Both the position numbers and the translations under genes were made by a program. Of a stretch of DNA of 64,000 nucleotides, positions 1 through 64,000 are shown in pieces. Source of the DNA: a virus (lineage: Duplodnaviria > Caudoviricetes); IMG/VR virus record IMGVR_UViG_3300028591_000078, positions 64,001 to 128,000 of that record; one strand, given 5' to 3'. The first letter of the stretch is position 1; each line of letters starts with the position of its first letter. The notes under the pieces are model-generated. The model was given only the letters and a program-made list of their open reading frames with translations. It had not been told where the DNA came from and ran no database searches.

Positions 1-1
1 T

Positions 2-1795
2 CCGAAAGAAGCTCTCGCTAGAGGATCTGTAACTAATGCTACAGACCTTAATAATTACTTCAACCAGATTAATACTGAGAACTCTCATATTAAAGCTCTG
101 AGAAAGAGAGACAATCAGTTAGAGAGATTATATTATACCTACAATATTATCAAGGATAACAATAATAACGTAGTACCTACTAATACAATCGATGTAAAGG
201 TTCCGTATAGATACTTCCCTAATGCTGGATCTACAGATCTGAATGAAAGTCTTACTATACTTCCTGGAACTAAGATATTCTTCTGTAAAGATGAATATGG
301 TAATTATGATGCAGGATTTATTGATGATGGTCAGCCTCATACAGGAGATGATGTATTTACTTATATGAGTCCTTTCACCATGAAGATCAATCAGAATCCT
401 CTGTTTGCATCATACTATATAGATATAATCCATGATACCAGATATCTTGAGTTTAACTGGATTAATGATGACTGTGGTATTCAGTTTATAGCATCTACTT
501 TACAGGTAGATAGAAACTTTTATACTGACAGAAACACTTATCATATGACTATAGATATAGCTCAGAATATCAATGAAGATTATAAGCTTTCTATTATAGA
601 TCCTGATACAGGTGAGATTGTAGTTAATAAGATTAAGATGATTGGTCTTATATACAATAAAAACAATAAGTATCAGGTTCCTTATAGATTTATAGAAGCT
701 GAACTCTGTACAGATACTGCTGATAAACAAGAGTATACAGATTATATGTACAAGTTCAAGTTTGACCTTGAGACTAATAATATCATGACAGATGAGAATG
801 AGTTGATTATAACTAATTCTCATGAGCCCAGATCTGGCAATGTAGTTAGAGCTGAGTTCGATGATACTATGTATATGGATATCTATATCCTTCTCAAGAC
901 AGATCCCTCTGAAGGTAGTCCTACAAACTTTGATATCATTAGAAATGATCTCGATAGATGGATGCCTAAGAAAAAGACTATAGCATATAATGGTGTAACT
1001 TATGATGTAGATATGAATAATAAAGCTCTTAATGCCAATGGTGGTATTAATGAAGAAGCTACAGCATATCTACTTGAGCATCTTGATGAGGTTCAGATAG
1101 ATGAATCTAAGAATTATCTGGATGGATACACTATCACTAATATATATAGAGTAACAGATGGATTCCAGATCTTCTATAATTATACTGATGAAATCAATTC
1201 AGAGATAACTACCGAAGGTGGAGATTGGGATACCATCTTTAGAATCAATAAAGTTCCGCTTGTAAAGTTTGACTACCTTGATACAGAGGATAAGATGACC
1301 TTTGTAGTAAAGGAGATCAGACTTAAGTTGGAATATATTCTTAAATGCCTTGATAAGCTTGAAACTTCCTTCGGAGTAGATTATAAACTGTTCAATACTT
1401 ATGGACCAGCTACTATATTCTATATCCAGAGAGAGAATAACGTTCTTATCAACAGAGTAAATCTGACTATGCAGTTTAAGCTTAAGCTGTACAGCAATGT
1501 CGATAAGTCTCTTGTTGATTATATAATCAAAGATGTAAAGGTTTATATGGAACAGATTGATGAAGTTAAAGATCTTCATATGCCTAACCTTATAACTTAT
1601 ATCACTACTAAATATAGAGAGCATATAGTATACTTTGAGTTTGTTGATATTAATGGTTATGGTCCTGGTGAACAGCATATCACCATGGATGATACATATG
1701 AGACAAGCTCTAGAACACCAGAGTTCTTGAATATAAATACTGTAAGGGATGAGAATGGAAATGAGGTTCCGGACATCCTAATACAGCTCATGTAA
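2..1795 (+). CDS. Virion structural protein, probably baseplate wedge (5'-truncated at window edge)
   Basis: The frame of ORF 365..1795 is open back to base 2 (PKEALARGSVTNATDLNNYF...). That segment resembles the conserved T4 gp6-like wedge motif. Confidence 0.5.
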   Translation, partial: PKEALARGSVTNATDLNNYFNQINTENSHIKALRKRDNQLERLYYTYNIIKDNNNNVVPTNTIDVKVPYRYFPNAGSTDLNESLTILPGTKIFFCKDEYGNYDAGFIDDGQPHTGDDVFTYMSPFTMKINQNPLFASYYIDIIHDTRYLEFNWINDDCGIQFIASTLQVDRNFYTDRNTYHMTIDIAQNINEDYKLSIIDPDTGEIVVNKIKMIGLIYNKNNKYQVPYRFIEAELCTDTADKQEYTDYMYKFKFDLETNNIMTDENELIITNSHEPRSGNVVRAEFDDTMYMDIYILLKTDPSEGSPTNFDIIRNDLDRWMPKKKTIAYNGVTYDVDMNNKALNANGGINEEATAYLLEHLDEVQIDESKNYLDGYTITNIYRVTDGFQIFYNYTDEINSEITTEGGDWDTIFRINKVPLVKFDYLDTEDKMTFVVKEIRLKLEYILKCLDKLETSFGVDYKLFNTYGPATIFYIQRENNVLINRVNLTMQFKLKLYSNVDKSLVDYIIKDVKVYMEQIDEVKDLHMPNLITYITTKYREHIVYFEFVDINGYGPGEQHITMDDTYETSSRTPEFLNINTVRDENGNEVPDILIQLM

Positions 1796-1837
1796 CATTC
1801 AAGTAAATATACTCAAGTAAAGGAGGATTATATAGCA

Positions 1838-2779
1838 ATGGCCCGCTTAATGAGCACTAAGGAGTACGTTAATTGTCTCCTTGATGAATATAATCGTAAA
1901 GTCGATCCTTCTCATAAGACAAGAAGTCAGAAGTACCAGCTTCTTCAGGAGCAGGAGATGACAGAAACTCGTGATCAGCTCACCAATAAGGTTTACGTTG
2001 AAGAAACCAGAATGGGTAAGTATAATAGGTTTATTGCAGACTCAAAGAAAGCACTCTTAGAAGAGTGTATATATAGAACTTTTGATGCTAGTCTTCGCAA
2101 GGTTAATCCCGCTCCTACGCTAGAGTCTACTTGTAGAGCTCTGGTAGATAACTTTGTTAATGAACAGGGCGTGGAGAACCTTCTGCAGAGATTCAGAACA
2201 CAGTCTGTATTCCTTTCAGAGCTTGCTCTTCTGGTAGATAAGTTCCATAAGAAGATAGTAGAATCTTGTGATAAAGATAATGAGGAAACCTTTAAGGTTG
2301 ATGCAAATATCACCGATAAGTTCTACGAAGAGCTTGATGCTGTAAATGCTGATGAAGTTATTTATAGTATCCGTAATCGTGTAGCTGATTCTATGAATGA
2401 GTTTATTGATCAGAACGCTGCTGACAAGATCGCTATTAAGGATGTCCTTAAGGATACCAAAGATCAGATGGATGCATTGAAAGGCGAGGTACCTGACGAG
2501 GTAAGAGAAAGCTATACTTATGATGCAAAACGCAAAGTTACACAGATAAGGAACAGACGTCCTAAGACAGTTATATCTGCAATGGTTGAGTCTATGCTTA
2601 GAAAAGCATATAAGGATGAAAACTATAGAGCAATATACTTCGATGGAGTCAATCCTAATATGGATAAAATCATTGAAAACTGCGAGATCATGTATACCTT
2701 CCTTGAGACAGTAAGTACAACGAAGATGATCGACGTGAACGAGAATTACATCAGAGAAATCCTCTCTGACATGAACTAA
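1838..2779 (+). CDS. Hypothetical protein, probably virion-associated (313 aa)
   Basis: AGGAGG RBS, late-type promoter AACA-N6-TA at 1794-1805, terminator downstream. Confidence 0.6.
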   Translation: MARLMSTKEYVNCLLDEYNRKVDPSHKTRSQKYQLLQEQEMTETRDQLTNKVYVEETRMGKYNRFIADSKKALLEECIYRTFDASLRKVNPAPTLESTCRALVDNFVNEQGVENLLQRFRTQSVFLSELALLVDKFHKKIVESCDKDNEETFKVDANITDKFYEELDAVNADEVIYSIRNRVADSMNEFIDQNAADKIAIKDVLKDTKDQMDALKGEVPDEVRESYTYDAKRKVTQIRNRRPKTVISAMVESMLRKAYKDENYRAIYFDGVNPNMDKIIENCEIMYTFLETVSTTKMIDVNENYIREILSDMN

Positions 2780-2784
2780 AATAT

Positions 2785-2816
2785 TCCCCATAGTCATAGC
2801 GACTATGGGGATTTTT
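2785..2816 (+). terminator. Intrinsic terminator
   Basis: TCCCCATAGTC/GACTATGGGGA stem followed by a T tract. Confidence 0.85.
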
Positions 2817-2827
2817 GTGCATTTTGC

Positions 2828-2863
2828 TAAACTAAAAGATTTCAATTATATATTATAATAGTG
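2828..2863 (+). promoter_or_regulatory. Early-type phage promoter (TATATTAT-N5-TG with upstream TAAAAGATTTCAAT)
   Basis: Core motif TATAYTAT-N5-TG at 2849, 10551, 12656, 13720-34(-), 19489-503(-), 33056-70(-), 40658 (CATATTAT variant), 44013, 47567, 48652, 49936, 54826, 57846 and 61766, all intergenic and facing a gene or array. It resembles phiKZ/AR9 early promoters. Confidence 0.8.
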
Positions 2864-3250
2864 AGTAAGAAAAGAATGTTTGGAGGTGATACATAACTTA
2901 CTCACTATACCCACCGGTGAACCAAAGATAAAAGACAACCCTGGAGCTAGGACTCCAGGGTTAGTCAGAAAGGTGGGTGATTAAAATATGTGGGATAATA
3001 TACTTTCCACATCCGCTTACATACAGCTCAGATCCATGGTCAGAGTTATGTGTGTAGGCAAGGGAGTTGAATTTCTCCCTGAGACGAAGAGTTTGTTCGA
3101 CTGCAAAGCTAACAATACTCTTCACAAAATGGGTCTTTATTGATCCATAAGCATGATAAACGAGTAATCACCCGATTACTCATTTATCATATTGTTGTTA
3201 CTAGTGTAGAGAATTACATAAAGTCCTGTACAATTCTCTATGATACTAGG
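2862..3250 (+). ncRNA. Candidate highly structured ncRNA or long leader
   Basis: A chain of about 9 consecutive hairpins follows an early promoter. Only a 51-codon ORF (2988-3143) lies inside. Confidence 0.5.
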
Positions 3251-3296
3251 CTAAAAACACATTCTTGTACAGGCAAGCGCGGGAGGCGCTAGAAAT

Positions 3297-3602
3297 ATGA
3301 TCATGACACAGAATATTGTCAAGGCAGTAACTATAGCAGTACTGACAAAAAGGTTCTGGAAGGGTAAGAATTTGTCCCCCAGAATGGCAGTCTCTGATGA
3401 AAACAGAAAAGACTGTTTCGAACTGATGATAGCATCAATACCAGATGCTATCTCAGACATAGTACTTGAAAGAGATGTCAGCCTCGATAGAAGGTTGGCA
3501 ATAGGAAACACAATCGGCCTCTGGACTGATCCTAAAAATGCAGAAGATGCAATGCTCAGCATCGTAGATGCATTACACAACAGATTCGGCTATGACGTTT
3601 AA
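3297..3602 (+). CDS. Hypothetical early protein (paralogue of 37337-37678)
   Basis: GGGAGG upstream, terminator downstream, visible similarity to the 37337 ORF. Confidence 0.65.
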   Translation: MIMTQNIVKAVTIAVLTKRFWKGKNLSPRMAVSDENRKDCFELMIASIPDAISDIVLERDVSLDRRLAIGNTIGLWTDPKNAEDAMLSIVDALHNRFGYDV

Positions 3603-3615
3603 GTTATAGTCGAAT

Positions 3616-3652
3616 AAAATAAAACGGGGCACTCATAGCCCCGTTTATTTTT
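3616..3652. terminator. Bidirectional intrinsic terminator
   Basis: A tract, AAACGGGGC/GCCCCGTTT stem and T tract between convergent genes. A near-identical copy lies at 13426-13465. Confidence 0.85.
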
Positions 3653-3654
3653 AC

Positions 3655-4827
3655 TTACATACTACGATTTTCTACAATGTCAGGATAGTTAACCTGAATT
3701 ATAGGGGCTCTATAATCATACTTATAGAGTTTCTTCTTAGAAAGTTCATCTCTGCACTTGTAGTATCTATCAAGGATTCCATACCAACGCTCTCTTTCTC
3801 TATCAGACATCTCTTCATTAGATACATAATCTGACAGAATAGAGATCTTAGTATTCAACTCTCTGAGCAGCATAAGAGCATCATCTTCATCATAGATATG
3901 TTTTACTCTTATAGCATACTCATACAGGTCATCCTCAAAACCTCTGATACCTTTATAGGTACAAGCCTTTCTGGTATCATTGATTTTCTTTTTTAGGTTC
4001 TCTATCAAAGATGCTTCTAAGAGATTAGAATCATCGATCCTGTATAGAGAATCTTTGACCTTGCTCATTTCTTGTCTCTCATATTTTGAGCCAGTCATAT
4101 CCATACCACGTTTAAGGGTTTTGAGTGCGGGTATTCTCTTAAACTTTACATCTTTATACAGACGCAAGCACCAAGAAAGAACTATCATCTTGTTCTTAAC
4201 TTCCTTGTTTATCATAAAACCGTTCTTATTGATCTTCTTTAAAGCTTCAGTAAGGTCGGTACCATATCCGCAAGCAAAAGCAAACTCATCAGCAATGAGT
4301 TCTTCATCATCTCTCTCAAACACAGAAGTTACTTTTCTCAGTGTATTCTGAATACCATATCTGAGAATTTCACGATAGCTGGCAGAGTCATTGAGTTGGA
4401 TAACATCCTTCTCTTTCATAAGATATACATCTATGCACTTTCTAACCTCTTCAGTAGGCTGAGAGTCCTTTACAAGATGCCCTACTTCATGGAGAAGTAT
4501 AGCAACAAACTCTCTTTCAGTAAGTCCGAGAGTTACATCGAGAAGCTTAGAATCAAGCTCTATATAATATTCAGTAAATCTTACAGGAGTTTTTTCTCCT
4601 ACAATTACACCAACCTGAGCATCTTCAATCAGAGGTACGACACACATACCAAAGAAGAGTTTATCAGTATTCTTGGTGTATATAATATCCTTGCACTTAG
4701 CATCATTAAAGAACTTGTTAAGCTCATTCTTGAGTGCTTTAAGGTTTGTATAAGATGGCGTAACGAGTATATCAGCAGCAATACTATCAAACTCGCTAAA
4801 GTCATATCTTATTCTAGGTACTGGCAT
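3655..4827 (-). CDS. HExxH zinc-metallopeptidase-like protein, probably virion-associated
   Basis: ILLHEVGH followed by EELIADEFAFACGYG (M48-like layout). Lies directly downstream of the capsid gene. Confidence 0.6.
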   Translation of the reverse strand: MPVPRIRYDFSEFDSIAADILVTPSYTNLKALKNELNKFFNDAKCKDIIYTKNTDKLFFGMCVVPLIEDAQVGVIVGEKTPVRFTEYYIELDSKLLDVTLGLTEREFVAILLHEVGHLVKDSQPTEEVRKCIDVYLMKEKDVIQLNDSASYREILRYGIQNTLRKVTSVFERDDEELIADEFAFACGYGTDLTEALKKINKNGFMINKEVKNKMIVLSWCLRLYKDVKFKRIPALKTLKRGMDMTGSKYERQEMSKVKDSLYRIDDSNLLEASLIENLKKKINDTRKACTYKGIRGFEDDLYEYAIRVKHIYDEDDALMLLRELNTKISILSDYVSNEEMSDRERERWYGILDRYYKCRDELSKKKLYKYDYRAPIIQVNYPDIVENRSM

Positions 4828-4912
4828 ATTCTTATACCTCCAGTTGTAAAAAGATATAAAAAGAGCCTACGGCCTAATAGCCGTAGGCCCTAAAGCTTAG
4901 CTTATGAATCCA

Positions 4913-6715
4913 TTACGTAGTAGGCTCAGGATTATCGATATCGAAATCATTGAAGCCAATTGTAGAACCGATAGGATCATCATTAGCAATCATCTCACGG
5001 AGACCTGTAGGATTGAGGATCTTCAGACGGCCCTGTACAGGCTGGTATTCCTCTACCTTGAATCTCTCAAATGCATGAATTGCAGGCAGAGCAGGATTGT
5101 TAGCGTTCCTGATCTCATTGCTTACATACATCTGGTAATCATAGATTCTGTACATGAAACGCTCAGTGTTTCTAGGACAGAGGATGATCATGAGGTTATT
5201 GTTATCACGAAGCTTATCAGAACTAATGAACTGGTAAGTTCTCTTGTCACTTGTAGTAACTGTCTTTACGAAGTCGAGCTCTACAGGACCGATGTTACCA
5301 GGAGTCTGATATGTGTACTCAGTAGGAGTAATCTTACGAATAAGATCATCACGACCGATTACAGAGATTGTCATGTTAGGATCGTTAAGGACATGCAGGA
5401 GCTGAGTTACATGTGTATCCAGAGCATCCATAAATGTCTTATGTCTCCACTCGATGTGGTCAAGCATATAGCCCTCACGAGGAGCGAAGTCAAATGTACG
5501 AGCGATCTTGCAGCCAGGATCAAGATTGATGAAGCTGTTATCAAGGAATCTTCTGATCTTATCATCCTTGTAGTTAGCAAGAGTGATCTTGAAGAGACTC
5601 ATGATCTTTGTAAGCTGGTTAATCTGATACAGAGCAGCGATATCCTTAACCTCTTCAGGAGAGATAGGAGTATTGATCGGAATAGCATTCGGGATTTCGA
5701 TCAGCTTAGTATTAGCAGACCACTTAACCGAAGCAGTTCTCAGCATAGCTGTAGAAGTGTCGATTCTTGTATTCAGTACACACTTTGTAATGGCAGCATT
5801 GGAGCACTGGATACCAAATCTGTTCTTCTTCATCCAACCAGAGATGAAGCCCTTAACTGTAGCAGTACCGTTCTTGATCTCAAAGCTTTCCATAGCCTGA
5901 CGATCGAGATCACCATATGCTACATTGAATGGAATATTTACATCAGCGATGTAGTTAGTTACATCAGTAGAATCAGCAGTTGTAGTAGCAGTCTTGATTT
6001 CTCCGGTAGTAGCATCAAGATATCTGTACTTTACATTCTTGCCTGTAACTGTGCACTCATCGAGAACAAGACCATCGATATAGGTCTCGATCGAGAGGTT
6101 GTCATCAAGCTCATTAGCACCAAACAGAGTAAAGAGCACATTTGTCTCACCAAGTTCAGGAAGTGTAAGAACGATTTCCTTCATGGGAGCTGCCTGCTCC
6201 ATAGCATCTGTCATCTTCCACTGCTCACGGAACATATCAATCTCTGTTCCATCAGGAGCAACAAGGGTTCTAGTCTCCATTGTTACTGTGAACTTAGGAG
6301 ATGTAGCTACTACCTTCGGAATAGCACCCTTATCGAAGATATTGTTCATAAGAATATTCTTATGAATCGGGAAGCTCATGCCGATCACGGGGTTGTAAGC
6401 AGAGATAGGAGCATACTCAAGGATAGCTTCCTTATCATTTGTATACTGCTCATTCATCATTTCCTCATGATCCTGAACCTCTTCTGTAGTCATATGCTCG
6501 TAGTCAGCAGACTGCTCTACGAAGAATGTACGCATAGCTGTATCAGAAGCACGGTTGTTAAGAACCTTAGCGCCTTCCTGGAATACATCGAATCCAGTTT
6601 CATTAAGAATGTCCTTTGTTACTTTATTGAACGCCGAAGCGAATCTAGCCATCGGGTCCTGCATATAACCCTTGCCCGCTACCATAGGCTGGGGTCTTGT
6701 ACCAACAGTAGGCAT
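4913..6715 (-). CDS. Major capsid protein precursor
   Basis: 600 aa, strongly biased codon usage, strong RBS, own late promoter (6796-6807) and terminator. Sequence type fits AR9/phiKZ-like capsid proteins, with a possible ILE maturation site near residue 100. Confidence 0.75.
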   Translation of the reverse strand: MPTVGTRPQPMVAGKGYMQDPMARFASAFNKVTKDILNETGFDVFQEGAKVLNNRASDTAMRTFFVEQSADYEHMTTEEVQDHEEMMNEQYTNDKEAILEYAPISAYNPVIGMSFPIHKNILMNNIFDKGAIPKVVATSPKFTVTMETRTLVAPDGTEIDMFREQWKMTDAMEQAAPMKEIVLTLPELGETNVLFTLFGANELDDNLSIETYIDGLVLDECTVTGKNVKYRYLDATTGEIKTATTTADSTDVTNYIADVNIPFNVAYGDLDRQAMESFEIKNGTATVKGFISGWMKKNRFGIQCSNAAITKCVLNTRIDTSTAMLRTASVKWSANTKLIEIPNAIPINTPISPEEVKDIAALYQINQLTKIMSLFKITLANYKDDKIRRFLDNSFINLDPGCKIARTFDFAPREGYMLDHIEWRHKTFMDALDTHVTQLLHVLNDPNMTISVIGRDDLIRKITPTEYTYQTPGNIGPVELDFVKTVTTSDKRTYQFISSDKLRDNNNLMIILCPRNTERFMYRIYDYQMYVSNEIRNANNPALPAIHAFERFKVEEYQPVQGRLKILNPTGLREMIANDDPIGSTIGFNDFDIDNPEPTT

Positions 6716-6829
6716 AATTTATAATCCTCCTTTTTAGAATTATTATCTTTGATTTTTGTTTATAGCCCAGATATCATGAAGATAGCTAGCTATTTTATTG
6801 TAATGTTATAAAAACCACTCTTGGTTTGA

Positions 6830-7876
6830 TTAGGTTTCCTCGTCAGAATTGCTTGTTTTAGGGGCTAATTCTTCAAGTAATTGATTAATCGTGTTAAGAG
6901 TAGCTAAACATTGCTGATAAATTACCATATTCTCAGTATAACCTCTAGTAGGATACCCTTCTGTAAGGTTATAATGTATCATGGTTCTGAGTTCAGTAAG
7001 CTTCGTACCTACAAATTCTAATGCTTTTATATTAGAATCTGTCTTAGGAATCTTATTAACTCTTTCTATTACGTCTCCAAGAGTCTCATACAGATCTATA
7101 AACTGACTCTTAAGTTCAATATGCTTAATAGCCATCTGCTGATCAGATAGATCTGAGAATAACTCTTTCTCTATATTATCTATTTCTTCTGCAGTCTTTA
7201 CTCCTCCAGTAGAATCTGATCCACTATCATCATCTGTTCCAGAGGTATCATCGTCGCCAGTAGAGCCACTATCACTAGAGCCGCCGCCAGATGTATCACC
7301 TTCAGCACCTTCCCCAGCATCTCCTTCTCCGCCACCTTCATCATCATCTGATGGCATATCTCCACCAAGATCTTCATCTTCGTCTCCGCCACCAGTATCA
7401 TCACCTTCTGCAGGAGGTTCTCCAGAGTCATCCCCGCCTTCATCGTCGTCGGTAGGCATGTCGTCTCCTAAATCTCCTTCATCTTCTCCGCCAGCATTAT
7501 CATCATCGGGGATATTATAATCTGTATCATCTCCTACAGTATTATCATCCCCACCTTCATCATCATCAGAAGGCATATCGTCACCTAAGTCACCATCATC
7601 TTCGCCTTCATCTTCTGCAGGAGGTTCTTCTCCTCCTTCATCTCCACCTTCTTCATCATCGTCGGTGGGCATATCATCACCAAGATCAGAATCATCATCT
7701 CCTGCATCGTCAGGAGTATTATTCTGATCATTATCATTGGCATCTTCATCATCAGTAGGAGGGGTTCCTACATCCTCATCTTCATCATCGTCCTGGCTTA
7801 TATTCTCCTGTTGTCTATTAGGACCAGTACGAGTAAGCTCATTCAATGATCTTAAACCATTAAAGAATATTCCCAT
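6830..7876 (-). CDS. Highly acidic low-complexity protein, putative scaffold or internal head protein
   Basis: D/E/G-rich with 4 copies of DLG[DG]DMP[TS]DDDE and a helical C-terminus. Adjacent to the capsid gene. Confidence 0.55.
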   Translation of the reverse strand: MGIFFNGLRSLNELTRTGPNRQQENISQDDDEDEDVGTPPTDDEDANDNDQNNTPDDAGDDDSDLGDDMPTDDDEEGGDEGGEEPPAEDEGEDDGDLGDDMPSDDDEGGDDNTVGDDTDYNIPDDDNAGGEDEGDLGDDMPTDDDEGGDDSGEPPAEGDDTGGGDEDEDLGGDMPSDDDEGGGEGDAGEGAEGDTSGGGSSDSGSTGDDDTSGTDDDSGSDSTGGVKTAEEIDNIEKELFSDLSDQQMAIKHIELKSQFIDLYETLGDVIERVNKIPKTDSNIKALEFVGTKLTELRTMIHYNLTEGYPTRGYTENMVIYQQCLATLNTINQLLEELAPKTSNSDEET

Positions 7877-7894
7877 TAGAGAAATCTCCTTTCT

Positions 7895-10453
7895 TTAATC
7901 TTCTTCAGTGGTGTTAGTAGTAGTATATAACTTCTGACCTACTTCTATCTTAGCATGATATCTAAGCACAGCTCTCTGTTTCTCAAGAGCCCTCTTAGTC
8001 TGAAGAAGAGATTTGATAGCTTTCATATCATTCTTATCTTCAGCAAGCTTTATATAACGGTTGCACATATCAAGCTCTAAGTCTATCTCATCCATAATCA
8101 TCTGTCTTTCTTTTCTTCTATGAACAGCAGATGCACCTATATAGCCAAGAAGACCTATAACTGCTACTGCAGGGCTTACTAATGCAGCACCACCAGTAAC
8201 AATAGCAAGTTTTATAATCTTAGAAGCTGAAGGTAATATACTTCCCTTTATAACAGCTTCTCTATTCTGAGATGCAAGAGCTCTATCAACGTTTCTAGAG
8301 AGTGTATCCATAGACATATCTATCTTATTAGATACATTCTTCTCTACGTCTATACCCTTTCTTACACCCTTCTTAAAGTTTTCTGCTGCAAGCTTAAGCT
8401 TAGATACTGCAGAAATACCTTTCTTCTTAACACCAGAACCTATATCCTTACTTTTATTATCAGTAGGATTAATAGGTTTACCGGTCTTAGGATCTATAGT
8501 AGAACCTAATTCCATAATAGGTTCTTCAGAGTAGATACTAATAAGATCCTTTACAGCTTCACAGACTAGATTAAGATCCTCATAGTCTGTATAGAACTCT
8601 GCAAAGTTATCATATTCTCTATCCTTAACCCTTATTCTGTCTAAACGATCTTCATTATTTGCATAACAATCGATCTTTACATATTTATCGTATCCAGTTT
8701 CTTTTCTAGCCATCTCTTTAATAACAGAGAGTGAGTTATGGAGTCTAGATATATCAAACATTTCAGGATATACAGATACTACAGTAACAAGATTATCTAT
8801 ATCATCCAGATTCATATCTGAAAGTTTAGAGCATATCTGTTCTGTAATAGCAACTGGATTCCAATCTTTGAGATTATCTACAAGCTTTTCAGTAAGAAGT
8901 ATCTTACTCATAGCTTCAAGCTCAGCAGTCTCAAACTTAAGATCGGAAAAGTCTATATTAAAGTCATCGAGATCACTAGATCCAGACTTACCAGCACGTT
9001 TAGCATCTCTCTTAGCTTGACGCTCATATGCTTCATCAGATCTCTTATCATTTTCTTCTGCAGTGAATCTATCTTCTGCATAGTTCTCGATTTTTCTCAT
9101 ATCTTCTTTAAGCTTATCTCTATAAGCTTTAAGATTCTTCTTATGATTCTCATTCTTAGCCTTCTCCATGGCTCGTTCAGTCTTATCAATTTCCTTTTCA
9201 TATATCTTGATAGACTTATCTATATTCTTACGAGTAAGATCCATAGATATAAAGAAGTCTGTTATGAGAGTTATTACACCAAGTATAGGATTTATAGCAG
9301 TAGCACCAATTACAAAGAATACTCTTATAAGGGCAAACATATTTACAGTCTCATTGATTATATCTTCATCAGACTTTACATACATCTTCTTTACAAGAGC
9401 TTTCAAACCTGTAACCGTTTTATCCTTAGCAAGCTTAAACTGCTGAAGCATCTCTTTAGCAGTATTCTTTTCCAATGCTTCTTCTAAAAGCATTGGATCA
9501 TCGTCTGCTATATTGCTATTCTTAAACTCCTTAAATACATACTTTACATCAGAGAGTTCATCATCTGTATAGAATCTATTCTTAGAAAGAATATATCTTA
9601 CATCATGTATAACACCTTCTGTAACAGGAGTATTCATTAAGAAGTAATCTGTAACTATAGAAGCTATCTCATTAGCCTGATAAGGAATAGCATTCTTCTC
9701 AAAGCAATAACGGATATTTTCTAAAGCTACATTATACTTTACACCAAACGGCATATTGTATGTATCTATATACTCACAAAGCTCGAAGATACAATCTGTT
9801 ACATCTTCCGAGCAGTTAAGAGATCTAACTTTTTCATCTATATTAAATCTCTTAGAGAACTTTGTATGATTATTCAGCACTCTATCACACTGCCTGATTT
9901 CATCACAGGTTTCCAGTATCATATTGAATGCTTCATCAACTTTTTCTTCTTTCTTAGACTTAGGAGTCAAAGCATCTTTAACCTTATCTATCTGTGCTTT
10001 ATCTTTATTTTTTATATCTTGAACTCCATCCTTAACATTCTGCTTAGCCTGCTTGAAAGCATTCTTAGCAGCATCCATTCTATCATCTATTTTCTCATGG
10101 AGTTTTCTTTTAACCCAACCGATCTTTCTATGAACGCACTCTTCTGACTGTTCTCCATTTCTAACTTTACGGAGTACTCCTTCGCATATAAACTCTGCTG
10201 CGTTCTTGATCTCGGATTCTTTACCATTAACACATATCTCAGAGAAAATATCCATAGCTTTAGAGAAAGCTATATTAGTATTCTTGTCGAGATATTGCCA
10301 GTCTTTAAGAACTATCTTTGCATTATTGTATGAATAATGACTCAAGACACTCTCATATAAATAGGATGTGTTGCCTGAACTTGGCTGGATATAATTCATT
10401 GTAAGATCATTGCGTCTTCTTCTTACTTTATCCATGCCGATAGTTGACTTCAT
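7895..10453 (-). CDS. Large virion (internal head) protein
   Basis: About 850 aa with coiled coils and two hydrophobic hairpins. GGAGGAGAG RBS before ATG 10453 and AACT-N6-TA promoter upstream. Confidence 0.55.
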   Translation of the reverse strand: MKSTIGMDKVRRRRNDLTMNYIQPSSGNTSYLYESVLSHYSYNNAKIVLKDWQYLDKNTNIAFSKAMDIFSEICVNGKESEIKNAAEFICEGVLRKVRNGEQSEECVHRKIGWVKRKLHEKIDDRMDAAKNAFKQAKQNVKDGVQDIKNKDKAQIDKVKDALTPKSKKEEKVDEAFNMILETCDEIRQCDRVLNNHTKFSKRFNIDEKVRSLNCSEDVTDCIFELCEYIDTYNMPFGVKYNVALENIRYCFEKNAIPYQANEIASIVTDYFLMNTPVTEGVIHDVRYILSKNRFYTDDELSDVKYVFKEFKNSNIADDDPMLLEEALEKNTAKEMLQQFKLAKDKTVTGLKALVKKMYVKSDEDIINETVNMFALIRVFFVIGATAINPILGVITLITDFFISMDLTRKNIDKSIKIYEKEIDKTERAMEKAKNENHKKNLKAYRDKLKEDMRKIENYAEDRFTAEENDKRSDEAYERQAKRDAKRAGKSGSSDLDDFNIDFSDLKFETAELEAMSKILLTEKLVDNLKDWNPVAITEQICSKLSDMNLDDIDNLVTVVSVYPEMFDISRLHNSLSVIKEMARKETGYDKYVKIDCYANNEDRLDRIRVKDREYDNFAEFYTDYEDLNLVCEAVKDLISIYSEEPIMELGSTIDPKTGKPINPTDNKSKDIGSGVKKKGISAVSKLKLAAENFKKGVRKGIDVEKNVSNKIDMSMDTLSRNVDRALASQNREAVIKGSILPSASKIIKLAIVTGGAALVSPAVAVIGLLGYIGASAVHRRKERQMIMDEIDLELDMCNRYIKLAEDKNDMKAIKSLLQTKRALEKQRAVLRYHAKIEVGQKLYTTTNTTEED

Positions 10454-10586
10454 AAACTCTCCTCCTATCACAGAATATTACTAATAAGTTAACACAATGC
10501 CTTATCATAGGGGTTTAGAGTATTATGAAAAAGTAAATATTTTTGAATTATATATTATAAAAGTGCTAGGAAGGAGGATATTAATA

Positions 10587-10895
10587 ATGTTCTGGACTAG
10601 ATATAGAATACAAGCTTGGCCTATGAAGGTCAAAGAGTCAATTCTTGCAAAGTCGATAACTTACAAGATAAGACTCAAAGTAAGCTATACTATAAATGGA
10701 GCTCTGGAACTCTATGTATATAATAAAGATATTAAAGAGTTTGATAAGCTCATACAAGGTATATGGTTGTGGTACAGAACCAAAGAAGAGTTTTTGTACG
10801 GCCATTCAGACAACATCGATGATTCATTATTTTTAAAAGGTACGACTCTAATGCGCATAGATAGTGTGTATGGGGTTATCGATATCTTTGATTGA
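10587..10895 (+). CDS. Hypothetical early protein
   Basis: Start moved to the ATG after AAGGAGG, downstream of early promoter 10551-10565. Confidence 0.65.
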   Translation: MFWTRYRIQAWPMKVKESILAKSITYKIRLKVSYTINGALELYVYNKDIKEFDKLIQGIWLWYRTKEEFLYGHSDNIDDSLFLKGTTLMRIDSVYGVIDIFD

Positions 10896-10921
10896 ATCAT
10901 TGTGAGTAATAGGAGGTAAAT

Positions 10922-11500
10922 ATGATAAGAGTATGTACTAGATGGAACTCAGACATAGACAAAGCATTTCAGATCGAGATCAAGAAGCTCGACCTGAAGT
11001 ATAAAAAGGTATCTACGAATACTTATGTAACAAGGAAGCAGAGAGACATTATCCCTTTCAGGATAATGTATGTGTTTCCTGATACCGATAATACTCTTCA
11101 GATCCTTGATATAATCCAGGCTATATATCTGGATAAGAAAGTAATGAAGAGTTTCAACAAAATCAAAGTCGATATTGAGAAAGTCGGCATTGATGAATTC
11201 ATATCTAATACAGCTAATCGCATGAGATATGAGTTGGAGAATGTGAAGAACAGATCTCCACTTTATGCTACTTACAACATAGATCCTAAGCTACCTTTAG
11301 ACCAGGCGGTTAAAAAGATGGCTGAGCTGTCTGTAGCAGAACATATGGAAAGAGGTCTTGACATCCTGCTTCTCAAGAATGATAATTATGTTCTGTATGA
11401 GATGAACAAGGATGAAAATGGCAAGTACGCTGCTACCATAGTTGATAGCGGCATTCTAGAATCCGTCATAGGAGGAAAGGAGATATTCGATGAATCTTGA
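10922..11500 (+). CDS. Hypothetical early protein
   Basis: AGGAGGT RBS, 192 aa. Confidence 0.7.
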   Translation: MIRVCTRWNSDIDKAFQIEIKKLDLKYKKVSTNTYVTRKQRDIIPFRIMYVFPDTDNTLQILDIIQAIYLDKKVMKSFNKIKVDIEKVGIDEFISNTANRMRYELENVKNRSPLYATYNIDPKLPLDQAVKKMAELSVAEHMERGLDILLLKNDNYVLYEMNKDENGKYAATIVDSGILESVIGGKEIFDES

Positions 11501-11597
11501 AGATATGATCAAGGCCATTCAGGCCTTTCAGACAAATATGGAAGTCCTGATTAATGAAGCTGGTGGTGAAAATTCTGATCAGAACACCGAAGCTTAA
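11490..11597 (+). CDS. Small hypothetical protein (35 aa, not in ORF track)
   Basis: AAGGAG RBS, MNLEDMIKAIQAFQTNMEVLINEAGGENSDQNTEA, fills the gap in the operon. Confidence 0.6.
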   Translation: MNLEDMIKAIQAFQTNMEVLINEAGGENSDQNTEA

Positions 11598-11617
11598 GAG
11601 ATATAGGAGGATGTATA

Positions 11618-11983
11618 ATGAAGTTCAAAAGAACCGAAGGATCCAGTAATGATGAGATATCTATAGAGATACTGATTAAATGGGATCAAAAGAATCAGCA
11701 TACTTATATAGATCTCGAACAGCTCTGGAAACTCAGTTATGAGGTTCAAGTAGAGCTGGTGCGTTTTGCAGCTCAGGAATTCATTGCTAGTGCAAAGCGT
11801 GCAGAACACAAGCCTAGCAAGGAATTAGTTGAAGAAGCCATAGGGTTCTTCAATAAGGTATGTAGTATGAATGCTGCAGTATCATTATGTCTTTTAAATG
11901 AACCATATCTTGTATACAAGCATATATTACCGCATGCGACAAAAATCAATAGACTTGCTCATTTATATGGGTTAATTCTTTGA
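11618..11983 (+). CDS. Hypothetical early protein
   Basis: AGGAGG RBS, similar to 12009-12578. Confidence 0.7.
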   Translation: MKFKRTEGSSNDEISIEILIKWDQKNQHTYIDLEQLWKLSYEVQVELVRFAAQEFIASAKRAEHKPSKELVEEAIGFFNKVCSMNAAVSLCLLNEPYLVYKHILPHATKINRLAHLYGLIL

Positions 11984-12008
11984 TGATAAAGAGAGGTAGG
12001 TATAAATA

Positions 12009-12578
12009 ATGAAGTACAAAAGAGAATACAAGATAAACAGTGGGAGAAGAGCAGGGACTCCTAAAATATCTATCAGCATCAAAGTAGAAGGTGATGTTGA
12101 TAAGGTATTAGAAAAAATCTCTTCTATAAGTGATGTATTCGATACTGTAAATAATACTACATCTAAAGCAGTGTTAGATAATATCGAAGACATTGATGAT
12201 TATAATCAAAAATTTCAAACTACTAAAAGTTATAATACAGAAATAGGTCCAAAGAAGAAAAATGTATATTATGATTTAGGCGAAGGTATGACTAAAATAT
12301 CTAGATTACCTGAACATCCTACTGCCGATCTCATAAAAGATGCATATAAAGAATTCATAAAGGCTGCAAACGAGTTTTTAAAACTTGACCCTAAATCTAA
12401 AGGCTATATAGATAAGCTTAATGAAATCGATATATTATATTATAAAGCTTTTAAATTAAGCGCTGGTTTTAATTCTAATTGGATAGAACCAATTGAAGCT
12501 TTTGCTTTAATAACAAAGCTGAATCAGATAAAATATGAGCTTGGACTCTTCCCTGACTACAAACCTGCAGAAGAATAA
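12009..12578 (+). CDS. Hypothetical early protein
   Basis: GAGGT RBS, terminator at 12577-12613. Confidence 0.7.
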   Translation: MKYKREYKINSGRRAGTPKISISIKVEGDVDKVLEKISSISDVFDTVNNTTSKAVLDNIEDIDDYNQKFQTTKSYNTEIGPKKKNVYYDLGEGMTKISRLPEHPTADLIKDAYKEFIKAANEFLKLDPKSKGYIDKLNEIDILYYKAFKLSAGFNSNWIEPIEAFALITKLNQIKYELGLFPDYKPAEE

Positions 12579-12832
12579 AAATAAACGCGGCCTGACAAGC
12601 CGCGTTATTTTTTGTCTCCATATATAGCATTCGTAAAACTAAAAGATTTCAATTATATATTATAATAGTGAATAAGGATAACAGGCATCCTATTCAGTAC
12701 ATAGAAACGAATCTTGGTGATGCAGATTCTCTATGATACTACTTAACAAATCGCCAAATAATAAAAATATCTATTCTGGGATCAAAGCTGATCTAGTCAA
12801 TTAGCTCCCAGCGCATCACAGAAGGAAACACT

Positions 12833-13420
12833 ATGAAAATAACAGTTACTTTAAATGCAGGTATCGAGCTCAATAATGTTGAACTTAAGGGGCTTCATGA
12901 ATCAGAGATTCAGAAAAACTGGGACTGGAGCGGAAACTCCAAGCAGGATCACGGCCGTCGTAGAGAGAATAATCTTGCTCTCGAAAGTCTTAGTGGTGGT
13001 GCTAGGGCGAACTTCGATCTGAATATCAACTTTGATGTTCAGCCTGAGGAGTTGAAGAGCTGCTACAGCTGCATTGAGCAGCTTGTAAAGACGGTGGCAG
13101 ATAGTCACCACCAGACAGCAGAGGCAGTTGAAAAGACTGCAGAAGCGGTCAAGACAGCAGACCTCTCTTCCAAGACAGCAACTTTCGAGCATCCGAACAC
13201 AGATGTTGAAGAAAAGGTCTCCCAATTTATGAGAGAAGCAAGAAAGGTGAGAGAGACAAAGAATGCCGATGTTACCTATGCTCTGTTATTGGGGCATGAA
13301 GCAGTCACGGCATTAAAGAATGATGGGGAAGGAGAGAATGCAGGAACGATATCGGATATCCAGGGCATTATGGATTCATTAAGAAAAAGAATCCATAATG
13401 CAGATGATCATATCATATGA
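12833..13420 (+). CDS. Hypothetical early protein in a self-contained cassette
   Basis: Early promoter at 12656, structured leader of about 160 nt, terminator at 13426-13465. Confidence 0.7.
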   Translation: MKITVTLNAGIELNNVELKGLHESEIQKNWDWSGNSKQDHGRRRENNLALESLSGGARANFDLNINFDVQPEELKSCYSCIEQLVKTVADSHHQTAEAVEKTAEAVKTADLSSKTATFEHPNTDVEEKVSQFMREARKVRETKNADVTYALLLGHEAVTALKNDGEGENAGTISDIQGIMDSLRKRIHNADDHII

Positions 13421-13463
13421 TCATCAAAAAAAATAAACGGGGTACTCATAGCCCCGTTTATTT

Positions 13464-13694
13464 TTACTCATCGAGTAAGAATTCTCCATTATCTGGAAAG
13501 AGTTTAAAGTATGGTGCAGGTATTCTAGGATCTATATTAGTATTCTCTTCTTCATCGTCAGAATACATATAGAGCCAATAGAAGTTCATCTCATAGTCTG
13601 GTTCTATAAATACTATAGTACCTTCTATCTGACATCCTAAGATGTCATCCATTATTCTTACTCGCTGTCCTATTCTATAATTACAAGGTTCCAT
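13464..13694 (-). CDS. Small hypothetical protein (SH3/KOW-like pattern)
   Basis: AAGGAGG RBS, early promoter 13720-13734(-), YRIGQRVRI...EGTIVFI pattern. Confidence 0.65.
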   Translation of the reverse strand: MEPCNYRIGQRVRIMDDILGCQIEGTIVFIEPDYEMNFYWLYMYSDDEEENTNIDPRIPAPYFKLFPDNGEFLLDE

Positions 13695-13856
13695 ATAGAA
13701 TATCCTCCTTTGTTGTATTCATTATGATAATATATAAGTCTAAGTCTAATTAGACAAAATAAAAGAGTGGCATTACGCCACCCTCTTATTTTTTTTAAGA
13801 AAGAAGTAATTCTCTATGAACACTATTTGTCAACCTATTATATAGTTATATCCAAA

Positions 13857-14906
13857 TTAAAAGTTAGCGAGGTCAGGGTTTCCTATAGTAACAACAGGCC
13901 AGCTAGCATTTATATTAGAGTTTCTAGCCATACCAGTAATAGGATTGATAGTAGTATCTTCCATAAGTATAGGATCAGGTCTAGGATAGTTAGGAACAGA
14001 CTGTCCAGTGGTAGTATCGATTACATCAAAGTATCTGTTATTAGGATTAGACTGATCATATACTACTACAGTCTTGATGTTAGGATTATTCTCCAGAAGC
14101 ATTCTATTCTGCTCAGGAGTAATATTAGCAGCATATGTATCATAGCCATCTACTGTTCCCACATCTGCTCTGACCATATTAGCCATATTAGATCCACCCA
14201 TTATAGCACCCTTAGTATCATAGGCAAGTGGGTTATATCCACTAGATATAGGAGTATTGATATATGCATTGTAGAGAGCCTGGATCTGCATATCATCATT
14301 CATAGCATTAGCCTGGTCAAGCTTAAGTGCCTTGATTCTATCAAGATCTAACTTATGACCCTGCTGAATTACAGAGTTCATTTCTCTGATAGCAGATATT
14401 TTAGTAGTGAGCAATGAAGATGCAGTAGATGTAAGATCAGATATATATGTATATCTTCCTTTAAGAGTTCTACTATTTCTTACATTCTCTAATTCAGTAT
14501 GAACCTCATTACTCAGAGCATCTATCTGATATATAGAAGCTTCGAGCATATCATTAGTCTTCTTAAAAGACTGAGCATAAGGTACACTACTATTAGCATA
14601 GCTAATCTCACCATTAGCAGCCATAGCAGCTTCTTCATTAGCCTTAACCATAGCTATATTTTCAGTAGACTGTTCTTTTCTAGGTCTACCACGCTTCTTA
14701 GTAGTTGTAACCTCAGCATGTTCTCCTACTACAGGATCATCTACAAAGACATCCTTTTCAAAGAACTTCATATTTAGAACTGGTTCCATCTCTATTTCGA
14801 TCTTACGAGGCTGAACAGGTTCAGGCATAGGAGCAGAATACTGCTGATAATACTGCTGTTGTGTAGGAGCCTGAGTCTGTATCGGTATAAATGGATTTAT
14901 TGCCAT
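13857..14906 (-). CDS. Hypothetical protein with AT-hook-like KKRGRPRK and coiled coil
   Basis: AAGGAGG RBS, late promoter 14936-14947(-). Confidence 0.7.
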   Translation of the reverse strand: MAINPFIPIQTQAPTQQQYYQQYSAPMPEPVQPRKIEIEMEPVLNMKFFEKDVFVDDPVVGEHAEVTTTKKRGRPRKEQSTENIAMVKANEEAAMAANGEISYANSSVPYAQSFKKTNDMLEASIYQIDALSNEVHTELENVRNSRTLKGRYTYISDLTSTASSLLTTKISAIREMNSVIQQGHKLDLDRIKALKLDQANAMNDDMQIQALYNAYINTPISSGYNPLAYDTKGAIMGGSNMANMVRADVGTVDGYDTYAANITPEQNRMLLENNPNIKTVVVYDQSNPNNRYFDVIDTTTGQSVPNYPRPDPILMEDTTINPITGMARNSNINASWPVVTIGNPDLANF

Positions 14907-15068
14907 AATTATAATCCTCCTTTAAGGAATAAATTTATTAGAATGTTTTCGGATTAACATATTAGTACTGAGAAAGAGTCCAAATAAGTTCCATATGACA
15001 AATTTCCTTTGGGTGTGCCACTGTAGGATCTCCTACAGTGGTCATCTTTTGTTTTTTATATAGCCTGA

Positions 15069-15080
15069 AACATATCAATA
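15069..15080 (+). promoter_or_regulatory. AR9-type late promoter AACA-N6-TA (representative copy)
   Basis: AACA-N6-T[AG] occurs at 1794, 6796-807(-), 14936-47(-), 14956, 15069, 19536, 25241-52(-), 29597-608(-), 34134-45(-), 38440, 42361, 45509, 47530-41(-), 49885-96(-), 49956 and 60526. AACC variants are at 34184 and 50563, and AACT variants occur near 10480, 26018, 33011, 33542 and 48604 (all minus strand). Confidence 0.8.
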
Positions 15081-15123
15081 AGATCATAAACCTACCTAAT
15101 TAGGTGAGTATAGGAGTGATTGT

Positions 15124-17061
15124 ATGTTATTAAAAGATTATCCAGAAGGATATGATCTAACCTTAATGAATACAATGTTTAGGTTCGGAGAGAAAGATCC
15201 GATAACTGATAAGTGGACAGAAAGTTCAATAGATTTGATTATTAAAGATAATCATACAGGAGATAAGTTTGTAGAACATATAGAGAATCCTGATTATGAA
15301 TTCTATATATCTAAAGAAGAACTTCCTCATCATATGTTTTTCATAGATAAGGATGAGTGTGAGAAGATAGTAGTTCCATATAAGAATGTATTAAGGACTA
15401 TAGCGGATTTGACTGGAAACACAAATATGTTCTTCGAGAATATAAGGAATGGATTAAGTAAAGCTAATAAAATACTTCATCAACATCCGAGAGTATTCTT
15501 ATCTGATATGGATATAGAAGATCATTACATGTTTAGATTTGCTAGAGATTATACTAATAGTATTAATCCTATATCTAAAGCATTCTTCGATATAGAGGTT
15601 GACTCAATCAATATGATTGGAGATTTTCCAGAGTTTGGAGAGTGTCCAGTAAATGCAGTATCATTGATAGATGAGTCTAATAATATGGTATATGTATTCT
15701 TCTTAAGGAATGAAGCTAATCCTCTTATAGAGGAGTTTGAGAAGAGTATAGGACCAGAATTAATCAAAGAGTTAAAAGAGTTTCTGACTAATGCAGTAGG
15801 TGGTTGGAAACAAGCTCATAGATTTGGTATAGATACTCTTGATTTCAAATTCTTAGCATATGATGAAAAAGATGAGATCAAGTTAATAGCAGATCTGTTT
15901 AGAGCAATCAATATATTAAAGCCAGACTTTGTATTGGCATGGAATATGGGATTTGATATTCCATATATAATAGAGAGAATCAAGGCTTTAGGATATGATC
16001 CTAAAGATATAATGTGCCATCCAGATTTTCCGGTTAAAGAGGCATATTATGTGATAGATGAGAAAAATAAAAATGAGTTTGCAGAGAGAAACGACTTTGC
16101 AAGGATTAGTTCTTATTCAGTATTTTTAGATCAGCTTATACAGTTTGCATCTAGAAGAAAAGGACAGTCGGCAGTAAAGTCTTATTCTCTGGATGATATA
16201 GGAGATATGGTAGCAGGAGTTAGAAAGTTGAGCTATAAGCATATAACTACTAAGATTGCTGAGTTGCCATATAAAGATTATAAGACATTCATATTCTATA
16301 ATATCATGGATACTATAGTACAGAAGTGTATTGAAAAGAAGACTGGTGATATAGATTTCGTATTTAATAAAGCGATTACAAATAACACCAGATATTCTAA
16401 GATACATCGTCAGACTGTATATCTGGCTAATAGAGCCATTGCTCATTTCTATTCATTAGGATATGTAATGGGTAATAATATTAATGGTGGTAATAAGCCA
16501 GTTAAGTTTGCAGGAGCCTTTGTAGCAGATCCGAAGAAAGCATCTAATTATTCTAGGATAAAGGTTAATGGTATACCTATCAATGCTTATAATAATCTAA
16601 ATGACTTTGACTATAATAGACTTTATCCGAGTATAACTCAGGAGTTTAATATGGCTCCGAATACTCAATATGGTAAGGTTACGATAGTAGATCAGATGGA
16701 TCCGAATGAGAATAGATTTAATAGTGATGTATGGGAAAGACAGATTCAGTATATGGAAGATCTTCAGTCTAATGTATATATAGAATTCTGTCATAGATGG
16801 CTTGGTTTGGCAAGTTATAGTGAACTCATTGATGATATCTTAGAGTATTTTTATACTATAAGAATGAGTCAAAGGCCTATACAAGTATTTAATACTGAAG
16901 GAAAAATAAAACCATTCGAAAGTATACCAGTAAATGGTAAACTTAATCCATTCATTCATATGGATAATATTATAGTAAAGCCATTTGAGCATTATTATCC
17001 ATTAGATCTATCATTAAAGGAGAAAGTGATCAATGCAGTCAATAGTACCAATAGATTTTAG
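15124..17061 (+). CDS. Split family-B DNA polymerase, subunit with 3'-5' exonuclease and motif A
   Basis: ExoI FFDIEVD, ExoII AWNMGFDIPY, ExoIII YNIMD, motif A DFDYNRLYPSI. Motifs B and C are absent. Confidence 0.92.
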   Translation: MLLKDYPEGYDLTLMNTMFRFGEKDPITDKWTESSIDLIIKDNHTGDKFVEHIENPDYEFYISKEELPHHMFFIDKDECEKIVVPYKNVLRTIADLTGNTNMFFENIRNGLSKANKILHQHPRVFLSDMDIEDHYMFRFARDYTNSINPISKAFFDIEVDSINMIGDFPEFGECPVNAVSLIDESNNMVYVFFLRNEANPLIEEFEKSIGPELIKELKEFLTNAVGGWKQAHRFGIDTLDFKFLAYDEKDEIKLIADLFRAINILKPDFVLAWNMGFDIPYIIERIKALGYDPKDIMCHPDFPVKEAYYVIDEKNKNEFAERNDFARISSYSVFLDQLIQFASRRKGQSAVKSYSLDDIGDMVAGVRKLSYKHITTKIAELPYKDYKTFIFYNIMDTIVQKCIEKKTGDIDFVFNKAITNNTRYSKIHRQTVYLANRAIAHFYSLGYVMGNNINGGNKPVKFAGAFVADPKKASNYSRIKVNGIPINAYNNLNDFDYNRLYPSITQEFNMAPNTQYGKVTIVDQMDPNENRFNSDVWERQIQYMEDLQSNVYIEFCHRWLGLASYSELIDDILEYFYTIRMSQRPIQVFNTEGKIKPFESIPVNGKLNPFIHMDNIIVKPFEHYYPLDLSLKEKVINAVNSTNRF

Positions 17062-17686
17062 TATAGTAGAGAGATTGAAAGAAGTTTTCACTCTATTTAA
17101 AGTAATAGACTTCGCCATCATAGAAGGTGGCGGAGTTAATATATATGGTATGAATTATGAGCATAGTATCTTAAAATATACAGTCATAGATCCTATAGCA
17201 GGATTACCGCCACTAGTGATAATAGACTCTTCATCTTTAGCACCAGCTAAATATAAAGAACAGAAATACTTCTTAGTAAACTCTACGGTTATAGTAGCAG
17301 AGTCAGAATTATCTGAATTAGACTTTGTATTCTATTATCAGCATATCTATTCTGGGTACTCTGAAGCTAAGAGTTTATTTAAAGAGATTGCAATCTCCAA
17401 TATAACTTGCCATATAGAGCATATTCAGAAAGAAGCTAGTTTTGCTATGCAGATCTTATCTATGAGAGCTGCAGATGGCGTACAATACTATAAGTATAAT
17501 GGATATATGATGTCCTTATTTGTAGGAATTCTTCCTATAATATCTTCTGATGATGTACAGTTAGATATTATAGATAGACCAGATAATCCATGCTTTATAG
17601 GACGCTTTACAATAAAAAAGAAAAATGGTTTGGTATTAAAAGTATTTCTTAGATTTCTAAAGATAGGAATGAACCCTGTAGCGTAA
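17033..17686 (+). CDS. Putative PCNA/gp45-like sliding clamp (217 aa)
   Basis: Overlaps the 3' end of the polymerase gene. N- and C-terminal segments resemble PCNA by eye, and the size fits a two-domain clamp. Confidence 0.45.
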   Translation: MQSIVPIDFSIVERLKEVFTLFKVIDFAIIEGGGVNIYGMNYEHSILKYTVIDPIAGLPPLVIIDSSSLAPAKYKEQKYFLVNSTVIVAESELSELDFVFYYQHIYSGYSEAKSLFKEIAISNITCHIEHIQKEASFAMQILSMRAADGVQYYKYNGYMMSLFVGILPIISSDDVQLDIIDRPDNPCFIGRFTIKKKNGLVLKVFLRFLKIGMNPVA

Positions 17687-17704
17687 TGCTACAGGGCCAT
17701 TTTT
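17674..17704 (+). terminator. Intrinsic terminator bounding array 1
   Basis: CCCTGTAGC/GCTACAGGG stem plus T tract. Confidence 0.8.
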
Positions 17705-19493
17705 AATTCTTTACGTGCTTATGATAATTAATTATGACTAATTCATTATGAAATCCTGATACTTAATTTACGATAATTCATTATTGACGAATTGATAATT
17801 ATTTCAAATTAATTCATTAGATCATGTTGATATTTAAATCACATTAATTTATTAGTTGTGCGTGATATTTACGTATTGTTAATTCATTAGATTAGGTTGA
17901 TACTTAAATCACATTAATTCATTATGGCACCATGATATTTAAGAATTTTTGATTTAATATTGATATTTAATAATTCTTTACAGCTTCTTGATATTTAACA
18001 GCTTATGACTCAATAGTGTATATTGATATATATTCGCTGTTGGTTCTTTAGACAGAGGAGATACTTAAAGCATAGTAATTCATTAAATAGATTTGATAAT
18101 TAATACTTGCTAATTCATTAAAAGATAGCGATACTTATAATCAGGTAATTCATTAAAACTGCTTGATATTTAGTCCACAATAATTTATTTTATCACTAAT
18201 CTGATATGATACTTTGAACCGATTAACTCTTTAGTAGTCTTTGATAATTTAAAGTAATTGATTCATTTACGATTTTTGATGGTTATATATAAATGATTCT
18301 ATAGCTGCCTGATGATACTTAGAGTATGATAATTCATTACAAGTTACTGATAATTTACCTCCTAATAATTCTATACCTCCAACTGATATTTAAATGAATA
18401 TGGTTCATTAGCGCAAATTGATATTTACGGATCAGTAATTCTTTATATGGTAATGATACTTATGAGCATGTAATTCGATAATCGCTTTTGATATGTAATA
18501 ATGTCTGGCTCATTTAATGTTAATGATACCTACACCATTGTAATTCATTAATGATTATTGATATTTAAAACTTTTTGATTCATTAGTATTCATTGATATA
18601 ACCTTATATTCTTATAATTCTATACCTCCAGTTGATACTATAAATACTATGGCTCATTAAAGCAAATTGATACTTACAAATCGCTGATTCATTATCGCAC
18701 CCTGATACTTACAGATTAATAATTCATTATCGCACCCCTGATATTTATTTACCGGTGATTCATTACATTTATTTGATGCATACATGTCAATAATTCATTA
18801 ACATACCTTGATATTTATTTACTGGTGATTCATTAGCTCATATTGATACTTAAAATTCGGTAATTTATTAATTTTATTTGATACTTTCTTTTCTTCAATT
18901 CTTTAACGTAATATGATAATTGCCTTCCTGTGAATCATTATAATATAGTGATACTTATAAAAAGGTGATTCATATTCTTTACGGCGACTTGATAGTTATT
19001 TCTGCTTAACTCATTAACACTGGTTGATATTTACTTGCCTGTGATTCATTAGCTCCAAATGATACTTATGTTTATGTGGTTCATTACTATAATATGATAT
19101 TTTGAATTCACTAATTTATTTAAATTTGTTTGATTCATTATCTATTCCTGATACTTATATCAAACTGTTTCATTGTGCGTTCATGATATTTAGATTTGTT
19201 TGATTCATTTCATATCTATGATATTTTGTGGATTATGATTCAATAGCGTTTCATTGATGCTTATTTTTGTATAATTCATTAAAAGTAAATGATACTTACT
19301 ACCTTTTTGATTCATTACCTTTCGTTTGATGTTTAAGTTCCATTAACTCATTATGCGGCTGTGATATTTACTATTTTTTAATTCATTAAATCGTTTTGAT
19401 ACTTATACAAAATTGGATCTTTTTGTTACATTGATACATATAAAAGTATAATTCAATTTGTACTAATGATACTTAGTGATGCATGATTCATTA
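17704..19493 (-). ncRNA. TIGR-like dual-repeat guide-RNA array 1 (about 50 units of 35 nt)
   Basis: Plus strand reads TRATTCATTA-N8-TGATAYTTA-N8 repeated, with no ORF. An early promoter on the minus strand abuts the right end. Confidence 0.8.
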
Positions 19494-19527
19494 ATATAAT
19501 ATACAGCCCAAAAACCCTTTATTTACG
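19489..19527 (-). promoter_or_regulatory. Early-type promoter driving array 1
   Basis: Minus strand reads CGTAAATAAAGGGTTTTTGGGCTG-TATATTAT-ATTAA-TG, matching the early consensus including the upstream CGTAAA...TTT element. Confidence 0.7.
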
Positions 19528-19574
19528 AAAAGGTGAACATATTAATAATCTATAGAAAGGAGCTGATTATAACA

Positions 19575-21854
19575 ATGGCCGATAAAAAGACTGATCAGGA
19601 AAAGAAATCAGCAAAGCGTATTAATAAACTTGCTGAACTGATCCAGTCCAATATGGACAAATTATATCAGACTACTTACTATTCAAATCCTACTAATAAG
19701 AAGGATTTGGATAATATAAAAAGTAAAATTGATGCATCTATCGGAAGTATAGTATCTAATAATGTAGATACTATAGGCCTTCCTAGTATATCTAAAATGT
19801 ATGCTAGAACCTTCGAGAAGAATAGAATGGCCGATGAAGAGTCTAGCAGAAAACTTCAGGAGATGCTTTCAGATAAAGCTTTGGTAGATACTACACTTGC
19901 TACCTTTGCTCAGAATAGTAAGTTAGCAGATCTTGATAATAAGATAGATACAATCTTAAAATATATGCCCAGGCTTCAGGAAGCCTTGGATGTAAGAAAA
20001 GATAATGTACTATCTGCAGACCACTTTAACAAAGACTATATCACTATTACTAGTGCTGAAACTATATCAACTTCAGATGTCTTCAATAAGAGACTTAAAG
20101 AAATAAAACAGAAGTATAAACTTCTTGAGTTCTTTGAAGATGCATACGATGAGACTGCTAAGTATGGTGAGTATTTTGTATATAATGTACCTTATAAGAG
20201 AGCTATAACAAAGCTCTTACAGACTAAAGCTCAATCTCAGGTATATACAGCAACTCTTAAGACTGAGAGTATGGATATAACCTCTGAGATTAGAGATACA
20301 GTTCAGATGCCTGCTACAGAACTCTTTACTGATAATGATAAAAACTATAATATCAATCTTCAGATTAATAGATCTGGTATGCTGATAGAAACTATAGAGA
20401 GTTTTAAACAGGTTGATGATAAACTTAATGCTCTTAGGGAACAGTCTCTTTGTTATATACGTGAAGATAAGATCGAGAATATTACAGATATAGGAAAGAA
20501 GACTAAACCATCTTTATATATAGATGATGGATTTATGCCAGATGATCTTGATTTCAGTGGTTTTGATGATACTGCTACCGATGGTCTTATTACAGGAGTA
20601 AAAGATAAGGGTGAAAAGAAGATCAAGATCGATGTCCCTGGATGTATTATCAAGAAACTTGATAGAAGACAGATCATTCCTATCTATATAGAAGATAGTT
20701 GTATGGGTTATTACTACATAGAGAATATAGATGGAGAAAATATTACTGACTTTACTAAGTTAGAAGACCCATTTATGTCTATGAGAAACAACTCTACTAT
20801 CATACAGAACTCTGAAGCAGATATGAAGAGAGATATGGTTCTTAAATATCTTGCTGGTGAGATGTCTAAGTATATAGATCAGGAGTTCGTTAATAATAAT
20901 CAGGATCTTAGAGCTGAGATATACATGATACTTAAGTATAATGATGTATATAATACTCCTAATAGTAACTTTAGAGTTACATTCCTTCCTCCTGAAGATG
21001 TAACTCATATATACTTTAGAAAAGATCCTAAGACTCATAGAGGAATCTCTGACCTTGATAGATCTATAATACCTGGTACTTTATATGCATCTCTTTATAT
21101 TACTGATGCTATAGCGGCTATGACTAGATCTCAGGATAAGAGAGTATACTATGTAAAGCAGACTGTGGATACTAATATTGCTAAGACTCTTCTTACTACT
21201 ATAGAGCAGATCAAGAAGAATAACTTCAATATTAGGCAGATTGAGAACGTAAACCATATCCTCAATATTACAGGACGATTCAATGACTATGTAATTCCTA
21301 TGAGCCCTTCTGGAGAGGCTCCTATAACTATGGAAGTTATGCAGGGTCAGCAGGTTAATAGTCATGATGATCTTCTTAATAGACTTGAGGAAATGGCAAT
21401 CAATCCTACAGATGTACCTCTTGAACTTATTCAGGCTAGACAGTCTATAGACTATGCTGTACAATATACTATGTCTAATAGTAAATTCTTACGTAAGGTC
21501 TATAAGAGACAGGCTCAATATGAACCTTTCATGTCTCTCATTATTACTAAGATCTATAACTATGAGTATGATGAGAGTGTTCAGCTTGAAATAAAGCTTC
21601 CTCCTCCGATGTTCTTGAATATCACAAATACTAATCAGATAATGATGAATACAAACGATTTTGCTCAGGCTGTTGCAGACATATACTTGTCTAATGAACC
21701 TGACGATGTGACAAAGAATATCTTCACTAAGAAGCTTAAATTAGAGCTCTTGGGAAGCTATATTGATGTAGGTAACCTTGAACACCTGCTTAATATAGCT
21801 AAACAGGAAACCTCTATAGAACGAGACGAAGCTAAGTTAAAGCAGGAAGAATAA
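19575..21854 (+). CDS. Portal protein
   Basis: About 760 aa with LKYMPRLQEAL..DNVLS.D, KYGEYFVY and RSQDKRVYYV, consistent with T4 gp20/phiKZ-type portals. Late promoter at 19536 and AAGGAG RBS. Confidence 0.75.
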   Translation: MADKKTDQEKKSAKRINKLAELIQSNMDKLYQTTYYSNPTNKKDLDNIKSKIDASIGSIVSNNVDTIGLPSISKMYARTFEKNRMADEESSRKLQEMLSDKALVDTTLATFAQNSKLADLDNKIDTILKYMPRLQEALDVRKDNVLSADHFNKDYITITSAETISTSDVFNKRLKEIKQKYKLLEFFEDAYDETAKYGEYFVYNVPYKRAITKLLQTKAQSQVYTATLKTESMDITSEIRDTVQMPATELFTDNDKNYNINLQINRSGMLIETIESFKQVDDKLNALREQSLCYIREDKIENITDIGKKTKPSLYIDDGFMPDDLDFSGFDDTATDGLITGVKDKGEKKIKIDVPGCIIKKLDRRQIIPIYIEDSCMGYYYIENIDGENITDFTKLEDPFMSMRNNSTIIQNSEADMKRDMVLKYLAGEMSKYIDQEFVNNNQDLRAEIYMILKYNDVYNTPNSNFRVTFLPPEDVTHIYFRKDPKTHRGISDLDRSIIPGTLYASLYITDAIAAMTRSQDKRVYYVKQTVDTNIAKTLLTTIEQIKKNNFNIRQIENVNHILNITGRFNDYVIPMSPSGEAPITMEVMQGQQVNSHDDLLNRLEEMAINPTDVPLELIQARQSIDYAVQYTMSNSKFLRKVYKRQAQYEPFMSLIITKIYNYEYDESVQLEIKLPPPMFLNITNTNQIMMNTNDFAQAVADIYLSNEPDDVTKNIFTKKLKLELLGSYIDVGNLEHLLNIAKQETSIERDEAKLKQEE

Positions 21855-21898
21855 AAACTCCCAGTGCACATATAGTGCACTGGGAATTATTTTGTCGC

Positions 21899-22930
21899 TT
21901 ATCTAGTTTCAAAGGTATCGTAAGTATAGAAACCATTACCTGTGTCGTAGGTTCCTTCCTTAACCGTTTCCTTTTGAGTGGTTGTAGGCTTTTCAACCTC
22001 GAAGTATGAGGGCAGATTAGATGTAGCTGCCTTATAGTTCTCTGCAACCTGAGATACCTTGTTAGAACCATCCTGGATAGCAGCACCAGTTGTTTCTCCA
22101 AGGTTCGGATATGCAGTATAGTCGAAGTTGTCGGAAGATCTGTACATATGTGCATTGCCAACATCCTGCCAGTTACCATCAGGAGTGTAAGTAAATCCAT
22201 TGATATATGCAAGGATATCCTTAGCAGCCTGGTTAACCTTAGCAGATGTATACGGGAAGCCGTTGAATTCAACTGTAAGTTCCTTGAACTCAATATTACC
22301 CTTTTCAGAGTTAACGATATTGATTTCAGCAGTTGTAGGCTGGCAAGCTATAAGCAGATATGCTCTTTCAACCTGTGCACCTGTATTATCAGTAATGAAG
22401 TACAGGAATGTAAATACCTCATTATGGAAACCAGGATTTACAATAGCACCGGAATCTATAAGTCCATGATAGGTCTTCAGCTGTGTTCTAGAATCCTTTA
22501 CACCCTTGAGGAAGAGCTCATGAGTCTTAGTGATTACCAAACCAGACTTTTCGAAGAATCTCATAGAGAATGTACCATTAGACTGCTCATTAACCTTTGT
22601 GATAAGGTTAAGAGTATTAATACCATTGGTAAGTTCCTGTGTATCACCAGTGATATTATCAAGTCCATCAAGTCCTCTGAATTCATATTCGAGAATATGG
22701 AGGTAGTTGTTTATGAGGTTCTCATAATCAGTGTTTACCTTCTTAAGCTTCTGAAGGAACTTAGGATAATCTACTACTACAAGGAAAGGATAACCTGATT
22801 CAAACAGATCATACTGCTTAAGGTTACCGAAGTCTGTAACACCACGCATAAGCGTATATCTTGTGACAGACATAGGCTTCTTAAGGCCTTCATACATGTT
22901 TTCGAACTGATTCTGATTAACAGTAGCCAT
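21899..22930 (-). CDS. Tail tube protein
   Basis: Directly downstream of the sheath gene, beta-rich, with highly expressed codon usage. Confidence 0.7.
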   Translation of the reverse strand: MATVNQNQFENMYEGLKKPMSVTRYTLMRGVTDFGNLKQYDLFESGYPFLVVVDYPKFLQKLKKVNTDYENLINNYLHILEYEFRGLDGLDNITGDTQELTNGINTLNLITKVNEQSNGTFSMRFFEKSGLVITKTHELFLKGVKDSRTQLKTYHGLIDSGAIVNPGFHNEVFTFLYFITDNTGAQVERAYLLIACQPTTAEINIVNSEKGNIEFKELTVEFNGFPYTSAKVNQAAKDILAYINGFTYTPDGNWQDVGNAHMYRSSDNFDYTAYPNLGETTGAAIQDGSNKVSQVAENYKAATSNLPSYFEVEKPTTTQKETVKEGTYDTGNGFYTYDTFETR

Positions 22931-22951
22931 GATTATTTTCCTCCTTTCCTA

Positions 22952-25162
22952 TTAAAGATCAGACGGCAGAGCCGTGATTCTGAACCACTCTGACTGGATG
23001 AAGTTCTTGAAGCGTACTTCAATAGCTGCATAGTAGATATGGTTCTGCTCCATTACCTTATCTTCAATATAATGGAAGTCGATAGACATATACTTATCAG
23101 CATACTTATCGATGATTGCCATTACATCTTCCTGGTATTCCTTAAGACCTTCCTTGTCCATGAATGCGTATCTGATGATAGGACAACGAGCACGGATAGC
23201 CTTAACAAGATCCTGGAGATTGAAGACATTGTTGATATAAGAGAGCTGTGTATATTCATCATTTGTGGAGTAACCTGTCTCCATAACGAGTCTTCCAGAG
23301 AGCCAAGAAGCATAGTTGATTCTTGCATCATCCAGAATCTCATTCTGGTTAACACCAGGAACTATCTTAGGAGTGAAGTTCTCAGTTCCACGGATAGCAC
23401 TCTCAAGAATGATATCATACTTAATACCAGCAAATGCTCTGGATCTACCATTAGCGAAGTGCGGTACTGCCTTAGCAACAAGGTCATACATAGCTGTTAC
23501 AGTAATCTGACGATTAGTGTAAGGATCTATGATGTCATATGCAAGGAATGTGAGATATGTATATCTCGTTCTGTAGTCCTGCGGAACTATTACATTTGCA
23601 TTGAGCAGGATCTCATCAAGAGTTGTAAGATCTGTACCCATATCGATCATAGCTACGCAGTCTTCTCTGAAGTTAACCAGATCCTGGATAGCAAGCTTTA
23701 CATCCAGCGGATAGTTAGCATCAGGAATGATGTCGATCTGATAAGTATTGAGATCATAGATCTCAGCGTTATGATCCACATCGCCTATATAAGCATTAAG
23801 ATACTGCTCATGGAGTTCATCAGCAGCTTCAGCACTCTGAGGATTATCTCCAAAGATACCATTCGAACCATTGTCTATTGTAAGACCATACTGGAGAGCA
23901 AGATCTTCAGAAAGCTCATCATACGCAAGATAAGGAATATATTCCTTCTTCTTAGTATAACCGAAGAGAATATCTTCAGTTGTAAGAGGATCAGATCTGA
24001 AGATTACATTACCATCAGCATCTGTTATAACAGTTGCCTCATCGGGCTTGTATACACTTCTACCTTCCTGGTCCTTCATAATTGAACAAAGGTCAGCATA
24101 GAGTGCATCGATAGCATCAGGGAAGTACTTAATACGAACCTGATCAGACTTACCATCAATCTGAGTTCTCAGATCTATATGGTTACCATTGAAAGGATCT
24201 ACAGTATCAGGATCAAGAGCGAAGCTAAACTTTTCAGAAAGCTTATCATTCTCAATGATCTGGAATGAATACTGCAGGATCTTCTTAGCCTTAGAAGTTC
24301 TGTAATCAGGTATGATATTCCATCTCTTAGCAGAAACACCACGACCGATGTCTGTAAGTGTGAAGAGAGGATAAAGAACACCCTCATCGCTTTCGAAATC
24401 CTTATCAGTATCAAGGAATGTAGAATATTCACCATAAGCCTTTTCAGCGATAGTATCGATATCGAAAGCAGTGTAATCCTGAATAGTAGGATCTGCTACA
24501 GTCTGAGTTGTTGTGGTTGTGGTTTCATTAACCGTAAGCTCACCATTAGCAATCTTATCTGTAACATCAGCATTCTCAACACCAGTGCTGGGATCGATAG
24601 CTCTGTTCTGATCATCTACATTATATACTGTAACTGCGCCAGTCTCGGCATCAGTTACACTTACTGTTTTTGTAGTTGTGTTAATAGTCTGGTTAATTGT
24701 ACGACCATTAGGAGCATAAGAAACAAGTTCAAACTTGATCTTAGCCTTAGTGATCATGATAGGCTCGTTACCATCAGCAGTGATAGTTTCCTTGCCTGTT
24801 GTAGCATCTTTATAAAGAGGGGTTCCTGCAGCATTAGTCTTCTGAGAATATTCCTGATGTACTCTAGCAACAACAGTGTTGTTGGCAAGAATTGCATCCT
24901 TGGCAACGATTCTCTTGAACATTACTCTACCACCAGCATTGATGATTCTTGCTGTCTGGAGAAGAGGCTGACCATACTTTATAAATGATATGTCATTACC
25001 GAAATTGCTATAGAAAGCCTTGCCTTCATATACCTGAATATCTTCTCTACCCTTCTGTGTGGGAGCAGTGCAGTAGAAGAGAGGCTTATACGAAGTCTGA
25101 GCAATCGGAAGAGGCGGTATATGACTCTTATCGATTATTTCAAATCGTGTACCTGCATACAT
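22952..25162 (-). CDS. Tail sheath protein
   Basis: YGQP...GGRVMFKRIV N-terminus, DANYP..VK.AI..LV..REDC, LSYINNV and a sheath-like C-terminus. Confidence 0.85.
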   Translation of the reverse strand: MYAGTRFEIIDKSHIPPLPIAQTSYKPLFYCTAPTQKGREDIQVYEGKAFYSNFGNDISFIKYGQPLLQTARIINAGGRVMFKRIVAKDAILANNTVVARVHQEYSQKTNAAGTPLYKDATTGKETITADGNEPIMITKAKIKFELVSYAPNGRTINQTINTTTKTVSVTDAETGAVTVYNVDDQNRAIDPSTGVENADVTDKIANGELTVNETTTTTTQTVADPTIQDYTAFDIDTIAEKAYGEYSTFLDTDKDFESDEGVLYPLFTLTDIGRGVSAKRWNIIPDYRTSKAKKILQYSFQIIENDKLSEKFSFALDPDTVDPFNGNHIDLRTQIDGKSDQVRIKYFPDAIDALYADLCSIMKDQEGRSVYKPDEATVITDADGNVIFRSDPLTTEDILFGYTKKKEYIPYLAYDELSEDLALQYGLTIDNGSNGIFGDNPQSAEAADELHEQYLNAYIGDVDHNAEIYDLNTYQIDIIPDANYPLDVKLAIQDLVNFREDCVAMIDMGTDLTTLDEILLNANVIVPQDYRTRYTYLTFLAYDIIDPYTNRQITVTAMYDLVAKAVPHFANGRSRAFAGIKYDIILESAIRGTENFTPKIVPGVNQNEILDDARINYASWLSGRLVMETGYSTNDEYTQLSYINNVFNLQDLVKAIRARCPIIRYAFMDKEGLKEYQEDVMAIIDKYADKYMSIDFHYIEDKVMEQNHIYYAAIEVRFKNFIQSEWFRITALPSDL

Positions 25163-25268
25163 ACGGTATTTTCCTCCTTTTGTAAGATTATAAACTTAAA
25201 TATTTCCCTAAATAAACGTATATCGTTTAATATAGGTCATTATCTTTATGTTAATTCTAGACCACCAG

Positions 25269-25991
25269 TTAGGTCATTAGGATCTTCTCCATAGGAGAGT
25301 CTTTACGTGCAGGAGTTGTTATAGCAGCAACTACTGCATCATCCCAGTTCTCCTTAGTAATAGATGCAAACGGAGAAGTGTACTTTGCTATATTTCTTAT
25401 ATTATCCTGAATATAGGCATGCATATCTTTAGTTTTAGCAAGTCTAAATGGCTTACTAGGATCTTCGAGATATCTACAATCTTCAGAGAGTACAATTCCA
25501 ATAAGCTGCATAGTAGTTCCATAAGAGAAACCATTAAGATCCATATTATTGATAAAGTAATCCTGAAGCTCATTATAAGGTATAGTATTAGGAAGGTTAC
25601 CCCAGATGAAAAGTCTATAGAAGTTCTCTATATTGATTACATCCTGGGCTATATTCTCATCGCACAAGATCTCATCGCCCTTCTTATATTTAAGAACTCG
25701 ATAGTCCTGTTTAGGAGAATAAGATGTAAGTTGCACATCTTTAATCTTATCAATACTTCCAGGTTTGGTAATAAACTCTGTAGGAAGATTAAACTGCTTC
25801 AGACCAGAATGTTTACCATTCTTATCAAAGATAGCATAGTTCAAAACTCCTATAAGCTTTACATATTCACCTATGATAGTAGCATTCTTTGTGTCAAAGA
25901 ATTTCTCTGGCACATAAAAAACAAACTCGCCTTCTCCATTAAAGAGATAAGCTTTATCCTTTTTAACAAGGAAGCCAGGTATATCTGACAT
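25269..25991 (-). CDS. Putative RNA polymerase beta' extreme C-terminal fragment (virion RNAP small subunit)
   Basis: LQDYFINNMDLNG...LIGIVLSEDCR and SPFASITKENWDDAVVAA resemble the beta' segments VQDVYRLQG..HIEVIVRQMLR and SFISAASFQETTRVLTEAA. Confidence 0.5.
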   Translation of the reverse strand: MSDIPGFLVKKDKAYLFNGEGEFVFYVPEKFFDTKNATIIGEYVKLIGVLNYAIFDKNGKHSGLKQFNLPTEFITKPGSIDKIKDVQLTSYSPKQDYRVLKYKKGDEILCDENIAQDVINIENFYRLFIWGNLPNTIPYNELQDYFINNMDLNGFSYGTTMQLIGIVLSEDCRYLEDPSKPFRLAKTKDMHAYIQDNIRNIAKYTSPFASITKENWDDAVVAAITTPARKDSPMEKILMT

Positions 25992-26076
25992 TTAGATTCC
26001 TCCTTTAAGGTTAGTATTACTATAAAGTTGAGAAAAGCAAAAGATGACCGTACAGCTTAATGCTGTACGGTAATCA

Positions 26077-26349
26077 TTAAAGCATCTTAGCAACTTCTCG
26101 TATTTGATTTAATGTGAGACCAAGATCGTGAAGATGTTTATGTTCACCAGTAGTCAGATTACAAAGAGAATCATACTCTTCTTTTTCATACTTTACTGGT
26201 GTTGGGTTAAGACGTTCTTCTTGTAATCTTTTGCGTTCACTTTCACTTGCAATAAACTCCTCTTCTGTCATGATCATGGGATCATTAGTTTCATTATCTT
26301 TGACAGGCACTGGAGACATATATTGCGAAAATTTATATAACTCATTCAT
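26077..26349 (-). CDS. Hypothetical protein
   Basis: GAGGT RBS, last gene of a minus-strand operon. Confidence 0.65.
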   Translation of the reverse strand: MNELYKFSQYMSPVPVKDNETNDPMIMTEEEFIASESERKRLQEERLNPTPVKYEKEEYDSLCNLTTGEHKHLHDLGLTLNQIREVAKML

Positions 26350-26362
26350 ACGCTTACCTCAA

Positions 26363-27466
26363 TTAGTCATCATCAACGGAAGGTTCTTCATTTCCACTAG
26401 GAGCATCAAGATCTCCTACACTCTGACCTTCTTCTATATAGGGAGGTATAACTACTTCTTCATTATACATCTCATCTTCTATATCATCAGGATCATCAGA
26501 TCTACTATATCCTTCATCAGCAACTGATACTATATCAGGATTCTGATAAGGGAATTCAAACGGCATGATTCCAACGATCTCATTCTTATGGAACAACCGT
26601 GTTATAGATTTAACTGTATCTCCAACCTTCATTCTATACTTAAGCAGTATAGCGAATACATTGGCAACAGTAAATCTCTCAGCATTATCATAAGTAGCAA
26701 GATCCATAATAATTCCAGGATAATTCTCATGGATAGGATTGCCATCCTCATCTATTAGTCCAGAATCTACTGTAATCTCTACAGTATCTCCAAGGCCAAA
26801 CTGGAAGTCTTCTACATTATGAATCATCTCAATAGACTTGATATCTTCTCTATTAATCTGTATTCTGAAATATACTTTTACGGGCTCGCCAAGCTCATCG
26901 AGTTCATCAGTCTCTTCGACCTTATCTACAATAATAGATGTGTAATCCGCTCCATCATAGTAATCTCTTACTATGCATTCATCAAAGATAGTACCATCAA
27001 ACTGTTCTATCTTGATAATATCACCGATAGTATAATCATGGAGATTAATACCAGTGTCTTTAAGATCCATATCCCTAATATCACCAATGTCTATAATTCT
27101 TACATCATGCTTATACTCTGTAGAGCAGTCAATAGTAAGAGCAGACGGCTGGAGTCTATCATCAAGTCTAAGAGGAGCTCTCTTATCTACAGATCTATAT
27201 ATAATAGGATTTACAAAGTTAGCTTTCTTCTCAGAATATGTAATTCCAGTAACTCTACCTGTTATGGTCTCTATATCTGAGATATGATCAGGGAATTTTC
27301 TTATATAGGAGAATACATATATCTTATTCTTATCTATTTCAAAGATCTTCTGTCTATAACCAGTCTTATCCTGGTTAATATTTGTGTCGAGATCAGCTGA
27401 GAAGTTGAGTATAATAGTTACTTTAGACTCACACTCGACTTCTGTGTTGAGAAAAGTATTAGCCAT
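26363..27466 (-). CDS. Hypothetical acidic beta-rich protein
   Basis: 367 aa, start overlaps the upstream stop. Confidence 0.7.
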   Translation of the reverse strand: MANTFLNTEVECESKVTIILNFSADLDTNINQDKTGYRQKIFEIDKNKIYVFSYIRKFPDHISDIETITGRVTGITYSEKKANFVNPIIYRSVDKRAPLRLDDRLQPSALTIDCSTEYKHDVRIIDIGDIRDMDLKDTGINLHDYTIGDIIKIEQFDGTIFDECIVRDYYDGADYTSIIVDKVEETDELDELGEPVKVYFRIQINREDIKSIEMIHNVEDFQFGLGDTVEITVDSGLIDEDGNPIHENYPGIIMDLATYDNAERFTVANVFAILLKYRMKVGDTVKSITRLFHKNEIVGIMPFEFPYQNPDIVSVADEGYSRSDDPDDIEDEMYNEEVVIPPYIEEGQSVGDLDAPSGNEEPSVDDD

Positions 27467-28709
27467 GTTTCTTCTTTCCTTTCTTAGCTTTTCTCTCGCG
27501 CTCTACCTCAGAATCATATTCAGCTTTAGCTACTACATAATCATTGATCTTATCAATTACATCTTCGATATTGTTCATGATTGTATCAGTAAAGCCAGTC
27601 TTAGCAGAATCTTCGATATAGTCGAGAGACATAATATTCTTTATTAAATAGTACGCATAAATATTTGACTCAAGATCCTTTAAGCTAAGATTCTCCATAG
27701 ACTTCCACATAGTATTTACAAACATGGTAAGCTCATTAAGAGTTCTATGCGGGAACTTTCTCTGAAGAATAGGTAAGCAGAGTGCTATATCATGTATATT
27801 AAACTGTGTATCTCTGTACTTATATACAAAGTCATCACAGAATCTTCTATACTTCTCTACATCTTTAGCAAGTCTAGATCTTACTTTACGATCATGCTCC
27901 ATTACATAATAGAGTTTATCATAGGTGTAAGAAGAAGTAAATGCTGCAGATACCTTTCTAAGCTTATCAGCCTCAATAGTCTTACCATCAGCTTCAAGCT
28001 TATCAGCTCTTTCAAGAAGTTCTTTCTCCATAGCATCCTTGATATACTCTGAATGCATATCTACAAGGCTAGGGATATTAAGCTCTTTCTTAATAGATTC
28101 CTCAAAATCTATTATCTCCTTATTAAATGCAGCATCCTGGATAAACTCATCCAGCATAGTATTAGTAAAGAATCTAAGCTGCTCTGGAGATGTAACTCCC
28201 ATTTCAGCTCCAGCCGTCTTTATCATTTCTTGTACTGATGTAGGAAGTGCATTGAATTTGGAGAATCTTTCTCCATTAGCATGACGATGTAATACATTCA
28301 AAAGCTGCATAGCATCCTCTGCAGAAAGATTCATATCTTCAGTGAAATGCTTCTTAATATCATCATCAAGAATCGGAAGTTTGGTAGGCTCATATTCATC
28401 TGTAAGCTCAGAAAGAGACTTATCAGATATAGGTCTTTCCTTAACCTCTACTTCAGCACCTACAGGTATATTAACTCCAGTAGCATTATCTACCTTCATA
28501 GTGCCTACAGTTTCTTCATCTTCAAGAACTTCAGTCTGTTCAGACTCAGTAATTTCTCTGATAGTCTGTATATCTTCATCATTCTTAGCATTATTCTCAA
28601 GAACATCGAGAACTGTATCAAGTTCCTGCTTGGTAATTCTCTCCTGTTCTTCCTGTTCTCTTATAGTCTTTTCAAGCTCTGCTTCAAAAAGCTGGTCTTC
28701 AGTCATCAT
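27459..28709 (-). CDS. Hypothetical protein
   Basis: 416 aa, TAATG coupling with the upstream gene. Confidence 0.7.
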   Translation of the reverse strand: MMTEDQLFEAELEKTIREQEEQERITKQELDTVLDVLENNAKNDEDIQTIREITESEQTEVLEDEETVGTMKVDNATGVNIPVGAEVEVKERPISDKSLSELTDEYEPTKLPILDDDIKKHFTEDMNLSAEDAMQLLNVLHRHANGERFSKFNALPTSVQEMIKTAGAEMGVTSPEQLRFFTNTMLDEFIQDAAFNKEIIDFEESIKKELNIPSLVDMHSEYIKDAMEKELLERADKLEADGKTIEADKLRKVSAAFTSSYTYDKLYYVMEHDRKVRSRLAKDVEKYRRFCDDFVYKYRDTQFNIHDIALCLPILQRKFPHRTLNELTMFVNTMWKSMENLSLKDLESNIYAYYLIKNIMSLDYIEDSAKTGFTDTIMNNIEDVIDKINDYVVAKAEYDSEVERERKAKKGKKKHG

Positions 28710-29569
28710 TATGCATTTTCCCCTTCTATTGAATTTATATTTTCTTCAGCAGAGTCAGAATTATCTTCAAAATCTGCCTGTGTAGGAATTCCTACAGGTG
28801 TCTGTGCTCCACATCTCTTCTGAAGTTCAAGTCTGATATTGGTTACATTCAGAGGAAGTGTTGCATCATTGAGTACATACTTACTATATATATTTTTGAA
28901 GAAGTCACCATTAGGTGTTACTATATAATATAAGAACTGCTTGGCTGGATCTATAACAGAGAATGATAATACCGTATAGAATGATATATCCATTCCAGAC
29001 ATCTGGTATAAAACCGAAGCAAGATTGCTTGCTATTGCAGCAAGCTTAGGATCTTCATACATCTTCTTTGCATACATAGAAGAAGTATCTTTATTCTTCT
29101 TTATAGTACCCAAAGACATCATATCATAAATGGTATTAGCCTCATGAATGATGAAGGTTGTATAGAAGTTTATTACATAAGTATCGAAATTACATACAAG
29201 GAAATCATAGAGGCAGAATGCTGCTCCATAGTAATCTATATTACCATCATCTTTGAATGTAAGATCATATTCTTTACAAAGAATATCAATAATATTCTTA
29301 TAAGTTTCTATTCTAGTCTGCATAATCTCAGCACCTTCACCAGGATACTGGCTTTTAAGCTGAGTAAAATCCTGCTCTATAGCAGCGACGAAGTTAGGCA
29401 TCTGGATAACATTGCTATGTCTATTCATTCTCTGAGCTATATTAGTCTTAAGACTACTATAAATATACTCAGAGTTGAAGTGTGATAAAATATTAGCGAG
29501 CTCTCCTTCTGCTGCTATCTCGAATACTCTAGAATTTACAGCAAAATTCGGCTCAAACATCTGAGGCAT
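28709..29569 (-). CDS. Hypothetical protein (late)
   Basis: AAGGAG RBS, late promoter 29597-29608(-). Confidence 0.7.
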   Translation of the reverse strand: MPQMFEPNFAVNSRVFEIAAEGELANILSHFNSEYIYSSLKTNIAQRMNRHSNVIQMPNFVAAIEQDFTQLKSQYPGEGAEIMQTRIETYKNIIDILCKEYDLTFKDDGNIDYYGAAFCLYDFLVCNFDTYVINFYTTFIIHEANTIYDMMSLGTIKKNKDTSSMYAKKMYEDPKLAAIASNLASVLYQMSGMDISFYTVLSFSVIDPAKQFLYYIVTPNGDFFKNIYSKYVLNDATLPLNVTNIRLELQKRCGAQTPVGIPTQADFEDNSDSAEENINSIEGENA

Positions 29570-29644
29570 AAAGCTACGCTCCTTTACATTAGATTTTAAT
29601 TAAGTGTTTTAACCCATGTAAAATGGAAAAAATAAAGAGGACGA

Positions 29645-30397
29645 TCACTCGTCCTCTTTTTGTTTTTCTTCTTCCTCTTTGATCTTTGTAATCTCTTCTA
29701 CTATCGTATCTAGTTGTTCTTTATAATCATCTTTGCTAAGATCAACTCTTTTATAGATAGTATGATCATGAGTTAATTGACCAGACATAATTATCAGCAT
29801 AGGTATGAATATTCCACCTATAGTATTACCAAGAGTCATAAGAAGTATATAGATCAAACCTCTTAGAGTAAACTCTTGAGCGAGAACAAAGTAGCACATA
29901 TTAGCAACGCAGTGTTCAAACCCACATAGTATAAATACTGTTACAGGAAGCACTATGCCAGCTAACTGCATAGCAGATGGATTATTTTCAAACTTATCAT
30001 AAGAAAAAGCTGCTACATACATAAGTATGCCACAGAATACTGATAATATAAGTATACTTACAGGGTCATCAGTAAGCTTATTGTCTACTAAAGTTCTAGC
30101 TTTCTGCATAATATTCGGACCTATCCTTGTAAAGGATACCACTAGACCTACTAAACCGGCTCCTAGAAAATTTCCTATCCATACAGGTATCATATATGCA
30201 GTGTATTTGGGTGGCTTATTTAATGCAAATCCTATCTTACCAGTATACAGACTAGCATTAGATGTAAGTATAGCATATAAGCCAATACTAAATAACAGTG
30301 CTCCAATTACCGGATTCTCACAAGATAGATATATAGTACATCCTATTCCTATAAAGAGTCCTGCTGCTATACCTTTGAAAAGTTCATATCTAACCAT
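29645..30397 (-). CDS. Formate/nitrite transporter (FNT) family channel
   Basis: About 6 hydrophobic segments with LYTG, GNFLGA, FILCGFEHCVANM and LGNTIGG signature motifs. Confidence 0.9.
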   Translation of the reverse strand: MVRYELFKGIAAGLFIGIGCTIYLSCENPVIGALLFSIGLYAILTSNASLYTGKIGFALNKPPKYTAYMIPVWIGNFLGAGLVGLVVSFTRIGPNIMQKARTLVDNKLTDDPVSILILSVFCGILMYVAAFSYDKFENNPSAMQLAGIVLPVTVFILCGFEHCVANMCYFVLAQEFTLRGLIYILLMTLGNTIGGIFIPMLIIMSGQLTHDHTIYKRVDLSKDDYKEQLDTIVEEITKIKEEEEKQKEDE

Positions 30398-30398
30398 T

Positions 30399-30845
30399 TT
30401 ACTCTCCTTTTAGCCTCTTATTTCCAGATATCATTCTATTAGTCTGGAGAGACTGTGTATTCTCATGATGTATTGTTACATTATGCTCTATAGCATCGTG
30501 AAGTCTGGTATTATCTATCAGAATTTCTTCACCATGCACTAATTCTGTAGCTCTTTCTTCTCTATCAAAAGGATCATGTTTATTAGTCCATTTTGTCTGA
30601 GATACTACAGTGTTAGTTTTAGACTCTTTATCATCAAGAGTCTTCTCTAAGACACCAAAATATCTATATGCTTTCCTAAGAGGAATATCTATAGACTTTA
30701 CAGTATCTTCTACTTCTACTTCAATAGTATTAGCTCGTCCTGCATATGCCTTATATAAATGAGGCTTATAGCCTTTGCTGACAAGAATATCAGCAAAGGC
30801 CTTAAGGTTAGCATAGTCAGGATCTCTAATGATTATTTTACCCAT
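30399..30845 (-). CDS. Hypothetical protein
   Basis: Coupled to the RNAP gene (TAATG) with GAGGAGG RBS. Confidence 0.65.
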   Translation of the reverse strand: MGKIIIRDPDYANLKAFADILVSKGYKPHLYKAYAGRANTIEVEVEDTVKSIDIPLRKAYRYFGVLEKTLDDKESKTNTVVSQTKWTNKHDPFDREERATELVHGEEILIDNTRLHDAIEHNVTIHHENTQSLQTNRMISGNKRLKGE

Positions 30846-32983
30846 TAGTAATCCTCCTCATCTTCAATATGGATAAACGGATCAATGATCTTTCTATCAT
30901 CACCTTCACCTTTAACTCCTTCAACTATGTGTTCAGTATTATAGAGGAAGTCTTGAGGTTTAGTCATAAAGAACAGATCAAGGAATGAAGGTTTATTCTT
31001 TCTGAATGTAAGAGGATTATACAGAGTCTTACTAAGTCTCTGATAACTCATCGTTACAGTTACAGAAGGATTGTCTGTTAAAGCTCCATTAAGAGTCAAG
31101 ATCTGATAAGGAGCGTCAGGAACAGACCAATCTGGATTCTCTAGGATCAGCTCAGAATCTCTCAGCTGATTTGCGAGTATGATCTCACAGTGTACACCAC
31201 TAATAGTGATATCACCTTCAATGATAGCTTCAATGAATGTCTGAAGCAACTGATGTCTGTCCATAGATTTTGTGATAGCATTCTTATTGATGACATCCAT
31301 AATTCTATTCATAGCCTTAGACAGCTCATTATTATGGATGATTACAAGGAATATCGGAATGTCTACCAGATACTGTAATGGTATGATAAGTTTATTATCA
31401 TCTCCAGGTATAGCTTTACGTCTGATTACCTCATTAAGCTCATTAGTTATATAGAGCTTATCAAGTTCCTCAGTACCAATACTTACCTGTTTACCATTAG
31501 GATCTTCTATAATGAAGTCTGTTATATACTCATTATAGTGCTCTGAGTCTTCAGAGCTATAAGAATCGTCATCATAATCACTCTTCTGGAAATCATCTTC
31601 ATTCTCCATACATATAGAGTCTGCATTAATGATCATATTAAATCCCTTAGTAGGAATTCCAGATACAAGCTGTATGATATTACCATCTACCTCGAAGTAA
31701 GTAGAGAATTCTACAACCCATTTCATCTTCTTGATAATTGTCTCAAGCAGATGCTTTGCAGACAGAAGTCTCTGAGTAAGCTGAGAAGTCAGAATCTCCG
31801 CAGCCATCTTACCTACAAGTATATCATGGTTTATATATGCAAGATCTCCATAGCACTTATAGCATACTCCATGTCCTCTAGCTCTAGAAAGACAGGTCAT
31901 AGGAGACCTAAGATATATAGTTTTACCTATAAGATGTGTATCATTTTCAGATATTACAAACTCTTCACCATCAGGTCTGAATCTATAATATCTATCTACA
32001 TACATCTTAAGGAATTTTTCATTAGTAATAGTGATAACCTGATAGTTAGGACTATGACAATCATAAGTCGGATCAGGATTTATAAAAGTATCGGTATTAT
32101 TTAGTCCAAGTATTCTAGCAAATGCACCAGAGTCACCGACATTTACTTTCGAATACAACTGAGCTGTTCTACCTGTACTAGAATCTATAAATATAGACAG
32201 AGGATCATTTACACCACCAGTGATAAAACTTCTATTGATGATGGTTGGGAATACACCGCCCTGTCCGTTAGGCTTAGATCCTATATTAATGGAGAACTCT
32301 TTATACTGTCTAGGGTTAATACCTTCGCCAGCTCTCCAAGAATCTGCCAAACAATGATCATGACCAAGATACTTCTTAGCATCTTTCATCATATCTATTG
32401 CTTTATAGGTTATATCCATACCTACATTCTTTACATCTTCAATCGGAACTCCAGAGAGATCTGCATGAATTGTGTCATAGAATGCAGGGTTAGCTTTCAT
32501 AAGATCGATACTATCTTCAAGATTGATAGTATTAGCAAAATACATAGAGAACTCATCGACTACACTCAGCTTAGTAAGAGCATCATCGATGATATTATTC
32601 ATCTCTATATTAGACTTCTCTTTACGATATACTCTGATAAAGAAGTCATCTATATATTTCTTAATAGTCTTTCCTGTGATATTCTCTGGGAAGTATATAT
32701 GTTTCGGTTCTATATTGCCACCAGCAAATATGATCAAATACCACATGATTAGATTGAAGAACAGATCGACCATATACAACTGACAAGATTTGCCATTGCT
32801 GAAGTTTATGGTTACATATCCATTCTGCATTGTCTCTGTTTCAATACCATCTTTGAACATGTTAAGCAGACCATCATAATATGAGTTCCATGACGAAACC
32901 GTGATATCTTCTATTGAGATATCACAAACTCCAGTCTTTGCAAACTCTGCAAATGGTCCATAGTTTTCATAGTGTTCTAACAT
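30845..32983 (-). CDS. Multisubunit phage RNA polymerase beta' C-terminal subunit (probably non-virion RNAP)
   Basis: Bridge helix GRTAQ..SK..VGDSGAFAR, zinc site RSPMTC...VCYKCYG, trigger loop TQRLLSAKH. Early promoter at 33056-33070(-). Confidence 0.9.
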   Translation of the reverse strand: MLEHYENYGPFAEFAKTGVCDISIEDITVSSWNSYYDGLLNMFKDGIETETMQNGYVTINFSNGKSCQLYMVDLFFNLIMWYLIIFAGGNIEPKHIYFPENITGKTIKKYIDDFFIRVYRKEKSNIEMNNIIDDALTKLSVVDEFSMYFANTINLEDSIDLMKANPAFYDTIHADLSGVPIEDVKNVGMDITYKAIDMMKDAKKYLGHDHCLADSWRAGEGINPRQYKEFSINIGSKPNGQGGVFPTIINRSFITGGVNDPLSIFIDSSTGRTAQLYSKVNVGDSGAFARILGLNNTDTFINPDPTYDCHSPNYQVITITNEKFLKMYVDRYYRFRPDGEEFVISENDTHLIGKTIYLRSPMTCLSRARGHGVCYKCYGDLAYINHDILVGKMAAEILTSQLTQRLLSAKHLLETIIKKMKWVVEFSTYFEVDGNIIQLVSGIPTKGFNMIINADSICMENEDDFQKSDYDDDSYSSEDSEHYNEYITDFIIEDPNGKQVSIGTEELDKLYITNELNEVIRRKAIPGDDNKLIIPLQYLVDIPIFLVIIHNNELSKAMNRIMDVINKNAITKSMDRHQLLQTFIEAIIEGDITISGVHCEIILANQLRDSELILENPDWSVPDAPYQILTLNGALTDNPSVTVTMSYQRLSKTLYNPLTFRKNKPSFLDLFFMTKPQDFLYNTEHIVEGVKGEGDDRKIIDPFIHIEDEEDY

Positions 32984-33116
32984 TTATGCAACTCCCTTTC
33001 AAAGATATTATATTTAATAGTTTTAGGGTTTGTAGAACTTAAACCCATTCAACTTCATACATATAATATATATCCAAAACACAAAATAAGGACCAGGGAT
33101 ATCCCTGGTCTTATAT

Positions 33117-33518
33117 TTATTCTTTCACTTTAGCATACTCATCTGTAGTAATATACTCATCATTCATAAGTTTGAAAGCTTCTACAAACCACAATGTATG
33201 ATCTAACGGATAATTATGATTTACTACATTAGTCAGAGTAGCAGCCTGATTAGCTATATTTTTATTGGTAAAGAAGAGCCTATTACCAACAAGGTTAATA
33301 CAAACCCCAGTATCATAGAGATCTACACCTGTACTACCCTGAGTTATAATAACCTGATAGTCATCTTTCATAATCTTCATATCATCATCACTAGGATGCT
33401 GTGTTATAGTCATATTCCCAGTAGTAAGTATAACCTCAGTAGGTTCAAAATCAAACTCTAAACCTGTAACAGATCCGCTAAGTATATTAGCATGCCTATA
33501 TTCGAGTATCTTTGCCAT
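33117..33518 (-). CDS. Hypothetical protein
   Basis: AGGAGG RBS, AACT-N6-TA upstream, terminator downstream. Confidence 0.65.
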   Translation of the reverse strand: MAKILEYRHANILSGSVTGLEFDFEPTEVILTTGNMTITQHPSDDDMKIMKDDYQVIITQGSTGVDLYDTGVCINLVGNRLFFTNKNIANQAATLTNVVNHNYPLDHTLWFVEAFKLMNDEYITTDEYAKVKE

Positions 33519-33651
33519 AGTAGCACCCTCCTTTAAAATATTATATATTAGTTTCTAAATATATATTATTTGATTGAGACAAGAAAAGCCCGAGCTTTTA
33601 CAGCTCGGACTAATCTCAGTATAATTGGACAGGAGTTGAAACGTAGCAGAA

Positions 33652-34092
33652 TTACGGACGATGAGAAATATCGTTCTTAGTAAGGAACTTCGAGTTTGCA
33701 CCCTTAAGGTAAGCCTTCTGGCCCATACGTGCAACACGCTGACCCTTAGAACCATACTTCTTACGAATAGCAGCAAGAAGCTGTCTTTCCTTAATACGGT
33801 TCTTAACAAGCTTATCCCACAGCGGATCCTTTCTTTCCTTAGCAAGCTGCATAGCAGCCATTGTAGTACGACGAGTAATATCGTCATTCTTAGAAAGACG
33901 AACCAGTGTCTTTCTACCTATAAGCTTTTTAGCTTCAAGAATAGAGCAGTCCTCAGATTCAAGGAATGCCTTCTTATCTGCATCAGAGAGCTTAGAGAGA
34001 TCATCATATATAAATGCCTCACCGAGAGCATCCATATCCTGGATCTCAAAATCCTGAGCAGACTCATTGTAATTGGATGAGAAAATACCCAT
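33652..34092 (-). CDS. Small head protein with acidic N-terminus and basic C-terminus
   Basis: Late promoter, biased codons, FLE/ILE possible protease sites before a K/R-rich half. Confidence 0.6.
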   Translation of the reverse strand: MGIFSSNYNESAQDFEIQDMDALGEAFIYDDLSKLSDADKKAFLESEDCSILEAKKLIGRKTLVRLSKNDDITRRTTMAAMQLAKERKDPLWDKLVKNRIKERQLLAAIRKKYGSKGQRVARMGQKAYLKGANSKFLTKNDISHRP

Positions 34093-34232
34093 GATATGTG
34101 AATCCTCCTTAATTGGTATTGAATTTATTCAATTATATGAATGTTCTATACTATTGGAGTATATTAATTTATATGTTCTGAGAAACCTTATAATAATCCA
34201 CCAGGATAAATCATAAATAAACGAGAAATGGA

Positions 34233-36356
34233 GTGTATAAGATGGCTACTAAAGGATTATCAGATATGATGGTAATTCAAAAATTTAAAGATGAAATTCG
34301 ACCTGTACTAAGGTTGACATTTCCACATTTATCAGATTATGAGATAGATATGGCTGTGGACTATTCTTGTATTAAGAGAATGAAGAATGGCCAAGCATAT
34401 ATAGACAATAATTATACCAATGTAAAGGTTGATACTACAGTTCTACAGCTTACTGAGTATATTCTGAGTAGAGAACCTATCATAACTACTCAAGGTGTAC
34501 TATTTAAGAAGCATGGAACTGTACCTAATCCATTATATAGTCTTATACAGGAATTCATAGATAAACGAATTGCTTATAAGAAAGAGATGTTTAAGTATCC
34601 TAAAGGTAGTGAGATGTTTGCAAAGTATAACCTGCTACAGCTCTTAGCAAAGCTGGATGCAAATGCTACCTATGGAGCCATGGGTATGTATAGTTGCGTA
34701 CTGTATAATATCTATGTAGCATCAGCTATAACTGCACAAGGCAGATCTGGAATTTCTGCAGCAATATTGCTGATGGAAGGATTCCTAAGTAATAATGTAA
34801 AATTCGGTTCTTTGAATGAGATAGTAGTATTCATCAAGAATATAATCACCGAGCCTAGAAGATACAAAGACTCAGATATACTTGATGATGATATTACTAG
34901 AGAAGAATGTTTTTATAAGATCATGACTACATGTGGATTTGACTATATTCCTACAGAGAAAGATATGCAGATAGTATGGGATATGCTAGGTCAAGTTACA
35001 CAAGAAGATCTGAATAGATTATTCTATAAGAATAATCTGTATAACTTCATGGACAATAGTAGTATGCGTAAAGCAGTAATCTATATCCTTCAGAAGTTGG
35101 ATAGGCCTTTCATGGATCCTAATAAACCTCCGAAGTGTATATCTGTAGAACTTGAAGAGTTCTATCAGATACTATTTGAGTATGTATATTATGGATATCA
35201 GTATATAGATAGACTCGATCGTACAGAGAATATGATAAGAAATGTATCTATTATAACAGATACAGATTCTACTATCATATCTCTTGATGCATGGTATAGA
35301 TATACTTTAGCATTCACATATGATGTGCCGATGGAGATTAAGAAGATAGTAATTAATCCATTCATTCATATTGATGTAGATGAGTGGGGAGATCCTAAGA
35401 AACCTTATCAGCCATTCGAGCATATTGAACCTGAATACGATTATGACTTTTATACAGATGAAGTAATAGAACGAGAGAAGTTCATCAATCCTATGAAGAT
35501 ATGTCCTCAGGAAGGATTGAAGTATTCTATCATAAATATCATGTCTCATATAATAGGAAAGCTTTGTGTAGATTATATGAGAAGATATGCAATCAATTCT
35601 CATTCTGTAGATAAGAATAGACCTGATTGCCTATTGATATTGAAGAATGAATTCTACTTCGAACGAGTTCTGAATACAGATAATAAGAAGAATTATGCTG
35701 ATATACAGAGACTTCAGGAAGGTAATATAGTACCAGATGAGAATGCTCTTGATGTTAAGGGTCTTCCGATGACTAAATCTACTCTTCCTAAGAAGACTGT
35801 AAAAGCTCTGAAGAGAGTACTTAGAGAAAAGATACTTGCTCCAGAGGTTATAGATCAGATAGATGTATTGAAAGCTATCAAGATAGTAGAGAAGGATATC
35901 TATGAATCTCTGCTTAATGGTAGTAAGGAATACTACATGCCAGTTAAGATTAAGTCTACAGCAGGTTATGAGAATCCTATGAGAATATATGGATATAAAG
36001 CAGCATATGCTTATAACGCTCTTAGACTTGATGGTATGGAGGCAATAGATCTTGATTCTAGAAACAGTGTAGATATTATGAAAGTAGATATTACTACTAA
36101 GAATATCGAGCATCTAGCTCAAGATAATCCTATACTATATGAAAAGCTTACCAAACTCTTATCAGAACCTGAGTTTGATGGTGAACTTAGCATGATAGCA
36201 ATACCACTAAATGAACCAGTACCAGAATGGGCAAAGCAATTTATAGACTTTGCTACTATCATAAATAATAATGTTTCTAACTTCCCTCTTGAAAGTATAG
36301 GGCTGTTTAGAAACAATAAGTCTAATGTTAATGAGAGTAATATTCTGAAGATATAA
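34233..36356 (+). CDS. Split family-B DNA polymerase, subunit with motifs B and C
   Basis: Motif B KLDANATYG, ITAQGR, motif C ITDTDS, KKNYA, LDVKG. Confidence 0.92.
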   Translation: MYKMATKGLSDMMVIQKFKDEIRPVLRLTFPHLSDYEIDMAVDYSCIKRMKNGQAYIDNNYTNVKVDTTVLQLTEYILSREPIITTQGVLFKKHGTVPNPLYSLIQEFIDKRIAYKKEMFKYPKGSEMFAKYNLLQLLAKLDANATYGAMGMYSCVLYNIYVASAITAQGRSGISAAILLMEGFLSNNVKFGSLNEIVVFIKNIITEPRRYKDSDILDDDITREECFYKIMTTCGFDYIPTEKDMQIVWDMLGQVTQEDLNRLFYKNNLYNFMDNSSMRKAVIYILQKLDRPFMDPNKPPKCISVELEEFYQILFEYVYYGYQYIDRLDRTENMIRNVSIITDTDSTIISLDAWYRYTLAFTYDVPMEIKKIVINPFIHIDVDEWGDPKKPYQPFEHIEPEYDYDFYTDEVIEREKFINPMKICPQEGLKYSIINIMSHIIGKLCVDYMRRYAINSHSVDKNRPDCLLILKNEFYFERVLNTDNKKNYADIQRLQEGNIVPDENALDVKGLPMTKSTLPKKTVKALKRVLREKILAPEVIDQIDVLKAIKIVEKDIYESLLNGSKEYYMPVKIKSTAGYENPMRIYGYKAAYAYNALRLDGMEAIDLDSRNSVDIMKVDITTKNIEHLAQDNPILYEKLTKLLSEPEFDGELSMIAIPLNEPVPEWAKQFIDFATIINNNVSNFPLESIGLFRNNKSNVNESNILKI

Positions 36357-36369
36357 GAGGTATCATAAT

Positions 36370-37353
36370 ATGAACACAATTCTTACGCACACTGGAAAGA
36401 TCTATGTAGATGAAGAAAGGCAGCTTGAATTCCTTACCGTAGGAGACTACGGTAAGGAGAATAATATAAAAGCTAACTTCTTAGGACTGTATAATGAGAT
36501 AAATGGCGTAACTCATCATGATGTAGACTTATCTGAAAAATGGGTTGCAACAATTAGTACTCAGAAAGGTTGTCCAATGAATTGCAAATTCTGTGATTGC
36601 CCTAAGTATGGTTTTCATGGTAATGCAAGTTTTGATGATCTTTGTTATGAGATTGAGACTATACTGAAGAATGAAACTGTAAAGCATACTAAACGCTTTA
36701 ACGTTCATTTTGCTCGTATGGGAGAACCGACGTTTAATGAAAATATAAATAAGTTTGCAAGAGAAAAACTAAGAAGTCTTGTACAAGAGTACATTACTGC
36801 TGATACTATACATCCAGTGGTATCTACAATGCTTCCAAATAATAATCCTAATATTCTACCTTTCATATTTGATTGGGTAGATACTAAGAATTTCTATTAT
36901 AATGGAGAAGCTGGGTTACAATTCAGTATTAATTCTACAGATGAAAATCAGAGAGATCAGCAATTTTCAGGAAAGAGTTTAAGCCTCGATCAGATTTCTA
37001 AAATTGCAGATATGATACTCTATCCTGTAGGACGTAAATATACATTAAACTTTGCTGTTACTGCAGATACTATATTAGATCCTATATGGCTTACAAACCA
37101 TTTTGACCAAGAAAAATTCATTGTAAAGATAACACCGATTCATAAGACTCATTCAGCAGTGAAGAATAACTTCAATGTTACAACAGAGTATACAGATTTT
37201 GATGTATATCGTAAGTTTGAACAACCTTTGGTAAAACTTGGTTGGGATGTAATTGTATTTGTACCAAGTGAGGAAGAAGATAGTGATAGAATCACTTGTG
37301 GAAATGCATTAATAGTTAATAAGGAGGATACTAATAATGAAAACCAAGTCTAA
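36370..37353 (+). CDS. Radical SAM protein, RlmN/Cfr-like
   Basis: STQKGCPMNCKFC (CxxxCxxC), MGEP, LQFSINS and C-terminal TCG. Confidence 0.85.
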   Translation: MNTILTHTGKIYVDEERQLEFLTVGDYGKENNIKANFLGLYNEINGVTHHDVDLSEKWVATISTQKGCPMNCKFCDCPKYGFHGNASFDDLCYEIETILKNETVKHTKRFNVHFARMGEPTFNENINKFAREKLRSLVQEYITADTIHPVVSTMLPNNNPNILPFIFDWVDTKNFYYNGEAGLQFSINSTDENQRDQQFSGKSLSLDQISKIADMILYPVGRKYTLNFAVTADTILDPIWLTNHFDQEKFIVKITPIHKTHSAVKNNFNVTTEYTDFDVYRKFEQPLVKLGWDVIVFVPSEEEDSDRITCGNALIVNKEDTNNENQV

Positions 37354-37678
37354 ATCCATAGCAAGAGCTGTTGTAACATCTGTTATATATCGTAATCTTG
37401 GCAAGTTACAAAAATATAAAAATAATACTTTAGATTATTATGCAGATACTAGGGATGTATCTAAAGTTATAGACTGTATGGTAGATACTATATCTGAAAT
37501 ACTATATGACAGTTTTAGATTTCGTACAGATAGCATTCCTATAATGCAATTAAATAAGACTATTGATGAAATGATAGAATGCATGATGCTTTGGCTAGAT
37601 AATGAAGAAGTTGCAACTGCCATAATACGTGAGATGATTAATAAGTACTTTGAAAATGATGATGTAAGTGATAAATAA
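37337..37678 (+). CDS. Hypothetical protein (paralogue of 3297-3602)
   Basis: AAGGAGG RBS. Confidence 0.65.
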   Translation: MKTKSKSIARAVVTSVIYRNLGKLQKYKNNTLDYYADTRDVSKVIDCMVDTISEILYDSFRFRTDSIPIMQLNKTIDEMIECMMLWLDNEEVATAIIREMINKYFENDDVSDK

Positions 37679-37705
37679 GACAAAAGATCAGAGTAGTGCA
37701 TTGCA

Positions 37706-38074
37706 CTACTCTGTTTCTTTTTTGTTTCTTTTGAATATCTTCTTATACCATGGAATAGAAGCCTGATCCTCAGGCCATTTACCTATAGCTTTTAAATGTT
37801 TTACTTCAGCTTTAACTCTATCTACGCGCTCTTCTTCAGTCTCTTGTGTATAAGTTATATAAGCCACTCCTGTATAAGTAAACTGTCTTACTCCAGTTAT
37901 TGTAGAAACTGTCTTAGAGACAGAAGTCATCTTAATATCTACACCAGTAATAGTGTGTACAGGAGGGTGTAAATTATCGTTTATATACTGATTTACGGTA
38001 CTCAGTATGGAAGAATGGGCTCTATCTTCTATAACAGAAGGTTCGCCCTTAAGGGATATGATATTGAACGTCAT
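37706..38074 (-). CDS. Hypothetical protein
   Basis: AAGGA RBS, 122 aa. Confidence 0.6.
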   Translation of the reverse strand: MTFNIISLKGEPSVIEDRAHSSILSTVNQYINDNLHPPVHTITGVDIKMTSVSKTVSTITGVRQFTYTGVAYITYTQETEEERVDRVKAEVKHLKAIGKWPEDQASIPWYKKIFKRNKKETE

Positions 38075-38098
38075 ACAATCTCATTCCTTTCTTAGAGA

Positions 38099-38353
38099 TT
38101 AGACCTCTTCAATCTGTACTCCTTCGATCTGTGCTCTAACTTCAAGATTATACAGATACGAGCCCATAGCAGCTGCCTGCTTTTTTAAGATATCTATAGG
38201 AGTATTAGGCGTAAATTCAAGAGTTCCAGCTTCATATTTTACGATCATTTTGTGAAGCTTATCATATCTGATCTTAGTCTGATAGTATTCAGCCTTAAAA
38301 CGATCCTTATAATCATCTGAGAGCATAAGCTCTACTGTATCTTTTAACTGCAT
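38099..38353 (-). CDS. Small conserved phage protein (crAss001_48-like)
   Basis: Start moved to MQLKD after AAGGAGG. The DYKDRFKAEYYQ...Q...M..YL..LEVRA pattern is common in Firmicutes phages. Confidence 0.7.
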   Translation of the reverse strand: MQLKDTVELMLSDDYKDRFKAEYYQTKIRYDKLHKMIVKYEAGTLEFTPNTPIDILKKQAAAMGSYLYNLEVRAQIEGVQIEEV

Positions 38354-38480
38354 ATTAGTTTCCTCCTTATAAATGCAATATATACTATATAGTTTCCGGT
38401 ATAGTATTTTTATAAAAACCCATACTAAGCCAATATCTGAACATAAGAGTAAATCTATCACTCTGAAAGGAGGAAGAATA

Positions 38481-40601
38481 ATGGTTGTAGAACAGAATAC
38501 TAGACAGCAAGTCATGTATTATGAAATGTCTACAAATAACAAATCGTTCTTAGACTGCTACTACTATCTAAAGTCTAAGGGAATCAAGAACTGTAAATTC
38601 CATTTGATTATATTAGATAAGGATCTTATAGGAGTAGATCCTCATGATCCTAGACTTAATGTAAGAATGAAGCAGAAGATTCTGGTTGAATGTCAGAGAA
38701 ACTACTTCTATTTCATTCGAAACGTTGTTAGGATACCATCTCAAGGTGGTCCGCCTGATAAATATAGAATGAACAGAGGCATGCTTGCCATGAACTTCTG
38801 TTTATGCTTAAATCTTGATATATACTTAGAGCTTCCTCGTCAGCAAGGTAAGACTATAGGATCAGTTGTATGGTATCTATGGTTGTATAACTTTGGTTCA
38901 CGAGACTCAATGATGATATTCCTAAACAAGAAGATGGAAACTGCTAAGGAAAACTTGCAGCGTCTTAAATCTATACGTGAACTCTTACCTTCTTATCTAC
39001 AAATGATTCAGCCATTTGACTCTTCTGGCAAGAAGATTAGGATTACAGATAACGTAGAATCTATGAAGCATCCTATAAACAACAATGTTATTAAGGTTCT
39101 GCCGTCTGCTCGTAACAAAGTAAATGCATCTAACCTCTTACGAGGTAAAACTATACCATTACTCTGGGGTGATGAGTGGGCATTCGTTCCATTCAATGAC
39201 ATTATCTGGATTAATGGTGCTCCTGCGATGCGTACAGCTAAGGATAATGCTAAGAGACATGGTGCTCCATATGGTGCATTACTCTCTTCTACTCCTGGAT
39301 ATCTTACTCAGCCTGAAGGTCAGGAGGCTTACGATATTATTAAGTCTTCTACTCCGTTTAATGAGGCTTGGTATGACTTTACTCCTCAGCAGCTTGAGTC
39401 TTTGCTTTCTGCAAATGTAAACTCCAGCTTCGTATATATCAGATACACATATCAGCAGCTTGGTCTTCCTGAGTCTTGGTTCAAAGATCAGTGTATTGAT
39501 ATGCGTATGAAGTGGGCTGATATTAGACGTGAAATTCTTCTTGAATGGTCTAGCGATGTCGAGAACTCACCTTTTACAAAAGAGCAGCTTGATATTGTAC
39601 AGCAGCTCGTTAAACAGCCTATTAAGCAGGTATATCTCCTTGGAAAGTATCTGTTTAATGTGTATGAAGAGATAGACTTCAGAAATCCTCCTATAATAGG
39701 GGTCGATGTATCTGGAGGTTATAATAGAGACTCTTCAGCAATTACTTGTATAGACTCTCTGACTACTAAAGTTATGGCAGACTTTAACTGCAACTATATA
39801 TCTATAGTAGATCTTACAAGAGTTATATATGAGCTCGTTACTAAGTATATGCCAAATGCTGTAGTTAATATAGAGCGTAATGGTGGTTTCGGAGCCTCTG
39901 TATTAGCTAAGCTTATTCACTCTTCAATTAAGAAGAATCTCTATTATGAGATTAAAGATAAGGTAGTTGAAGAGAGAACAGATGGTGTACGTATTATCAG
40001 AAAGACTCAGAAGACTAAAGTCTATGGTACTGATAATACAAAGCATGTAAGAGAAGATCTCATGGAGATCTTAAGAGAGAGAATGGAGTACCATAAGGAT
40101 AAGTTTGTATCTCCTATAATCTTCAGAGAGCTTACTACACTTGAAGTTAAACGTAATGGTAGAATAGAGCATTCTTCTACAGAGCATGATGATGCTGTAT
40201 TCTCTATGCTTATGGCTCTTTATGTATGGTATTATGGTCAGAATCTTAGAGAGAACTGGAATCTCATCAAGAAAGGCCTTACTACTGATGAAGCTCTTGA
40301 AGAGCCTGTATTTGGCTTAGAAGAAAAGTATGCTGATATAGTAGAAGAATTCGAAGCTATAGATAATCCTATGGTTAAAGAGCAGATAGATGCTCTTAAT
40401 AAAGCCAAAGGTAAGCTATATCATGAATTTGTCAAGGAGCAGATAGCTCTTGATAATGAAGCTATGCAAAATATACTTGCTACAAAGCTTGGTAGGCAGG
40501 CCTATGCACAGCAATTCCATGTTCCTGCAGAGAATTTGGAGAATATGCAGTATACTATTCCTAATAGTGTATTTGCTAACTTCTATAGTGATAATGATTA
40601 A
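38481..40601 (+). CDS. terL: Terminase large subunit
   Basis: Walker A PRQQGKT, Walker B LWGDEWAF, motif III SSTPG, nuclease IGVDVSGG and HDDAVFS. Confidence 0.95.
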   Translation: MVVEQNTRQQVMYYEMSTNNKSFLDCYYYLKSKGIKNCKFHLIILDKDLIGVDPHDPRLNVRMKQKILVECQRNYFYFIRNVVRIPSQGGPPDKYRMNRGMLAMNFCLCLNLDIYLELPRQQGKTIGSVVWYLWLYNFGSRDSMMIFLNKKMETAKENLQRLKSIRELLPSYLQMIQPFDSSGKKIRITDNVESMKHPINNNVIKVLPSARNKVNASNLLRGKTIPLLWGDEWAFVPFNDIIWINGAPAMRTAKDNAKRHGAPYGALLSSTPGYLTQPEGQEAYDIIKSSTPFNEAWYDFTPQQLESLLSANVNSSFVYIRYTYQQLGLPESWFKDQCIDMRMKWADIRREILLEWSSDVENSPFTKEQLDIVQQLVKQPIKQVYLLGKYLFNVYEEIDFRNPPIIGVDVSGGYNRDSSAITCIDSLTTKVMADFNCNYISIVDLTRVIYELVTKYMPNAVVNIERNGGFGASVLAKLIHSSIKKNLYYEIKDKVVEERTDGVRIIRKTQKTKVYGTDNTKHVREDLMEILRERMEYHKDKFVSPIIFRELTTLEVKRNGRIEHSSTEHDDAVFSMLMALYVWYYGQNLRENWNLIKKGLTTDEALEEPVFGLEEKYADIVEEFEAIDNPMVKEQIDALNKAKGKLYHEFVKEQIALDNEAMQNILATKLGRQAYAQQFHVPAENLENMQYTIPNSVFANFYSDND

Positions 40602-40732
40602 TGAAGTAGGGCTTCGGCCCTACTTCTTATTTTCGTAAAAGTCAATATTTTCAAGTGCATATTATTCCTGTGAGTTGAGGAACAATTCGGTTCCCAACCT
40701 AAAATATCAATCACTTTAAGGAGGGCCTTACT

Positions 40733-42298
40733 ATGGCTAAGAAGAACATTAACAATCCTGAGAACGAGAACAACAAGAAGAATATCAACAATGAGGAAAA
40801 TGAGCAGCTTCATTTCGACGAAACTGCTGCAGAGTCTGAGACTACAAAAGCGGAAGTAACCAAAGTCAGCAAAAAGGGGGACAAAGCTGACAAGCCTAAG
40901 AAGGTAAAGAAGATAAAGGCAACTAAGAAACTTGACGATACCAGCTTGACTGCTGCTATACAGAAAAAGGTTGAAGAGGAGGTCAACCCTGAGGATATCA
41001 AGGGCAATCCGCTCTTCAATGTTCCCAAGAAGGTAACTGACTGGGAGCAGGTAGTGAAGGATATCAATATCACCACTGATATCGAAATGAGAGCTCTGAT
41101 AAAGCAGTTCTATAATGTATATCAGAGCAGACGTATTCAGGTCCAGAACCAGAACAGATCAATCATGCAGGGCTTCAGTAACAATGAAGCTGCTGACATA
41201 ATTGATGATAATGATCTGGAAGAAATGACAGATCTTATCAAGTTCCCTGCCCTTGCTGTGCTGGCGGACATGCAGCTGGAGCAGGAAAAGGCACTGAAGG
41301 GTATTATCGAAAGATATGTTCTGTCAAAGCCTATGGGACAGTACCTCACTTCTATAGTAGGTGTAGGTCCGCTGCTTGCAGGATCTCTCATGGGATATCT
41401 CAAGCCTACACTCTACTCCGGCGAATGGATCTCCTATGCAGGTCTCAATAACAATAATGATCCGTGGATTAAGGGTGATACAGTAAGTTACCTCTTCGAC
41501 AAATATAAGGTTCCGAAGATAGTAACCCCTGAGATCATAGGAGCAATATCTGCAGAGACAGGAAGATCTGTAAACAGAATAATCGAAGGTGCAAGCACCC
41601 TTGATGCTGAAGGAAACTCTGTGATCCTTAAAAAAGATCTTGAGAGTTATCTCAAGAAGCCTAACCATAACAGAGAGCTCAAGAAGGTTATCTGGAAGCT
41701 CGGCGAGTCTTTGAATAAGATCAGAAACAAGCCCAATTCTCTGTATGGTAAACTCCTTGCTGAAAGACAGGCTGAAGAAAATACTAACAATGAAAAGCAT
41801 TACTACATCCAGGAGGCAATTATATCTCTTGGATGGAGACCGGCTGATAAGCCTAAGGGATGGGTTTACAAGAAGAATCCTAACCTCACCCTTGCCGAAG
41901 AAGAAGAGCTTCTTAAGCAGGTTCAGTATGATATTGATAACAAGATATTTACTGATTTCAACAAGATCTCTCCTTCGGCAGAGACATTCGAGCTCTATTA
42001 CAATGGATACCTCAATAAGGCTCACATCCTTAACAGAGCAAAAAGGTGGGCTGCAAAGATCTTCCTGAGCCATGTGCATGATGCCATGTACATCGATGAA
42101 AAGGGTGAGCTTCCGCCTGTTCCTTATGTGTTCGCACATGGTGGACACTGCAGATACATCGAACCTGAAGTTCCGTTCAGCAAGATCTGGAGCTGGGTTG
42201 ACGATGAAGAGCTCAAGAGAAGAGCTCTTGAAGCATCTGCAAATACTACAGATAAGAGAGTCGCTAAGAGTGACAATCCTACAACTTGCTGGATGTAA
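40733..42298 (+). CDS. tasA: IS110/Nop-domain RNA-guided protein without a nuclease domain (TasA-like)
   Basis: Coiled coil MRALIKQFY..YQSRRIQVQNQ, LTSIVGVGPLLAG, WISYAGL, NRELK, SLYGKLL, HILNRAKRWAAKIFL and PYVFAHGGH. No N-terminal DEDD RuvC and no SG serine loop. Own early promoter and terminator. Confidence 0.7.
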   Translation: MAKKNINNPENENNKKNINNEENEQLHFDETAAESETTKAEVTKVSKKGDKADKPKKVKKIKATKKLDDTSLTAAIQKKVEEEVNPEDIKGNPLFNVPKKVTDWEQVVKDINITTDIEMRALIKQFYNVYQSRRIQVQNQNRSIMQGFSNNEAADIIDDNDLEEMTDLIKFPALAVLADMQLEQEKALKGIIERYVLSKPMGQYLTSIVGVGPLLAGSLMGYLKPTLYSGEWISYAGLNNNNDPWIKGDTVSYLFDKYKVPKIVTPEIIGAISAETGRSVNRIIEGASTLDAEGNSVILKKDLESYLKKPNHNRELKKVIWKLGESLNKIRNKPNSLYGKLLAERQAEENTNNEKHYYIQEAIISLGWRPADKPKGWVYKKNPNLTLAEEEELLKQVQYDIDNKIFTDFNKISPSAETFELYYNGYLNKAHILNRAKRWAAKIFLSHVHDAMYIDEKGELPPVPYVFAHGGHCRYIEPEVPFSKIWSWVDDEELKRRALEASANTTDKRVAKSDNPTTCWM

Positions 42299-42390
42299 TT
42301 CGGTAAGGAGATAATTTAAAAGGGGAGATTCGTCTCCCCTTTATTTTTCATCACTTTAGGAACACTTCAGTAAAAAGGAAGTGTTTTAAA

Positions 42391-43959
42391 TTGAGCAAAA
42401 TAGAAGTAAGGAGAACAAGTGTAGTCATTAATGACTACACGTTCGGGGATTGCCCTGAGCTTGAGAGAAAGTTTAGATTCTGGGATGAAGTATATTTCAG
42501 AGAATACTATAAAGGAATTAAATATATAGAATCAGAGCATAAACTCTATATTCCGAGATCAATTGACTTAGACTGGGTATCTAGAATTATAGGATCTAAG
42601 CCTAAGTTTATAGATGGGTATGATAAGTATGATAAGAATGGTGATATCTTAATGCAGACTATGCCTAGAGATGATGATCAAAAGACTGCAATGAGATTTG
42701 TATTAGGTCTAGGAGAATATGAAAGATATAGAGAATATCCTAGACAGATGCTTGCTCTTAATACTGGTAAAGGTAAAACTTTTGTAGCAGTATCTACATT
42801 AGCTTTTACTATGATAAAGGGTATTATAATAGCTCCAAATATAGGATGGCTAGATCAGTGGAAAGATAAGATATTAGAGTATACTGATATAAAGCCAAAT
42901 GAGATCTATATGATACAAGGATCTCCTACTATAGCAAGAATACTTAATGGTAGAGATATGTCTAAGTTTAAGGTATTCCTTGCATCTACAGCAACTTTGA
43001 AAGCATATGCTGAGAAGAATGGCTGGGGATATATAACAGATTTGTTTAAGAAGATTAAAGTAGGATATAAAATCTATGATGAAGCTCATTTAGCATTTGA
43101 TTCTATAATGGCTATAGACTATGCTACAAATACCTATAAGACTTTGTATCTTACTGCTACTCCTGGACGGTCTGATGAGAAAGAGAATGAGATTTACCAG
43201 TTATATATCAATCAAGTTCCGATGATAGATCTATTTCATCCAGATGAAGATCCTAGAACACAGTATATAGCATTTAAGTATAACTCAAGACTTAATGCTA
43301 GAGAGCAAGGTAAATGTATTAGTAAGTATGGCTTCAATAAGAATAACTATTGTAATCAAGTAATCCATAAAGAGAACTTTCATAATATACTCCATATAGT
43401 AATGGATATGATTAAGAGAGTTAATGGAAAGACTTTGATCTATATAGCTACCAATGATGCTATACTATTTATATATAATTGGATCACTATCAACTATCCA
43501 GAGTATGCTGGCAATATAGGAATATATACTAGTATTAACTCTGAGAAGAAAGCAGCTAAAGATAAGTTTATCATACTAAGTACAACTAAGTCTTGTGGAG
43601 CTGCTGAAGATATAGATGGTCTAAAGATGACTGTACAGCTAGCAGAACCTATGAAGTCTAAGATATTATCTAGACAGAGTTTAGGTAGAACTCGTGCTAG
43701 ACATACAGTATATCTTGACATAATTGATATGAGCACTCCTGCAACTAAGAGCTATTATTTACAGAGATTACCACTGTTTAATAAGTATGCTACATCATGT
43801 AAAGAAGTATCCTTTAATGATACTACTTTAGCAGATACAGTAAACAGACTATTATCTCAGAGATCTCCTATGATAATAGTAAATCCATTTGAGCATATAG
43901 ATAGTGCTACTAATCCTTTTAGTCACAGATGGATTATAAATCCATTTGTTCATATATAA
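42391..43959 (+). CDS. Superfamily 2 DExH helicase (UvsW-like)
   Basis: LNTGKGKT, YDEAH, TATP, QSLGRTR. Confidence 0.9.
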   Translation: MSKIEVRRTSVVINDYTFGDCPELERKFRFWDEVYFREYYKGIKYIESEHKLYIPRSIDLDWVSRIIGSKPKFIDGYDKYDKNGDILMQTMPRDDDQKTAMRFVLGLGEYERYREYPRQMLALNTGKGKTFVAVSTLAFTMIKGIIIAPNIGWLDQWKDKILEYTDIKPNEIYMIQGSPTIARILNGRDMSKFKVFLASTATLKAYAEKNGWGYITDLFKKIKVGYKIYDEAHLAFDSIMAIDYATNTYKTLYLTATPGRSDEKENEIYQLYINQVPMIDLFHPDEDPRTQYIAFKYNSRLNAREQGKCISKYGFNKNNYCNQVIHKENFHNILHIVMDMIKRVNGKTLIYIATNDAILFIYNWITINYPEYAGNIGIYTSINSEKKAAKDKFIILSTTKSCGAAEDIDGLKMTVQLAEPMKSKILSRQSLGRTRARHTVYLDIIDMSTPATKSYYLQRLPLFNKYATSCKEVSFNDTTLADTVNRLLSQRSPMIIVNPFEHIDSATNPFSHRWIINPFVHI

Positions 43960-44090
43960 GAGAAGGCATCTAGCCTTCTCTCTTTTTATGCAAAAATACT
44001 ATTTTTCAAGCATATATTATCAAAGTGTAAAGGAGTTAGATTAAAGTCTAACAATAAGAAAATGTTCAAAACCATAAGGAGGTATAAATT

Positions 44091-45437
44091 ATGGGAACAA
44101 TTACAATTGCGGACAACAAATTCTATTTTGATACTCCTGTAGTTATCGAAGGTGAGACGATAAGCTACGTCGAGAATGAGGATGTTAATTTCATTCTTGC
44201 AACAGACTTGGCACTGGCAAATCGCTTCTTCAAAGAGATGGTATTCAGACAGAAGAAGTTCAACAGAGTACGTCTCGATGGCATAGATGCCAAAAAGGAA
44301 GATCAGTTATCCGATAAGTTCGAAGACTATAAGATGTCAATCTTCGCAAGACCTGATCTGTCGGCATTCCCTACAGAAGAGCAGATTCTGAAGAAGGAAG
44401 ACTGCATGGTAAACGGCCGTCCGCATAGCTCTCTGGCTATAGCATTCTCTATAGACCAGTATGCTGATACAAAGACTAAGATGGATATTGACAGGCGTAA
44501 AAGAGAGTTAAGCGAAATGAAAGAAAAGATAAAGCTTGAGCTTACTGCTGGAACTCCTGATATGCCTACAGAAAATCCGACTGTTCTGAGTTCTATGAAT
44601 CAGGGAAATAAACAGCAGGAAAAGGCACAGATCAAAACCATCATTGACGGAATCGATTCTGCAATTGCCAGATCAAAGGTTAATCCGTTTGTAAATGGTG
44701 AAAAGGATAAAGAAAAGGTTTCCACATTAGAATATGTGGAGCCTGACTTTGAAAAGGAGCCCTATAAGACAAACAAGTTCCTTGGTCAGTTTATTGAACA
44801 GATAAAGGATAAGAGTGGTGGAAAGCTTGTTGCTTGTGCTACGACAGATACTAGCAATATGCTTTTCTGGGTCTATGTTTACGACGCAGCTACAAAGGAA
44901 CAGCAGCATGATAAATGTGTTGTCCTTGACTTAAATGGACGCATTGTAAATGCTATGCCTAAGTTCTGGCGTATGAGAGACGTCCTTAAATATGAGGATG
45001 GTCCTGAAATGCTGAAGTACTATATCCCCATGACTCCTGATAATATCAAGACTCTTGTGGATGGAAAACCGTTCAGCTTCTCGGAAACTGGAAACGAGGC
45101 TATAGCTATGGCTCTCAATAAGATGGTAAATATATGTACTATCTTAGACTATAACGGCGCAACTACAGAGGACAAAGCTGGAATCTGTGCAACAATCCAG
45201 AACTATCTGGAATTTATACAGACCCAGTTCATACTTGAGCCTACAAGGTTCCGTCTCTCGGCATTTGATCCTGTAACTAAGGCTTTCACCTTGACTCAGG
45301 ATAGTCTCTGTACTAGAGGACTCTATGGCAAACTCTCTGGACCTGCAATTCCTATAAGTCTGAGATTCGAACAGAATCAGCCGCCGTATCTGATACCGCA
45401 GCAGCAGCCTGTTCAGACTCAGCAGGGAGCTGCATAA
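44091..45437 (+). CDS. Hypothetical early protein (448 aa)
   Basis: Early promoter at 44013, AAGGAGGT RBS, terminator about 45464-45497. Confidence 0.75.
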   Translation: MGTITIADNKFYFDTPVVIEGETISYVENEDVNFILATDLALANRFFKEMVFRQKKFNRVRLDGIDAKKEDQLSDKFEDYKMSIFARPDLSAFPTEEQILKKEDCMVNGRPHSSLAIAFSIDQYADTKTKMDIDRRKRELSEMKEKIKLELTAGTPDMPTENPTVLSSMNQGNKQQEKAQIKTIIDGIDSAIARSKVNPFVNGEKDKEKVSTLEYVEPDFEKEPYKTNKFLGQFIEQIKDKSGGKLVACATTDTSNMLFWVYVYDAATKEQQHDKCVVLDLNGRIVNAMPKFWRMRDVLKYEDGPEMLKYYIPMTPDNIKTLVDGKPFSFSETGNEAIAMALNKMVNICTILDYNGATTEDKAGICATIQNYLEFIQTQFILEPTRFRLSAFDPVTKAFTLTQDSLCTRGLYGKLSGPAIPISLRFEQNQPPYLIPQQQPVQTQQGAA

Positions 45438-45537
45438 AGGTCAAATCAACTCCTTTACACAGGGAAGTGGGCTGCTTATGCAGCCTGCTTCTTTTTTATC
45501 TATTATGGAACACTTTAGTAATTAAGGAGGGATTGCT

Positions 45538-46311
45538 ATGAATGACAATCCTAATCAAATTGTGAATCCATTTGAGCATTATGATCAGTATGAAAGAATA
45601 TATGATGTAATAATGTATCTTGGGTTTAATACTATACTGAAGTTTAATGTAGACCTTGCTCATTACTCTGATAAGTCTAACAGAGAAATGTTTCATAAAG
45701 AGTTTGAGTATATGAATAGACAGAATATGCCAGTTATATCTATAAGAAGAGATTATGGTTTTTATCTGTCTATAGAGAATCTAAAGGTTATTAATAATAT
45801 AGATAAGCAGATAATAAGGATAGGAATAGAGGAGATTACTTTATTAAGGCAAGCTTTAGCCCAAGCTTCCAGGTGGTTTACGCATCAAGATTATAAAGAT
45901 CTATATGGTGTTCATAATGGGCAACTTATAACAACTAGGAAGGTTAGACCTGTAACTATATCAAACCTTCCATATAATAAATATATAGAGTTCGAACCCA
46001 TAGTATATATGGCAAATGAAGATGCTATTCCTGGAGTCAGAATGACTTTAAGTGATAATGCTAACTTTACTGATATGCCCCTGAACAGATTTATGGGTTT
46101 TAAGTATATAATAGATACATTCAATATGTATCAGTCAGCTCAGAATATGATAAACTATATTGCTAGACCTGAACCAGGACATAATCTATCTTCCTATGTA
46201 GATAATACTAATTATACTAGATATGGAAGAGAGAATGTTACTGGACCAAAAGGTAGAAATGTAGCATGTCAAACTAAAGATCCTACATTAAATGATCTTG
46301 GAAAGGAGTGA
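45538..46311 (+). CDS. Hypothetical protein with N-terminal NPFEH motif
   Basis: Late promoter at 45509, AAGGAGG RBS. Confidence 0.75.
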   Translation: MNDNPNQIVNPFEHYDQYERIYDVIMYLGFNTILKFNVDLAHYSDKSNREMFHKEFEYMNRQNMPVISIRRDYGFYLSIENLKVINNIDKQIIRIGIEEITLLRQALAQASRWFTHQDYKDLYGVHNGQLITTRKVRPVTISNLPYNKYIEFEPIVYMANEDAIPGVRMTLSDNANFTDMPLNRFMGFKYIIDTFNMYQSAQNMINYIARPEPGHNLSSYVDNTNYTRYGRENVTGPKGRNVACQTKDPTLNDLGKE

Positions 46312-46315
46312 TAAT

Positions 46316-46711
46316 ATGAGTCTAGATGAATTAGTAAATGGTATATATCAAGCATCTGAGTATTTTAATACTCTAACTCATTATGCTAATCTATTAGACC
46401 AGATATTCAACACAATGCTAGAGCAATTTAACTCTATTGGCGTCAAAGTCATTAAGTTACTGATACAGGATAGATTCATTCTTATATTCCCTGAAGACTT
46501 TGAAGATATGAAGTTATTTAATAGCTTCAGAGAATGGTATGATGAGAAGAATCACTCCTTATCTATTACTGTAATGGATGTAATGAAGGATAAGAGTTCC
46601 GCTATAACGATCTGTGATGCTATGTATCAAAATATAACTCGTATTACAGAGATGCAATATCGTAAAGGGATATGGCCACCTAATAAGACAAAAGATGAAG
46701 GTACGGAGTAA
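46316..46711 (+). CDS. Hypothetical protein
   Basis: AAGGAG RBS before ATG 46316. Confidence 0.65.
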   Translation: MSLDELVNGIYQASEYFNTLTHYANLLDQIFNTMLEQFNSIGVKVIKLLIQDRFILIFPEDFEDMKLFNSFREWYDEKNHSLSITVMDVMKDKSSAITICDAMYQNITRITEMQYRKGIWPPNKTKDEGTE

Positions 46712-46728
46712 TTCCGTACCTTTATTTT

Positions 46729-47496
46729 TTATACTGTAAACATGATAGGCTGATTCTTATTTGCAGGATTTACATATCCTTCTTTAAGCTGATTCTCTAT
46801 TTCATCTCTTCTACTAGCCCAATCTGCAATGGTATCAATATTGATATTTACTGTACCAAAGATAGTCTCAAGATTATCAAAGTGCCTCAGATAATTATTA
46901 AGAGTAAGTGCTACATCAGCAGTAGCAAGATTCTCAAATACACTCATCTGAGTTACAGGTATAGTCATCAGATTACTAGGATGCTTAATAAAGACATCTA
47001 TAGGTAATACAGACATCATACTAGTAAGATCGCCATCAGTAACACTAGTAACTTTAACCATATTAGGTTCTTTAAACTCAAGATAAGTCTGGTTATTGAA
47101 TATACTTGCCATATCTGCTCTAGCTTGGAGAAGTAATACATCGTCCAAACTATACGTAGCAGATGTAGTAAGATAGTCATATATACCTAAACCCTGGGCC
47201 TGCTGTACATAAGTAGAGTCCTGTCCAAATATATCAAAAGCTATATCTCTTACTCCTATGATCTCTTCACCGTTTACTAGATCCTGATCTATTAAAAAGT
47301 ATCCATCTTTAGTTTTATGCTTGGTAGATACTCCTATTCTTACCATATGAGGAAAATATCTACTAAACGTAGTAAGACTATCAGGAATTATAATCTCTTT
47401 AGGCCAAGTATCTTTAGGATACTCTGGTAATTTAAGAGGTTTGGTTCCTAAACGACGTTCTATCTTATTGACAAGATCTGTCATCTTGTTCATCAT
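46729..47496 (-). CDS. Virion structural protein, possibly neck or head-tail adaptor
   Basis: Late promoter. The KIERRLG...TTFSRYFP N-terminus and overall layout resemble T4 gp13-like neck proteins. Confidence 0.45.
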   Translation of the reverse strand: MMNKMTDLVNKIERRLGTKPLKLPEYPKDTWPKEIIIPDSLTTFSRYFPHMVRIGVSTKHKTKDGYFLIDQDLVNGEEIIGVRDIAFDIFGQDSTYVQQAQGLGIYDYLTTSATYSLDDVLLLQARADMASIFNNQTYLEFKEPNMVKVTSVTDGDLTSMMSVLPIDVFIKHPSNLMTIPVTQMSVFENLATADVALTLNNYLRHFDNLETIFGTVNINIDTIADWASRRDEIENQLKEGYVNPANKNQPIMFTV

Positions 47497-47598
47497 AATA
47501 AACTCCTCCTTTTGTATAGAAGTATAACTTATTAAAATGTTGCAGACTTAAAATTAAGACTACTTATATACTATTATAATGAAAAGGAGTGGTGATAG

Positions 47599-48429
47599 AT
47601 GAACACATTGCCATATATGAATCCAGATATAATCAACCACATCTGGGATTTATGTGTAAGAACTTTTAATACTTTTAATGGAGTTATTAATCCAACCATT
47701 AAAGCAGCAGCTATAATAGTAAGGCCAGGATATTCTGGTGAGTTTACTTATCTAGCATATACTAATCAGAATGTAGTAAATATGTATATCTATAACTTAA
47801 TACTATGCTATGATGATCCTCTTATTAGAGACTTCTCTGCAGCATATACTGTTTTACATGAGTTATCTCATTTCGAGCAGGATATAGATTTTGATAGATA
47901 TAAGACTGATATGGCTTACCAAGAAGATATAGAAAGAGCAAATGATAATAGAACTGTTGGTTTTATTCTCACTCACATAAGAGAGTTTGGACAAGTCTTA
48001 AATCAGCCTAGTGAAAGTATCTTACTAGGACTTTGTAAGAATATGTTTCCAGATACTACAAAAGCAGAGTTTAAGTATCTTGGAATAGTAAAGTTCTATT
48101 GGAATATACTTAAGTATTTTCTGAATGGATCTAGATCTGCACTTCCTAAAGTAGATAGATTACTTAGTGATATATCTTATATGGATAAACTAGAATTCAT
48201 CTTATTAGAGTTTAAGGATGAAGCTACTGGATTTGAAGAGAGTATTACAGTAAAAAATAAGTTTATCTATAATGCTAATACCTTCAATATGAATAGTCTT
48301 ATATATAGATGGACATTCGATATGATGTATTATCGCAACTCAGATATTACTATAGATGATTCAACACTATATGTAAAATTCAGTATCAAGGATAAGATTA
48401 GATCTAGTTTCCTACCTTACAATCCATAA
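47599..48429 (+). CDS. HExxH-containing early protein
   Basis: TVLHELSHFEQ...IERAND, early promoter at 47567. Confidence 0.6.
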   Translation: MNTLPYMNPDIINHIWDLCVRTFNTFNGVINPTIKAAAIIVRPGYSGEFTYLAYTNQNVVNMYIYNLILCYDDPLIRDFSAAYTVLHELSHFEQDIDFDRYKTDMAYQEDIERANDNRTVGFILTHIREFGQVLNQPSESILLGLCKNMFPDTTKAEFKYLGIVKFYWNILKYFLNGSRSALPKVDRLLSDISYMDKLEFILLEFKDEATGFEESITVKNKFIYNANTFNMNSLIYRWTFDMMYYRNSDITIDDSTLYVKFSIKDKIRSSFLPYNP

Positions 48430-48701
48430 AAAGAAAAGAAGTGCACCAGGCACTTCTTTCTTTTTAGGCAGAATGGCAGAGAAATATATATAATGAAGGA
48501 AACGCACAATACTATGAACGTACTATATGAAACAATAAGAGGATAACTAAATGAAATTTAAAATGCGAGCACTTAACGCATGGGATTTAGCCATCCTACC
48601 TTTTATTAATAAGTTTGAATCCAATCTAGCAAAAGTAAAAGATTTCAATTATATATTATAATAATGAGTAAGAAAAGAATGATAGTAAAGGAGTTGATAT
48701 T

Positions 48702-48926
48702 ATGAAACTTACTCGTATATCCACTATTATGGTTTCTATAATAGGGATTCTTATTCTTACACCTATTGGTCTTGGGTTCCTGGTCCAGTCTGTTCGTCTG
48801 GATCAGATGAACCAGAGCGTAGAAGCTGGCAAAATCCTGCTTCTCACTCTGGCAAGTTGGGGAGGCGTGGCAGCCCTTGCGAGGGTTAGCTTCCTCAACT
48901 TCGTCTCGCTTCTGAAAAAGAAGTAA
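48702..48926 (+). CDS. Small early membrane protein (2 hydrophobic helices)
   Basis: AAGGAG RBS, own early promoter (48652) and terminator (48934-48971). Confidence 0.7.
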   Translation: MKLTRISTIMVSIIGILILTPIGLGFLVQSVRLDQMNQSVEAGKILLLTLASWGGVAALARVSFLNFVSLLKKK

Positions 48927-49016
48927 GACATACAAAAATAAACAGGTGGTTCTCCCACCTGTTTATTTTTTCTTGATACGGTATCAAAGACGCCGCTATT
49001 GCAGCGCCTTTGATTT

Positions 49017-49853
49017 TTATATAGAAGAACAGTAAGAGTATATGTCGTTCTGAATCTTTGTCTCCAAGCTTACTACGAGTATATCACCCGAATGATCCAC
49101 AAGCTGAACCTTTGTGCCGTTTTCTATAAGCTGCATAGATTCATAAAGCGTATCAAAACTATTCATAATACTCTTAATGTTGGCAGACTCTTCCACGATA
49201 TATGACATCACGGATTCATTTGTAATCGGAATGAGAGTGCCAGCCTCGTTAGTAGAATATGCTCTTCTTTTCTCTAAATCAGAAGGAGTTATAATAGCAG
49301 ATTCTGTAACAAGACCTTTAGTATATGCTTCTTTATGGCTAGGATATATAACTCTATCCCATGTAACTATCTTTATATTCTTTACATATGACTTACCACC
49401 CTTAGTTTCAATAGAACCAAGAGCTCTAAGAGAGAATGAAGGAAGGAATCCATCAATAAGATCCTGATTAAAAGTTTCACCATAAGCTGTATTGGTTCCC
49501 ATAAACTGACCTTTAATGAGATTACCATCAATCCATATCTTAGTAAATCTTACAGATATAAGCTTAGGATCTATAGTCTGCTGTCTAGTAATACTAGAAG
49601 CATCAGGTCCAACAGGATGACCTTCTTCACCACACATATTTCCGGTTTCAAGAAGTTCCTTCATTCTAGGACCATTAACTTCAGGAGCTATATCTTCTTT
49701 AAGATAGATTCTACGATTTCTATTTTCAACACCAAGGCTCTGTAAAGTACCCTCAGCAAGAACTCTTCTACCATTATCTGAGAGTATCTTAGCATTAGAC
49801 TCTGTAGATATACCCTCATTTATTATATAACCAATGGTTTTAGATCTAGCCAT
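49017..49853 (-). CDS. Prohead core protease (T4 gp21-like)
   Basis: NRNRRIY, GEEGHP, SFSLRALGS, TWDRVIYPSH. Confidence 0.9.
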   Translation of the reverse strand: MARSKTIGYIINEGISTESNAKILSDNGRRVLAEGTLQSLGVENRNRRIYLKEDIAPEVNGPRMKELLETGNMCGEEGHPVGPDASSITRQQTIDPKLISVRFTKIWIDGNLIKGQFMGTNTAYGETFNQDLIDGFLPSFSLRALGSIETKGGKSYVKNIKIVTWDRVIYPSHKEAYTKGLVTESAIITPSDLEKRRAYSTNEAGTLIPITNESVMSYIVEESANIKSIMNSFDTLYESMQLIENGTKVQLVDHSGDILVVSLETKIQNDIYSYCSSI

Positions 49854-49999
49854 TTCTATATCCTCCTAATATGGTTAATAAATTTACTATTATGTTATCC
49901 GACACCACATCTATCTGTATTAAGGAGTATAAATGTATATTATTATTTTGGTACTAACAACCAAGTAAATTTAAAAATATAATCTAGGAGGTATAACGA

Positions 50000-50563
50000 A
50001 TGTCATTAATTAAATTAGCAACGTCCTTCCCAGAGTTGAGGAAGGTCGCTTTTAATCTCGTTCACGTTACAATCTTGGATTGTAACGGGGTACTTGCTGG
50101 ATCTCAGGGTATGGATTTAAGATTTAATTATCCTGAGTTCTACAATTACTATCGTGAAGTAGTAAGTGAAAATTATTCTGATGCTACAAGTGCTACAGAA
50201 TTACTTGGATCTATAATCTACTCTAATGATGTATTGGGAATCTTTGGTACTTGTAGTATAGTAACCAAAGATATCAATAAAGATGAATCATCTGGTGTTA
50301 TAGATATGGTTGATATTGGCAATCTTAAATTTACTACTGTATCTAAGTGTGAGTTTAATGAAGAAGCTATCAGAAAAGGCATATCAGCAGTAAATGCTTT
50401 CGTTCTTAAGAATGAATGGAAGAATAAGGTTCTTACATATCCTTGTATGACAACAACTTCTGATGATGATGGAAAGAAGCTGTTATCAATATTAGAGGAT
50501 GTATATACATGCAATGACCAGTTCCAGGTTATAGCATGTCATCATAATATTAATGAATGGTAA
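50000..50563 (+). CDS. Divergent macro-domain-like protein
   Basis: DCNGVLAGSQGMDLRFNYPEFYNYYR resembles the NC.GVMG.GIA..F...YP pattern of phage macro domains. The C-terminal PxIGxG motif is not conserved. Confidence 0.45.
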   Translation: MSLIKLATSFPELRKVAFNLVHVTILDCNGVLAGSQGMDLRFNYPEFYNYYREVVSENYSDATSATELLGSIIYSNDVLGIFGTCSIVTKDINKDESSGVIDMVDIGNLKFTTVSKCEFNEEAIRKGISAVNAFVLKNEWKNKVLTYPCMTTTSDDDGKKLLSILEDVYTCNDQFQVIACHHNINEW

Positions 50564-50599
50564 ACCATTAAGTAGTCATTTTATAGGAGGTAAACTAAT

Positions 50600-51451
50600 A
50601 TGGCACTTGGTAACACTTTTAACAACGGAAACAAGAATGGTTTCGCAAATGGAGGCTACAATAATCAGGGCTACAAGACAAGAACTCAGCCTACTGTATA
50701 TTCACAGTATAAGCTGATTAACCCTGACTCTGTAATTGATCCCTCTATGGTTCAGTTTTCTTACTGGAGTGGACTTCTGAAGATTCAGATCTGTCCTAAG
50801 ATTCCTTCTGCAGCTGGAGATACTAGCATGTCTTTTGATACTAAGGCTGGTGCTATAGCAATCCATCTGTCTATACCTAGAGCACAGATCCTTAAAGATG
50901 AGATAGAAGGTTATCTCGCTAACCCTGGAACTAGAGATAACGCTGGAGTTGCTACAAAGAAGGGTTATATCTATATATCTAATGGTAAAGAGTTTGGTCA
51001 TCCTGGACATGATTGCCTGGTAATCAAACTTACCGATGAAGAAACTGGTAAGGTTGCTTCTACAATAGCATATGAGTTCAAGAAGCAGTATCATTATGGT
51101 ATAAGAAACCTTAATGAGGAAAAGCGCACATATGATTCTATCATGGATCCGTATGATACTCTTGAAGTTAATGAACTTCTGACAGTACTTGATCAGTATA
51201 TCAAGGGTGCAGCATCTGGATATGCAGCTGCAACTAGAGATGCTCTTCAGTATCCGTTTGCACTTCTTCAGGGTGCTGTTAGTGCTATTGCACGTCATCA
51301 TGGTATTGATATAGACAAGACTAATCCTATGGGTACTAGTGCTAGAGAAGCATATTTCAGTAGTAATAATTCTAGAACTACTGTAGATAGCAAGGCTTCT
51401 GTATCTAGCTATGATGCTGATGCTTATCAGGATGCACTTGATCTCGGTTAA
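50600..51451 (+). CDS. Putative single-stranded DNA-binding protein
   Basis: N/G-rich N-terminal tail, beta-rich core, acidic C-terminal tail, highly expressed codon usage. Confidence 0.4.
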   Translation: MALGNTFNNGNKNGFANGGYNNQGYKTRTQPTVYSQYKLINPDSVIDPSMVQFSYWSGLLKIQICPKIPSAAGDTSMSFDTKAGAIAIHLSIPRAQILKDEIEGYLANPGTRDNAGVATKKGYIYISNGKEFGHPGHDCLVIKLTDEETGKVASTIAYEFKKQYHYGIRNLNEEKRTYDSIMDPYDTLEVNELLTVLDQYIKGAASGYAAATRDALQYPFALLQGAVSAIARHHGIDIDKTNPMGTSAREAYFSSNNSRTTVDSKASVSSYDADAYQDALDLG

Positions 51452-51502
51452 GACAATATAAATGGGTATCTTCGGATACCCATTTACCAATGAGGTGTTT
51501 AT

Positions 51503-52204
51503 ATGGCAAATCAGCTTACAGCAGTAACCTTTGACTCTGTATTTGATACAGATATAGGAGTTATAAAGGTGATGCTTGATAAATATGCTAATCCGAAGTT
51601 TATAGATAATGAACTTCTTAAGATGAGCACTATTCGTGAAGATGATACCATAAAGTATCTTCTTGCTTTAAGGGTTAAAAAGAATCCCCTTACAGCTATT
51701 CTGAAACCTGAATATATGGAGTCGGCTGATGATTTGTATGATCAGGTATTTAAAGAGAACTTTCAGGAGATTATTGATAAATCTCAGACTTCAGCTATCT
51801 ATAAAGTAGTACGTGCACTCATGGATACTAATTCTGCTATGGATTTCTATGTAATCTGTGAAGCACAGGTACAGGTAGATATACTGAATAAACTTGATTC
51901 TAGACTCAAAACAGTTATACTACCTGAGGAGAATAACTATAAGTGTTTTCATGACTATGATAATATATTTGTCAAAGACTTTACAGATATGCTCAGAACT
52001 GAGTTTCCTGTAAGTAAGAAGAATATATACTTATCTAGACTAATGTTTAACATGTCTCCTGTTATGGGAGAACTTGTTCCTAGAATGGATATAAACGTTA
52101 TAGTAGGTAGGACTAATAAGATTATGCTTATAGACTACTACGAAAACTTAAAATCAATAAAAATTCCTCAGCAGAAACCTACTGAGGATGAAGCTAAAGG
52201 ATAA
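51503..52204 (+). CDS. Hypothetical protein (possible degenerate HAD fold)
   Basis: VTFDSVFDTD near the N-terminus, GAGGTG RBS. Confidence 0.55.
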   Translation: MANQLTAVTFDSVFDTDIGVIKVMLDKYANPKFIDNELLKMSTIREDDTIKYLLALRVKKNPLTAILKPEYMESADDLYDQVFKENFQEIIDKSQTSAIYKVVRALMDTNSAMDFYVICEAQVQVDILNKLDSRLKTVILPEENNYKCFHDYDNIFVKDFTDMLRTEFPVSKKNIYLSRLMFNMSPVMGELVPRMDINVIVGRTNKIMLIDYYENLKSIKIPQQKPTEDEAKG

Positions 52205-52215
52205 GGAGAAATAAT

Positions 52216-53958
52216 ATGGCAAGCGGTTACATTAATATTTCTAATAGAGTAGATAAGGCTACTCTTAGAGCAGTACAGATTAAGACAATGGATGATCTTA
52301 AGGATATCCTTGCACAATCTTTTGGTCCTATGGGATCAACTACTATTATCCGTAAACAGGGTACGTTCAATAGATATACTAAGGACGGTCATACTATTCT
52401 GAGTAATGTACATTTCAAGGGTGAGATCGAAGAGTCTGTAAGAGAGGATATAGAAGCTCTTACAAGACATACAGTACTTGGTCTTGGAGATTCTTCTACA
52501 TCTATAGTACTTCTTGCAGCAATACTCTTCAAGAAGATGGCTAAACTTGAGAAAGAACTTAATATCCCTCCGGCAGATCTGATAACAGAGTTTAAGAAGG
52601 TTATTAAAGATATATGTGATCTTATTGAATGTCGCGGTACCGAAGCTACTGCAGAAGATATCTATAAGATAGCTCTGATCTCTACCAATAATAATGAAGA
52701 ACTTGCTAAAGAGCTTCAGGTAGTATATGAGAACTTCGGAATGGATGTATTTATAGATGTAACAATCTCTAATACTGAAGAGACTATTCTAAAGTCTTAT
52801 GATGGTCTTACACTCAATGCAGGTTATGCAGAGAATGCATTTATTAATACCAAGGATGGTACTTCTTCTATAAGACATCCTATGATATATGTATTCGAAG
52901 ATCCTATCGATACTCCTGAGATGATGGGATTCCTTGATCTTATCATTCGTGATAATATACTTGTACACTATTCTGGTGAACAGGGTACTTCTCCTGCAAA
53001 CTGTGTACCGACTGTAATAATGGCTCCGAAAATTTCAAGAGATCTGTCTGCATTTATGACTCAGACTGTAGATTGGCTTGGAAGACTTGATCCTGATGTA
53101 TCTAAGCCTCCGTTGAATATTATCACTAATATATATGATAGTGATACTTATTCTGATATAGCTAGACTCTGTGGAGCTAAGCCTATCAAGAAGTATATAG
53201 ATCTTAAGGTTCAGGAAGCTGATATCAAGGCTGGCAGAGCACCTACACCTGATAATATTCATACATTTGCTGGTACTGCAGACATAGTTGAGTCTGATAT
53301 AGCAAAGACTAAGTTTGTAAACCCGAAAGAAATGCTTGATGAGAAAGGTGATTATACACCTCTCTTCCAGTCAATGGTAGACTTCTTAGAAGCAGAACTT
53401 CAGAAGAATATCAATGAAGGCGGAGATATCTCTACTAGAGGCAATATTAAGAGAAGACTTAATGCTCTTAAAGCTAATATGGTAGAGATTGCTGTAGGTG
53501 GTATTGCAGTAGCAGATAGAGATGCTAAGAGAGATCTGTTAGAAGACGCTGTGCTCAACTGCAGATCTGCAGCGCAGAACGGAGTTGGATATGGTGCTAA
53601 CTTTGAAGGACTCAAAGCTTCATGGGATCTATATACTAGAACATCTCCTGCTATATATAATTGTATTAATAAAGCCATAGTAGAATCTTATTTGGAACTC
53701 TCTGAGATGCTTTATAGTACAATGGGTGATGTAGATGCAGCAAAAATTACAGATGAATCTATCGAAAAAGGTATGCCGATGAATATTCGCACTAAGGAAT
53801 TCGATGGTAATGTACTTTCATCTATCAAGGCTGATATAGTAGTACTCAATACTATTGCAGATCTTCTGACTTTGATGATTACTTCTAACCAGTTCTTACT
53901 TCCTACATTCCTTGGTAATCTGTATGATAATGTAGATACCTCAGAATTTAAAAACTAA
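52216..53958 (+). CDS. groEL: Phage GroEL-like chaperonin
   Basis: SFGPMG, TKDGHTIL, GDSSTS, IAVGG, LEDAVLN, GVGYGAN. Confidence 0.92.
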   Translation: MASGYINISNRVDKATLRAVQIKTMDDLKDILAQSFGPMGSTTIIRKQGTFNRYTKDGHTILSNVHFKGEIEESVREDIEALTRHTVLGLGDSSTSIVLLAAILFKKMAKLEKELNIPPADLITEFKKVIKDICDLIECRGTEATAEDIYKIALISTNNNEELAKELQVVYENFGMDVFIDVTISNTEETILKSYDGLTLNAGYAENAFINTKDGTSSIRHPMIYVFEDPIDTPEMMGFLDLIIRDNILVHYSGEQGTSPANCVPTVIMAPKISRDLSAFMTQTVDWLGRLDPDVSKPPLNIITNIYDSDTYSDIARLCGAKPIKKYIDLKVQEADIKAGRAPTPDNIHTFAGTADIVESDIAKTKFVNPKEMLDEKGDYTPLFQSMVDFLEAELQKNINEGGDISTRGNIKRRLNALKANMVEIAVGGIAVADRDAKRDLLEDAVLNCRSAAQNGVGYGANFEGLKASWDLYTRTSPAIYNCINKAIVESYLELSEMLYSTMGDVDAAKITDESIEKGMPMNIRTKEFDGNVLSSIKADIVVLNTIADLLTLMITSNQFLLPTFLGNLYDNVDTSEFKN

Positions 53959-54034
53959 ATGATTCAAAACTATATAATTAGGGATAAGTCTTTTGACTTA
54001 TCCCTATACAATATATGAATCGAGGTGTTTATTT

Positions 54035-54820
54035 TTGACCTTTGAAGAGTATATAAACAATCCTCAAGGCAAAGGAGCTTCAAATACTCCTGGCAGAGGA
54101 ATGTATGAGCAGTATTATGTAGGAGAACTCGATAAATTACTACTCAAGGTTAATGGTAAGATAGAGTATCATCTATATACCAACCATGGTAGATTCTTTA
54201 TTAAGTTTAAGATTCCTCATCATACATACCCCGATTTCTATTATGATGCTGTAGTAGAGTTTTATACAGAAGAAAATTCTTATAAAGTATTACCAGACTT
54301 AAAGAAGTATGATGTAAAATTCTATTCTAATGATCCTAGCTTTACATTCACTTGGGCGTATGCATTCAATAAGAATAATCTTCTTATTAGAGAGCTGCGT
54401 AATAAGTGTTCTAGGATGTCTCTTACTCAGCCTCCTATAGTGAGAAACCCTAGTGAGTCTCCTGGATATGCTAAGTATATATATTATGCATATCTTTTGA
54501 CAAAGCTATATAATCTCTTTGATAAAGCACAGTTTACCCTTAAAGGTAAACCGTTATCTTCTCTCACTGGTTCTATAATGTCATCAGATGCCAAGTTCCA
54601 GCAGAGAGAAAAAGCTCAGAGAGATTATGCAAAGTTCTCCAAGGCTAAGAAAGATAATATAGAACATGCTAACACCAAGAATACTCTAGATAATACTACT
54701 AAAGATATACTTATTGGTAAGACCCCTTTTACTAATAAGACTAGAGTAATAGATCCTTCTAACAAGGTAATCAAGAATACCTCTTTAGTAGGACATGTAA
54801 AGCATACCAAAAGGAAATAG
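54035..54820 (+). CDS. Conserved hypothetical protein
   Basis: TTG start after GAGGTG. Lies between the chaperonin and sigma-like genes. Confidence 0.65.
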   Translation: MTFEEYINNPQGKGASNTPGRGMYEQYYVGELDKLLLKVNGKIEYHLYTNHGRFFIKFKIPHHTYPDFYYDAVVEFYTEENSYKVLPDLKKYDVKFYSNDPSFTFTWAYAFNKNNLLIRELRNKCSRMSLTQPPIVRNPSESPGYAKYIYYAYLLTKLYNLFDKAQFTLKGKPLSSLTGSIMSSDAKFQQREKAQRDYAKFSKAKKDNIEHANTKNTLDNTTKDILIGKTPFTNKTRVIDPSNKVIKNTSLVGHVKHTKRK

Positions 54821-54865
54821 CATTATATATTATAGTACTGAATACAGATAGGAGGATATATCATT

Positions 54866-55756
54866 ATGAGTACTAACCCCTTTATTCATATTGATAAAGA
54901 AATTAATGCACAATCTTTGCCCTCTTATGACATTCCAATCCATAAGTATAGGGCTAAAATTTTGGTAGATGATTGGATACCAAATGCTGAAGATGAAATC
55001 TTCAGACATACTAAGGGCGCTATCATGTTACCCGTATCGGAATTCTATAATATGAAACCCGATATCAATTTCGACTCTTATGTATTATCACCTAAGAGGT
55101 GCTATAACTCAGACGAAGTTAGAGCTCACTGCTGTAAGTATCTGAACTATTTTGAAAAGTTCTATGATACTGATCATGAGCTCTTATCTATATACTATTA
55201 TTTCAAGTATATGATAGATTGCGAACCTAGATATTCTAAAGATATCTTCTTTGCAGATCTTAAGAGATATATACTTGGTAATTCTATTCTTATCAAAGCT
55301 AGGAATATGAATATTGATAACTATAGTCTTAATCTGACATATAAGAATCGTTCTAATCCTGGCTTACAGTATACTGATAAGCATGGTGCAATTCTTATGG
55401 AGATCTCACTGTTAATGAATATGTGTATGCCTCTCTTAACGCACTATCTTTTCAGAAACAAGATACAGACTGTAAAAGACTTCTTGCTTGAAGCCTATGA
55501 TATGATATTTGATCTGTATCCTGACGTTGACATATATAACAAGTTATATGAAACTGCTGCTTCCAATATAAACCACAATGCTACAAAGAACTCCTTACTC
55601 TGGAGCATGCAAGGTATTAGAAGCATTAATACTACTACACATAGTTTAGCAACTGTTGAGAATATCATATTGCAAATCATGATTAAATATTTATACAAAT
55701 CTAATATCGTGTGCTTTAACTATGAGAGTATAATGAGGAATATCAGATATCAGGTT
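54866..55756 (+). CDS. Sigma-like promoter specificity subunit of non-virion RNAP (AR9 gp226/phiKZ gp68 family), exon 1
   Basis: KRCYN, LQYTD....LMEISLLMNMCMPLL and NKLYE match AR9 gp226 as I recall it. Early promoter at 54826, and two genes from GroEL as in AR9 (gp226/gp228). Confidence 0.8.
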
Positions 55757-57110
55757 AGGACTTAAATACAAGTCTCGATGACCCGTCTAGTAGAAATACT
55801 GGATTGTAAACCCTTTGAATTGCTGGAAAACTTTAATACCAGATTGACTACAACGTGATCTGAAAAGATGGGCGTGAATGTTATCGAAAGATAGAAAGAA
55901 CAATCTGGTTGATATATGAGGAAACTCTAAGTATCTTTACAATAAGTAATCAGCAGCTAAGAACCTAAATTTTAGAAAGGAGAAATTTATGAATATAGAT
56001 AATTATAATAAGTATAGAAAGGAAAACCATCCAAATATGAATCCATTTGAGCATGAACGATGGTTACCTATTATATTACCAATGGTGGATCCTAATGCAT
56101 ATCAGATAAGTAGTTGGGGTAGAGTATATTCTAATATAAGTAGAATGTTTCTAACCGCTGCAGAAAGATCTGGATATTATTGTGTAACATTGATGACAAT
56201 AGATGATCAAAGATTGCAAATAGATGTACACAGGTTGGTTGCTATGGCATTTATTCCAAGATATAATGTATATCAAGATACTGTAAATCATATAGATGGT
56301 GTAAAGAAGAATAATGTAGTTACAAATCTAGAATGGGTTACTCAACAGCAAAATGTTGAACACGGATTATTATTAGAATTATCATCTGATAAGATAAATC
56401 CAACAGATAAAGATATACATTTTATATGTAAATCTCTTCAAGAAGGTAAATCATTTGATGAGATTGTACATGTACTTATTCAAGGAAATTCAAAATATGA
56501 TAAAGATTATATAAGTTCTATAGTTGCAGCTATTAGGCACAAAAGATATAGAACTGATATATCTAAATTATATAGCATAGATCACAATAACAGTCATAGC
56601 ACAGCAAATTATACAATATCAGATATACACAAAATATGTGGAATGTTACAAGCTGGAACTTCGATAGAATGCCTTATGAAGGTATTTGGAGTTTCAGAAG
56701 AGAACAGGGTTGACTTTCAGATGTATATTAGTAAGATCTGTAGGAAACTTATATTCAAAGATATATCTGATCAGTATAATATACAATATCCAGAAGGAAT
56801 GCATCCAAAGACTACCAGGTTGAATGATGAGCAAATAGCTAAAATAATAGAATGTCTTAAGCAAGGAAAGAATAGTAGAGAAATTTATATAGATCTATTT
56901 AATATAAATCCTTCAGACATTCCAAGAGCTAAATTCTTATCATTTAAAACATCTATTCAAAATATAAAGAAGAAATATCTAAAACAAGGTTAAAGTTCAA
57001 CGACTATCGAAAGCACACATTTAGTGGAAGTGAGTAGAGTAGGAGAAATCCGAAGTGGAGGGCACCTTAACCATAAAGGAAGGTGAAGATATAGTCTAAT
57101 AAGTATATAG
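55757..57110 (+). mobile_element. Group I intron (IA2-like) with homing endonuclease in P6
   Basis: P GAATTGCTGGAA 55817, Q AATCAGCAG 55948, R GTTCAACGACTA 56995, S AAGATATAGTC 57086, P3 CCCTTT/GGAGGG. Exon U at 55756 and terminal G at 57110 restore the frame. Confidence 0.9.
55989..56993 (+). CDS. Intron-encoded NUMOD4-HNH homing endonuclease
   Basis: YQISSWGRVYS, HRLVAMAFI, VNHIDGVKKNNVVTNLEW, and three C-terminal helical repeats. Confidence 0.92.
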   Translation: MNIDNYNKYRKENHPNMNPFEHERWLPIILPMVDPNAYQISSWGRVYSNISRMFLTAAERSGYYCVTLMTIDDQRLQIDVHRLVAMAFIPRYNVYQDTVNHIDGVKKNNVVTNLEWVTQQQNVEHGLLLELSSDKINPTDKDIHFICKSLQEGKSFDEIVHVLIQGNSKYDKDYISSIVAAIRHKRYRTDISKLYSIDHNNSHSTANYTISDIHKICGMLQAGTSIECLMKVFGVSEENRVDFQMYISKICRKLIFKDISDQYNIQYPEGMHPKTTRLNDEQIAKIIECLKQGKNSREIYIDLFNINPSDIPRAKFLSFKTSIQNIKKKYLKQG

Positions 57111-57782
57111 GTCGAAATTGCATATGAGTACTCATTCGTAAGTTTAAGTTCCTCAAAGAGAGAAGGAGAAGATAGTGGTTCTCAGTTTGATAAGTTTGAG
57201 AGTCACTTGATAAGAACAGATGAAGCTCTTTATATGCAGAATAAGGTTAACTCTGATTCTGCAATGAATTATATAGAGAGATTATTTGGTCCGTTTGATG
57301 AGAAAGAGATAGAATTCTATAAGAGAGAATTATCTAAGGGAAATAAGGTAGTTGTAAACAACTTCCAGAAGAACTTAGTATTCAATCTTTTCTATAAATA
57401 CTTTGGAGATCCGGTATCTATAAATGCTATAAACTGTGATCAGTATATAGAGCTGATTATAGCAGCACGAAAGATATTGGAGACTAATAATATGGTAATG
57501 TTGCCGTATATCATTAGCTCTAGAGTCAATAGAGTTGTAGATAGGAATAATATCAATAAGAAGGAAATGATGAGACTTGAAGCTTCTCAGTATTATCCTT
57601 ATATTAAGCAGAAGTATAGAAACGATAAGATAGAACAGTATATACTGAAGATTATCGCTACTATAATATCTTCTGAGTTTAGTATAATAGACCCATACAA
57701 TCCTGAATTGAATGGTAAGTCTATAGATACTATTCCTGAGTATATCATCGAGGAAGTCTTGATGTATATACAACTCATATAA
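57111..57782 (+). CDS. Sigma-like subunit, exon 2
   Basis: Open frame from GTC 57111 (VEIAYEYSF...SQFDKFESHLIRTDE...EEVLMYIQLI). The spliced product is 520 aa. Confidence 0.8.
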   Translation, partial: VEIAYEYSFVSLSSSKREGEDSGSQFDKFESHLIRTDEALYMQNKVNSDSAMNYIERLFGPFDEKEIEFYKRELSKGNKVVVNNFQKNLVFNLFYKYFGDPVSINAINCDQYIELIIAARKILETNNMVMLPYIISSRVNRVVDRNNINKKEMMRLEASQYYPYIKQKYRNDKIEQYILKIIATIISSEFSIIDPYNPELNGKSIDTIPEYIIEEVLMYIQLI

Positions 57783-57875
57783 GCACAAGAAATCCATAGG
57801 GGCTATCCCCTATGGATTGCTGCTAAAATTTTGTATATAGATATATATACTATAATATTGGAAAAGGTGAAGAAG

Positions 57876-58124
57876 ATGAATATAACTGATTTAGTTATAA
57901 AAGTACTTGAAGAATCTTCGGATGAAGAAGCTGTGGAGTTAGCAAATAGAATGATTGCTTTAAGATCCCAGATGCATTCTGATCCTGAAGATTATATGGA
58001 CAAGAAGAGTAGTGCTAAAGTTTCACAAGCTGAAAGATTAGCATTGAATGTAGATGAAAATTCGATAGAAAAAGAGAATCGAAAGAATGCTGTTGAAAAT
58101 GGTCTACTAAGAGGATTACTATAA
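57876..58124 (+). CDS. Hypothetical early protein
   Basis: Early promoter at 57846, AAGGTG RBS. Confidence 0.6.
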   Translation: MNITDLVIKVLEESSDEEAVELANRMIALRSQMHSDPEDYMDKKSSAKVSQAERLALNVDENSIEKENRKNAVENGLLRGLL

Positions 58125-58139
58125 GAAAGGAATACTAGT

Positions 58140-58490
58140 ATGAATAAGCGACAACGAAAACATAAGTGTGTTTTTAAGATAGAGCATTGGTGTAAGGGTA
58201 GTGATAAACTTTTACACAAATTGCCAGTACGCTATTATAATGATAATGATAGTATGATGGCTGCTCTGATAATTTATTCAATAGAAAAAGCTGATATTGA
58301 TATTGTTAAAAAGTATCAATCTCTACTATCATCAAATAAAAGACTGGCAAAGAAATTTATAAAGCATATAAATCTACGAGATTACGTTATATATAAAATA
58401 GAAGCAATAACTTGTGCTAGACATCATGGTGATGTAGATTTTGATAATGATACAGAGGAGGATTTAGAATGCACAGATACAGAAGAATAG
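58140..58490 (+). CDS. Hypothetical protein
   Basis: AAAGGA RBS, MNKR start shared with 59880. Confidence 0.6.
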   Translation: MNKRQRKHKCVFKIEHWCKGSDKLLHKLPVRYYNDNDSMMAALIIYSIEKADIDIVKKYQSLLSSNKRLAKKFIKHINLRDYVIYKIEAITCARHHGDVDFDNDTEEDLECTDTEE

Positions 58491-58819
58491 TTGTATCACA
58501 AGAGAAGAAAGTAAAGATGTGGAATCGTAGTCTAGATAGAAATATTTCTAGATGGGTATATCCTAGGACTACTAATGGTATAAGGATGGTTAGATATAAA
58601 GCTATCCATCTCCCAAAGCTAAAGCGCCGTAAATACCCATTCCATAAATATGGTTTTGTCACTAGCTATGTGCCCAAGAAGGTATATGCTAGAGTTAAGC
58701 CTTTAAACGATAAGTATGTAAGTAATACTTATAATCAAATAGAAGATCCTGTAAATGAGATTATAAATACTACAATACAACTCTTATACGAGGGTGCTAT
58801 GAGTGATTTAAGGAGTTAA
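58469..58819 (+). CDS. Hypothetical basic protein
   Basis: GAGGAGG RBS. Confidence 0.6.
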   Translation: MHRYRRIVVSQEKKVKMWNRSLDRNISRWVYPRTTNGIRMVRYKAIHLPKLKRRKYPFHKYGFVTSYVPKKVYARVKPLNDKYVSNTYNQIEDPVNEIINTTIQLLYEGAMSDLRS

Positions 58820-58821
58820 AT

Positions 58822-59148
58822 ATGAGACTAGAAGACCTTACAGAAGAACAACACAAAGAATATGATCATAATCAAAATCTTGGATACTATACTTGTGAAG
58901 CTGCACGGCTAGCAGGTGTATTCAATAATATGACAGATGATCAGATAAGAGAGTTTAATCGACTTGCTGACAGTATAACAGAAAAGAATAGTGAATACTT
59001 AGAATCATCTTGTGCTTATGAAGAGTATAAAGAGTCATTCTTTTCTGACTATTATGATACAGTAGAGAAGTTAAATGCTCTTAGTAAAGGTAAAGATATG
59101 ATAACACCTATATTTAATGCTATTAAGGAGGCTAATAACCATGAATGA
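58822..59148 (+). CDS. Hypothetical protein
   Basis: AAGGAG RBS. Confidence 0.65.
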   Translation: MRLEDLTEEQHKEYDHNQNLGYYTCEAARLAGVFNNMTDDQIREFNRLADSITEKNSEYLESSCAYEEYKESFFSDYYDTVEKLNALSKGKDMITPIFNAIKEANNHE

Positions 59149-59860
59149 TACACCAATATTTAATTTCCCATTAACCTATTCAGCAGTAATATCTAAAGTT
59201 GCTGAATTTTTAGCTTTAGGAACTGAAGATCTAATTATATCAAATGATGGCGAGATAACAAAAATTATAGACTGTGCTAACTCATTATATAATAAGGTAG
59301 AATTTTCATCTCCTGAACACGAATCTAGTTTTTTAATAGAGGAGTCTGCTGTAGTATGGCTCTCAATAAAACCATATATCAAAACGATCAGAGATAAAGT
59401 TTCAAAAGCAAAGTTTCCGATATTTCATTTCCCATTAAAGTATGATGAAGTGATATCTGACTTTGCAAAGTTTGAAGGTATCAAAGATCCTGTTGTAAAA
59501 CATAATAAAATACCTAAGTTAGAAGAAGAGATACGAGATACTAATCTGTTTTATAGTCTTAGAACAAACTACACAGCTGATCCTAATATTCTTGCAAATA
59601 CTGTAGAAGAAGCATGTGCTGCATTATATGAAGGCATAAAGCCTTATATAATAGAGAGTGATGATGCTAATAAAGAACCAGAATTTTACAACCATAATAT
59701 CAATAATATACTTAGAGATATAAATACTCTAATAGAAAAAAGTGCTGTAAGTATAGAACAGGCTTGTAAAATTATAGGGCTTGCTCAGAAGGATCAAGAA
59801 ATTGAAGCTATGAGAAGGCAGACATTTGCCCTCGAACGGGTTTCACATAAGCAGTTTTAA
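59141..59860 (+). CDS. Hypothetical protein with internal duplication
   Basis: AAGGAGG RBS. Two copies of PIF[NH]FPL.Y..VIS...F...EE....[WY]..IKPYI. Confidence 0.65.
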   Translation: MNDTPIFNFPLTYSAVISKVAEFLALGTEDLIISNDGEITKIIDCANSLYNKVEFSSPEHESSFLIEESAVVWLSIKPYIKTIRDKVSKAKFPIFHFPLKYDEVISDFAKFEGIKDPVVKHNKIPKLEEEIRDTNLFYSLRTNYTADPNILANTVEEACAALYEGIKPYIIESDDANKEPEFYNHNINNILRDINTLIEKSAVSIEQACKIIGLAQKDQEIEAMRRQTFALERVSHKQF

Positions 59861-59879
59861 ATAAGAAAGGAATACTAAT

Positions 59880-60527
59880 ATGAATAAGAGAATTAAAAAG
59901 AAGCAAGCAAGAAGATGGATAGATGCTCATATCTTCTATATATCTACTATAGTAGACTGGTTTACTCATGCAGACTACTACAAAGAACGCTATAAAACCG
60001 AGTTTAAAGATATGTCTATATATAAGATATTCTCTAATATGCCTAAAGAAGACTTTAACAAACTCTACCATAGTATTGTAGAAGGTTATCCTTTCCATGA
60101 TCAGAATATCTTCAAGAAATCTATGCTTGCTATGAGAAATGCTGGTAATTACGATACCACTAATGTTTTCAATGCAAAGATGGTAGAGCATATGACTAAA
60201 GCTACTTATGGTATAGATATCACTATAGACGTGCTTATGCAAGAGGAAGATCCTGAGTTTATCAAAGCTATGAACGGGTTTGATACTATATACTTTATGA
60301 TATTCAACCTTACTAGTAATATGGCTATCGGTTCTATAGACATGGATCCTAAGAGATTCAAGATAGCATTTGAAAAATATGTCGGAAATCAGATACTCAC
60401 TAAAGATGACTGCATAGTACTTGCAGAGAGAAAGAATGAATTCATTTCTCATCCTGCATTTTTCTATTGCATGATTCCTATATCTGATAACAGAGAGATT
60501 ATACTTATTAGAACAAAAAGAAAGTAA
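59880..60527 (+). CDS. Hypothetical protein
   Basis: AAAGGA RBS, 215 aa. Confidence 0.65.
   Translation: MNKRIKKKQARRWIDAHIFYISTIVDWFTHADYYKERYKTEFKDMSIYKIFSNMPKEDFNKLYHSIVEGYPFHDQNIFKKSMLAMRNAGNYDTTNVFNAKMVEHMTKATYGIDITIDVLMQEEDPEFIKAMNGFDTIYFMIFNLTSNMAIGSIDMDPKRFKIAFEKYVGNQILTKDDCIVLAERKNEFISHPAFFYCMIPISDNREIILIRTKRK

Positions 60528-64000: not shown

Follow-up and report, generated by a model that had tools for sequence, protein, structure and literature searches.

A lineage-specific peptide tag on the non-virion nucleic-acid enzymes of a rumen jumbo phage

Docking of proteins onto a hub through short motifs is a familiar principle. PIP boxes, which bind PCNA, and the QL[SD]LF motif, which binds the β clamp, are short hydrophobic peptides at the termini or in the loops of polymerases, ligase, helicases, and nucleases, and they bring many clients to one hub. 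In phage T4, the replication polymerase and the late-transcription machinery use one docking peptide, found in the C-terminal tails of gp43, gp33, and gp55, to reach the gp45 clamp, so that under this logic the late, not the early, RNA polymerase is expected to be tagged. Encapsulin cargo-loading and microcompartment encapsulation peptides are short terminal sequences on unrelated enzymes that vary between systems and are read by one self-assembling partner. Chimalliviruses, jumbo phages with their own multisubunit RNA polymerases, select non-virion DNA and RNA machinery and a homing endonuclease for import into the phage nucleus (PicA/Imp1), with a specificity that varies between phage species; their cargo is reportedly recognized via folded surface patches and not by linear terminal signals (PMC12908238).

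The tag described here, from a rumen jumbo phage with a 238,365-bp genome, has features of each of these systems. As with clamp-binding motifs, many clients may share one hub, and a candidate PCNA-like gene adjoins the polymerase gene. However, the consensus is unrelated and is exchanged entirely from one related phage to the next, copies often occur in tandem, the clients extend to RNA polymerase and many small proteins, and no clamp loader was found; neither Qxx[ILM]xx[FY][FY] nor QL[SD]LF is matched by the codes of this phage or its relatives. As in T4, the early polymerase, here the virion polymerase, is not involved, but the tags sit on the RNA polymerase subunits themselves, at about six per enzyme, and neither gp45 sequence similarity nor gp44/62 homologues were found. 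In contrast to the chimalliviruses, chimallin and PicA were not found in this genome, and in contrast to encapsulin cargo, more than 20 nucleic-acid enzymes per genome serve as clients, with no shell gene found. Finally, the literal Asn-Pro-Phe core recalls the eukaryotic NPF motif recognized by EH domains. The match lies in the code of this one phage, and since N, P, or F is missing from the cores of its relatives, where the EH-domain system has an invariant NPF, we consider the resemblance incidental; no Pfam match to an EH or EF-hand domain was found among about 60 proteins scanned.

The tag and its bearers

The genome has an AR9/PBS1-like layout, with two split multisubunit RNA polymerases, a split family-B DNA polymerase, GroEL, and an AR9-like gene order. 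Gene roles were assigned by Pfam and PHROG matches and by mapping to AR9 with tblastn. At 25 to 40% identity, AR9 counterparts were recovered for, among others, GroEL, the two halves of the DNA polymerase, and eight RNA polymerase subunits, namely all four of the virion enzyme and four of the non-virion enzyme. In the window, that is, the whole stretch of 64,000 nucleotides analyzed here, the first-pass annotation had noted 11 PFxH sites in seven proteins. All 11 are in frame at the positions given below for each gene, and an additional twelfth, degenerate copy (MAINPFIP) is located at the N terminus of the ORF at 13857 to 14906 (minus strand). Genome-wide, the ORF set contains 27 PFxH copies (28 when one gene called on the wrong strand is added) versus 1.85 ± 1.3 in 200 within-protein shuffles (maximum of 7), and the remaining five reading frames hold 17 copies combined, which corresponds to chance level. 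With a PSSM, 28 sites pass a score that no site in the shuffled proteomes reaches, and PF.H came out as the most enriched pattern of the proteome when tri-residue patterns were counted without bias (Poisson, 3e-22). About 21 proteins carry the tag genome-wide, so the count of seven holds for the window but is too low for the genome.

The consensus of the tag spans 9 to 10 residues, [IV][IV]NPF[IE]H[IMF][DE], and individual proteins often hold two to four copies. Most sites (22 of 28) are no more than about 75 residues away from an end of the protein; the others are found in the N-terminal extension of the ligase, in the polymerase insertion, and in two small ORFs, where they may be chance occurrences. 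Nearly all tags are part of terminal or inserted extensions missing from the AR9 orthologues, and the motif is displayed on exposed termini and loops of many replication and repair clients. The tagged segments do not align to AR9, whose proteome contains no comparably enriched peptide.

The earlier proposal that the signal resides at the protein level is borne out by codon usage: within the tag, Phe, His, Asn, and Ile are encoded by the same mix of codons as in the whole genome, which argues that selection acts on the protein, and the proline codon is skewed, with CCA at 17 of 27 sites versus 38% for Pro-before-Phe elsewhere. This bias, together with an exact 15-mer (AATCCATTCATTCAT) common to four sites, is what might be cited for a DNA-level repeat, such as a promoter, terminator, or recombination site, that is merely read as protein. 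However, the excess of copies over the shuffled expectation, their restriction to the true frame of real genes, the genome-like variation of the other codons, and the occurrence of quite different peptides at equal protein positions in relatives effectively refute both this explanation and chance. The motif is thus no artifact, and it is the peptide that is under selection.

The tag marks non-virion nucleic-acid enzymes. Among its bearers are four of the five non-virion RNA polymerase subunits (β-C, β-N, β′-C, and a gp226-like subunit), amounting to about six or more tags per enzyme complex, and much of the DNA machinery, namely both DNA polymerase subunits, an NAD ligase (with its tags in the N-terminal extension), an SF2 helicase, DnaB, and SbcD. 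Further bearers are an HNH endonuclease, Zn-ribbon proteins, and a PUR/Whirly-fold protein, and tags are also present on many small accessory proteins, Bro-N proteins, and homing endonucleases. In contrast, none of the four subunits of the virion RNA polymerase is tagged, and the identified structural proteins are tag-free; portal, sheath, terminase, and prohead protease all lack it. Among proteins that could be matched to a virion protein of AR9, the initial claim that the motif is absent is correct throughout. A tagged ORF of 110 amino acids inside the structural block (genome positions 60639 to 60971, minus strand), for which no orthologue was found in five relatives, may be an exception. 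RNase H, primase, gyrase, UvsX, and SbcC carry no tag.

Tagged genes in the window

The exonuclease-side subunit of the DNA polymerase (15124 to 17061, plus strand; AR9 g132-like, with matches to Pfam DNA_pol_B_exo1 and PHROG DNA polymerase) bears three tags in its C-terminal tail (16909 to 16992), a degenerate KPFES at 16909 followed by NPFIH at 16945 to 16959 and KPFEH at 16978 to 16992. This tail is an extension, since the tblastn alignment with AR9 g132 covers residues 38 to 567 only. The catalytic (palm) subunit (34233 to 36356, plus strand; AR9 g152-like) features NPFIH (35355 to 35369) and QPFEH (35409 to 35423) within an internal insertion, and relatives have their local code in the same insertion. 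In the SF2 helicase (42391 to 43959, plus strand; AR9 g156-like), the last 25 residues hold all three tags, NPFEH (43882 to 43896), NPFSH (43912 to 43926), and NPFVH (43939 to 43953); the AR9 helicase, its best cultured match at 31%, does not have this tail.

On the transcription side, the β′ C-terminal subunit of the non-virion RNA polymerase (30845 to 32983, minus strand; AR9 g154-like) carries DPFIH (30869 to 30883) ten residues short of its C terminus. The gp226-like fifth subunit, whose N-terminal part is encoded at 54866 to 55765 (plus strand), carries NPFIH (54875 to 54889) at its N terminus. The PHROG RNA polymerase match of this gene is weak, its position in the order GroEL, g227-like gene, gp226-like gene is as in AR9, and its unsplit orthologues of 532 to 541 amino acids have the local code at their start. 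The HNH/NUMOD4 homing endonuclease inside the gp226-like gene (55989 to 56993, plus strand) is itself tagged (NPFEH, 56040 to 56054), and its orthologues in relatives G003 and G004 bear the codes of those phages.

Two further bearers were characterized by their architecture. The protein encoded at 45538 to 46311 (plus strand; g90, 257 amino acids) has a predicted PUR-alpha/Whirly-like nucleic-acid-binding fold (pLDDT of 86, with PUR-alpha and Whirly as Foldseek matches) and an N-terminal NPFEH (45565 to 45579) that covaries among relatives. The 349-residue product of the ORF at 13857 to 14906 (g63) combines a disordered N terminus, a coiled coil, and a small beta domain. Its degenerate INPFIP (residues 3 to 8; 14883 to 14900) aligns with NPFIH in close homologues, an AT-hook is present in its homologues, and its orthologues in G001 and G003 feature the local code of each phage. 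This ORF had been put forward as a possible partner of the motif, but it carries the tag itself.

Concerted replacement of the code between lineages

We compared the phage with five related whole genomes and 80 loci, drawn from a large clade (more than 1,300 helicase homologues at E ≤ 1e-10 in the protein database). NPFIH is retained in close orthologues; for the helicase, the tails of 120 homologues were compared. Each of the five relatives has a peptide of its own on the orthologues of the tagged proteins: GMxY (32 sites in 21 proteins), PAxI (37 in 28), MCxIV (30 in 24), CPIYY (11 in 9), and AIxF (14 in 10). When each genome was scanned with the codes of the others, the matches were almost purely diagonal. 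Moreover, peptides on different proteins of the same genome are more alike than peptides across genomes (permutation P ≤ 0.0002 in four of six protein pairs, using 15 to 50 dereplicated loci per pair). Helicase tails show how fast this happens: the code is kept in 99% of pairs with at least 80% core identity, in 32% at 65 to 80%, and at a baseline of about 10% below, so that turnover sets in once the identity of the helicase core drops below about 70 to 80%. The peptide is thus replaced in concert on many unrelated proteins between lineages, which strongly supports the original notion of a phage-specific docking code and from which we infer a single, coevolving receptor encoded by the phage.

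A candidate hub and alternative readings

The explanation that we favor, with about even confidence, is that the tag, placed at the ends or in surface insertions of non-virion proteins that handle DNA and RNA, docks onto one phage-encoded hub, which would gather the tagged proteins on replicating phage DNA and thereby also couple late transcription to replication. Such a hub would act as PCNA does for PIP boxes or as the gp45 clamp does for the C-terminal tails of gp43, gp33, and gp55, and fast coevolution of hub and tag would give each lineage a private code, orthogonal to those of its relatives. In line with this, the set of tagged proteins resembles the known PCNA and gp45 interactomes. The T4-like coupling of late transcription suggested earlier agrees with the tagging of the non-virion (late) but not the virion (early) RNA polymerase and with a weak PCNA signal in ORF 17033, which the first-pass annotation had listed first among possible partners, but not with the failure to find a clamp loader. 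Further counterpoints are the untagged primase, gyrase, UvsX, SbcC, and RNase H, the last of which is a clamp binder in T4.

The best candidate for the receptor is the product of this ORF, g66 (17033 to 17686, plus strand; 217 amino acids), a small and very fast-evolving protein whose gene overlaps the stop codon of the exonuclease-side polymerase subunit. In each of the five relatives, the gene after the polymerase gene encodes a positional orthologue of about 200 to 218 amino acids; at 15 to 26% identity, g66 is the most diverged gene of conserved position, and its family comprises 574 clusters at 50% identity in a representative library. A 60-sequence profile searched against 177,635 PDB sequences gave a sole match, PCNA 1ud9_A, which is in register at the N terminus but not significant taken alone (E = 0.055). 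On the other hand, hhalign against T4 gp45 was negative, no internal domain repeat is detectable, and the Pfam PCNA_N and gp45 (DNA_PPF) models have no match in the genome. Neither a clamp loader (RFC-type, gamma-complex, or gp44/62) nor an AAA+ protein was found; PF13177 had no match, and PF00004 matched only the P-loop of a RecD-like helicase. The missing loader does not exclude a hub with a clamp fold, because the herpesvirus PCNA-fold factors UL42 and UL44 work independently of a loader. The g66 family was not found in AR9 or phiKZ, and AR9 likewise has no comparable tag. However, divergence of g66 is not tightly tied to code change, since a relative with merely 40% g66 identity retains NPFIH. 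ORF 50600, the remaining partner candidate of the first-pass annotation, has no family match.

The load of tags on RNA polymerase, small accessory proteins, Bro-N proteins, and homing endonucleases exceeds what a processivity tether needs, and an access or partition signal fits it at least equally well. A less probable but serious alternative is that the peptides are orthogonal address codes, comparable to nuclear localization signals, encapsulin cargo-loading peptides, or microcompartment encapsulation peptides, that admit proteins to a chimallin-free replication and transcription compartment or condensate, with a shell, gate, or scaffold rather than g66 as receptor. DNA access is the only obvious need common to the homing endonucleases, Bro-N DNA binders, Zn-ribbon proteins, and many small lineage-specific proteins that bear the resident code, and the large complexes are highly multivalent. 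The genome also encodes a tubulin/FtsZ-family, PhuZ-like protein (genome positions 234208 to 235374) that is kept in three relatives, PhuZ being common but not essential in Chimalliviridae, as well as a conserved cassette with a protein whose low-complexity tail is prion-like and SSB-linker-like, an acidic protein with a tag at each end, and a repeat-rich acidic protein. However, no shell candidate was found: the chimallin model PF25677 had no match in the genome at E ≤ 10, while scoring 1121 bits on phiKZ gp54, and a search with phiKZ gp69 for PicA/Imp1 was negative, albeit with the limited sensitivity of a single-sequence search. Gyrase, UvsX, primase, and RNase H, which would need entry too, are untagged, and import through surface patches rather than terminal signals, as reported for chimalliviruses (PMC12908238), speaks against the analogy.

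Two other partners seem improbable. The codes could mirror differing hosts if the tag bound a host hub such as the β clamp, SSB, RNA polymerase, or a chaperone, and hosts probably do differ, since the relatives stem from varied gut and rumen samples with MAG names including Pseudobutyrivibrio and Peptostreptococcaceae. Yet host hub pockets, e.g., the β-clamp groove, are highly conserved, whereas NPFxH, GMxY, PAxI, and MCxIV are radically unlike each other, turn over at about 70 to 80% phage protein identity, and include nothing similar to QL[SD]LF; AR9-type phages, moreover, carry their own replication and transcription machinery. Slightly less probable again is a degron or chaperone-delivery signal by which a protease, an unfoldase, or the phage GroEL would time the removal of early and middle proteins or help them fold. 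Tags for AAA+ proteases are likewise terminal, repeated, and hydrophobic-plus-acidic, and the phage encodes GroEL and zincin-type proteases (including an HEVGH motif in ORF 3655 to 4827), but no AAA+ unfoldase was found, AR9 has GroEL without tags, and a copy ending exactly at a C terminus and the copies in the internal loop of the polymerase suit docking better than cleavage. Nor would a degron explain the restriction to proteins acting on DNA or RNA.

Our literature search found no description in phages of a tag on more than 20 proteins whose whole set is rewritten per lineage, nor of any such system in AR9-like phages. If the address-code reading were true, no bacterial virus before this one would have had a linear, NLS-like sorting signal, and fast code turnover would shut the enzymes and homing endonucleases of a coinfecting relative out of the resident genome, so that the code would act as a barrier against molecular parasitism. 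If the system holds up, the tag would reveal the DNA-working proteins of uncultured jumbo phages, including dozens of unknown function, and would provide natural orthogonal peptide-receptor pairs, both for the study of coevolution and as tools. It would also open a testable route to how jumbo phages that lack chimallin arrange their replication and late transcription and keep out competing machinery.

The PFxH tag and its carriers

All 11 PFxH sites that the first-pass annotation had listed for the window exist where it placed them and are in frame. In the ORF set of the whole genome, PFxH occurs 27 times versus 1.85 ± 1.3 times in within-protein shuffles (maximum, 7), and a six-frame census added one further copy in a real gene, at the C terminus of a 234-aa protein; the other five frames combined hold only 17 copies. 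The extended consensus of the tag is [IV][IV]-N-P-F-[IE]-H-[IMF]-[DE], and its PSSM finds 28 sites at a score where shuffled proteomes yield none. PF.H is also the most enriched of all tri-residue patterns in this proteome, as ranked by an enrichment test (raw counts uncorrected for composition gave no information). Beside these counts, chance is a weak reading of the tag. The codons for Phe, His, and Asn in the tag follow genome usage, and therefore the signal lies at the protein level, as had been proposed. The Pro codon is CCA at 17 of 27 sites, compared with 19% genome-wide and 38% for Pro before Phe, and the 15-mer AATCCATTCATTCAT is common to 4 of the 27 sites. A common origin of the segments encoding the tag may explain the CCA skew, and skew and 15-mer together may be left over from duplication or gene conversion events that spread the tag.

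The window spans positions 64001-128000 of a single IMG/VR virus record of 238,365 bp, which is estimated to be 97% complete; among cultured phages, the Bacillus jumbo phages AR9 and PBS1 are its nearest relatives (helicase identity, 31%). Near-identity searches with a single protein in a phage collection and in IMG/VR gave no match. By tblastn onto annotated AR9, we recovered the two halves of the family-B DNA polymerase, RNA polymerase (RNAP) subunits (four from the virion enzyme and four from the non-virion one), ligase, DnaB, SbcCD, gyrase, UvsX, primase, and GroEL, as well as portal, sheath, terminase, and prohead protease. Tags are found on non-virion RNAP beta-C (three copies), beta-N, beta'-C, and the gp226-like subunit; on both DNA polymerase subunits (two to three copies and two copies); on the NAD ligase (two copies, in an N-terminal extension); on the SF2 helicase (three copies); and on DnaB, SbcD, and an HNH homing endonuclease. 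Further carriers are two Zn-ribbon proteins, an AR9 g242-like protein, g90 (window 45538-46311, plus strand), g151, the 234-aa protein, and g208, which has one copy at each end; g63 (window 13857-14906, minus strand) and g24 each hold a degenerate copy. Non-virion RNAP beta'-N, gyrase, UvsX, primase, SbcC, the RecD-like helicase, RNase H, and GroEL lack the tag, as do all four virion RNAP subunits. Two earlier claims thus stand: no protein mapping to an AR9 virion protein is tagged, and the tags favor termini and insertions, with 22 of 28 sites near a terminus and the tagged stretches outside the AR9-aligned regions. The AR9 helicase, for instance, ends before the start of the tagged tail.

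Several features of gene structure were recorded alongside. The gp226-like subunit appears split (window 54866-57782) into 299 aa, the HNH gene, and 191 aa; its orthologues in the related genomes G003 and G005 are unsplit (541 and 532 aa). The polymerase palm ORF stops after about 350 aa in two relatives (G002:148226-149287 and G003:68327-69373), in G003 just after the DTDS motif, the spot of the tag-bearing insertion in the window phage; an intron, an intein, or a split gene is the likely cause. Directly 3' of the palm gene, window 36370-37353 (plus strand) has a weak radical-SAM match (E = 3e-5, below the cutoff). Window 3655-4827 (minus strand) encodes a conserved protein of 390 aa that has the zincin metalloprotease motif HEVGH and no Pfam or AR9 BLAST match. 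Long ORFs occupy both strands at window 4904-6724 and at genome 4608-5396, 216737-217780, and 234202-235404; in three of these four stretches, all outside the window, the real gene is not the longer, antisense ORF, and automatic annotation would mislabel such stretches.

Change of the tag between lineages

Among more than 1,300 helicase orthologues (E ≤ 1e-10), only the closest relatives retain PFxH in the tail; farther out, the tail has other short repeated peptides. At 80 IMG/VR loci, the peptide of the helicase tail, which varies from genome to genome, also occurs in the polymerase insertion, the beta'-C tail, and the g90 N terminus of the same genome. A permutation test on dereplicated loci (15 to 50 per pair) supported this within-genome likeness in four of the six protein pairs (p ≤ 0.0002). 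Five whole relatives each have their own code on the same orthologues and on lineage-specific small proteins: [KRP]GMxY in G001 (32 sites, 21 proteins), CPI[YE][YF] in G002 (11 sites, 9 proteins), [IV]PAx[IF] in G003 (37 sites, 28 proteins, with three Bro-N DNA-binding proteins among the lineage-specific clients), MCx[IV]V in G004 (30 sites, 24 proteins), and [DE]AIxF in G005 (14 sites, 10 proteins). Scanning each code across the genomes, with simple regexes and PSSMs, gave an almost purely diagonal matrix. De novo enrichment ranked GM.Y, PA.I, and MC.I first or close to it, each in its own genome, and returned only Zn-finger patterns for AR9. About 60 copies of the collagen-like patterns G.QG and GP.G, a strong enrichment, occur in the G001 proteome; a fiber protein with collagen repeats is their probable source.

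Helicase pairs share the same code in 99% of cases at ≥80% core identity and in 32% at 65 to 80%, and below 65% agreement is at its baseline of about 10%. In the NPFxH clade, flanks drift around a conserved tag. It would be very difficult to account for such concerted change if the peptide were not read by a single co-evolving protein that the phage itself encodes; that the tag instead binds a host hub is a weak alternative.

Candidates for the reader

The leading candidate for a phage-encoded hub is g66 (window 17033-17686, plus strand; 217 aa), which overlaps the stop codon of the exonuclease-side polymerase gene. A gene of 200 to 218 aa lies directly 3' of that polymerase gene in all five relatives and on a sixth contig, and the family falls into 574 clusters when grouped at 50% identity. 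No other gene of conserved position is as diverged (15 to 26% identity), and the family was not found in AR9 or phiKZ. A 60-sequence profile had a single match among 177,635 PDB sequences, the PCNA 1ud9_A (E = 0.055), with an in-register alignment over the N-terminal domain. Comparison with T4 gp45 by hhalign was negative, as was that of the N-terminal with the C-terminal half for an internal repeat, and the ESM Atlas model is too poor to be informative (pLDDT, 0.39).

Searches of the window phage genome with chimallin and PicA, and with gp45, PCNA_N, delta-prime, and other clamp-loader models, gave no match. Most of about 60 candidate proteins gave no match in Pfam and PHROG scans, scans of conserved non-client proteins without an AR9 counterpart were mostly without result, and PDB profile searches for g235, g3, and g53 found no match. 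Two tagged proteins were rejected as hubs. The predicted structure of g90 has a PUR-alpha/Whirly-type fold, suggesting that it is probably a binder of single-stranded DNA or RNA and more likely a client than a self-assembling scaffold. The low-confidence model of g63 comprises a disordered N terminus, a coiled coil, and a small beta domain, which, with orthologues that are clients, speaks against a clamp. In most g63 homologues (P0130-P0240), the disordered N-terminal region includes a classic AT-hook (KRKRGRPRK), in place of which g63 of the window has a Q/P/Y-rich stretch.

Proposed roles: docking peptide or compartment address

The best-supported reading is that the tag is a hub-docking peptide acting like a PIP box or the gp45-binding tails of T4, with g66 as the leading candidate for the hub that would bind the tags of its clients in this manner. 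Tags on the late non-virion RNAP, as opposed to the untagged early virion RNAP, fit a T4-style coupling of late transcription to replication. The tag is not a member of the PIP/CBM motif families, because its consensus is unrelated to theirs and no clamp loader was found. A cleavage site was rejected because one copy ends exactly at the helicase C terminus, and a degron is a weak reading of the tag.

The main rival is that the tag is an address label for a replication compartment or condensate. In its favor are the tags on homing endonucleases and on small DNA-binding proteins, the high tag valency, and two loci outside the window. One encodes a tubulin/FtsZ-family protein of 388 aa (genome 234208-235374, L163:1492-2658, plus strand; Pfam Tubulin, E = 1e-6; PHROG "tubulin PhuZ," 3.5e-4; PDB CetZ/FtsZ, 2e-6). 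The protein is conserved, at 37 to 41% identity, in G001, G003, and G004, followed there by the 292-aa protein g235, UvsX, and non-virion RNAP beta-C; the presence of such a PhuZ-like gene is notable for a phage lacking chimallin. The other is a conserved, clade-specific cassette between the RecD-like helicase and gyrase B (genome 214273-216609 and 216779-217720, plus strand, the latter L009:8779-9720), encoding the acidic, doubly tagged g208, the basic helical g209 (149 aa), g210 with acidic G/T-rich repeats, and, at 216779-217720, a 313-aa protein. In this last protein, the N terminus is rich in Y/N/Q/G, residues C62, H64, C85, and C88 of a folded domain are invariant, and the 140-aa low-complexity tail, rich in P/Q/G/M/Y, looks like an SSB linker or a prion-like domain. 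Its role may be that of a condensate scaffold or of an SSB. Docking onto a hub and addressing to a compartment are compatible with each other.

The docking of short motifs onto a hub is a known principle. In the literature that we searched, on phage nuclei, jumbo phages, and replisome motifs, no account of such a tag system turned up, and as far as these searches show, a proteome-wide tag that is rewritten jointly in each lineage is new.

Follow-up and report, generated by a model that had tools for sequence, protein, structure and literature searches.

How might a phage use a presumably RNA-guided protein whose guide arrays lie far away from its gene? The ORF studied here encodes a protein of 521 residues in a 238-kb jumbo phage from the ruminant gut. 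The window, i.e., the whole stretch of 64,000 nucleotides that we analyzed, corresponds to positions 64001-128000 of a 238,365-bp IMG/VR virus record with a CheckV completeness estimate of 97%. The stretch with this gene occurs in gut metagenomes of sheep, bovine and goat origin that were sampled in numerous studies, and a search of the GenBank phage collection gave neither a DNA match nor a protein match. A first-pass annotation, made on the nucleotide sequence alone, had read the ORF, with exact borders, as a nuclease-free, TasA-like protein that stands alone and acts in trans on distant arrays. Fold, profile and genome-wide searches agree with this core reading, and we refer to the gene as tas and to its product as TasA.

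The tas gene is set between a terminase gene upstream and a helicase gene downstream, an order kept in four phages, and has strong intrinsic terminators on both sides, including the one already proposed at its 3' end. A genome-wide search showed that it is the sole tas gene in the 238-kb genome. Units resembling those of tigRNAs were found at two places only in this genome. The first array ends 21.2 kb upstream of tas and the second starts 20.6 kb downstream of it, close to the 21 kb that had been given for either side of this gene without adjacent array. The ORFs flanking the arrays encode part of a DNA polymerase, a virion structural protein and a primase, none of them a Tas protein. Table 1 lists the features.

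Table 1. Features of the tas gene, its product and the two arrays; positions are counted from the first nucleotide of the window.
Feature	Position	Strand	Description
TIGR array 1, 3'-end hairpin (minus-strand reading)	17674..17696		also terminator of the upstream plus-strand ORF
TIGR array 1	17704..19493	- (likely)	35-nt units, about 51 in all; 45 are well formed, others degenerate with small indels
Weaker tas-type motif copy	19496..19531	-	TTTTCGTAAATAA, 15 nt, TATATTAT; points into array 1; same place in relative
Intrinsic terminator	40603..40626	+	closes terminase-large-subunit gene, upstream edge of tas unit; 10-bp stem with 6 GC pairs, then T-run
tas promoter motif	40633..40665	+	TCGTAAAAGT, 15 nt, CATATTAT, then GTGAGTT initiator-like element
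tasA CDS	40733..42298	+	521 aa; RBS AAGGAGG ahead; matches NCBIfam TIGR_Tas, TasH and TasR
N-terminal tail, residues 1-112	40733..41068	+	K/E/N-rich (23 K, 14 E, 14 N); length varies among homologues
Insertion 1, residues ~239-312	41447..41668	+	predicted small module of four helices and beta-hairpin at wedge position, after YAGL...DPW
Insertion 2, residues ~355-428	41795..42016	+	predicted helical, between CTD helices, after AERQAEE
C-terminal loop with Y465 and H472	42125..42148	+	candidate tigRNA-processing dyad
Intrinsic terminator after tas	42319..42342	+	10-bp stem, then T-run
TIGR array 2, 3'-end hairpin (minus-strand reading)	62840..62874		bidirectional terminator-like: A-run, stem, T-run
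TIGR array 2, first ~32 of ~70 units	62864..64000	- (likely)	continues to window-equivalent 65325
Array 2 promoter-motif copy	window-equivalent 65337-65369, beyond window	-	directly right of array 2, facing the array

Pfam assigned no family to the protein. The NCBIfam model NF052498 (TIGR-Tas RNA-guided endonuclease, equivalog) matched residues 121-451 with an E value of 3.5e-21, covering profile positions 3-213 of 215 with two insertions breaking the match; the score of 76.2 bits is below the curated cut-off of 100 bits, and the model is named for nucleases. An AlphaFold2 model based on 13 homologues reached a mean pLDDT of 69.7, with 80-92 in the core. The Foldseek and profile comparison proposed by the first-pass annotation placed the protein among Tas proteins: the top ten Foldseek matches to the model were TasH/TasR-type entries, and a family profile search found TasR 9mty with E 1e-20 and TasH with E 2.4e-7, IS621 following at E 3e-3. 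In structural alignments, residues 113-485 matched TasH with a Z score of 15.0 (228 aa, rmsd 3.3) and TasR with 14.2 (192 aa, rmsd 2.4, 23% identity). Like the solved Tas proteins, the model features a Nop-type domain composed of a coiled-coil hairpin and a C-terminal RNA-binding domain, and the hairpin (residues ~116-198) superposes on those of TasH and TasR. The sequence motifs from which this fold had been read are found at GVGPLLAG 210-217, SYAGL 234-238 and NRELK 313-317, and toward the C terminus at HILNRAKR 431-438, KIFL 442-445, PY 464-465 and GH 471-472. A homodimer prediction for residues 105-490 scored 0.15 against a mark of 0.42 and weighs neither for nor against a dimer.

At first pass, the protein had also been taken for a domesticated effector of IS110/Nop type, but our data do not point to domestication of an IS110 protein. 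IS110 recombinases (IS621, PDB 8wt6-8wt9) do have a homologous coiled coil and C-terminal RNA-binding domain, but structural alignments with IS621 and ISCro4 gave a Z score of only about 9. IS621 aligns only from its residue ~125 on, and its N-terminal DEDD RuvC-like domain is without counterpart in TasA. Transposon context and bridge RNA are likewise missing here, where guides come from arrays. The distance of TasA to IS110 recombinases is thus much larger than that to Tas proteins. In the literature, solo-Nop TasA is held to be the ancestral form.

As predicted from the sequence motifs, Pfam, the model and the structural alignments revealed no HNH or RuvC nuclease domain. The alignments with TasH and TasR start past their HNH/RuvC parts. 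In the N-terminal tail, whose unusual composition had been recognized correctly, residues 1-70 are modeled with pLDDT below 50 and hence as disordered, and residues 71-112 form short helices only. Neither Pfam nor the ESM Atlas gave information on the tail or on either insertion, and the homologue alignment contains no invariant acidic or His residues inside the insertions. Because the alignments begin after the nuclease domains, the tail is disordered and belongs to no family, and the insertions lack such residues, we place the protein in the nuclease-free class: judged by its sequence and its modeled fold, the ORF product is TasA, a cutter-less TIGR-Tas member. An exhaustive search retrieved 1,392 related cluster representatives. 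Only a handful of relatives exceed 40% identity, all of them on large phage contigs.

Alignment with SpTasH confirmed both insertions at the places where they had been noted. Insertion 1 is about 59 aa longer than the same place in SpTasH, occurs in all 12 closest homologues and is modeled with confidence (pLDDT about 85). Folded alone, it found weak EF-hand-pair-like matches only (Foldseek E about 0.2, best Z 4.8), and we hence assigned no domain to it. Insertion 2 adds about 55 aa with respect to TasH and is present in the eight closest homologues; it is about 30-40 aa shorter in four others (P0010, P0012, P0013, P0014).

The PY...GH motif had been listed as part of the RNA-binding region. 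The motif is present, but its role would not merely be RNA binding: Y465 and H472 align exactly on Y289 and H296 of SpTasH, and the two residues are spaced 7 apart in both proteins (for SpTasH, we used the gene in the Salicola phage record). In SpTasH, Y289 and H296 lie in a C-terminal loop and serve in the maturation of the protein's own pre-tigRNA (PMC13421893). In our family alignment Y465 and H472 are nearly invariant, and RNA-binding and processing residues are kept down to homologues of 25-30% identity. By analogy with SpTasH, Y465 and H472 probably cut the tigRNA precursor. The Y/H loop marks the dual-repeat clade and is absent from stem-loop-binding Tas proteins; dual-repeat Tas proteins were described as compact, and insertions as typical of stem-loop binders (Xu et al. 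2026, bioRxiv 10.64898/2026.09.09.750476). The clade of the present TasA is hence unusual, as it combines the dual-repeat type with large Nop insertions.

In the arrays, repeats of 10 and 9 nt alternate, each followed by an 8-nt spacer, which adds up to a unit of 35 nt. Both repeats are strongly conserved, and the spacers carry near-zero information. The window contains about 83 units, in agreement with the more than 80 guides counted at first pass. Chained parsing of the whole genome recovered 113 well-formed units, of which array 1 contributes 45 and array 2 68; counting by repeat phase yields about 121 (~51 and ~70). A few diverged local duplications occur within the arrays. TIGR arrays are characterized by two repeats of 8-12 nt that alternate and by spacer pairs around 9 nt long. 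Published spacers range over 8-12 nt, and the present ones are at the short end of this range. Canonical TIGR boxes are UG for box D and CCA for box C, and divergence is allowed if it covaries between the two repeats. Read on the minus strand, the loop repeat has UA...UCA and the edge repeat UA...UYA; the first base pairs with the last, and A-U or A-C forms the second pair.

The borders of the arrays bear on the strand that is transcribed. Upstream of tas, the motif TTTTGTAAAAGT-N15-YATATTAT, followed by a GTGAGTT-like element, is found at the same place in four phages. A promoter had been proposed at 40658, and this position is where the -10-like second box of the motif starts; a sigma-70 consensus scan detected no promoter in the 106-nt gap before tas. 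The genome contains about ten close copies of this tas-type motif, mostly ahead of small family-less ORFs. On the minus strand, each of the four arrays that we examined, two in this phage and two in a relative, has it at its right end. Promoter-like sites found by the sigma-70 consensus scan in array 1 were not in excess.

Read on the minus strand, each array terminates in a 3'-truncated UAAUGAA... repeat and then a hairpin, as published for TIGR arrays, which identifies UAAUGAAUYA as the edge repeat and UAARUAUCA as the loop repeat. The minus-strand hairpin of array 1 has a folding energy of -20.1 kcal/mol (z -6.5) and a weak U tail. That of array 2 folds with -17.1 kcal/mol (z -5.2) on the minus and -17.0 kcal/mol (z -6.3) on the plus strand; a simple terminator consensus scan did not flag it, although it folds well. 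Furthermore, in relatives with arrays adjacent to tas, the tas strand reads AAUGAAYYA and AAAUAUCA, which equals the minus strand here. From the layout of promoters and terminators and the homology to tas-adjacent arrays, we consider it quite likely that the arrays are transcribed from the minus strand, opposite to tas. We had first favored the plus strand because of its UG...UUA pairing with a G-U wobble and an R/U polymorphism, and the box D/box C rule, taken alone, indeed prefers it over UA...UCA with an A-C mismatch on the minus strand. This call was dropped in view of the minus-strand motif at four arrays, the hairpins at the opposite ends and the agreement with tas-adjacent arrays. As the promoter motif is common to both, co-regulation of tas and the arrays is supported. 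In one RNA run (X24, contigs only), the flanking genes were matched only by short pieces of 90-95% identity and array 1 by none; this run is uninformative on expression.

The separation of gene and arrays is not peculiar to this genome. A relative (P0003) with a 42% identical TasA on a ~240-kb contig has the same terminase-tas-helicase order and no array between 10 kb upstream and 20 kb downstream of tas. Instead, one array of 1.4 kb is located past the primase orthologue (52% identity), at a distance of 24.7 kb downstream of tas, and another of 2 kb separates a polymerase-associated ORF from the structural-protein orthologue. They contain about 35 and about 47 units, respectively, with unchanged repeat cores, and both sites are syntenic with those of the present phage (L094:7983-10001 with array 1 and L091 ~17070-18450 with array 2). 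Co-occurrence of gene and arrays, suggested as a check at first pass, is thus found at syntenic sites, and tas with its two distant arrays is a conserved three-part layout in this relative. Two further relatives (P0004, P0006) have the gene order in common and no array within 10 kb of tas. Most of the distant IMG/VR relatives carry a 36-nt array directly beside tas, and a phage fragment (L086) contains a 14-unit, 35-nt array with nearly the same repeats and no tas in its 12.9 kb.

The arrays of this phage and of the P0003 relative have no spacer pairs in common beyond chance. Among contigs of other samples, a 36-kb contig (run X4) has flanking genes 97-98% identical to those of array 1, with 56 differences in 1,749 nt on one side and 39 in 2,013 nt on the other. 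Inside array 1, it shows a 35-nt duplication, a 74-nt deletion and several unit blocks replaced by other sequence; the 74-nt deletion was also seen in run X2 from a separate study. Given such unit-scale changes between nearly identical flanks, the arrays change much faster than their surroundings.

Which sites might these guides address? In a search of the phage's own genome that covered both tandem-spacer geometries and allowed gaps of 0-2 and at most 2 mismatches, with shuffled pairs as controls, none of the 113 guides had a perfect match. One-mismatch matches in one geometry numbered 11 as compared with 5.1 in the controls, a difference without significance once multiple testing is taken into account. 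When about 117 kb of DNA from related phages was searched, the guides gave 3 one-mismatch matches where about 3 are expected, i.e., no enrichment. With roughly 120 guides that find no match in the phage itself, the targets most likely are host genes or competing mobile elements of the ruminant gut.

From these analyses, we infer an unlinked dual-repeat TIGR-TasA system with minus-strand arrays, a shared promoter motif and trans-loaded tigRNAs, in which sites are bound without being cut, and we regard this reading as likely. Array precursors would be made from the minus strand, starting at their own motif copies and ending at the hairpin terminators. TasA, produced separately, would bind the long precursors in trans through its Nop domain, and the Y465/H472 dyad would probably cut them inside the edge repeat UAAUGAAUYA. 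The resulting 35-nt tigRNA would comprise half an edge repeat, 8-nt spacer A, the loop repeat UAARUAUCA, 8-nt spacer B and the other half edge. In analogy to solved Tas complexes, a TasA dimer could then use one tigRNA such that spacer A and spacer B pair with opposite strands of a 16-18-bp site. Since TasA is without nuclease, simple site occupation would follow, and transcription or replication might be blocked there. As put forward at first pass, host or competitor DNA may thus be silenced. We may also speculate, rather tentatively, that the phage holds a multiplexed silencing library of ~120 guides in two fast-evolving cassettes, served in trans by one TasA that is co-regulated via the shared promoter, such that many host or rival-phage loci could be shut down at once during infection.

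The first-pass annotation had also raised the recruitment of a partner by the insertions. TasA would then be only a targeting module whose insertions or tail bring in a second effector, for instance the SF2 helicase of the neighboring gene or some nuclease from another locus, and the bound DNA would be degraded or remodelled instead of simply being blocked. Two conserved insertions and a long tail, all of them without assigned role, would suit such a function, and in each of the four related phages the gene after tas encodes a ResIII/DEAD helicase. Nevertheless, a strong terminator parts tas from the helicase gene, and because the whole region is syntenic among these phages, this adjacency is not specific evidence. 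The helicase moreover resembles a core replication/recombination gene (PHROG 16), and in other Tas proteins, insertions at equal positions of the Nop domain touch the tigRNA, not protein partners. We hence consider recruitment unlikely.

Alternatively, the system might control the phage's own genes, as a temporal switch or in replication control, in place of host or competitor DNA. The constancy of its syntenic place in the core genome and the promoter class that it shares with other phage genes would agree with this, as would the slight excess of one-mismatch self-matches in one geometry. Yet perfect self-targets are lacking, and the complete spacer turnover between related phages, together with whole-unit differences between strains, fits poorly to fixed sites, which renders self-regulation quite improbable. 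Finally, it is hardly credible that the gene is a degenerate transposase of IS110 type or an inactive relic with no link to the arrays, which would then be orphans or served by another protein: the PHROGs label 'transposase' for the protein family (E 1.5e-13, residues 113-479), Pfam Transposase_20 in two distant homologues and the distance between tas and the arrays speak for it, but the DEDD domain is absent, Tas proteins are much nearer in both sequence and structure than IS621 is, distant homologues retain the residues for RNA binding and processing, no other Tas-like gene exists in the genome, gene and both arrays were kept together in the 42%-identity relative, and an Rfam search of the window matched no family, bridge RNA included.

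The unlinked TIGR-TasA system proposed here resembles FpTasA systems (Flavonifractor plautii; Faure et al. 2025, PMC12045711), which likewise are phage-borne, use a solo Nop effector without nuclease and have two alternating short repeats with paired short spacers. In FpTasA-type systems the array lies beside tas, whereas here both arrays are 20-21 kb off, apparently on the other strand and with promoters of their own. With 51 and 70 units, they exceed the usual 5-15; a unit measures 35 nt and its spacers 8 nt, as compared with 36 and 9 nt, and the boxes read UA...UCA/UYA where UG...CCA is found there (PMC12045711). The protein, with its 521 aa, also differs by the 112-aa disordered tail and the two insertions of about 55-60 aa. 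SpTasH from Salicola phage CGphi29 (PDB 9w03, 9w04, 9vzx; PMC13421893) is the best structural match, belongs to the dual-repeat clade and has the dyad loop. Unlike TasA, it is compact (309 aa), cuts DNA with an N-terminal HNH nuclease and has its array near the gene. RNA-guided DNA binding and reversible repression of transcription were described for MbTasA, BlTasA and PlTasA (Xu et al. 2026, 10.64898/2026.09.09.750476; Guan et al. 2026, 10.64898/2026.08.11.744272). These proteins are nuclease-free as well, and Nop insertions as well as long disordered N-termini have been described in their group; they use stem-loop tigRNAs and lack the Y/H loop, whereas the present TasA is of dual-repeat type, keeps the dyad and has large insertions. 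From described systems, the present one differs in the distance and probable strand of the arrays, their size, the 35-nt unit, the diverged boxes, the insertions and the tail.

TIGR-Tas systems were first described in 2025, and published surveys covered at most 5-10 kb around tas and detected an array for only about one tas locus in three. With its arrays 20-21 kb away, the present tas locus would have been scored as array-less in such surveys. The TIGR literature that we searched makes no mention of jumbo phages. Conserved arrays at 20-25 kb distance, probably on the other strand and with their own promoters, imply that tas genes counted as 'array-less' may in some cases work with arrays in trans and that whole genomes should be searched for arrays. 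A dual-repeat TasA with large Nop insertions departs from the published generalization that such proteins are compact. With a nearly complete genome, about 120 guides and several strains that differ by whole units, this phage lineage provides material for studying spacer turnover and, given the host, the targets. If the arrays indeed were a silencing library, the turnover of units between near-identical strains would point to an active mechanism by which spacers are gained or diversified.

Between samples, the TIGR array to the left of the tas gene (array 1, window 17700-19500) varied by duplication, deletion and replacement of whole units when compared with contigs of the sequencing runs X2, X3 and X4, while in these contigs the genes flanking it remained 97-98% identical. 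These variants were read from assembled contigs, in which repeats may give rise to assembly artefacts; the same variants were common to two studies.

A further array of 14 units of 35 nt each was found at positions 6296-6808 of L086, a 17-kb IMG/VR phage fragment. Its repeats, TGATATTTA and TGATTTATTA (strand as fetched), are nearly identical to those of the phage described here, and the array is adjoined by an RNA polymerase beta'-like fragment. A Tas gene was not found in the 12.9 kb of L086 examined.

In a few units, two of them in array 2, the array to the right of tas, both spacers are nearly complementary to one another, TTCAAACC and GGTTTCAA being an example. Units of this kind could form a hairpin or, alternatively, would target a short direct repeat. 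Directly right of array 2 lies an element, GGTCAACATATCTATAATA, which is conserved at the corresponding place beside the array of the L091 relative and probably is the promoter of the gene downstream, divergent from the putative promoter of array 2. A putative phage promoter class of its own is the motif TTGTAAAAGT, 15 nt, TATATTAT, about 4 nt and RTGARTW, with about ten close copies in the 238-kb genome, most of them upstream of small ORFs without known family.

Coordinates of features in the window, the genome and the L091 relative
Feature	Position	Strand	Basis
Apparent split-polymerase gene	window 15124-17061		same split in relatives
Apparent split-polymerase gene	window 34233-36356		same split in relatives
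TTGTAAAAGT/TATATTAT promoter motif copy (putative)	window 10525-10558	+	motif match
TTGTAAAAGT/TATATTAT promoter motif copy (putative)	window 12631-12663	+	motif match
TTGTAAAAGT/TATATTAT promoter motif copy (putative), upstream of tas	window 40633-40665	+	motif match
TTGTAAAAGT/TATATTAT promoter motif copy (putative)	window 48627-48659	+	motif match
Unit with near-complementary spacer pair	window 63144-63178		spacer comparison
Unit with near-complementary spacer pair	window 63284-63318		spacer comparison
GGTCAACATATCTATAATA element, this phage	genome 129385-129420 (window-equivalent ~65385-65420)	+	conserved in L091
GGTCAACATATCTATAATA element, relative	L091 ~18505-18535	+	conserved counterpart

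Two genes 17 kb apart seem to encode the family-B DNA polymerase in split form, one with the exonuclease-like part and one with the palm/'divDNApol' part, and relatives show the same two-gene division. Furthermore, an ORF of 169 aa (window 61028-61537) matches PHROG 335 'phosphatase' and also the antitoxin DarG, an ADP-ribosyl glycohydrolase, in its macrodomain portion (NCBIfam E 1.8e-9). Its product may serve in counter-defence against DarT-type DNA ADP-ribosylation.
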